Origin: Stegostoma tigrinum | Lineage: Eukaryota | NCBI RefSeq assembly: GCF_030684315.1 | Contig: NC_081398.1 | Span: forward strand, 6,490,385-6,543,012 | Direction of reading: 5' to 3' | Length of the DNA stretch: 52,628 nt | In this document: one piece after another, positions 1 to 52,628 of the stretch | Position numbering within the stretch: position 1 is the stretch's first letter | Layout: the number at the start of each line of letters is the position of its first letter | Notes under the pieces: generated by a model | The model's input: only the letters and a program-made list of their open reading frames with translations | The model's database searches: none | Told to the model about the DNA's origin: nothing | Translations under genes and position numbers: made by a program

Positions 1-254
1 TTCAAAGCTTGCTGGAGATTTCATTCCAGACAGCATTCTGAGGGAGATATCGGAGGAGTAGGGTTGAGGGTAACAGAAAGACAGCCACGTGTACTACCCG
101 CGAACCCCTGCCCTCTGTTCTCCTCCTCTCCAGCCCTGATTTCAACCATTATCCTCTCTCTCTTTCTGTCTCTCTCTCCTCCTCTCTCTCTCTCTCTCTC
201 TAATTCTCTCTCTCTCCACTTCTCTTTCTATCTCTCCCTCTCTCCAACCCAACT

Positions 255-565
255 CGGTACAGTCATAGAGCACAGAAACGGACCCTTTGGCCCAACCAGT
301 CCACACTGACCATAATTCGAAACTAAACTAGTCCCACCTGCCTGTGCTTGGCCCACATCCCTCCAAACTCTTCTCATTCATGTGCTTAAATAAATGTCTT
401 TTAAATGTTGTAACTGTACCTAAATCCACCATTTCCTCTGGCAGCCCATTTTATGTGCGAACCAGTCTGTGTAAAAAAAAATTGCCCCTCGTGGCATTTA
501 AAAATATTTCTCCTCTAACCTTAAAATAATATCCCCTAGTCTTGAAATCCCCCACCCTAGGGAAA
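255..565 (-). mobile_element. CR1 3' end
   Basis: Similar to the 3' ends at about 17393-17650 and 39640-39950. Confidence 0.7.
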
Positions 566-1000
566 GACTCTCTCTTTCTCTCAGTCTCTCTCTTTCTCTG
601 ACTGCCTCAGTCTCTCTCTCTCTCAACTCTTTCCCTCTCTTTCTGTCTCTCTCAGTCTCTGTTTCTCTGTCTTTCTCTCCCTCTCTCTCCCCATGTCTCT
701 CCCCGTTTCTCTTCCTCTCCCTCTGCCCTACCATCTGTGTCTGTCTCTCTCTCTCTGTTTCTTTCTCTCCCCTCTCTGTTCCCCTCTCTCTTCCCTTCTC
801 GCGCTCTCTCTCTCTCTGTCTTGCTTGTTGCATCTTTGGCTCTCTCCCTCTCCTCTTTTGTCTGCCTCTTTTTCTGACATTCTCTCTCTCATCGTTTCGC
901 TCTTTCCCTCCCTCTCTGTCTCCCTCCCTCTCGCTCCCTCTATCTCTCTCTCCATCTCAATCTATCTCTGTCTGTCCCTGTCTGTTTCTCACTCAAGGCT
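565..1000. repeat. CT-rich low-complexity tract (also about 120-250 and 35670-36030)
   Basis: (CT)n-like sequence. Confidence 0.9.
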
Positions 1001-1344
1001 CACACTCAGTGTGTTCCCAAGGGAGTCCTATCCTATCAGACACTCACTCATCTTTCAGATAGTGGCAATCTGAATTCACAAACTACCCTCCTTACCCAGT
1101 CTGATCTACACATGACTCCAGACACTACAACCAGTGTGGCTGACTCTTAAATGCCCCCCTGCAACAGCTGACCAAGCCCCTCAAGGGCAAACAGGGAAGG
1201 GCAATAAATGCTGGCCCAGCCAGACACACCCACATCCTGTGAATGATTTAAAACAGAATCAAATCTGATCCTGAGTAATTGCGTCTAGAAGCTGCTCTGT
1301 CACTGAAGTTAAGCTGACAGTGTTTGAGGCAACTGACTAATGCC

Positions 1345-1660
1345 TATGGCACAGGAAGAGGACCTTCAACCCATCCATGGATGGAACCAGAAAGAGGCTT
1401 TTTGGCCCATCTGTGGTGGATTATAGCACAGACAGAGGCCCTTCTGCCCATCTGTGGGGTTCCACAGTGCAAGATGGGGCCTTTCAGCCCATCTGTGGAG
1501 ATCTAGAGCATAGGAAGATGCCATTCTGCCAATCTGTGATGGTCTGGAGCCCAGGAAAAGGCATTTTAGCCCATCTGTGGAGCGCTATAGTAAAAGATGA
1601 GGCTTTTCAGCCCATCTGTGGAAGTCTACAGAACAGAAAAGGGCCATTCAGCCCATCTAT
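1345..1660. repeat. Degenerate ~40-bp tandem repeat, about 8 units
   Basis: Recurring ggcc(t/a)ttc(a/t)gcccatctgtgg about every 40 nt. Confidence 0.8.
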
Positions 1661-1938
1661 ATTAATCTCATTTCCCAGTACACTTGGCCCACAGCCTTGG
1701 TGTCGCAAGAGCACATCTCAACGCTTCCTCAAGGTGATGAGGGGTTTCTGCCTCTCCCACCCACACAGGCAGTGAGTTCCAGATTCCCCACCACCCTCTG
1801 GGCAAATCCCACCACCTTCGTTCAATGAGGGGGAAACAAATGCTTGCAATCCTTGAGTCTGGCGAGTCCAAGGAACAACTGAAAAATTGCGGCCTGTGCC
1901 TCCTCAATGTCCACCCTCCCTTCCTTCAAAATCCTCGG
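1660..1938 (-). mobile_element. CR1 fragments abutting the gene B V-exon donor
   Basis: PRILKEGRVDIEEAQAAIFQ resembles CR1 RT PRVLKEVALEIMDALVIIFQ (seen at 22.4 kb); CR1 3'-region sequence follows. Confidence 0.65.
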
Positions 1939-1943
1939 AATAC

Positions 1944-2306
1944 CTGATGCCTCAACTATCAAAACTGTTCCGTTCCCCTGTCCTCTCAGAATTGGGATGG
2001 GTCGCTCAATCTGAAGACGACAGTAATACGTCCCATCGTCTGACAGCTGGATGCTGTTGATGTGCAAGGTGATGAGCCCAGAGTTCCAATTGATGGAGAC
2101 ACTATTCCTGTGGCTTGTCCAGTTTTCAATACGATGGCATTTCTTCACCATATAGGAGAAGACAGTGTCATTATTTTTTTGCCATTCGATGGCAGCTTCG
2201 GAAATCTTCAGTGATGTGTTAAAGTTACAGTTTAGAGTTGCATCGGCTCCTTCTTTTACGGTGAGAGTTGAGGGAGATTGGATAATCAGGATTTCAGCAT
2301 GGGCAC
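1944..2306 (-). CDS. Gene B exon: VJ-type IgV domain, CD28/CTLA-4/CD28H(TMIGD2)/NKp30-like
   Basis: Acceptor ttcttctgtttgtacgtttcag|, donor TCAG|GTATTC, 363 nt, phase 1-1. Motifs IIQSP, EGADATLNC, IEWQK, ITLHINSIQLSDDGTYYC, and RLQIERPIPILRGQGNGTVLIV (Pro-containing F-G loop plus J-like GNGTxLxV). Confidence 0.9.
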
Positions 2307-2319
2307 CTGAAACGTACAA

Positions 2320-2760
2320 ACAGAAGAACATAAGAGATGGGAGCAGAAGTAGGCTGCCTCGAGTCTGCTCTGTCATTCAATAAGATCACAGCTGATCTTT
2401 TTTGTGGACTTAGCTCCCCTTACCCACCTGCTCACCATAACCCTCAATTCCTTCCCTGTTCAAAAATCTATCTAACAATAATTAATGAGATAGCCTCAAC
2501 TGCTTCACTGGGCAGGGAATTCCACAGATTCACAACCCTTTGGGTGAAAAAGTTCCTCCTCGACTCAGTCCTAAATCTGCTGCCCATTACGTTGAGGCTA
2601 TGCCTTCCCCCCAACTCCCCAAAGTTCTGGTTATACCCACCAATGGAAACAACCTCCCTATTTCCATCTGATCTATTCTCTTCAATATTTCATATGTTTC
2701 TACAAGAAACTCTTCCTCATTCTTCTAAATTCCAATGAGTATTGTCCCAGTGTGCTCAGT
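2320..2760 (-). mobile_element. CR1 3' end
   Basis: Antisense CR1 C-terminus and an atgttctt-type tail ending beside the V-exon acceptor. Confidence 0.75.
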
Positions 2761-2962
2761 CTCTCCAGATTGTGAAACATGTGGGGTTTGAAGAGAATCT
2801 TTGGGCACATTGCAAGTGTGTGAACCAACTGAGAGATAGCTAGCCACATCCAACATTCCATTTCTTGATCTGTAGGGATCCCAAATCTTTTTTTTTTGTC
2901 TTCTAGAAGGTTCCTGTTCCTGGAAAACCCATTTGAGTAGGGGCTTACATATCTTCACAACC

Positions 2963-3410
2963 ATTACGGACCAGACCAAACCCCCTCAAAACATTTTGAG
3001 AAGATAGATAATTTGAGAAACGTTTTTTCTTAATTTATAGGCAAGTGTAAGGTGTTGCATTCAGACACAATTGTTGAAGCAAAGCAGACAATATTCTTAC
3101 ACAATAGTTAAACTACAACAAAAGAGAAAGGAAATGAGAATAACTTAATTCTGTTGGAAAACTTAACAGAATCATAGATTATTTAACTACTAAACAGTAT
3201 CTGTTTCAATATAGTAACATCACATAAACCCAACCCTTGGCAAAGGCAAATTCAGTAAAATAGATTGTCTCACAGGCAGTTCTCCAGTCAGGGAGGAAAA
3301 AAAATTCAAGAGAAAACTCTGAGTGACAGAGACAGAGTAGCAGGGATTGATGTACTACAGCTTCCAAACACAGCTTCAAGACCCTAGCAATTGCTACTCA
3401 TTTAAAGATA
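2963..3410 (-). mobile_element. Solo LTR-like element, copy 1
   Basis: Its reverse complement is colinear with about 18750-19170 (ccttacacttgcct…gttttgagggg…tttggtctggtc). Confidence 0.55.
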
Positions 3411-3584
3411 CTGGTATGATGCTGAAATGAAGTCACTGTTGTCCACTCCCACTCCCTCACAAGAGAGACGACTGGTCGTTAGTCTCCGGCCTTCATGGTA
3501 ACCTCAGCTGTTGCGAGTATTGAACCCACACTGTAGCTGTCAGTCTGCATTGCAAACCAGCCAACTGAGCCCAGATGGATGAGA

Positions 3585-4165
3585 ATCATAGTGTCATACT
3601 ACACAGAAATAGACCCATTGGTCCAACCCGTCCACTGAGACGAGATATTCTAAATTAATCTAGTCCCATTTGCCTGCATTTGGCCCATATCGCTCTAAAC
3701 CCTTCTTATTCATGTAGCTGTCCAAATGTTGTCATTGTACTAGCCTCTACTACTTCCTCTGGCAGCTCATTTCATACGCGTTATAACTTGTTCTGCTTGA
3801 AAAGGTCACCCTTCAGGGCCCTTTTAAATCTTTCCCATTTCGTATTAAACCTATGCCTTCTAGTTTTGCACAGTGGGAAAAGACCTTGGCTGTTCACCCT
3901 CTCCATGCCCCTCATGATTTTATAAACCTCTATAAGGCCATCCGTCAGCCTCCAATGCACCAGGGAGAAGAGCCCAAACCTATCCAGCATTTCAAATCCT
4001 CCAGTCTCAGTAACAGCCTTGTAAAATATTTTTTGCATCCTTTCCAGTTTAATAACAGCCTTACTATAGCGGAGCAGCCAGAATTGTACACAGCACTCAC
4101 ATGCGGCCTCACCAATGTCTTGTAAGCGGTAACATGAAGTTTCAGCTCCTGTACTGCGCTCTCCA
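3585..4165 (-). mobile_element. CR1 3' fragment
   Basis: YKTLVRPH…CVQFW…LIEVYKIMRG. Confidence 0.8.
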
Positions 4166-4440
4166 TAACCCCCAGATCCCAAAGACAAAGGTCTGTCTGT
4201 CTCAGCTGTAAATGTACTCAGAGATGGAGCGTCCTCAAGTAAAGAAGCATTAGAGTAATGGAGTGACACAGCATGGAAACAGATCCTTCGGTCCAACTCG
4301 TCCATGCTGACCAGACATCCTAATCTGTTCTAGTCCCATTTTGCCAGCATTTGCACCACATCCATCTAAACCTTCATCTGGAGCTCTGGACCGCTCTAGC
4401 CATTGTCTGCCACTCAGAAAAAGAACCGTTTAATCCTAAA

Positions 4441-4615
4441 AGGAGCAGGAAAGCTGATGTTTCAGGTTGAGACCCTTCTTCAGACACTTTCTGAAGAAGG
4501 GTCCTATTCTGAAACATCAGCTTTCTTGCTTCTCTGATGCTGCCTGGCCTGCTATGTTCCCTCACCTCCACAAGGCGTGTTTTCTCAGAATCCAGCTTTG
4601 GCTGTTCTTACTATC
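4441..4615. mobile_element. Older palindromic PLE terminal fragment
   Basis: Inverted ctgaagaagggtc…gaaacatcag motifs at about 4455-4483 and 4491-4520. Confidence 0.6.
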
Positions 4616-4739
4616 TCTGTTTAATTCTACTGCTAGTTTCCAATTTACCAAACAGTTCTCTATCCATTTCATTACACCACCTCTGATCCCTTGCCCTCTA
4701 ATTCTGCATGCTATGTGAGGCCTTATTGAAAATCTGGGT

Positions 4740-5995
4740 AGGTTTACAACAAGACAGCAAAGATTTGAAATGGGCCTGTCGGGCAACTTTTTCACGCAGA
4801 GGGTGGCACATGTATGGAACGAGCTGCCAGGGGAAGTGGCTGAGGCTGGTACAATTACAACATTTAAAAGACATCTGGAAGAGTACATGAATGGGATGGG
4901 TTTACAGGGATCTGGGCCAAATGCTGGCAAATGGGACTAGATTTATTTAGGATATCAGTTTGTCATGGAAGTTTTGGACCAAAGGGTCTATTTCTGTGCT
5001 ATACATCTCTATGATTCTAACCCACATCTTCATCATCATATTTAGGCTAAAATTCCAGGTTTTTAATTCAGTTAAATATTTGCCATGGTAGGATTTGAAC
5101 CCGCGAACCCCTCAAATGGAAGAGTAAAGGCTAATGGTATTTCTAAAATTCAGATGAAAAGCAACATTTGATTTGATTTGTTTTATCGTTGTCACATGCA
5201 CCTGTATACAGTGAAAAATTTTGTTTTGCAAGCAGTACAGGCAGTTCCTAACAGACAAGGACATTCAGATCATAGGCAGAACGGGGCACACAAGGTTACA
5301 GGAGGTAAACAGAAGGTAGGCAGATGTAGAGCAACAAAATTTGAAGTTAGAGAGGTCCATTCAGCAGTCTAATATCAGCAAGGAAGAAGCTCTTCTTGAA
5401 CCTGTTGGGACATGTATTGAAGCTTCTGTTGCAACATGCAATGGGTTTCAGACCACAGACAATTTGGGATCGGAAATAAACACTCACCCAGCCAGCGACA
5501 CCCACGTCCTGCGAATGACCGAGGAGCCAAAGGGTCAGCACAAGGAGTTGATGACACAGGAGAGATTGAGTACACTAGGACTGTACTCATTGGAATTTAG
5601 AAAAATGCAGGATGCGATAATCTTACAGAAACATATAAAATTACAAAGAGAATAGATAAGATGGGAGCAAGGTTGCCTCCAATGGCGAGTGAAACTAGGA
5701 CTACACGGTACAGCCTCAAATAAGGGGAGAGCAGATTTAGGACCAAGCTGAGGAGGAGCTTGTTCACCCAAAGGATTGTGAATCTATGGAATTCCCTGCC
5801 CAGTGAAACAGGTGAGGCTGTTCCCCTAACTGTTTCAAGGCAAAGATAGATAGATTTTTGAACAGTAAAGGAATTTAGGGCTAGAGTGAGCAGGCAGGTA
5901 AGTGGAGCTGAGTCCACAAGAAAGATCTGTTCAGATCTTATTGAATGACAGAGCAGGCTCAAGGGGCTTACTCCTGCTCCTGTTTCTTATGTTCT
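4740..5995 (+). mobile_element. Two CR1 3' fragments (about 4740-5020 and 5550-5995) with another LINE 3' remnant between them
   Basis: FFTQRV…WNxLP region and ctatgattct / ttatgttct tails. The 5170-5440 segment resembles a Rex1/Babar-type 3' end on the minus strand (lower confidence). Confidence 0.65.
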
Positions 5996-6139
5996 GAGAC
6001 CAAGTTAGAATTTAAATCGATTGCGTTAAAAATCCACCAGTGACCCTGATGGGATTTGATTCTCCGTCAGCACAGAAATCGAACCTGGGCATTATCCACC
6101 CAACAGAGTACAGCTAGAATTCTCTCACTGCATTCCTAC

Positions 6140-6206
6140 CTTCAGGATCCCAGTCCAACAAGACGAGCAGGGCAGTGAAAGTACTTAAGACAGCTTCAGG
6201 CCCCAT
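6140..6206 (-). CDS. Gene B exon: signal peptide (MGPEAVLSTFTALLVLLDWDPE-G)
   Basis: Kozak-like AAAATGG at 6206, hydrophobic core, donor GAAG|GTAGGA after 6140. The 67 nt end in phase 1 and join in frame to the V exon at 2306 (…PEG-AHA/EILIIQ). Confidence 0.72.
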
Positions 6207-6256
6207 TTTGTCTGGCTTGGATGGTTATCTGCCTCTGTTTGTCTTCTCACTGCAGC

Positions 6257-6264
6257 TTTTTATG
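6257..6264 (-). promoter_or_regulatory. TATA-like element (CATAAAAA) upstream of the gene B ATG
   Basis: About 50 nt 5' of the leader ATG on the minus strand. Confidence 0.35.
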
Positions 6265-7100
6265 CTGTGCACTGTATCCTACCATTGACTGTAGTTGGAT
6301 AGGATGTGGGCAGGTTCCTTCAACTGATTGCTGCTGAGCATTAAGCATTTAGAGGTGAGATTTCACGTTAATTGAGTTTATGTTTTTTATTAATCTGTAA
6401 GGCTGGGACACCACATCCGGCCTTACATCTCACAGCACACATATGCGAGCTGGTGGTCACACTGTTGGTTTGCACAACCATGAGACAGTGGCTCTATAGG
6501 TATTCCCAGTGTCTACAGTCTTTATTGTCTCTGTTTGGCTCAGCTGGGAATTTTCTCAACGACGTCTATAGCCCATCCCTAATTAACCTCATGAGAAAGT
6601 GTTGGGGAGCCACTTTTATCAGGCAGTGCAACAAGGGAACACGCTTTTGGCAAGGATGTCACCAGATTCAAGTAATAGTATCTCGTTTTAGAGAACAAGG
6701 TGCGAGAGAGAATGCTAAAGTCCTTCGGTGTGGTTTGGATGAGTTGAGTGAGTGGGCAAATGCATGGCAGATGCAGCATAATGTGGATCAATGTGAGGTT
6801 ATCCACTTCTATATGACAAACACAGCTTCCAAAAATCAACAACAGATGGACGGTCCGGATTTGGCTCTTAATTCCACCTTTATTTAATTATCGAATTCAA
6901 ATTTTGCCATCTTCAAACACTATTGTTAAAATGGAAACAAAAGAAAGAAGAACTTCAAATAACCTAACAAAAACAGGAAGGAAGATTATTATCTGAATGG
7001 CTAACTGGACCCAGGGTGGCCATGTATCCCAAATGCTGAGAGTGTGCATTGAAGTTCAACTGGCAGTGAGGAAGGCAAATGGTATGTCAGTCCTTCAGAG

Positions 7101-7418
7101 AATAGAATCGAATCCCTACAGTGTGGAAATAGGCCCTTTGGCCCAACAGGTCCAGGCTGAACCTCCGAGAATCCCACCCAGACCCATCCCCCTTTCACCC
7201 ACCTAATCTATACCTCTCTGAGCACTATGAGCAATTTAGCACGGCCAAACCACCCTAACCTGCATATCTTTAGACTGTGGTAGGAAACTAGAGCACCCAG
7301 AGGAAACCCACGCAGACACAGGGGAATGTGCAAACTCCACACAGACAGTCACCTGAGGGTGGGATTGAACCCAGGTCCCTGGCGCTGTGAAGCAGCAGTG
7401 CTAACCACTGTGTCACCA
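7101..7418 (-). mobile_element. HE1-type V-SINE (tRNA head, V domain, CR1-like tail)
   Basis: Minus strand: ggtgacacagtggttagcactgctgc…gggttcaatccc…tgtgtggagtttgcacattc…ccacagtc…ttccacactgtagggattc. Confidence 0.85.
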
Positions 7419-7529
7419 TTTCACCCTTAGTAAGGGGCTCAAGGATATGAGTGGGGATGTCTTCCTGCAACTGTACAGGACGTTGGTGACAGCACATCAG
7501 GAGTATTGTCTTTAGTCCTGATGCTACAT

Positions 7530-10500
7530 CTGACTGGGAGCACTGTGTACAATCCGGTCTCTATTTCAACTGTTTACACTCTGATCTTTATATCTCAGCA
7601 GGAGCACTGTGTACTGTCCAGTCTCCATATCACACTGGGCGAGCACTGTTTACAATCTGGCCTGAATATTACACTGGGAGCACTCTGTACAATCCAATCT
7701 CTATATCACACTGGGGGAGCACTCTATGCAGTCCAGTCTCTATGTGACACTGGGGGAGCACTACGTACAGTCCAGTCTCTAGTCTGGTCTCTATGTCAGA
7801 CGAGGGGAGCAATGTGTACAGTCCAGTCTCTATATCACACTGGGGGAGCATTCTGTACAGTCTGGTCTCTATGTCAGACGAGGGTTGCAATGTGTACGGT
7901 CCAGTCTCTATATCACACTGGGGGAGCACTGTGTGCAGTCCAGTCTCTTTCTCACACTGGGGGAACACTCTGTACAGTCTGGTCTCTATATCAGACTAAG
8001 GGAGCACTGTATATAGTCCAGTCTATATATTACACTGGGGGAGCACTCTATACAGTCCAGACTCTATATCACACTGGGGAACACTGTGTACAATCCAGTC
8101 TCTATATCACACTGGGGAAGGACTGTGTACAATCCGGTCTCTATATCACACTGGGGGAGCACTGTGTACAATCCAGTCTCCGTATCGCACTGCGGGAGCA
8201 CTGTGTACAGTCCAGTCTGTATATCACACTGGGACCACTCAGTACAGTCTGGTCACTATATTACATTGGGAGCACTGTATATAGTCCAGTCTCACACTGG
8301 GGGAGCATTGTGTACAATCCGGTCTCTATATCACACTGGGGAGCACTGTGTACAGTCCGGTCTCTATATCACACTGGGGGAGCATTCTGTACAGTCTGGT
8401 CTCTATGTCAGACGAGGGGAGCAATGTGTACAGTCCAGTCTCTATATCACACTGGGGGAGCATTCTGTACAGTCTGGTCTCTATGTCAGACGAGGGGAGC
8501 AATGTGTACAGTCCAGTCTCTATATCACACTGGGGGAGCATTCTGTACAGTCTGGTCTCTATGTCAGACGAGGGTTGCAATGTGTACGGTCCAGTCTCTA
8601 TATCACACTGGGGGAGCACTGTGTGCAGTCCAGTCTCTTTCTCACACTGGGGGAACACTCTGTACAGTCTGGTCTCTATATCAGACTAAGGGAGCACTGT
8701 ATATAGTCCAGTCTATATATTACACTGGGGGAGCACTCTATACAGTCCAGTCTCTATATCACACTGGGGAACACTGTGTACAATCCAGTCTCTATATCAC
8801 ACTGGGGAAGGACTGTGTACAATCCGGTCTCTATATCACACTGGGGGAGCACTGTGTACAATCCAGTCTCCGTATCGCACTGCGGGAGCACTGTGTACAG
8901 TCCAGTCTGTATATCACACTGGGAGCACTCTGTACAGTCTGGTCACTATATTACATTGGGAGCACTGTATATAGTCCAGTCTCACACTGGGGGAGCATTG
9001 TGTACAATCCGGTCTCTATATCACACTGGGGAGCACTGTGTACAGTCCGGTCTCTATATCACACTGGGGGAGCATTCTGTACAGTCTGGTCTCTATGTCA
9101 GACGAGGGGAGCAATGCGTACAGTCCAGTCTCTATATCACACTGGGGGAGCATTCTGTACAGTCTGGTCTCTATGTCAGACGAGGGGAGCAATGTATACA
9201 GTCCCGTCTCTATATCACACTGGGGGAGCATTCTGTACAGTCTGGTCTCTATGTCAGACGAGGGGAGCTATGTATACAGTCCAGTCTCTATATCACACTG
9301 GGGGAGCATTCTGTACAGTCTGGTCTCTATGTCAGACGAGGGGAGCAATGTGTACAGTCCAGTCTCTATATCACACTGGGGGAGCACTGTGTGCAGTCCA
9401 GTCTCTTTCTCACACTGGGGGAACACTCTGTACAGTCTGGTCTCTATATCAGACTAAGGGAGCACTGTATATAGTCCAGTCTATATATCACACTGGGGGA
9501 GCACTGTGTACAATCCAGTCTCCGTATCACACTGCGGGAGCACTGTGTACAGTCCAGTCTATATATCACACTGGGGAGCACTGTGTACAGTCCGGTCTCT
9601 ATATCACACTGGGGGAGCATTCTGTACAGTCTGATCTCTATGTCAGACGAGGGGAGCAATGTGTACAGTTCAGTCTCTATATCACACTGGGGGAGCACTG
9701 TGTGCAGTCCAGTCTCTTTCTCACATTGGGGGAACACTCTGTACAGTCTGGTCTCTATATCAGACTAAGGGAGCACTGTATATAGTCCAGTCTATATATC
9801 ACACTGGGGGAGCACTGTGTACAATCCAGTCTCCGTATCACACTGCGGGAGCACTGTGTACAGTCCAGTCTATATATCACACTGGGACCACTCAGTACAG
9901 TCTGGTCTCTATATCAGACTAAGGGAGCACTGTATATAGTCCAGTCTATATATCACACTGGGGGAGCACTGTGTACAATCCAGTCTCTTTATCACACTGC
10001 GGAAGGACTGTGTACAATCCGGTCTCTATATCACACTGGGGGAGCACTGTGTACAATCCAGTCTCCGTATCGCACTGCAGGAGCACTGTGTACAGTCCAG
10101 TCTGTATATCACACTGGGACCACTCAGTACAGTCTGGTCACTATATTACATTGGGAGCACTGTATATAGTCCAGTCTCACACTGGGGGAGCACTGTGTAC
10201 AATCCGGTCTCTATATCACACTGGGGGAGCATTCTGTACAGTCTGGTCTCTATGTCAGACGAGGGGAGCAATGTGTACAGTCCAGTCTCTATATCACACT
10301 GGGGGAGCATTCTGTACAGTCTGGTCTCTATGTCAGACGAGGGGAGCAATGTGTACAGTCCAGTCTCTATATCACACTGGGGGAGCATTCTGTACAGTCT
10401 GGTCTCTATGTCAGACGAGGGGAGCTATGTATACAGTCCAGTCTCTATATCACACTGGGGGAGCATTCTGTACAGTCTGGTCTCTATGTCAGACGAGGGT

Positions 10501-11045
10501 TGCAATGTGTACGGTCCAGTCTCTATATCACACTGGGGGAGCACTGTGTGCAGTCCAGTCTCTTTCTCACACTGGGGGAACACTCTGTACAGTCTGGTCT
10601 CTATATCAGACTAAGGGAGCACTGTATATAGTCCAGTCTATATGTTACACTGGGGGAGCACTGTGTACAATCCAGTCTCCGTATCACACTGCGGGAGCAC
10701 TGTGTTCAGTCCAGTCTATATATCACACTGGGGGTGCACTGTGTACAGTCCAGTCTCTACACTACACTGGAAGCACTGTGTACAGTCCAGTCCTTCTATC
10801 ACACTGGGAGCACTCTGTACAGTCCAGTCTCTATATCACACTGGGGGAGCACTGTATATAATCCAGTCTCTATATCCCACTGGGGGAGCACTGTGTACAG
10901 TCCAGTCCCTATATTACACTGGGATCACTGTGTACAGTACAGTCTCTATATCCCACTGGGGGAGCACTGTCTGCAGTCCAGTCCCTATATCACACTGGGA
11001 TTACTGTGTACAGTCCAGTCTCTATGTCACACTTGGGTAATACTG
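7530..11045. repeat. 39-bp minisatellite, about 3.5 kb, with higher-order structure
   Basis: Unit about ACACTGGGGGAGCACTGTGTACAGTCCAGTCTCTATATC, with 78-bp dimers and a 690-bp block duplication (identical ORF starts at 8086/8776 and 8348/9038). Confidence 0.95.
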
Positions 11046-11334
11046 TGTATATGTTACCCAAAGGCAGTGCCAGATTCGAGGACTGTGATTCACTCACATT
11101 AACTGAGTTTTTTAAGCTGATTTTCTAGATTAGAGTTCTCTTCTCCATTACCCGGAATGCTGGGTGGATCCTGATAGACCTTAAATTAGGTTAGTCAAGA
11201 ACTAGAGACAGATGGTTCAGGAAAGTTATTCAGAACCACTTCTATACACGTAGAGTGGGCGATGTTTGGCACTCTCTTACACAAGGGGCAATGTTTGCTG
11301 AACGAGCTGTTAATTCATTGAACACAGTCATTGA

Positions 11335-12030
11335 AGAGGCTATGGCCTTGTGGTAGTATTGTTGGATGGTTAATCCAGAGGTGCGTAAAGTTCTGGCAAC
11401 CCAGGTTCAAATCCCCCCACAGATGATGCAGTTTGAATTTAAGACAAATCTGGAATTAAGACTGTAATGGTGACATGAATTGACTGCTGGAAAGCCCATC
11501 TGGTTCACTAATGAAATGTGATTGTGTTTGGCATGGCATCCACTCCCTCCACCACTGACGCTCAGTAGCAGCAGATGCACTGCAGAAATTCACCAAAGAT
11601 CCTTAGACAGCACCTTCTAAACCCCCAACCACTTCCATCTTGAACAACAAGGGCAGCGGGTACATGGGAACATGACCTTCAAGTTCTGATCATCCTGACT
11701 TGGAAAATATATCCTCATTCCTTCACTGAGTTATAATCCTGGATTACCCTCCCTGGTGGCATTATCTAGAGCACATGGACTGCAGTGGTTTAAGAAGGCA
11801 GCTCACCACTACCTTCTTCAGGGCAACTACTGATGGGCAATAAATGCTGACAGACAGTAATGCCCCCATCCCACAAATTAATCAAAAAACAACCTAACCT
11901 GCTCTAGCCTACATGTGACTCCTGACCTACAGCAATATTGTTGACTCTTAAATACCCTTGGGGCAATTAGCGATGGGTAATAAATGCTGGCCGAGCCAGT
12001 GATTCCCTCATTCTGTGAATGAGTTTTAAA
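11335..12030 (+). mobile_element. SINE and LINE 3' ends sharing the GGGCAATAAATGCTGG…CCCATCC tail
   Basis: The same tail recurs at about 1085-1250(+), 36760-36940(-), 40320-40590(-) and 47715-47895(+). Confidence 0.65.
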
Positions 12031-24610: not shown

Positions 24611-25109
24611 GCTGGAGGAGGTTACAGAGATGGGGAGGGTCAGGTCTGAATGAATTGCACCCCATTTCAGTTGAGGTGGAATGAAGAGCCATCAAAGCTA
24701 CTGGGTGGAGGAGGGTTATTAGGATGAGTTCAGGGGAGCTGAGGGGATTGGGGGATGTATAAGATTACAACATTGTTAAGATATAGTACAGAAAATAAAA
24801 TGCTAATTACTAAGGGAGGAGGCTGAATTCTGAGGAAGAGGTGCAATGGAAATATATGAAAGAACATTCAATCAATGAGAGGTCACGACTTGGAAGTGAA
24901 ACGTGCGAGGATGATGGTGGATGACAATGGAGGTGATCAAATGACGGATTTCAAGAGGAAATTATGAAGGGACCGGGAGAAGGGAACTGGGTTGCTCGGC
25001 AGAAGGGGGATCCAGCATGAGAGCTGATGGGCCAAGTGGCCTCTGTCGGTGAATGACGCCGCAGCAGAGGGACCAGGGCGAATCGCGTGGGCACTCGGAT
25101 CCCACTTAC

Positions 25110-25457
25110 CCATGACTTTGACCCTGGAGCGGGCGCACATCTCCATGTCAGCGCCAACGTTCTCCAGGCAGCACTCGACGGCGCCCCCTGGCGGCGCGAA
25201 GGAGAAGCCCGGCACACGGAAGGTGGCATTTCCACCAGTTTCTTCCAGGATGAGGGCGTGGTTCTCAGACTGGGCAACCGCGGTGGTCCCCGCTTTCCAT
25301 AGCTCGAAGTGGCACCGGTCGGTGGAGTTACTGGACATGCACGTCACGCCCAGGCCCTCAGTGCCGACGCAGCGCAGGTTTAAGCCCCACTGGAAATTTA
25401 GCTCTTCCCCTTGTTTCGCCCTGAACTCGAAATGCACTGGCGAGAAAACATCAGTGT
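25110..25457 (-). CDS. Gene A exon: degenerate, Cys-rich V-like Ig domain 2
   Basis: Acceptor ttctctggtatttgcag|, donor ATGG|GTAAGT, 348 nt, phase 1-1, open frame, CpG-rich unique sequence among repeats. Strand-like motifs FRAKQGEELNFQW, GNATFRV, GGAVECC, MCARSRVKV. Confidence 0.8.
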
Positions 25458-25689
25458 CTGCAAATACCAGAGAACACGTGTCACTGACGGGAGAGACTCG
25501 ACACATCCGCACGCGGAAGAAGACCGGAATAGATGGGAGGTCCATCAGGCTTCCTCCACTATTTCCACACCGACCAATCCTGGGCTCGCACATCCCCTCA
25601 TTCATTCAAATCAATCTAATGATGGAGCCTCTGGGAGAGAGATTCCCAAAGACATTCCTCTCAATGTGCCCCTAAGCTCCTGGCATAGG

Positions 25690-27000
25690 GTCACATAGCA
25701 CAGGAACTGTCTCTTCGACCCAACCTGTCCATGCCGACCAGGTTTCCCAAGCTAATCTAGTTCCATTTGCAAGCATTTGGCCCATACGTGTACCCATCCA
25801 GATGCCTTTTAAATGCTGCAATTGTACCAGCCTCTACCACGCCCTCTGCCAACTCGTTCCGTACACGCACCACCCTCTGCATGAAAAAGTTATCCCTCAG
25901 GTCACTTTTAAATTTTCCCTCTCTGAGCTTAAACTCACTGCTTTTTGTCATCTATATAAATGATTTGGATGTGAATATAGAAGAAATGTTTAGTAAGCTT
26001 GCACGTGACATCAAGATTGGAGATGTAGTGGACAATGAAGAAGGTTCCTTCAGAACACAACAGGATCTTGATCAAATTGGCCGATGGATTGGGCAGATGG
26101 AGTTTAATTTAGAGAAATGTGAAGTGTTGTATTTTGGAAAGGCAGATCAGGGCAGGGCTTATATATTAAATGGTGGGGCCCAGGGAAGTGTTGCTGAATA
26201 AAGAGACTTTGGAGTGCAGGTTCATAATTCCTTGGAAATGGAGGCACAGGTTCAGTGTTAGCACTGCAGCCTCACAGCGCCAGGGACCCGGGTTCAATTC
26301 CCGCCTCGGGCGATTGTCTGTGTGGAGTTTGCACATTCTCCCTGTGTCTGCGTAGGTTTCCTCCGGGTGCTCCGGTTTCCTCCCACAGTCCAAAGATGTG
26401 CAGGCTGGGTGGATTGGCCATGCTAAATTGCCCGTAGTGTTCAGGGGTGTGTGGGTTACAGGGAGATGGGTCTGGGTGGGATGTTTCAAGGAGCGGTGTG
26501 GACTTGTTGGGCTGAAGGGCCTGTTTCCACACTGAAGGGAATCTAAAAAAAAAAGGTAGACAGGGTACTGAAGAAAGCAATTGTTACGCCTGCCTTGATT
26601 GGTCAGTGCATTGAGTATCGGAGTTGCGGCTCTACAGGACATTGGCGAGGCACTTTCATAATACTGCATTCAATTCCAGACTCCCTGGTAGAGAAAGGAT
26701 GTTGTGAAACTTGAAAGAGTACAGAATGTTGCTGGCGTTGGTGGGGTTTCAGCTATACGGAGAGGCTGGGGCTATTTTCTCTGGGCTGTCAGAGGCAGAC
26801 GGGTGATCTTATAGATGTTTATAAAATCATGCGGGGCCAGGATAGGGTGAGCCAAGGTTTTTCTTCCCACAGTAGGGGAGTCAAAAGCGAGAGGGTGTAG
26901 GTTTAAGGTGAGAGGGGAAAGATTTAAAAGGGACCCAGGGCGTAATATTTTCACACAGAGGGTGGCATATGTATGGAATAAGTTCCCAGAGGAAGTGGTG
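25690..27000. mobile_element. CR1 fragments (minus tail about 25690-25935; plus about 25935-27000 with a SINE inside)
   Basis: LLFVIYINDLD…QMEFNLEKCEVLYFG. Confidence 0.75.
26253..26553 (+). mobile_element. HE1-type V-SINE
   Basis: Full V domain, CR1-like tail and A-run. Confidence 0.85.
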
Positions 27001-27358
27001 GACCCTTGACCTGGGAAAAGACCTTTGTCATTCACCCTATCTATGCCCCTCATGACTTTATGAACCTCGATAAGGTCACCCCGCAGCCTCCTACACTCCA
27101 GAGACAAAAGTCCCAGCCTATTCCACCTCTCCTTAAAACTCAAATCTTCCAGACCCAGTAATGTCTTTGCAAACCTTTTCCTGCATCCTTTCCAGTTTAA
27201 TAACATCCTCCCCATAGTGGGGGTAACCAGAATTGTAAGCAGTACTCCAAACGTGGCCATACCAACGTCCTGTACAGCCACACCTTGACCCCCCATCTCC
27301 TGTACTCAATGCATTGAGAAGCGAAGGCAAGTGCACCGAATACCTTATTCACTGCCCT

Positions 27359-27593
27359 CATATATAATGGGAACTGCAGATGCTGGAGAATCCAAGATAA
27401 CAAAGTGTGGAGCTGGATGAACACAGCAGGCCCAGCAGCATCTTAGGAGCACAAAAGCTGACGTTTCGGGCCTAGACCCTTCATCAGAGAGCATCTGATG
27501 AAGGGTCTAGGCCCGAATCGTCAGCTTTTGTGCTCCGAAGATGCTGCTTGGCCTGTTGTGTTCATCCAGCTTCACGCTTTATTATCTCTCTTC
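27359..27593. mobile_element. Short palindromic PLE terminal insertion
   Basis: Same end as the PLE at 42433 (ataatgggaactgcagatgctggagaatcc…), folded back on itself. TSD TTCACTGCCCT at 27348-27358 and 27594-27604. Confidence 0.8.
27460..27522. ncRNA. Inverted pair of hammerhead motifs in a PLE fold-back insertion
   Basis: Minus copy 27487-27460 is intact. Plus copy 27495-27522 has GAAAC changed to GAATC. Confidence 0.65.
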
Positions 27594-28275
27594 TTCACTG
27601 CCCTATCTACTTTTGCAAGGAACTATGTAGCTGTACCCCCAGGTCTCTCTGTTTGACAATACTCCCCAGGGTCCTATCATTAACTGTGTAAGTCCTGCCC
27701 TGGTTTGTCTCACCAAAATGTAACATCTCGCATTTATCTAAGAAACACCGGCCACTCCTCGGCCCACTGGCCCAGTTGTTCAAGATCCTATTGTGCTCTT
27801 AGACAACCTTCTTCACGTTCCATTATGCCACCAACTTTGGTGTCATGCGCAAACTTACTAACCATATCTCCTATAATTTTATTTAAAATAGCTTACATGA
27901 ATGACAGACAACAGTGGACTCAGAACTGATCCTTACAGCATCCTGCTAGCCACAGTCCCCCAAGCCGAAAAACAGCCTTCGACAGCAACACTCTGTCTCC
28001 TACCATCAAGCCAATTTTGTATCCAAATGGCAATCCCTGGATTCCATATGATATAGCCGTTCTGACCAGTCTACCATGCAGGACCTTGTCAAAGGTCTTC
28101 CTAAAGTTCACATGGACAATGTCCACCACTCTGCCTTCATCAATTTTCTTCATCGCTTCTTCAAAAAACTCAGTCAGGTTTGTGAGACACTAAGCCATGC
28201 TGACTATCTCTATTCAGTCCTTGCCTTTCCAAATACCTGTAGATCCTGTCTCTCAGAATGTCCTCCAATGACTTA

Positions 28276-29638
28276 ATAAAAACTGAAAGAACTGCGGATG
28301 TTGTAAATCAGGAACAAAACCAATGTTGCTGGAAAAGCTCAGCAGGTCTGGCAGAATCTGTGAAGGGAAAACAGAGTTAACATTTCGGGTCCAGTGACCC
28401 TTGGGTAAACGTCAGTTGATATGCAGAAAATCGAGAGGTGGGTGGGGTAGGGAGTAAATGATATGATAGAGCCCAAAGAGAGAGAAAGACAGTTGGACAG
28501 AATAAGGAGTTGCTAACGATCAGGCTGGGGGGGAGGGGGGTGGTGGGGTGGGGGGGGGGGGGGTCAGTAGTTGTTTATGGGGACTGTTAGTGACTAACAA
28601 CGGAGGGTGTGTAATGGCAGGCTGTGGTAACAAGGCCTGGTGTGTGGGGTGGTGAGCTGGGACATGGGGGAGCTTAGGCCCTAAAATTATTGAACTCAAT
28701 ATTGAGTCCGGAGGGCTGTAGGGTCCCCAAGCGGAAAATGAGGTGTTGTTCCTCCAGCCTGTGTTGTGCTTCACTGGAACACTGCAGCAAGCCAGAGACA
28801 GAGATGTTGGCCAGGGAGCAGGGTGGTGTGTTAAAGTGGCAGGCAACAGGTAGTTCAGGGTCGTTTTTGCGAGCAGAATGTAGATGTTCTGCAAAGCAGT
28901 CGCCAAGTCTACGCTTTGTTTCCCCAATGTAAAGGAGACCACATTGTGAGCAGCGAATGCAGGAGGCTAGATTCTGGGAAGTGCAGATGAAGTGTTGCTT
29001 CACCTGGAAGGTATGTTTGGGCCCTTGGATAGTGGGGAGGGAGGTAAATGGGCAGGTGTTACATATTCACTGGTTACAGGGGAAGGCGCAGCAGGGCTGT
29101 GGGGAGGTGTTGGGGGTGAAGGAAGTGTGGACCAGGGTGTCCCAGAGGGAACAGTCTCTGAGGAAGGTGGACAAGGGAGGGGAGCGGAATATGTGTCTGG
29201 CGGTGGCATCTTGCTGGAGGTGGCGGAAATGGTGTCTGCTGATCTGGATGTGGATGCTGGTGGGATGGTAGGAGAGGATACGGAGAGATGGAGATGGGGA
29301 ATCCTTGGTTGAGGAAGAAGGTGGGCTTTTTGTTTTCCTGAAGAAAAGTCTCGACCTGAAACATCAGCCTTCCTGCTCCTCTAATGCTGCTTGGCCTGCT
29401 GTGTTCACCCAGCTCTGCTCTTTGTCTGTGTAACTGTCTTTCTCTTTCTTTGGGCTCTATCCTATCATTTACTCCTTACCCCATCCACCTCTCTATTTTC
29501 TGCATATAAATTGACATTTACCCAGCCACCATCAGTTCTGAGGAAGGGTCACTGGGCCTGAAACGTAATCTCTGTTTTTCCCTTCACAGATGCTGCCAGG
29601 CCTGCTCAGCTTTTCCAGCAACATTGTTTTTGTTCTTT
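28276..29638 (-). mobile_element. 5'-truncated PLE with inverted terminal segment, inserted into a CR1
   Basis: GIY-YIG ORF 28674-29003. Terminal segment at about 28280-28500 and inverted at about 29430-29638. 10-bp TSD CAATGACTTA at 28266-28275 and 29639-29648. Confidence 0.85.
29538..29567 (+). ncRNA. Hammerhead motif of a second PLE family
   Basis: CUGAGGA-AGGGUCACUGGGCCU-GAAAC-GUA. Confidence 0.6.
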
Positions 29639-30918
29639 CAATGACTTACCCACTAGTGACGTCAGCCCATCAGTCTATAGTTCCCTGGCTTTTCCTGGCA
29701 GCCTTTCTTAAACGATTGCACAACAGTAGCCATCCTCCAGTCTTCTGGCACGTCAGCTGTGGCTATCAATGATACAATGCAACTCTTCCTTCGCTTCCCA
29801 CAATGTCCTGGTATACCTGTGATCAGGCCTCAGGGGTTTATCTGCCCTTATGCATTTTGAGACCTCCGGCACCTCCTCTTCTGTAAGGTGGACCCTTTTC
29901 ATGACTTCACTATGGATTTCCCCAAGTTTCCGAGCTTTCATGCCTTTCTCCACCGTAAATATTGACGCAAAACATTTGCTTAGGATCTCACCCATCTCGT
30001 GTGGTTCCACACATCAATGGCTTCATTGATCTTTAAGGGGCTTCATTGTAAGGATTCTATGATGGCAGAAGGAGAGATTGAGTTGGTTGAGACAGTATTC
30101 CCAGGAGTTTAGAAGAATTGAGGGGGGAGCCTCACAGAAACCTATAAAATTCTAACAGGTCAGATGCAGGAAAGGTGCTCCTGATGGTGGTAGACCTCAG
30201 GGCTAGAGGTTAAGTTTAAGGGTGAGGGGGCAAATAATTTAGGACTGAGATGAAGAGAAATGTCTTCACTGAGAGAACAGTGAACCTGTGGAATACTCTG
30301 CCACAGAAAGCAGCTGAGGCCAAAATATATATAACACGGTATGGATCTGGATGAACACAGCAAGCCAGGCAGCATCAGAGAAGCAGGAAAACTGATGTTT
30401 CGGGTCAGGAGTCTCATTGAGACAAATCGGATTCTTAAGGGTTAATGCTGAGAGGATGTTTCCCCTCATGAGAGAGTCTAGGACCAGAAGGGGCAGATTC
30501 AGGATAAGACTGAGACGAGGAGGAATTTCAGCTCTCAAAGGGTCGGGACTGTGAGGAGTTACACTGAGGAACTGGATACTCAGAGGGCCAGTGCTGAGGG
30601 AGTGCTGAACTGTTGGAGGGTCAGTTCTGAAGGAGCGGACACTGTCGGAAGGTCAGCGCTGAGGGAGCACTGCATTGTCAGAGGGCCATTTATGAAGAAG
30701 CATCCTCACCCAAAGCGTCAGCTTTCCTGCTCCTCTGATGCTGCCTGGTCAGCTGTGTTCCTCCAGCTCCACAGTGCGTTATCTCTGACTCCAGTATCGG
30801 CAGTAGCCACAATCATATCGAATGGTGGAGCAGGCTGGAGGGGCCGAACGGCCTGCTCCTGTTCCTACTTTCTATGTTTCTAATCAACACTAAATCCCTC
30901 ATCTTTAAGTCTCCTTAC

Positions 30919-31272
30919 CTTGTTTGACGCCCAATGAAACAGTGGAGCAAATCAGACTCTTCTGGTGGTTCAAGCGGACATAACAGAAGTAGGTGCCGTT
31001 GTCATTCAGCATGACGTGCTTGAGGGTAAGGGCTGCCTCGTTCGTCCTGCGCCAGTCGGGGTGTAACATGGTCCTGTTCTTGTACCAGGCGTTCTGGCCA
31101 TCACCAATGGAGTCTTCTGTCTCCACATGAAACACCAACTCGGCGTCAGTCGAGCGTTTCTGCCAGATGACACTGGCAGACTCAGACACACCAGAAAAGT
31201 GGCACGGGAGGGTCACAGAGTCACCACATGTAGCCGTTACTTCCACTGCCTCATTTCTGCACATGGTCTGTC
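30919..31272 (-). CDS. Gene A exon: B7/butyrophilin-family-type IgV domain
   Basis: Acceptor tctgtttgtcctgtag|, donor CAAG|GTAAGG, 354 nt, phase 1-1, no stops. V-set motifs GDSVTLPC, VIWQK, QxxxYKNRTxL (CD80 has YKNRT), AALTLKHVxxxDNGTYFC, TVSLGV. Extra Cys in the A, A' and G strands. Confidence 0.9.
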
Positions 31273-31499
31273 CTACAGGACAAACAGACTTCAGTTGTGA
31301 CATTCCAACATCCCCTCAGGCAGCTTGAGAGGCAATCTCATTGAAGCATACCAGATTATTAAAGCCTAAAGCTGAGTAGATGTTTCCCCTCATGGGAAAG
31401 TCTGCGACCAGCCTCAGGATAAGACTGAGATGAAGAGGAATTTCATCTCTCAAAGGATCAGGAGTGTGAGGAATTACACTGAGGAGGAACTGCACACTT

Positions 31500-34400
31500 G
31501 GAGGGCCAGTGCTGAGGGAATGTCACACTGTCAGATGATCAGCTGTAAGGGAGCGCCGCACTGTCGGAGGGTCAGTGCTGAGGGAGTGCCGCACTGTCGG
31601 AGGGTCAGTGCTGAGGGAGTGCCGCACTGTCGGAGGGTCAGTGCTGAGGGAGTGCCGCACTGTCGGAGGGTCAGTGCTGAGGGAGTGCCGCACTGTCGGA
31701 GGGTCAGTGCTGAGGGAGTGCCGCACTGTCGGAGGGTCAGTGCTGAGGGAGTGCCGCACTGTTGGAGGGTCAGTGCAGAGGGAGCGCCGCACTGTCGGAG
31801 GGTCAGTGCCGAGGGAGCGCCGCACTGTGATAGGGTCAGTGCCGAGGGAGCGCCGCACTGTCGGAGTGTCAGTGCTGAGGGAGTGCGCAATGTCAAAGGG
31901 TCAGTGTTGAGGGAACACCGCACTGTCAGGGGGTCAGCACTGAGGGAGCGCCGCACTGTCAGGGGGTCAGCACTGAGGGAACACCGCACTGTCAGGGGGT
32001 CAGTGTTGAGGGAACACCGCACTGTCAGGGGGTCAGCACTGAGGGAGCGCCGCACTGTCAGGGGGTCAGCACTGAGGGAGTGCCGCACTGTCGGAGGGTC
32101 AGTGCTGAGGGAGTGCCGCACTGCTGGAGGGTCAGTGCAGAGGGGGCGCCGCACTGTCGGAGGGTCAGTGCCGAGGGAGCGCCGCACTGTGATAGGGTCA
32201 GTGCCGAGGGAGCGCCGCACTGTGATAGGGTCAGTGCCGAGGGAGCGCCGCACTGTCGGAGTGTCAGTGCTGAGGGAGTGCGCAATGTCAAAGGGTCAGT
32301 GTTGAGGGAACACCGCACTGTCAGGGGGTCAGCACTGAGGGAGCGCCGCACTGTCAGGGGGTCAGCACTGAGGGAACACCGCACTGTCAGGGGGTCAGCG
32401 CTGAGGGAACACCGCACTGTCAGGGGGTCAGCACTGAGGGAACGCCGCACTGTCAGGGGGTCAGCGCTGAGGGAACACTGCACTGCCCAAGGGTCAGCAC
32501 TGAGGGAACACTGCACTGTCAGAGGGTCAGTGCTGAGGGAACGCCGCACTGTCAGGGGGTCAGCACTGAGGGAACACCGCACTGTCAGGGGGTCAGCACT
32601 GAGGGAGCGCCGCACTGTCAGGGGGTCAGCACTGAGGGAGTGCCGCACTGTCGGAGGGTCAGTGCTGAGGGAGTGCCGCACTGCTGGAGGGTCAGTGCAG
32701 AGGGGGCGCCGCACTGTCGGAGGGTCAGTGCCGAGGGAGCGCCGCACTGTGATAGGGTCAGTGCCGAGGGAGCGCCGCACTGTGATAGGGTCAGTGCCGA
32801 GGGAGCGCCGCACTGTCGGAGTGTCAGTGCTGAGGGAGTGCGCAATGTCAAAGGGTCAGTGTTGAGGGAACACCGCACTGTCAGGGGGTCAGCACTGAGG
32901 GAGCGCCGCACTGTCAGGGGGTCAGCACTGAGGGAACACCGCACTGTCAGGGGGTCAGCGCTGAGGGAACACCGCACTGTCAGGGGGTCAGCACTGAGGG
33001 AACGCCGCACTGTCAGGGGGTCAGCGCTGAGGGAACACTGCACTGCCCAAGGGTCAGCACTGAGGGAACACTGCACTGTCAGAGGGTCAGTGCTGAGGGA
33101 ACGCCGCACTGTCAGGGGGTCAGCACTGAGGGAACACCGCACTGTCAGGGGGTCAGCACTGAGGGAGCGCCGCACTGTCAGGGGGTCAGCGCTGAGGGAA
33201 CACCGCACTGTCAGGGGGTCAGCGCTGAGGGAACACTGCACTGTCAGGGGGTCAGCACTGAGGGAACGCCGCACTGTCAGGGGGTCAGCACTGAGGGAAC
33301 ACCGCACTGTCAGGGGGTCAGCGCTGAGGGAACACTGCACTGTCAGGGGGTCAGCACTGAGGGAACGCCGCACTGTCAGGGGGTCAGCGCTGAGGAACAT
33401 CGCACCGTCAGAGGGTCAGCGTTGAGGGAACATTGCACTGTCAGGGGGTCAGTGTTGAGGGAACGCCGCACTGTCAGAGGGTCAGCGCTGAGGGAACACT
33501 GCACTGCCCAAGGGTCAGTACTGAGGGAACGCCGCACTGTCAGAGGGTCAGTGCTGAGGGAACGCCGCACTGTCAGGGGGTCAGCGCTGAGGGAACGCCG
33601 CACTGTCAGAGGGTCAGCGCTGAGGGAACACTGCACTGCCCAAGGGTCAGTACTGAGGGAACACTGCACTGTCCAAGGGTCAGTACTGAGGGAACTCCGC
33701 ACTGTCAGAGGATCAGCGCTGAGGGAACACCGCACTGTCAGGGGGTCAGCGGTGAGGGAACACTGCACTGTCAGGGGGTCAGCACTGAGGGAACGCCGCA
33801 CTGCCCGAGGGTCAGCGCTGAGGAACATCGCACCGTCAGAGGGTCAGCATTGAGGGAACATTGCACTGTCAGGGGGTCAGTGTTGAGGGAACGCCGCACT
33901 GTCAGAGGGTCAGCGCTGAGGGAACGCTGCACTGTCAGAGGGTCAGCGCTGAGGGAACACTGCACTGCCCAAGGGTCAGTACTGAGGGAACGCCGCACTG
34001 TCAGAGGGTCAGTGCTGAGGGAACGCCGCACTGTCAGGGGGTCAGCGCTGAGGGAACGCCGCACTGTCAGAGGGTCAGCGCTGAGGGAACACTGCACTGC
34101 CCAAGGGTCAGTACTGAGGGAACACTGCACTGCCCAAGGGTCAGTACTGAGGGAACTCCGCACTGTCAGAGGGTCAGTGCTGAGGGAACGCCGCACTGTC
34201 AGAGGGTCAGTGCTGAGGGAACGCCGCACTGTCAGGGGGTCAGCGCTGAGGGAACGCCGCACTGTCAGAGGGTCAGCGCTGAGGGAACGCCGCACTGTCA
34301 GAGGGTCAGCGCTGAGGGAACACTGCACTGCCCAAGGGTCAGCACTGAGGGAACACTGCACTGTCAGAGGGTCAGTGCTGAGGGAACGCCGCACTGTCAG

Positions 34401-34925
34401 AGGGTCAGCGCTGAGGAACATCGCACCGTCAGAGGGTCAGTGCTGAGGGAACGCTGCACTGTCAGGGGGTCAGCGCTGAGGAACATCGCACCGTCAGAGG
34501 GTCAGCGCTGAGGGAACGCCGCACTGTCAGAGGGTCAGCGCTGAGGAACATCGCACCGTCAGAGGGTCAGCGTTGAGGGAACGCTGCACTGTCAGGGGGT
34601 CAGCGCTGAGGGAACGCCGCACTGTCAGAGGGTCAGCGCTGAGGGAACACTGCACTGCCCAAGGGTCAGCACTGAGGGAACGCTGCACTATCAGAGGGTC
34701 AGTGCTGAGGGAACGCCGCACTGTCAGAGGGTCAGCGCTGAGGGAACATTGTACTGTCAGAGGGTCAGCGCTGAGGGAACACTGCACTGTCAGGGGGTCA
34801 GCGCTGAGGGAATGCCGCACTGTCAGAGGGTCAACACTGAGGGAATGCTGCACCATCAGAGAGTCAGCGCTGAAGGAATGCCGCACTGTCGGAGGGTCAG
34901 TGCTGAGGGTGTGCGCAATGTCAGA
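31500..34925. repeat. 33-bp GC-rich minisatellite, about 3.4 kb, in the leader-V intron of gene A
   Basis: Unit about GCACTGTCAGAGGGTCAGTGCTGAGGGAACGCC, with 560-bp (32080/32640) and 428-bp (33433/33861) higher-order duplications. Confidence 0.95.
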
Positions 34926-35025
34926 AAAGTCACATTGTGAATTAGATGCTGAATGCAGGCTTGATGCTTAGGCAGTTGCAGGAAATGACTTCTGAGACAG
35001 GATGGAGCAGTTGGGAGCATACTCA

Positions 35026-35217
35026 GAGATAGTAGGAACTGCAGATGCTGGAGAATCTGAGGTAACAAGGTGTAGAGCTGGATGAATACAGCAGGCCAAG
35101 CAACATCAGAGCAGGAAGACTGACGTTTCGGGCCTAGACCCTCCTGAAACGTCAGCCTTCCTGCTCCTCGGATGCTGCTTGGCCTGCTGTGTTCATCCAG
35201 CTCTACACCTTGTTATC
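35026..35217. mobile_element. Short fold-back PLE terminal insertion
   Basis: PLE end plus inverted arm. TSD TGGGA(G/T)CATACTCA at 35012-35025 and 35218-35231. Confidence 0.75.
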
Positions 35218-36043
35218 TGGGATCATACTCACTTGACGATGAAAGAATGAGGGCGCGCGTCTCACAGTAAACACAGAAAGGATATTCCCAATGATTTGGG
35301 GGGGAGGCGGTTCAGAACCAGGCATTGGCTGACCAAAGGGGACAGGGTTAGCACTGAGATGCAGAGAGTGGCGATCTTGTGGAATTCTCTGCCACTGAAA
35401 GCAGCCTGACAAAAATGTTGTGTTTTCTATAAAGCATTAAATACAGCTCTTAGGGCTGGAAGGACCAAAGCGTATGGGTTATAGTGAAAATAGGTGATTG
35501 AGTTTGATGATCACATCGACAGGCAGAGCAGGCTCGAGCTGGCCAGGAGCATTTGATGGTGGACAGTGTTGAGAGAGCTTTACTCTCTCACTAACCCCAT
35601 GCTGTCCCTGGCTTGGGAGTGTTTGATCGGGGTCACTGTAGAGGTGCCTCAGCACTTGCACTAAAGGGGCTGTTTCTCCCTCCATCCCCCTCTCTGTCCT
35701 TGTGTCTCTCCCTCATTCTCTCCCCCCTCCTCCCTCTCTCCCCTCCTCTCACTCTCTCTCCTTCCTCCGTCTCTCCCCTTCTCCTTCTCAATCACTCTCG
35801 TGCGCCCCCCCCCACCTCTGTGTCACTTTGTCTCCCTCTATCTCTCTTCCACTCTATCTCTCTCTTCTCCCTGCCTCTCTGTCGAGCCCTTCTCCCTCTC
35901 TGCCTGTTTCTTGCCCCCTCCCCTCTCACTCACCGTCTCTCCTTCTCTGTCTCTCTCTCTCCCTCTCACTCGCTCACGCTCGCTATCTGTCTCTCCTTCT
36001 CACTCTCCCTCTCTCACTCTCTCTCTGATTATGTCTTTCTTAC

Positions 36044-36116
36044 CTATTTCAAACATATTTGTCATCCAGAACAGCTTTAACAGAATGTGAAGGCGGGAAC
36101 CAGCGTTGTAGTCCAT
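36044..36116 (-). CDS. Gene A exon: signal peptide (MDYNAGSRLHILLKLFWMTNMFEI-G)
   Basis: Acceptor tcttattttcag| at 36132, ATG at 36116, donor ATAG|GTAAGA after 36044. The 73 nt end in phase 1 and join in frame to the IgV exon at 31272. Hydrophobic core LHILLKLFWM. Confidence 0.75.
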
Positions 36117-36988
36117 GTGTATATCTCCAGGCCTGAAAATAAGACATTTTTGACAGGTTGTGCTCCGAAACATTGGAAATTGGATCAAGCATAGGCTGCT
36201 CCTACTGTCAGGACATGGATCGCCCCATGACCCTTTATCTGCCACTCTCTCCGCCCCCGCGCCCATCACACTCAGTTCCTTTGTCTGCCGATAAAAACAC
36301 TTCCCATGTCTCAGGAATGGGCGCACAGCAAGATCCTACACACACCGACACGAACGCAAGCAGGTGTTTCTTCTGCGTGGGGATGTTGATCACAGATCGC
36401 ATCTTGGAACGTGCCAACTTTTACGGGCCATGCTGTCTCAGGACCTACATGCAGGTCTGACCAGGCCGAGAGGGGCGAGAATTGCCCGCAAGGGGGGCAT
36501 GCACGATGGGTAAACAACGGGGAAAATCTGAAGGATATCAAGACCCAACCCCTCTCGGATCTGGTTCATGGGGCAAGAAAATGGTTGGAAAGATGTTGCT
36601 TGCAATTGAAGGCAGTCAGATCAGCTACGATCACATTGACTGTTGGAGCAGAGGTGATTGGCTGAAGGGCCCAGTTCTCCTTCTGCATCTTATGGTAGTG
36701 TCCCAGGATTCCCTTAATTGGGAATGATCCAGGGTTTGAGGAAGTCCAGGTCTTATTTTCCATTCATTCACAGATGTGAGCATCAGTGGCTGGGCCCAGC
36801 ATTTATTACCCATCCCTAATTGCCCTGAGGGCAGTTAAGAGTTAAACCCATTGCTGTGGGTCTAGAGTCATGTGTGGGCCAGACTGGGTAAGGTTGGCAG
36901 ATTTCCTTCCCTAAACATCATTAGTGAACCAAATAGAATGTTCCCAAACACAGAAGGATTGGTTAGTAAGTTTGCAGCTGACTCTAAT

Positions 36989-37265
36989 GGGTGGCACAGT
37001 GGCTTAGTGGTTAGCACAGCCGCCTCACAGCGCCAGGGACCTGGGTTCAATTCTGCCCTCAGGTGGCTGTCTGTGTGGAGTTTGCACATCCTCCCCGTGT
37101 CTGCATAGGTTTCCTCCCACAGTCCAAAGATGTGCAGGAGAGGTGGGTTGGTCATGCTTAATTGCCCATAGTGTTCAGGGGCGTGTGGGTTATAGGGGTT
37201 GGGGTACTGTGTGGGTCTGTATAGACTTGTTGGGCCGAAGGACCTGTTTCCACACTGTAGGGATT
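36989..37265 (+). mobile_element. HE1-type V-SINE
   Basis: gggtggcacagtggcttagtggttagcac…ttccacactgtagggatt. Confidence 0.85.
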
Positions 37266-37299
37266 TTATCATACCAATAGTGGAGGTGCAGTAGACTTT

Positions 37300-39185
37300 G
37301 ATTGGGCGGCCAAGGAGTGGCACATGATGTTGAATTTAAGTAAATGTGAGATGCTGCGCACTGCTGAGGCAAACCAGGGCAAGATTTACACACTTAACAG
37401 TATGGTCCTGGGGAGTGTTGCCAAACAAAGAGACCTTGGAGTGCAGGTTCATGTTTCCTTAAAAGTGGAGTCACAGCAGACAGGGTGGTGATGAAGGAAT
37501 TTGGTACACACGCCCTTATTGGTCAGTGCATTGAGTGTAGGAGTTGGGAGGTCATGCTGCGGCTGTACAGGACACTAGTGAGGCCACTTTTGGAATACTG
37601 CATTCAATTCTGGTCTCCCTGCTATCGCAAGGATGTCGTTAAACTTGAAACTGTGCAGAAAAGATCTACAAGGATGTTGCCGGGATGGAAGGTTTTGGCA
37701 TGCAGAGAGAGGATGAATAGGCTGGATCTATTTTCCCTGGAGCGCCGGAGGCCGAGGGATTATGAAGGGCACAAATAGAGTGAATAACCAAGGTTTTTCC
37801 CCCTGGGTAGGGGAGTCCCAAAGTAGAGGGGCAAAGGTTTAAGGTGAGAGGGGAAAGATTTAAAAGGGACCTATGGGGGAACTTTTTCACACAGAGGGTG
37901 GTGCGTGTATGGAGAGAGCTACCAGAAGGGGTGGTGGAGGCTGGTACAGTTCCAACATTTAAAAGGCACCTGGACAGGAAGGGATTAGAGGGATACAGAC
38001 CAAATAGGGCTAAATAAATTTAGGATATCTGGTCAGCATGGACGAGGTGGACTGACGGGTCTATTTCCATGCTGTACATCTCTATGACTCTAACAATTGT
38101 TAGTGGTTATCTTTGAACTCTTAATTCCAGAGATTTTTTTTTAATTGAATTCAAATTCTACCATCTGCTGTGGCAGGATTTGAACCCAGGACCGCAGAAC
38201 ACTAGCTGTATCTTTGGATTAATAAGTCTCGACAATACCACTCAGCCATCATTGCAGGGAACAGTTGAGGGCTCTGGATCAGTACTTGATGGAGTTTGGG
38301 AGAATAGGGAGCGGGTATCTGATTGAAACCTACAGGATACCAAGAGGCCTGGATAGAGTTGATGTGGAGAAGATGTGTCCATTAGTACATAGAGACGAGG
38401 ACCCAAGGACCGCACTTGGAATACTGCGTCCAGTTCTGGGCGCCCTATTATAGGAAAGATGTGGATGCTTTGGAGAGGGTTCAGAGGAGGTTTACCAGGA
38501 TGCTGCCTGGACTGGAGGGCTTATCTTATGAAGAGAGGTTGACTGAGCTCGGTCTCTTTTCATTGGAGAAAAGGAGGAGGAGAGGGGGCCTAATTGAGGT
38601 ATACAAGATAATGAGAGGCATAGATAGAGTTGATAGCCAGAGACTATTTCCCAGGGCAGAAATGGCTAGCACGAGGGGTCATAGTTTTAAGCTGGTTGGT
38701 GGAAAGTATCGAGGGGATGTCAGAGGCAGGTTCTTTACGCAGAGAGTTGTAAGAGCATGGAATGCGTTGCCAGCAGCAGTTGTGGAAGCAAGGTCATTGG
38801 GGTCATTTAAGAGACTGCTGGACATGTATATGGTCACAGAAATTTGAGGATCAATGGTCGGCACAACATTGTGGGCTGAAGGGCCTGTTCTGTGCTGTAC
38901 TGTTCTATGTTCTATGTTCTAAGGACAGCCTCAGAGTGAAGGGATGAACTGAGGTGAGGAGGAATTTCTTCAGCCAAAAGTGGGGGGGGGTCGTGTGGAG
39001 CTCATTGCCACAGACAGCTATAGTGGCCAAGTCATTGAGTGTCTTTAAGACGGAGAGATAGGTTCTTGATTAGTGCAGGGGTCAAGGGTTACAGGGAGAA
39101 GGGATCGAGAAACATATCAGCCATGACGGAATAGTAGAGCAGACCTGATGGGCTGAATGGCCTAATTCTGCTCCTATATCTTATG
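37300..39185 (+). mobile_element. Cluster of CR1 3' fragments, including a younger copy (about 38410-38920) nested in an older one
   Basis: ORFs 37485-37778 and 38416-38847. (ttctatg)n tail at about 38900-38920. aaggac flanks the nested copy. Confidence 0.8.
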
Positions 39186-39639
39186 GTCTCCCACCCCAAA
39201 GTGGCACACTGGAGAAACTGGGACCTGTTGCTGGGGAGAAGACAAGTGACCAAGAATTTAGACCAACGGCCAACAGGCAGGGCACAGGCAGTATCTAGGA
39301 AGAGCAGACCCAGAGAAACCGTTCACACTGCAGGGAGGATTAAGAACCAGAGGCCACAATATTTATGAGGAAGGCAAAGCAGAAGTTACAAAAGGCTAAA
39401 ACCTCACCGTGCATAGGGATAGGATATGAATGGCCTCAAAGTGTGGCCGGGCAGGATGCTTTCAGTCGGGGGGGTGGAGACTTGCTTGAGGACACAGCGC
39501 TCCAGGAAAAGGGCAAGGGTGAATTTAGAGTCAGCTAATCTGGACAGGACAGGTCAAAAGACCTCCATCAGTACAAAGAACATCAGACCCTTTGGCCCAG
39601 CAAGCCTGTGCTAAAACTTGACACCTTATTTGAATCATT

Positions 39640-40240
39640 GAGTCATACAAGAGAGGAAGCAGACCCTTCATTCCAATCAGTCCGTGCCAACCGTAATCCC
39701 AAACTAAACTAGTCCCACCTGCCTGCTCCTGGCTCCTATCCCTCCAAACCTTTCGTATTCATGTAATTGTCCAAATGTCTTTCAAATGTTGTAACTGTAC
39801 CCACATCCATCACTTCCTCAGAAAGTTCATTCCACACCCGAACCACCCTCTGCGTAAAACATTTGCCCCCATGTCTTTTTTAAATGTCTGTCCTCTCATC
39901 ATAAGAATGTACCCGCCCCAGACTTGAAATACCCCACTCTAGGGAAAAGGTTACCTTATCTATAGCTCTCATTATTTCATAAACCTCGATAAGGTCACCT
40001 CTCACCCTCCTACGCTCCAGTGCAAAGAGTGCCAGCCTATCCATTTTCTCATTATAACTCAAACGCTCCATTCCTGGCAACGTTCTGGTAAATGTCTTCT
40101 GAATCCGCTCCGGTTTAATCACTTCCTTCCCACAACATGGTGACCAGAACTGGACACAGTACTCCAAAAGAGGCCTCATGCGACCAAAATTTCAAAGGAT
40201 TATGTCCCTGAACCCCTAGGTCCCTCTGTTCTACAGCACG
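39640..40240 (-). mobile_element. CR1 3' fragment
   Basis: RPLLEYCVQFWSP (ORF 39880-40179). Confidence 0.8.
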
Positions 40241-41211
40241 GCCCAAGGCTTAATTTGTAAACTGAAAACTTTTTGCTTCATTACCACTTTGTTCATACAT
40301 CTGTAAAAATACGTTTTTCATTCATTCATGGAATGAGGGCATTTGCTAGCTAGCCCAGCATTTATTGCCTATCCCTAATTGCCCCAGAGTACAGTTCACA
40401 ATCGACCACATTGCTGTGGGATTGGAGTCACATGTAGGCTAGACCAGGTAAGGATGGCAGTTTCCTTCCCTGAAGGGCACTGTAGTGAACCAGATGGGGT
40501 ATTTTTTTGAACAATGGATTCATGGTCATCATTAGTTTCAATTTTTTAATTACCAGTTTTGTTTCAATTGAATTCAAATTCCATCATCAACCCCCCGGGT
40601 TTCTCAAAACATTCGCTGTGATTAAACAGTCCGGCCAGAACTGGGCCGTCGCCTCCCCCAGCTGCCTCTGAAATGTTAAGTCTGTCTTCGCCGCCTCCTC
40701 TGGCAGTACGTGACCGAAGGTTATAAAAGCAGAGATCTCCGTTCTGCTCTGAACCCAAGCCTTTCCCATGCGGAGATTAAAACTGCATGAGGTGAGAACA
40801 AGGTGCTCTGCAAGGTAGTCTCTCGCCTCCGAGTTACAAACGATCCTTTCAAGGCACAAAGCTTGTGAGCCCCGAGATACAGCGGATTTCTGCGTTAATA
40901 ATTACTGAAGAAGAGACAGAGAGTGTTTCCCCTCCGTATAACAGAACTGCTCTAGCAGCAGACATTAATCTTTGTCTCCATTATGTGTGTGTGTGTTCAG
41001 TCACTTGATTCACTCGGCCATCACCCCCTCCACCTCCCCACGATACGCTCATTATCCATCCACCGTTAACTGTTGCATCGCTGTTGTCGATCGAGGTTAA
41101 TTTATCCTCTCAGACGCCCCAGCACAGATGCTTTTCCTCTTGCACAGTCTCTGATGATCGCCGTCCCAAAGCAGTTCGACAAAAGCAGAGACCACACTAA
41201 ACAGCACTTAC

Positions 41212-41330
41212 CACGAGGGCTGAGGCAGAGAGAAAAGGGCCGGAAATCTTGTACAGGATATGACTCAGAGCTAGCAGGTTGGAGAATCTCAGGATGTGAC
41301 TCATCTCTTTTGTTTTGCACCACTTCCTGC
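41212..41330 (-). promoter_or_regulatory. Candidate 5'-UTR first exon and promoter of gene A
   Basis: Consensus donor GTG|GTAAGT at 41212/41211 in a unique island. Nearby are two TGACTCA (AP-1) motifs (41261-41267 and about 41297-41303) and ETS-type cores (ccggaaat about 41240, acttcctg about 41322). The leader exon has a good acceptor, which implies an upstream exon. Confidence 0.4.
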
Positions 41331-42432
41331 TGTTCTTAACGTTGGTGACGAGGTGTAGAGCTGCATGAACGCCACATGCCAAGCAGCATCAGAGGAGCAG
41401 GAAAGCTGACGTTTCGCGCCGAGACCTTTCTCCAGAAAAAAAGGTTATCGTTGGACTGTTAAACCAGAGAATGTCAAAGAAACCTGGCTCTGAATCCTGC
41501 TACGGCAGATGGAGGAATTTGAATGCATTTAACAAAAAAAAAACGGGTAATTAAGAGTCTAATGATGACCGTAAGCCCATTCTTGGAAAAACCCATCTGG
41601 CTCACTATTAACTAAAAACCAAAAGAACTGAAGATGTCGTAAATCAGGAACAAAGTTGCTTGACAAATTCAGCGATAGTAGGAACAGCAGATGCTGGAGA
41701 ATCTGAGATAACAAGGCGTATCTTCTCTTTTATTCATCTTCTATCCACCTCTCCCTATTTATTTCAGAACCCCCCCTTCCCCTCCCCCATTTCTAAAGAA
41801 GGGTCGAGGCCCGAAACATCAGCTTTCCTGCTCCTCTGAAGCTGCTTGGCCTGCTGTGTTCATCCAGCTCTACAACGTGTTATCTCTTATGCTGGAAAAG
41901 CTCAGCAGGTCTTGTAGCATCTGTGGAGGAGAAAACGGAGTTAACGTTTCGGGTCCGGTGACCATTCTGCTCGCAACAAAGGCCCTGAACTACCTGTTGC
42001 CTGCCACTTCAATGCCCTACCCTGCTCCCTGGCCAACATCTCTGTCTCTGGCTTGGTGCAGTGTTCCGGTGAAGCCCGACACAGGCTGGAGAAACAACAC
42101 CTCATTTTCCGCTTGGGGACCCTACAGCCCTCCGGACTCAATATTGAGTTCAATAATTTTAGGGCCTAAACTCTCCCATGTCCCAGCTCACCACCCCACA
42201 CACCAGGCCTTGTTACACACAGCCTGCCATTACACACCCCCTGTTGTTAGTCACTAACAGGCCCCATTAACAACTATTCACACCCCCCCAGTCTGATGGT
42301 CAGCAATTCCTTTGTTTGTTTGTCTTTCTCTCTCTTTGGGCTCTATCCTATCGTTTACTCCCTACCCCACCCACCTCCCTATTTTCTGCATATAAACTGA
42401 TGTTTTCCCAGCTACCATCAGTTTTGAGGAAG

Positions 42433-44713
42433 ATAGTATCAGAGATAATGGGAACTGCAGATGCTGGAGAATTCCAAGATAATAAAATGTGAGGCTGGAT
42501 GAACACAGCAGGCCAAGCAGCATCTCAGGAGCACAAAAGCTGACGTTTCGGGCCTAGACCCTTCATCAGAGAGGGGGATGGGGGGAGGGAACTGGAATAA
42601 ATAGGGAGAGAGGGGGAGGCGGACCGAAGATGGAGAGAAAAGAAGATAGGTGGAGAGGAGAGTATAGGTGGGGAGGTAGGGAGGGGATAGGTCAGTCCAG
42701 GGAAGACGGACAGGTCAAGGAGGTGGGATGAGGTTAGTAGGTAGCTGGGGGTGCGGCTTGGGGTGGGAGGAAGGGATGGGTGAGAGGAAGAACCGGTTAG
42801 GGAGGCAGAGACAGGTTGGACTGGTTTTGGGATGCAGTGGGTGGGGGGGAAGAGCTGGGCTGGTTGTGTGGGGCAGTGGGGGGAGGGGACAAACTGGGCT
42901 GGTTTAGGGATGCAGTAGGGGAAGGGGAGATTTTGAAACTGGTGAAGTCCACATTGATACCATATGGCTGCAGGGTTCCCAGGCGGAATATGAGTTGCTG
43001 TTCCTGCAACCTTCGGGTGGCATCATTGTGGCAGTGCAGGAGGCCCATGATGGACACATCATCTAGAGAATGGGAGGGGGAGTGGAAATGGTTTGCGACT
43101 GGGAGGTGCAGTTGTTTGTTGCGAACTGAGCGGAGGTGTTCTGCAAAGCGGTCCCCAAGCCTCCGCTTGGTTTCCCCAATGTAGAGGAAGCCGCACCGGG
43201 TACAGTGGATGCTGTATATCACATTGGCAGATGTGCAGGTGAATCTCTGCTTAATGTGGAATGTCATCTTGGGGCCTGGGATAGGGGTGAGGGAGGAGGT
43301 GTGGGGACAAGTGTAGCATTTTCTGCGGTTGCAGGGAAAGGTGCCGGGTGTGGTGGGGTTGGAGGGCAGTGTGGAGCGAACAAGGGAGTCACGGAGAGAG
43401 TCGTCTCTCTGGAAAGCAGACAGGGGTGGGGATGGAAAAATGTCTTGGGCTGTGGGGTCGGATTGTAAATGGCGGAAGTGTCGGAGGATGATGCGTTGTA
43501 TCCGGAGTTTGGTAGGGTGGTGTGTGAGAACGAGGGGGATCCTCTTAGGGCGGTTGTGGCGGGGGCGGGGTGTGAGGGATGTGTTGCGGGAAATACGGGA
43601 GACGCGGTCAAGGGCGTTCTCGATCACTGTGGGGGGAAAGTTGCGGTCCTTAAAGAACTTGGACATCTGGGATGTGCGGGAGTGGAATGTCTTATCGTGG
43701 GAGCAGATGCGGCGGAGGCAGAGGAATTGGGAATAGGGGATGGAATTTTTGCAGGAGGGTGGGTGGGAGGAGGTGTATTCCAGGTAGCTGTGGGAGTCGG
43801 TGGGCTTGAAATGGACATCAGTTACAAGCTGGTTGCCTGAGATGGAGACTGAGAGGTCCAGGAACGTGAGGGATGTGCTGGAGATGGCCCAGGTGAACTG
43901 AAGGTTGGGGTGGAAGGTGTTGGTGAAGTGGATGAACTGTTCGAGCTCCTCTGGGGAGCAAGAGGCGGCGCCGATACAGTCATCAATGTAACGGAGGAAG
44001 AGGTGGGGTTTGGGGCCTGTGTAGGTGCGGAAGAGGGACTGTTCCACGTAACCTACAAAGAGGCAGGCATAGCTGGGGCCCATGCGGGTGCCCATGGCCA
44101 CCCCCTTAGTCTGTAGGAAGTGGGAGGAGTCAAAAGAGAAGTTGTTGAGTGTGAGGACGAGTTCAGCTAGGCGGATGAGAGTGTCGGTGGAGGGGGCCTG
44201 GTCGGGCCTGCGGGACAGGAAGAAGCGGAGGGCCTTGAGGCCATCTCCATGCGGAATGCAGGTGTACAGGGACTGGACGTCCATGGTGAATATGAGGTGT
44301 TGGGGGCCAGGGAATTGGAAGTCCTGGAGGAGGTGGAGGGCGTGGGTGGTGTCACGGACGTAGGTGGGGAGTTCCTGGACCAAAGGGGAGAAGATGGAGT
44401 CCAGATAGGTGGAGATGAGTTCGGTGGGGCAGGAGCAGGCTGAGACGATGGGTCGACCAGGGCAGGTAGGTTTGTGGATTTTGGGAAGGAGATAGAAACG
44501 GGCCGTGCGGGGTTGGGGAACAATGAGGTTGGAGGCTGTGGGTGGGAGGTCCCCTGAGGTAATGAGGTCGTGAATGGTGTTGGAGATGATGGTTTGGTGC
44601 TCGGGTGTGGGGTCATGATCAAGGGGGCGGTAGGAGGTGGTGTCGGAGAGTTGGCGTCTGGCCTCGGCAATGTAGAGGTCAGTGCGCCATATTACCACTG
44701 CGCCACCCTTGTC
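42433..44713 (-). mobile_element. Young 5'-truncated Penelope-like element (RT + GIY-YIG endonuclease)
   Basis: Uninterrupted ORF ending at 42797 with DKGG, LLPKIHK, GVAMGT, RYIDD and VIY…YIGET. Terminal repeat with a hammerhead motif. 9-bp TSD TTGAGGAAG at 42424-42432 and 44714-44722. Confidence 0.93.
42542..42569 (-). ncRNA. Minimal type-I hammerhead ribozyme motif in the PLE terminal repeat
   Basis: CUGAUGA-A-GGGU(CUAG)GCCC-GAAAC-GUC: intact catalytic core, stem II, and palindromic ACGU at stem III, as in PLE minimal hammerheads. Confidence 0.75.
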
Positions 44714-44899
44714 TTGAGGAAGGGTCACTGGACCCGAAACCTTAACTCTGTTTTCTCCTCCACAGGTGCTGAGCTTTTTCAGCTTTGTTCCTGATTTACA
44801 TCATCTGTAGTTCTTTATTATTTAACTCATTGCCACATCTCTTCCAGGCATGCCCACCTTGAAGTCCTGCTCCTCTCTCCGTCAGGATTTCCATTCCAA

Positions 44900-47715
44900 T
44901 CTGTCTTCTTGCCCACCGACTTTAATTTCACTGTCATGCCTGGCGTTGGACCAGGTATTTGCTAAAACTCGTTCCTCAGTGATTGCCTCCGGCTCAGGCT
45001 CACCCCACGTGGATTCCAACTGAATTTTCATCCCTCATGTTTTGAATCCTCCCAGGATCACAGATCTCTCCGTGACGTTCAACGTTCCTCACTCTCAACC
45101 CTTCTCTCCCAACAGCATCATAACACATTGGCTAAGGGCTACGCCACTCCGCAGTTCCACTTCATCCTCCGGCTCATTCGTTGTGCTAACAAGGAACTTT
45201 GTCTTCCCCTTTCAGGCATCACAAGATGCACCAACTCAAAAATACCCATGGCCCTCTGGAAACTACCTCTCCTCCCCTTCCCTCTGACTCTATCCCCTCC
45301 CACAACAACCCCCATCTGCTATCGGATATTCACCATCCCTTCTCACTTTCCGCTCTCCGATGTTGAACACTCTGTACTGAGCAAAGGCCTCAGCTTTATC
45401 CCTGTGAATCCTCACCTTAACCAGTTTCAGGCGTGACGCCAAACTGTTCTTCTGCATTCTTCACCTCCGTACTCATTTCTTTGGACAGGAGTCCTCTCCC
45501 CGTCCCTCACACTCCTTTGCCCATCGACTCTCCCTCCACCTGCACCCCTCCCTCCAGCCTTTTCCCTGACTTTGCCATCAAGCCTGCCGATAAGGGTGGC
45601 GCTGTTGTAGTCTGGCATACTGACCTCTACCTTGCAGAGGCTGAGTGTCAGCTCTCGGATACGTCCTCCTACCTTCCCCAGACCATGACCCCACTATGGT
45701 ACATCAGGCCATTGTATCCACTACGGTTACAGATCTCATTTCATCCATTGATTCCCCCCTCCCAACCCCACTTCCAAGCTAATAGTCCCCCCAACCCCAC
45801 ACAGCTCATTTCTACCTCCTGCCAAAAATCCACAAACAGGACTGTCCGGGCAGACGCATTGTTTCAGCCTGCTCATGCCCCACCGAACTCATCTCTTCCT
45901 ACCTTGACTCAGTCTTCCCTCCCCGGTCCAATCCCTACCCACTACATCCATGATTCATCTGACGCCTTACACCGGTTTCAAAGCTTCCAGTTTGCCAGCT
46001 GCACCCACCTCCTCTTTACCATGAATGTGCAATCCCTTTACACACCCGTTCCCCACCAGACTGGTCTTAGGGCTTTCCACTGCTTCCTCGAGCAAAGACC
46101 TGAACCATCCCCACCCAACACCACCCTCCTCCACTTGGCTGATCTCGTCCTCACCCTCAACTTCCCTTTTAACTCATCGCTTTTTCTTCAGGTAGGAGGG
46201 GTGGCCATGGATACCCGCATGGGCCCTAGTTATGCCTGTCTCTTTGTGGGGCATTGTTCTAGGCCTGTTCCAGCCCCCACTCACAACTTTTTCTCCGATA
46301 CATTGATGATATCATGAGTGCTGTTTCCCTGTCTCATCTGAAATTGAAAAACTCCATCAATTTCGCCTCCAATTTGCTCCCTGCCCTCACTTTCACCTGG
46401 TCTATCTCTGGATCCTCCCTTCCCTTCCTCAACATTTGTGTTTCCATTTCTAGGGATATACTGGCCGCTAATATCCATGACAAACCCACTGACTCCCACA
46501 GCTACCTGGACTATACATCCTCACATCCCCACTTCCTGTAAAGACTCCATCCCATTCTCTCAGTTCCTCTGTCTACATCGCATATGTTCAGATGAGACCA
46601 ACTTCAACAAGGGAGCCTCTGAAATGTCCACTTTCTTCCTCAACTGAAGATTCACCAGCTCCATTGTCGACAGGGCCCTCAACCAGGTCCGACCCATCTC
46701 CCGCACTTCCACCCTCACCCCTTCTCTTCCCTCCCGCAACAGCGATAGGGTTCCCCTTATCCTCACCCACCATCCCACCAGCATCCACATCTAGAAGATC
46801 GTCAGTCACCATTTCCGCCACCTCCAGCAAGGTGCCACCACCAGACACATATTCCTCTCCCCTCCTTTGTGCGCCATCCGCAGGGACCGTTCCCTCCGGG
46901 ACACCTGGGTCCGCACTGTCTTCACCCCCAACACCACCCGCAGCCCTATGACACCTTCCCCTGTAACCGGCGAAGGTGCAACACCTGCCCCTTTACCTCC
47001 TCCCTCCCCAGTATCTAAGGACCCAAACATACCTACCAGATGAAGCAACACTTCACCTGCACTTCCCAGAATCTAGCCTACTGCATTCGCTGCTCACAGT
47101 GTGGTCTCCTTTACATTGGGGAAATGAAGCCTAGACTTGGTGACCGCTTCGCAGAACATCTACATTCTGCTCGCAAAAAAGACCCTGAACTACCTGTTGC
47201 CTGCCACTTTAACACACCACCCTGCTTCCTGGCCAACATCTCTGTCTCTGGCTTGCTGCAGTGTTCCAGTGAAGCCCAACACAGGCTGGATGAACAACAC
47301 CTCATTTTCCGCTTGGGGACCCTACAGCCCTCCGGACTCAATATTGAGTTCAATGATTTTAGGGCCTAAGCTCCCCCATGTCCCAGCTCACCACCCCACA
47401 CACCAGGCCTTGTTACCACAGCCTGCCATTACACACCCTCCGTTGTTAGTCACTAACAGTCCCCATTAGCAACTACTGACCGCACCCCCCGCTCCCGCCA
47501 GCCTGATCGTTAGCAACTCCTTATTCTGTCCAACTGTCTTTCTCTCTCTTTGGGCTCTATCATATCATTTACTCCCTACCCCACCCACCTCTCGATTTTC
47601 TGCATATCAACTGACGTTTACCCAAGGGTCACTGGACCCGAAATGTTAACTCTGTTTTCCCTTCACAGATTCTGCCAGACCTGCTGAGCTTTTCCAGCAA
47701 CATTGGTTTTGTTCC
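44900..47715 (+). mobile_element. Decayed near-full-length Penelope-like element
   Basis: Frameshifted pieces LSKGLSFIP, KPADKGGAVVVW, GVAMDTRMGPSYA, KPTDSHSYLDY and GIY-YIG (LAYCIRC…YIGE, ORF 47040-47369), plus 3' terminal repeat. Confidence 0.88.
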
Positions 47716-48354
47716 ATTTGGTTCACTAACGTCCTTCAGTGAAGGAAACCGCCATCCTTACCTGGTCTGGCCTACGTCTGACTCCAGACTAACAGCAATG
47801 TGGTTGACTCTGCACTGCCCTCTGGGCAATTAGGCATGTGCAATAAATGCTGCCTGGCCAGCGATGCCCTTATCCCATGAATAAATAAAAATAAATCTTT
47901 ATTATGTGAATAAAGTGATATTTAGGCAAAAGGTTTTCAGTTTACAAGCAAAGCCTCGGATAGTCACATATAATGTGGAAGTGTCAGTGTTGGACTGGGG
48001 TGCACAAGGTCAGAAATAACACGACACCAGCTTATAGTCCAACAGGGATATTTGAAAATACAAGCTGTCAGAGCTTCCTTCCTTCTTCAGGTGTTAGTGA
48101 GAGAGGTGGTATTAGGCACAGAATTCATAAGCACAAGATCAAGGTTCACACCACTGAGGAAGAGGTATCAAACAAACCTAAAATGCAGTTAAATCTTTAG
48201 TCAGTTGGAAGGTTTTCATTGATTAATATGTATATATACATCCTCGAATTCCTTTCAAGTCACTGCCCCGAGAGAACTAAATGTTTTCTCGGTGTAAAGA
48301 GGTGGTGACGTTTTCAGTCAGACAATGCATGTTAGCTGTTTTGGTTTGGAGTCG

Positions 48355-48515
48355 TGTGATAATGGGAAGTGCAGATGCTGGAGAATCCAAGATAATAAAA
48401 TGTGAGGCTGGATGAACACAGCAGGCCCAGCAGCATCTCAGGAGCACAAAAGCTGACGTTTCGGGCCTAGACCTGCTGGGCCTGCTATGTTCATCCAGCC
48501 TCACATTTTATTATC
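48355..48515. mobile_element. Short fold-back PLE terminal insertion
   Basis: 14-bp TSD TTGGTTTGGAGTCG at 48341-48354 and 48516-48529. Confidence 0.8.
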
Positions 48516-48598
48516 TTGGTTTGGAGTCGGACTGGTTTTGATTCTAAAGTAGGAAGTTATAAAACACCACATTTACCCCATAGCTTTATATGAGTGTG

Positions 48599-48753
48599 NN
48601 NNNNNNNNNNNNNNNNNNNNNNNNNNNNNNNNNNNNNNNNNNNNNNNNNNNNNNNNNNNNNNNNNNNNNNNNNNNNNNNNNNNNNNNNNNNNNNNNNNNN
48701 NNNNNNNNNNNNNNNNNNNNNNNNNNNNNNNNNNNNNNNNNNNNNNNNNNNNN
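48599..48753. other. Assembly gap (155 N)
   Basis: Run of N. Confidence 1.
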
Positions 48754-48909
48754 GGAGAGTGTTTCTGTGGAGGGGAGTGAGTGAGTGCGTGTATGTGTGT
48801 GAGAGAGGGGGGTTTATTCTGATATGCGATTGGACAACAAAGGCATGTAAGGACCAAGTGCAGACTCAGTGGGCTGAAGGTCTCTTTTCTGTGCTTTGGA
48901 GTCAATGAA

Positions 48910-52628: not shown

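Follow-up and report, generated by a model that had tools for sequence, protein, structure and literature searches.

Two immunoglobulin-superfamily genes in tandem

The window, that is, the whole stretch of DNA analysed, comprises 52,628 nt of the forward strand of Stegostoma tigrinum (zebra shark; GCF_030684315.1, NC_081398.1, positions 6,490,385-6,543,012). Two genes of the immunoglobulin superfamily (IgSF), designated A and B, are arranged in tandem within it, head-to-tail on the minus strand, with A upstream of B; 8,190 bp separate the polyadenylation signal of A from the initiation codon of B. The original prediction had placed two such genes here, about 8.2 kb apart and each with its own phase-1 leader exon, and all of this is borne out: the AATAAA at 14396 and the ATG at 6206 are both present, and every exon junction read in the two genes is phase 1. 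The features are as follows:

36044..36116, minus strand: gene A exon 1, ATG and leader peptide with a phase-1 end (tblastn with residues 1-26 of XP_059498545.1; donor GAAATAG/gtaa)
30919..31272, minus strand: gene A exon 2, B7/butyrophilin-type V domain (Pfam V-set, E 5.4e-12; matches XP_059498545.1)
25110..25457, minus strand: gene A exon 3, second, degenerate Ig-like domain (matches XP_059498545.1)
14616..14704, minus strand: gene A exon 4, short hydrophilic spacer, 14-residue hydrophobic C-terminus and TGA (sequence reading)
14396..14401, minus strand: gene A polyadenylation signal AATAAA, about 215 nt past the TGA (14616-14618)
7601..11049, no strand: minisatellite in the A-B intergenic spacer, with about 89 copies of a 39-bp unit (Tandem Repeats Finder)
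6140..6206, minus strand: gene B exon 1, ATG (6206) and leader peptide, phase-1 end before GT (matches the whale and bamboo shark leaders)
1944..2306, minus strand: gene B exon 2, a VJ-type V domain whose FG loop reads ERPIPILRGQGNGT and whose G strand is J-like (splice sites; Pfam V-set)

Gene A consists of four phase-1 exons and encodes a product of about 287 aa, identical to the NCBI model XP_059498545.1 (P0004). The exons correspond to this model save at the splice boundaries, where the tblastn alignment runs into the intron; in exon 2, the lone mismatch is the first aligned residue, which lies upstream of the acceptor. The ATG of the model, at 36116, lies slightly inside the limit of 36132 originally given. 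Orthologues are present in Rhincodon, Chiloscyllium, Hemiscyllium, Heterodontus, Cetorhinus and Heptranchias, with identities of 82% to the whale shark copy, 59% to that of the bamboo shark and 37% to that of the horn shark. Gene A is a real, conserved gene with a B7/butyrophilin-type V domain.

In gene B, exon 2 is bounded by an acceptor (...tttcag/GT) and a donor (...CATCAG/gt), and its 120-aa translation, a V-set domain according to Pfam (E 2.8e-14), contains the F-G string CRLQIERPIPILRGQGNGTVLIV, just as had been quoted for this gene. In tblastn, the orthologues from the whale shark and bamboo shark align with both exons (E 4e-62 and 1e-7); exon 2 is 78% identical to whale shark LOC125487770, and gene B shows identities of 78% to the whale shark copy, 61% to that of the bamboo shark and 45% to that of the horn shark. 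No further exons of gene B were found in positions 1-1943 of the window. In the zebra shark, the exons for the stalk, transmembrane segment and tail fall outside the window, past its left edge. A zebra shark protein for gene B is absent from both protein searches, although that of gene A was found, so gene B may be unannotated or defective in this species.

The introns and the A-B spacer are rich in retroelements and minisatellites, the remainder of the window holds repeats only, and scanning it with profiles in all six frames revealed no additional Ig exons of either family. The orthologues of A and B share a scaffold in the whale shark (11,054,923 bp), the whitespotted bamboo shark (C. plagiosum; 9,987,384 bp) and the horn shark (Heterodontus; 19,484,767 bp). 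The two genes are, therefore, kept on one scaffold across two shark orders, in four sharks including the zebra shark; the linkage in the other three is at the scaffold level (10-19 Mb), and the 8.2-kb spacing was read in the zebra shark. Its recurrence in three further sharks argues that the linkage is not an artefact of the zebra shark assembly, as the original prediction would require. One orthologue per species surfaced for gene A, and likewise for gene B, which suggests that neither belongs to a large expanding family.

The domains of gene A

The V domain of gene A bears the sequences WQK, YKNRT.L and DNGTYFC, together with extra conserved cysteines; WQK, YKNRT.L and DxGTYxC had been singled out beforehand as B7-family hallmarks, and they are indeed present in a domain that Pfam recognizes as a V-set. 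When a profile of six orthologues was compared with solved structures, the matches included CD276 (1e-9), BTN3A (4.5e-9) and VTCN1 (1e-7), and further MOG, ICOSL, PD-L1 and BTN2A1, the whole set spanning 1e-9 to 1e-5; a single-sequence search of solved structures agrees. The protein atlas lists BTN1A1-like and VTCN1 clusters for this gene. Additionally, the V domain matches a coelacanth protein that NCBI names HHLA2 (95.7% hhalign probability, 31% identity), although such automatic names are unreliable in fish.

The second domain is degenerate: its B-strand Cys is replaced by Trp in most sharks, ECC is found at the F strand, the zebra shark copy of exon 3 has no Pfam match, and a local profile gives a weak match to Ig V repeats. 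In the Heptranchias orthologue, Cys/Trp/Cys is retained in this domain and a second V-set stretch was found. Neither the C1-set nor the C2-set family of Pfam matches a C-type domain in four orthologues. The C-terminal end is conserved in all six orthologues, with 14 hydrophobic residues following a hydrophilic spacer of small residues and, in most of them, only 0-2 residues beyond; this signal most likely receives a GPI anchor.

Gene A shares with the B7 family an N-terminal B7/butyrophilin-type IgV and an organization of one exon per domain with phase-1 junctions, but it is not a canonical B7: there is neither a membrane-proximal C-type domain nor a type I transmembrane segment with a cytoplasmic tail, and the end is GPI-like. 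The description of gene A as B7-like thus holds for the V domain, through its matches to CD276, BTN3A and VTCN1, but not for the canonical B7 plan. B7-H4 (VTCN1) and B7-H3 (CD276), which are among the best solved relatives of the V domain, both have a true C-type second domain, whereas that of gene A is degenerate and V-like. B7-H4 is of similar length to the gene A product, has a hydrophobic end with almost no tail, and was first described as GPI-linked. The GPI-like end also sets gene A apart from HHLA2 (B7H7), the transmembrane ligand of CD28H, and from B7H6, the NKp30 ligand, which is transmembrane with a long tail. Human HHLA2 has a V-C-V arrangement, and the human genes for CD28H and HHLA2 are on different chromosomes.

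The probable receptor encoded by gene B

The F-G region of gene B appears to align gaplessly to human CTLA-4. The published description of the CD28-family motif agrees with this alignment, the proline spacing being that of CTLA-4 and CD28H, and it defines the family by a single IgV, an FG-loop proline motif, an optional GxG in the G strand and a tail tyrosine motif (PMC11599192). Gene B has the single-IgV architecture and the FG proline motif, and a tail tyrosine motif is seen in its orthologues. The F-G segment ERPxPIxxGxGNGT is invariant in five sharks; over the F-to-G stretch, strands included, 18/27 positions are invariant compared with 14/93 elsewhere, and there is a complete J-like motif, QGNGTVLIV. 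The orthologues P0001, P0163, P0164 and P0168 have a leader, V domain, transmembrane segment and tail, and in P0001, P0163 and P0168 the single V is followed by a stalk, which is devoid of cysteine. None of the four transmembrane segments carries a charged residue, and the tails are long, with 24-25 residues separating an ITIM from a second tyrosine motif (VLYSVI and IYSRI in the bamboo shark C. plagiosum; VLYNEI, VYSEI and SLYTQI in the horn shark Heterodontus).

Among described receptors, CD28HL3 offers a close parallel in the loop: it is a single V in which the FG proline stands at the same distance from the F-strand Cys and is followed by GNG. Within the CDR3 of gene B, YYCRLQIE-R-P, an Arg takes the place of the I/A/V/L in the CD28HL3 motif YxCxxxxx[I/A/V/L]P, and the PxPILRxxGNG after this Arg matches bichir CD28HL3 (...IPSPILRRSGNG in the motif table of Quiniou et al. 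2024, PMC11599192, against ...RPIPILRGQGNG in gene B). The CD28HL3 tail has an ITIM and then an ITSM-like second motif, V.YS[ED][VI], the counterpart of which is seen in the gene B orthologues. CD28HL3 is known from bichir, gar, sterlet, cyprinids and catfishes, was not detected in cartilaginous fish, and has prkab1b, pla2g1b and tmem233 as marker genes (Quiniou et al. 2024, PMC11599192).

In CD28H (TMIGD2), the E-I-P-(P-P) loop is spaced like E-R-P-I-P in gene B, but CD28H carries a YxN activating-type motif and no ITIMs, unlike the gene B orthologues. CTLA-4 and CD28 share with gene B the 14 residues from the F-strand Cys to GNGT, prolines at 7 and 9, the GxG bulge and an exon plan of leader, V, transmembrane segment and tail, whereas MYPPPY, the stalk cysteine and YxxM are absent from gene B, an ITIM tail being found instead; moreover, the homologues of CD28/CTLA4 in sharks are located elsewhere, in a three-gene cassette of their own. 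PD-1 is likewise a single V with no stalk cysteine and with an ITIM and a second tyrosine motif some 25 residues apart, but its FG loop is without prolines, and shark PD-1 belongs to a different synteny group; nor is PD-1 known to have a J-like GxG. NKp30 (NCR3) resembles gene B in its VJ-type V domain and G-strand GNGT, and its ligand is of the B7 type, but its FG loop is shorter and proline-free, it has a charged transmembrane residue and its tail is short. As GxGNGT is common to NKp30 and CTLA-4, it cannot discriminate between them. The NKp30 and B7H6 genes are not neighbours in the species studied; the co-evolution of NKp30 with B7H6, from sharks to mammals, was reportedly proposed by Flajnik et al. 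in 2012.

We infer that gene B belongs to the wider CD28 family as a type I receptor with one V(J) domain, and its loop motif and ITIM tail would place it nearest to the CD28H/CD28HL3 branch. Its original description as CD28/CTLA-4-like is, therefore, apt for the CD28-family-type FG loop and the J-like G strand, but not for an assignment to CD28/CTLA-4 proper.

A possible ligand-receptor pair

A and B are new lineage members of known families and, beyond the gene structures, domain families, orthologues and same-scaffold linkage that were observed, their arrangement is suggestive of ligand-receptor pairing. The locus holds two real, shark-conserved IgSF genes in tandem, and we consider it probable, overall, that A encodes a GPI-anchored protein with a B7/butyrophilin-type V domain and B an inhibitory receptor of the CD28-family type. 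The product of gene A would be a GPI-anchored surface molecule of the ligand type, with no signalling tail of its own, and the invariant ERPxP FG loop of gene B is likely to be where that receptor contacts its ligand, by analogy with MYPPPY in CTLA-4. The ITIM and the second tyrosine motif, by virtue of their 24-25 residue separation, point to the recruitment of SHP-type phosphatases and would thereby deliver an inhibitory signal.

Gene A is the obvious first candidate as the ligand of gene B, albeit a doubtful one. It is similarly doubtful that the two form a cognate, co-inherited pair, in which GPI-anchored A would engage the ERPxP loop and B would signal through its ITIM, with tight linkage keeping matching alleles together, perhaps as in the rodent Nkrp1-Clr lectin pairs. 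The genes are head-to-tail neighbours with a common scaffold in three other sharks, and V domains of the CD28 type usually have B7-type V domains as their ligands. Both genes evolve fast and at similar rates (82/59/37% against 78/61/45%), although this says little because the four species are related. In the complex test, gene A and the V domain of gene B scored 0.41 against 0.00 for the best control (runs agreeing in at least 90% of contacts, partner pLDDT at least 84), an outcome that the test itself rates as weak support, but the controls were unrelated non-Ig proteins, which leaves generic V-V pairing as a possible source of the score, and a pass at 0.60 or below is more often wrong than right unless pairing is likely beforehand. 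Indeed, scores in this range came from only 5/78 solved complexes and from every one of the 4 mismatches to pass, and 7/44 neighbouring gene pairs passed a blind trial. A somewhat better prospect, at a little short of even chances, is that the adjacency is incidental, the two genes having separate partners in an Ig-rich region that grows by V-domain gene birth and death; linkage in the other species is resolved to 10-19 Mb scaffolds, and the introns and spacer are full of retroelements and minisatellites. Against this, chance sharing of such a scaffold would be rare across three further multi-gigabase genomes, and the single orthologue per species speaks against a large expanding family. The full proposal, that A and B form an inhibitory checkpoint of cognate partners inherited as a unit since before the split of carpet and bullhead sharks, with B the counterpart of CD28HL3, is unlikely. 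Were it true, this would be the first case of physical linkage between a B7-type ligand and a CD28-type receptor, lending support to a side-by-side origin of the ligand and receptor families, and gene B would be a cartilaginous-fish CD28HL3 counterpart missed by the 2024 family survey (PMC11599192).

Gene B might instead lie outside the CD28 family, as another VJ-type receptor, inhibitory NKp30-like or NITR-like, with a convergent proline loop. This has perhaps one chance in four in its favour: among solved structures, its V domain is nearest to antibody VL and TCR V-alpha, the top 60 include no chain of the CD28 family, Pfam assigns it to generic Ig families only (V-set_2 being unmatched), and the sole non-shark match is a weak one to a coelacanth VJ protein. 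Its J-like motif is complete, and an N-glycosylated GNGT also occurs in NKp30, while NITRs are built from a VJ domain and a tail with an ITIM. However, gene B is single-copy, unlike the NITR clusters, and differs from NKp30 in its uncharged transmembrane segment and longer tail. Furthermore, its nearest named clusters in the protein atlas are PD-1, CTLA-4-like and CD28 (0.95-0.97), and the E-x-P-x-P spacing and GNG position match the CD28H/CD28HL table (PMC11599192). Decay or silencing of gene B in the zebra shark, which would make the pair a relic there, is improbable. The failure of either search to find its protein is consistent with decay, as is the presence of Tyr and Trp at the positions of two C'-C'' cysteines shared by the whale and bamboo sharks, alongside one new unpaired Cys; but the two exons that lie in the window have open frames and good splice sites, the core V residues are complete and the FG loop is intact.

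Organization of the locus and its conservation among sharks

The window is repeat-rich, with a G+C content of ~46% and one run of 155 N, and it holds two Ig-superfamily genes, both on the minus strand: gene A, a four-exon B7/butyrophilin-like gene, and gene B, a candidate CD28-type receptor gene whose leader and V exons lie within the window. Gene B starts 8,190 bp downstream of gene A, and the splice phase is 1 at all junctions of both genes. The features are as follows:

36044-36116, minus strand: gene A leader exon, with the ATG at 36116
30919-31272, minus strand: gene A V domain exon
25110-25457, minus strand: gene A second-domain exon
14616-14704, minus strand: gene A C-terminal exon, with the TGA at its end
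14396-14401, minus strand: gene A AATAAA
6140-6206, minus strand: gene B leader exon, with the ATG at 6206
1944-2306, minus strand: gene B V exon

Six-frame profile scans of the window (634-702, a CT-rich stretch, being masked) gave no further exons of either Ig family, and no stalk, transmembrane or tail exons of gene B were found within 1-1943. There are no other host genes in the window; the introns and the spacer between the two genes contain open reading frames of retroelement origin as well as a pair of 3.4-kb minisatellites.

The original prediction had posited a linked pair comprising a B7-like ligand and a CD28/CTLA-4-like receptor, and the linkage itself extends beyond this one assembly. 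The orthologues of genes A and B share scaffolds in three further species, as resolved to the whole-scaffold level: in each case, both are on a scaffold of identical size, namely, 11,054,923 bp in whale shark (LOC125487807 and LOC125487770), 9,987,384 bp in Chiloscyllium plagiosum (LOC122544428 and LOC122544332) and 19,484,767 bp in Heterodontus (XP_067879825 and XP_067879962). Chance sharing of such scaffolds would be rare in three multi-gigabase genomes, and the synteny is, therefore, real; moreover, its presence in these species indicates that it predates the split between carpet sharks and bullhead sharks.

Relationships of the two genes

The NCBI protein XP_059498545.1 ('uncharacterized protein LOC125448660', Stegostoma tigrinum), which was used for the gene A searches, is an exact translation of the four exons by tblastn, the sole differences being boundary residues where tblastn runs on into the introns. 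Judged by its sequence relatives, the V domain is a B7/butyrophilin-type domain: in a single-sequence search, the best solved relatives were CD276 (B7-H3), BTN3A1-3, VTCN1 (B7-H4), BTN2A1 and MOG, and a profile built from six shark orthologues returned CD276 (1e-9), BTN3A (4.5e-9) and VTCN1 (1e-7), followed by MOG, ICOSL and PD-L1. Additionally, a coelacanth protein named HHLA2 by NCBI matches gene A with 31% identity and an hhalign probability of 95.7%, and the nearest clusters in the protein atlas are BTN1A1-like and VTCN1, with the GPI-anchored Thy-1 also listed.

The second domain is more unusual, and in zebra shark it has no Pfam match. The position of the B-strand cysteine is occupied by tryptophan in most sharks and by arginine in Cetorhinus, and the F strand carries a conserved ECC in sharks other than Heptranchias; the canonical Cys/Trp/Cys set is seen in Heptranchias only, where there is also a second V-set stretch. 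This stretch, together with weak matches of the second-domain profile to whole V repeats of fish proteins, marks it as a degenerate Ig domain that is not of the C type. The C-terminus consists of a hydrophilic spacer of small residues followed by a final stretch of 14 hydrophobic residues, an arrangement that is conserved in all orthologues and that fits a putative GPI-anchor signal. The AlphaFold model of gene A, made from a shallow alignment, is poor, with a mean pLDDT of 51. As a B7 molecule, gene A bears out the expected V domain of B7/butyrophilin type and departs from expectation in having neither a C-type domain nor a transmembrane tail; two B7-defining features are thus missing, and the most fitting label is that of a B7/butyrophilin-like variant.

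Orthologues of gene A, all of them named 'uncharacterized' in the database, are 82% identical to the zebra shark protein in Rhincodon (whale shark), ~58% identical in Chiloscyllium and Hemiscyllium, and 32-37% identical over the whole protein (41-46% within the V domain) in Heterodontus, Cetorhinus and Heptranchias. Their occurrence in all these sharks makes the gene older than the galeomorph/squalomorph split, and it is evidently a fast-evolving gene. Two of these species have alternative isoforms, which differ at the C-terminus in Heptranchias and at the N-terminus in Heterodontus.

For gene B, CD28-family proteins are recognized by their single V domain, an FG loop bearing a proline motif, an optional GxG and a tail bearing a tyrosine motif (PMC11599192), and at the motif level gene B has the features of the family. 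The motif table of the same 2024 survey gives E-I-P-(P-P) for CD28H and its paralogues (PMC11599192), with the same spacing as in the gene B loop; likewise, the loop of bichir CD28HL3, ...IPSPILRRSGNG (PMC11599192), can be set against ...RPIPILRGQGNG in gene B. CD28HL3 is the family member whose tail is of the ITIM/ITSM type, and in cartilaginous fish the survey's authors report no detection of it (PMC11599192). The supplements contain neither ERPIP, ERPVP nor GNGTVL, and neither Stegostoma nor Rhincodon (PMC11599192), which places the gene B lineage outside the set surveyed.

Both visible exons of zebra shark gene B are intact. Its V exon is present in four sequencing runs, none of them recorded as RNA, and neither protein search returned a zebra shark protein for it; the gene may be unannotated or, less likely, defective. 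Orthologues were found in whale shark (LOC125487770, 266 aa; 78% V-domain identity), in Chiloscyllium punctatum and C. plagiosum (61%), in Heterodontus (326 aa; 45%) and, as a partial sequence, in Scyliorhinus torazame (43%). Comparison of these five sharks shows no variation at 18 of the 27 F-to-G strand positions, including E-R-P-x-P-I-x-x-G-x-G-N-G-T, as against 14 of 93 elsewhere; the FG loop is thus the most constrained part, as would be expected of a ligand-contact loop. The transmembrane segment of the orthologues is without charge, and the tails carry tyrosine motifs: VLYSVI and, 25 residues on, IYSRI in C. plagiosum; VLYNEI and, 24 residues on, VYSEI in Heterodontus, together with SLYTQI.

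The V domain is of the VJ type, with a complete J-like G strand (QGNGTVLIV). When gene B was queried exon by exon in PDB sequence searches, antibodies and T-cell receptors appeared throughout the best 60 matches, the top relatives being antibody VL and TCR V-alpha; in the protein atlas, the clusters nearest to the Heterodontus orthologue are PD-1, CTLA-4-like and CD28, at 0.95-0.97. The AlphaFold model of the V domain, likewise from a shallow alignment, is also poor, with a mean pLDDT of 44. An origin among NKp30-like or NITR-like receptors is a minority prospect. Based on its motifs and a language-model lead, we instead read gene B as a putative inhibitory receptor belonging to the CD28 family in its wider sense, with motifs closest to those of CD28H and CD28HL3; on this reading, the predicted CD28-family character would hold, with CD28H/CD28HL3 nearer than CTLA-4. 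Two further candidates were set aside: PD-1 by the J-like G strand and the loop prolines, shark PD-1 also being in a different synteny group, and UrIg because this is a VJ-C1 molecule.

In the C'-C'' region of gene B (2080-2150), whale shark and the bamboo sharks have two cysteines in common that could form an extra disulfide. In zebra shark, these are replaced by tyrosine and tryptophan, with a new single cysteine between them; Heterodontus has one cysteine only, at another position, and Scyliorhinus keeps the first and has its second three residues earlier than in the whale and bamboo sharks.

Possible pairing of the two products

On paper, the locus resembles a checkpoint pair of the B7/CD28 type, in which a tail-less ligand-type molecule adjoins an ITIM receptor, and we hypothesize that A and B could be a functional pair. 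In predicted-complex scoring, the gene A and gene B V domains gave 0.41, 0.40 and 0.41, whereas the highest of three controls reached 0.00, a verdict of 'weak support', with contact agreement between runs of at least 90% and a partner pLDDT of at least 84. Among 78 solved complexes, 51 attained the mark, as did 2 of 108 mismatched pairs; scores of 0.60 or less belonged to just 5 of these solved complexes and to all four mismatches that passed, and, by the tool's own statement, a pass at this score is wrong in more cases than it is right, save where the guess was already a likely one. Moreover, the controls were unrelated non-Ig proteins, which leaves room for generic V-V pairing learned by the model from B7/CTLA-4 or VH/VL complexes of solved structure. 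Overall, we consider cognate binding between A and B rather improbable.

The CD28/B7 checkpoint system is central in lymphocyte control, and the reconstruction of its early history is still in progress; an ancestral complex common to the two families has been proposed by others. [quoted passage not shown] The nine receptor members were defined only in 2024 (PMC11599192), and the locus would add to them an ITIM-bearing, CD28H-like lineage that is absent from that survey, as well as a B7-like protein with a putative GPI anchor and an unusual second domain. Genes A and B are new lineage members, and their arrangement is a variant of a known system; the searchable literature yielded no description of a B7-type and a CD28-type gene in physical linkage. 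The conserved linkage points to a concrete ligand candidate for gene B that is cheap to test. If A and B do bind, the locus would exemplify the retention of receptor and ligand together on one chromosome, and it would bear on the proposed origin of both families from a single ancestral immune gene complex; if they do not, the gene-rich family has simply gained a further two lineage-specific Ig genes, which would be ordinary.

Repeats in the introns and spacer

The minisatellite at 7601-11049 (3.4 kb; 39-bp unit, ~89 copies, 78% matches) takes up much of the spacer between the gene A poly(A) signal and the start of gene B, and gives rise to long but spurious reading frames on each strand. The other, at 31501-34909 (3.4 kb; 33-bp unit, ~103 copies, ~64% G+C, with higher-order periods of 66/99 bp), sits in the first intron of gene A, directly upstream of the V exon. 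The third intron of gene A contains a 481-aa LINE-type reverse-transcriptase reading frame (22494-23939, plus strand), at the start of which is a perfect 65-bp tandem duplication (22430-22559). The 155-N assembly gap (48599-48753) is flanked by CA/TC-rich simple repeats and a 49-bp tandem array (49560-50085). Finally, a 667-aa open reading frame at 42800-44800 (minus strand), with a reverse-transcriptase-like region and a C-terminal GIY-YIG-like stretch (LYIGETKRRLGD.FAEH), resembles Penelope-like elements; two further fragments of this C-terminal part occur at 28677-29066 (minus strand) and 47019-47366 (plus strand), one of them within a gene A intron.

What the first reader, a model, noticed from the sequence alone, without database searches (positions are those of the whole stretch)
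25110..25457. Second domain of gene A is a V-like domain with a reciprocal Cys/Trp swap instead of the usual B7 C-type domain
Seen: domain 2 aligns to domain 1 strand by strand (VTATCGDSVTLPC / FRAKQGEELNFQW; ASVIW / LGVTC; NEAALTL / GNATFRV; GTYFC / GAVECC), and the F-to-G Cys spacing is 12 residues in both. The canonical B-strand Cys position holds Trp and the canonical C-strand Trp position holds Cys; six Cys in total. Established: most B7 proteins are V-C, and the B-F disulfide with the C-strand Trp forms the conserved Ig core. Inference: a diverged V-V architecture with a rewired disulfide core. Intact splice sites and an open frame suggest it is under selection.
Basis: partly seen in the sequence, partly recalled or inferred. 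Interest (0 to 1): 0.7.

Follow-up and report, generated by a model that had tools for sequence, protein, structure and literature searches.

The report
Shark surface protein, rewired antibody-like domain
This real, spliced exon encodes the second domain of an unnamed carpet-shark cell-surface protein, a domain that no family library recognises and that is likely an antibody-type V domain whose core cysteine and tryptophan have traded places, though no confident structure backs this yet.

Summary
The exon is real: minus strand, phase-1 AG/GT ends, and joined to both neighbouring exons in contigs of 4 of 4 runs laid (2 studies). It is domain 2 (D2) of a four-exon gene, RefSeq 'uncharacterized' in zebra shark, with orthologs found in four other carpet sharks only. 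The product reads signal peptide, B7/butyrophilin-like V domain, D2, GPI-type tail. D2 matches no Pfam family or PDB sequence. W166, C172, C182, C238, C239 and C250 are kept in 5 of 5 species; the sixth Cys is not. A low-confidence AlphaFold model (pLDDT 38) is V-like in the same register. Against it: D2 is no more like its own D1 than shuffles are, the equal 12-residue spacing fails in 3 of 5 species, and hhalign finds nothing. The swap is likely, not shown. A C-F disulfide is known from CD4 domain 2. The scan's index held no look-alike sequence.

The parts
36044..36116 (-). Coding part of exon 1: signal-peptide-like leader (residues 1-25), phase-1 donor
30919..31272 (-). Exon 2: D1, V-set domain of B7/butyrophilin type with canonical C48-W61-C121 plus C29, C40, C133
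   Evidence: Pfam V-set E 5e-12; best PDB hits CD276, BTN3A; its 3' end is joined to exon 3 in contigs
31226..31228 (-). D1 Cys40 in the A'-B turn, proposed partner of D2 Cys172
   Evidence: Cys in 4 of 4 orthologs that include this part; pairing inferred
25110..25457 (-). Exon 3: D2, the finding; 116 codons, no family match, likely diverged V-type Ig fold
25387..25389 (-). Trp166 (TGG), likely at the canonical B-strand Cys position
   Evidence: 5 of 5 species; top offset of 98 in the slid-segment test
25369..25371 (-). Cys172: B-C loop Cys in the preferred register, canonical B-strand Cys in the main rival
   Evidence: 5 of 5 species; registers scored
25339..25341 (-). Cys182 (TGC), likely at the canonical C-strand Trp position
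   Evidence: 5 of 5 species; falls on the Trp column in the free alignment but not singled out by the C-strand segment test
25168..25173 (-). Cys238-Cys239 on the F strand; C238 is the canonical F-strand Cys
   Evidence: 5 of 5 species; F segment best at C238
25135..25137 (-). Cys250 on the G strand
   Evidence: 5 of 5 species; G segment best here
14616..14704 (-). Coding part of exon 4: short Ser/Thr/Gly spacer, hydrophobic C-terminus, stop; GPI-signal anatomy, no cytoplasmic tail
   Evidence: joined to exon 3 in contigs; AATAAA near 14401

Best explanation
The exon encodes the membrane-proximal domain of an expressed two-domain shark surface protein that is predicted to be GPI-anchored, and this domain is likely a strongly diverged V-type immunoglobulin fold in which Trp166 sits where the B-strand cysteine normally is and Cys182 where the C-strand tryptophan normally is. 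Shown: exon, splicing, gene structure, conservation of the Trp and five Cys. Inferred: with the B cysteine gone, the F-strand Cys238 would bond across to Cys182 (a C-F cross-strand disulfide as in CD4 domain 2) while Trp166 refills the core from the other sheet; each change is one third-position base (TGY/TGG). Cys239-Cys250 would staple F to G, Cys29-Cys133 A to G in D1, and Cys172 in the B-C loop would bond to Cys40 at the base of D1, as the Siglec D1-D2 bond does. That pairs all ten conserved Cys. The protein would be a rigid two-domain rod presenting its canonical B7-like D1 as a ligand or adhesion face, with D2 as a locked stalk and no signalling tail of its own.
For: Free global alignment of the five-species D2 profile to 11 shark B7-type V exons (D1 excluded) puts W166 on the B-Cys, C182 on the C-Trp and C238 on the F-Cys column with two gaps; 0 of 200 shuffles reach it, z 3.3; best of 18 forced register-by-profile tests, the 12 canonical-Cys ones at z 1.5 or less. 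Slid segments A'-B, E, F and G each peak at offsets 116-118 from D1. With the two swapped columns masked, z is 4.2 for the profile and 3.3-4.1 for each of 5 orthologs. The AlphaFold model is an all-beta nine-strand sandwich; 43 of 50 top VIA rows are V-type domains, and in 19 of 19 listed chains with V and C domains the V domain is the one aligned; 5 of 5 TREM2 rows start at offset 13, which places TREM2 Cys36 on W166 if no gap intervenes. ESM Atlas features: 10 of the 10 best family-bearing hits share a family or clan, and the listed ones are Ig families. Hydrophobic C-terminus without tail in 5 of 5 species. Precedents read: CD4 D2 (PMC4354306 sections 12, 17), MAG C37-C165 (PMC5150538 passages).
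Against: No Pfam or PDB sequence match for D2. hhalign against D1, V, C1 and C2 profiles shows nothing convincing: probabilities 0.04-1.05%, and for D1 and B7-type V the scores sit at shuffle level. Against antigen-receptor V domains D2 scores below the shuffle mean (z about -1). Reversed D2 scored -3.9 against 1.2 for the real one, and 11 of 70 reversed control domains reached z 2.5; real C1 and C2 domains reach 5.3 and 4.6 on the same V profile, so z about 4 does not separate V from C. The C-strand segment test does not rank C182 in its top 8. Model pLDDT is 38, best Z 6.5, cadherins tie with V domains, and no Foldseek hit reaches E 0.001. The Tyr corner and the D-strand Arg/EF-loop Asp of V domains are absent. 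No disulfide, anchor or ligand was measured.
Confidence: 0.55

Rival explanations
1. No swap: Cys172 is the ordinary B-strand Cys bonded to Cys238, and D2 is a diverged C-type (the usual B7 V-C layout) or V-type domain that has merely lost the C-strand Trp and gained extra cysteines.
For: L168-x-L170-x-C172 fits the B-strand pattern; the free alignment to the shark C1 profile chooses this register, with F193 on the Trp column; HMMER aligned C172 to a VEGFR2 B-Cys at 0.1 bit; C172-C238 spacing of 66 is plausible; it needs no unusual chemistry.
Against: z 0.5-1.0 on all six profiles, and 33 of 200 shuffles reach the C1 score; the A'-B segment scores -6.6 here against +1.4 at W166 even with the Cys bonus; leaves C182 and D1 C40 without natural partners; the model's listed matches are V rather than C domains (weak).
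Confidence: 0.2
2. Cys182 is the canonical B-strand Cys (C182-C238, 56 apart), Phe193 replaces the C-strand Trp, and D2 is an I/C2-type domain with about 17 extra N-terminal residues.
For: Best register on the C2 and Ig_2 profiles (z 1.4, 1.5); second-ranked offset when the Cys column counts; spacing typical of C2/I domains.
Against: Leaves the best V-like A'-B motif (W166 region, invariant G159) outside the fold; scores within shuffle range; C172 and C40 unexplained; V-domain matches of the model begin at its residues 3-8.
Confidence: 0.12
3. D2 is not an Ig-superfamily domain but another or new disulfide-rich beta-sandwich captured as a phase-1 exon.
For: No family, PDB or profile-profile match; no relatives beyond carpet sharks among 1.84 billion representatives apart from three bacterial repeat proteins with summed weak matches; cadherin and carbohydrate-enzyme sandwiches tie in the fold search.
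Against: Length, phase-1/phase-1 exon and colinear A'-B, E, F, G signals fit an Ig V exon; Atlas features point to Ig clusters.
Confidence: 0.1

Closest known systems
B7 / butyrophilin family (CD276, BTN3A, B7-H4)
   Same: D1 is a V-set domain with best PDB hits CD276 and BTN3A; leader, two phase-1 Ig-sized exons, membrane anchor
   Different: D2 has no C1/C2-set match; no transmembrane helix with cytoplasmic tail; extra Cys in both domains; D1 identity to the nearest paralogous V exons only about 34%
CD4 domain 2 (primates, muroids)
   Same: B-strand Cys lost, Cys gained on strand C, C-F cross-strand disulfide (PMC4354306, sections 12 and 17 read)
   Different: CD4 D2 is C2-type and its B position is Leu, not Trp; no homology to CD4 is claimed, so the parallel would be convergent
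Siglecs (MAG, CD33)
   Same: Disulfide between domains 1 and 2 (MAG C37-C165, PMC5150538 passage; CD33 C169, PMC7426717 passage); that the Siglec D2 Cys lies six residues after the B-Cys, like C172 after W166, is recalled
   Different: D1 keeps the canonical B-F pair here; no sialic-acid site tested; no cytoplasmic motifs
LAG-3 and fish CD4/PD-1 domains with altered cores
   Same: Loss or rewiring of the B/F Cys pair and C-strand Trp is documented (PMC10768021 and PMC11599192 passages)
   Different: None of the passages read describes a reciprocal Cys/Trp exchange
RefSeq LOC125448660 and orthologs LOC125487807, LOC132835316, LOC122544428
   Same: The gene model, including this exon, is already public
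   Different: All are 'uncharacterized'; D2 carries no domain annotation; 0 papers name these four ids

Membership tests
Ig V-set (D2) | Match to a V-set profile above cut-off | tested here: not met
   0 Pfam families for D2 at E 1 and for the D2-only ortholog P0004 at E 10
Ig V-set (D2) | Nine-strand V topology with C' strand | tested here: inconclusive
   Nine strands and V-type matches, but pLDDT 38 and Z at most 6.5
Ig V-set (D2) | B-strand Cys, C-strand Trp, F-strand Cys | tested here: not met
   In the preferred register W, C, C; no register gives C, W, C with a conserved Trp (W196 is Arg in 4 of 5 species)
Ig V-set (D2) | D-x-G-x-Y-x-C motif with Tyr corner | tested here: not met
   Gly and Cys kept, Asp and Tyr absent in 5 of 5 species
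Ig V-set (D2) | Colinear similarity to V domains over about 110 residues | tested here: met
   z 3.3 against B7-type V, 0 of 200 shuffles; modest, and not seen against antigen-receptor V
Ig C1/C2-set (D2) | Similarity to C1 or C2 profiles with canonical Cys pair | tested here: inconclusive
   z 1.0-1.5, within shuffle range; the fold lists cannot exclude it
B7/butyrophilin family (gene) | N-terminal B7-type V domain | tested here: met
   hhalign to shark B7-type V exons 99.6%
B7/butyrophilin family (gene) | Membrane-proximal IgC domain | tested here: inconclusive
   No C-set match, V reading preferred but unproven
B7/butyrophilin family (gene) | Transmembrane helix and cytoplasmic tail or B30.2 domain | tested here: not met
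   Hydrophobic stretch ends 0-2 residues before the stop in 5 of 5 species
B7/butyrophilin family (gene) | Binding to a CD28-family or related receptor | not testable with these tools
   no ligand data
B7/butyrophilin family (gene) | Orthology by tree and synteny to a named member | not tested
   no tree built; only local neighbours inspected
GPI-anchored proteins | Leader, small-residue spacer, C-terminal hydrophobic tail without cytoplasmic part | tested here: met
   anatomy and hydropathy in 5 of 5 species; no dedicated predictor was available

The most novel reading that the evidence does not exclude
Carpet sharks carry a GPI-anchored V-V B7-like protein whose second domain is a natural exact inversion of the Ig core pin (B-Cys to Trp, C-Trp to Cys), stabilised by a C-F cross-strand disulfide and tied to domain 1 by a Siglec-style bond; it would be a hidden class of Ig domain invisible to sequence profiles, and possibly a redox-switchable ligand for the CD28H-like or PILR-like receptors encoded beside it.
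Probability: 0.35. Interest if true: 0.65.

Novelty: new variant of a known kind. Interest (0 to 1): 0.45.

Why it matters
The Cys-Trp-Cys pin is the most conserved feature of Ig domains. A natural domain with the Cys and Trp exchanged, kept across five shark species, would be a clean test of how the core tolerates rewiring and of the stepwise route proposed for the CD4 domain 2 disulfide. It would also show that immune Ig domains can drift out of reach of Pfam, so shark B7-like repertoires are undercounted. If a rival register holds, it is an ordinary fast-evolving V-C protein with extra cysteines.

Tried and rejected
AlphaFold of the whole protein without alignment: pLDDT 35, uninformative. 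Folding D1 and D2 as two chains: no verdict, score 0.00, D2 fold uncertain; not evidence either way. No RNA holder was listed as such by the run search; the splice evidence rests on the contig joints. A whole-gene read layout, which would have tested D2-skipping or transmembrane isoforms, was not obtained, so that stays open. Three long bacterial proteins in the representative search (P0005-P0007) are repeat proteins with summed weak matches and were rejected as homologs. PDB hits of alignment A5 (CD276, CD4, CEACAM) come from D1 columns in that profile and are not D2 evidence. No C1 or C2 domain appears among the 50 rows of either VIA list; that absence is inconclusive. D2 paralogs: none in the genome with two queries, none in about 250 kb around the three nearest V paralogs. 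C2 and Ig_2 rows used a wrong F-Cys column and were redone. A recalled likeness of D1 Cys40 to an extra CD83 cysteine (CD83 hit) could not be verified. dN/dS was not possible: no ortholog DNA. Literature: searches found no description of this gene or of a reciprocal Cys/Trp swap; the library lacks most subscription papers, Flajnik 2012 on B7 evolution was not held, and supplements were not read, so absence from print is not shown.

Full report
Observation. The coordinates hold a 348-base exon on the minus strand, with a pyrimidine-rich AG acceptor and a GTAAG donor, phase 1 on both sides and an open frame. It is exon 3 of four coding exons that spell P0001, a 287-residue protein that NCBI labels uncharacterized LOC125448660 of Stegostoma tigrinum. 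Contigs in 4 of 4 runs laid (2 studies; 5 runs were listed) cover exactly the exon, and their loose ends are the end of the V exon and the start of the last exon. The exon is therefore in spliced transcripts.

Anatomy. Exon 1 gives a leader. Exon 2 is a V-set domain (Pfam E 5e-12; best PDB hits CD276 and BTN3A). Exon 3 is D2. Exon 4 gives a short Ser/Thr/Gly spacer and a hydrophobic end with 0-2 residues before the stop in 5 of 5 species, the anatomy of a GPI signal (the anchor itself is inferred). Orthologs were found in whale shark, two bamboo sharks and epaulette shark and nowhere else; these searches are word-limited or need about 35 bits, so distant orthologs may be missed. D2 is as conserved as D1: 95 of 116 and 67-68 of 114 identical, against 96 of 117 and 63-65 of 111. 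No second copy of D2 was found in the genome.

W166, C172, C182, C238, C239 and C250 are invariant in 5 of 5 species; C191 is Arg in three. The equal F-to-G spacing of 12 is 13 and 10 in those three. D2 is not detectably like its own D1. D2 has no Pfam or PDB sequence match, and hhalign against V, C1 and C2 alignments built from this genome gives probabilities of about 1% or less.

Which register. Three readings of the B strand are possible: W166, C172 or C182 at the canonical Cys. I built six profiles from this genome's Ig exons (B7-type V 11, antigen-receptor V 29, C2-set_2 29, C1 24, I-set 30, Ig_2 17; loci with stops, some repeated copies and overlaps with the I-set list were left out). 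It is the best of 18 forced combinations; the 12 with a canonical Cys reach z 1.5 at most despite the Cys bonus. Segments A'-B, E, F and G slid along D2 peak at offsets 118, 116, 117 and 117, but the C-strand segment does not pick C182 (that profile included two D1 rows). Controls temper this. Seven profiles were tried, D1 included. Reversed D2 scored within 5 points of the real one. 11 of 70 reversed control domains reached z 2.5, and true C domains can score as high on the V profile as D2 does. The free Ig_2 alignment reached z 2-3 only by opening a 16-residue gap inside strand B.

Structure. AlphaFold on six D2 rows gave pLDDT 38, pTM 0.30, all beta, nine strands. Foldseek found nothing at E 0.001. 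VIA gave Z up to 6.5, with cadherin, V-set and I-set sandwiches tied. Among Foldseek's candidates 43 of the top 50 rows are V domains, and the V domain was chosen in 19 of 19 chains that also carry a C domain. All five TREM2 rows begin at offset 13, which sets TREM2 Cys36 (PMC13540259, one passage) on W166 if ungapped. The tool warns that such models and Z values may mean only a common arrangement, so this is weak support. ESM Atlas features point to Ig clusters at scores of about 0.9, with three unnamed clusters ranked first.

Mechanism (inferred). In the preferred register all ten conserved Cys pair naturally. C48-C121 is canonical. C29-C133 links A and G, a pair also present in three other V exons of this contig. 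C182-C238 is a C-F cross-strand bond, C239-C250 links F and G, and C40-C172 joins the base of D1 to the B-C loop of D2. Trp166 would fill the space left by the C-strand Trp. Both changes are single third-position substitutions (codons TGG and TGC). The protein would be a stiff GPI-tethered rod that displays D1 and cannot signal by itself. The partner is unknown; CD28H-like and PILR-like receptor genes lie on either side, which is only suggestive.

Known context. CD4 domain 2 lost its B Cys (Leu in human) and gained a C-strand Cys that bonds to F (PMC4354306, sections 12 and 17 read). LAG-3 and fish CD4 and PD-1 show other losses and rewirings (PMC10768021 and PMC11599192, passages). MAG and CD33 have a D1-D2 disulfide (PMC5150538 and PMC7426717, passages). 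The CCW(L) core and its exceptions are set out in PMC12051499 (passages). PMC12151841 and PMC12227049 were seen as passages only and added nothing on this gene. None of these passages describes a reciprocal exchange, and no paper names the four gene ids searched. The scan's index held no look-alike sequence.

Verdict. A real, expressed, conserved and unannotated domain. V-like with the swap about 0.55; canonical C172 register 0.2; canonical C182 register 0.12; non-Ig 0.1. New variant of a known kind; interest 0.45.

Noticed in passing
window 2376-1825, minus: V-set exon of a CD28H/NKp30-like receptor gene downstream of gene A; treated by an earlier finding as an ITIM-bearing receptor.
   Followed up: partly
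L003 (C58:6589632, +), L004 (C58:5701571, -), L008 (C58:4902151, -): Three more B7-like V exons on the same contig share D1's extra A-strand and G-strand Cys pair but lack Cys40 and a detectable D2; possibly an undescribed local subfamily.
   Followed up: partly
C58:6624413-6657447 (L022-L025): Cluster of near-identical V exons with Thr-rich stalk and transmembrane exons in both orientations, PILR-like by recalled resemblance; one copy has an in-frame stop in the V exon and one transmembrane segment carries a Lys.
   Followed up: no
P0008-P0010, D1: Bamboo and epaulette shark orthologs lack six residues of the D-E loop of D1 relative to zebra and whale shark.
   Followed up: no
window about 7500-11000 and 31400-35000: Two long tandem-repeat arrays giving spurious open frames; the second lies in intron 1 of gene A.
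   Followed up: no
window 44800-42800, minus: 667-codon open frame that looks like a Penelope-type reverse transcriptase with endonuclease (recalled resemblance); many broken LINE fragments throughout the introns.
   Followed up: no
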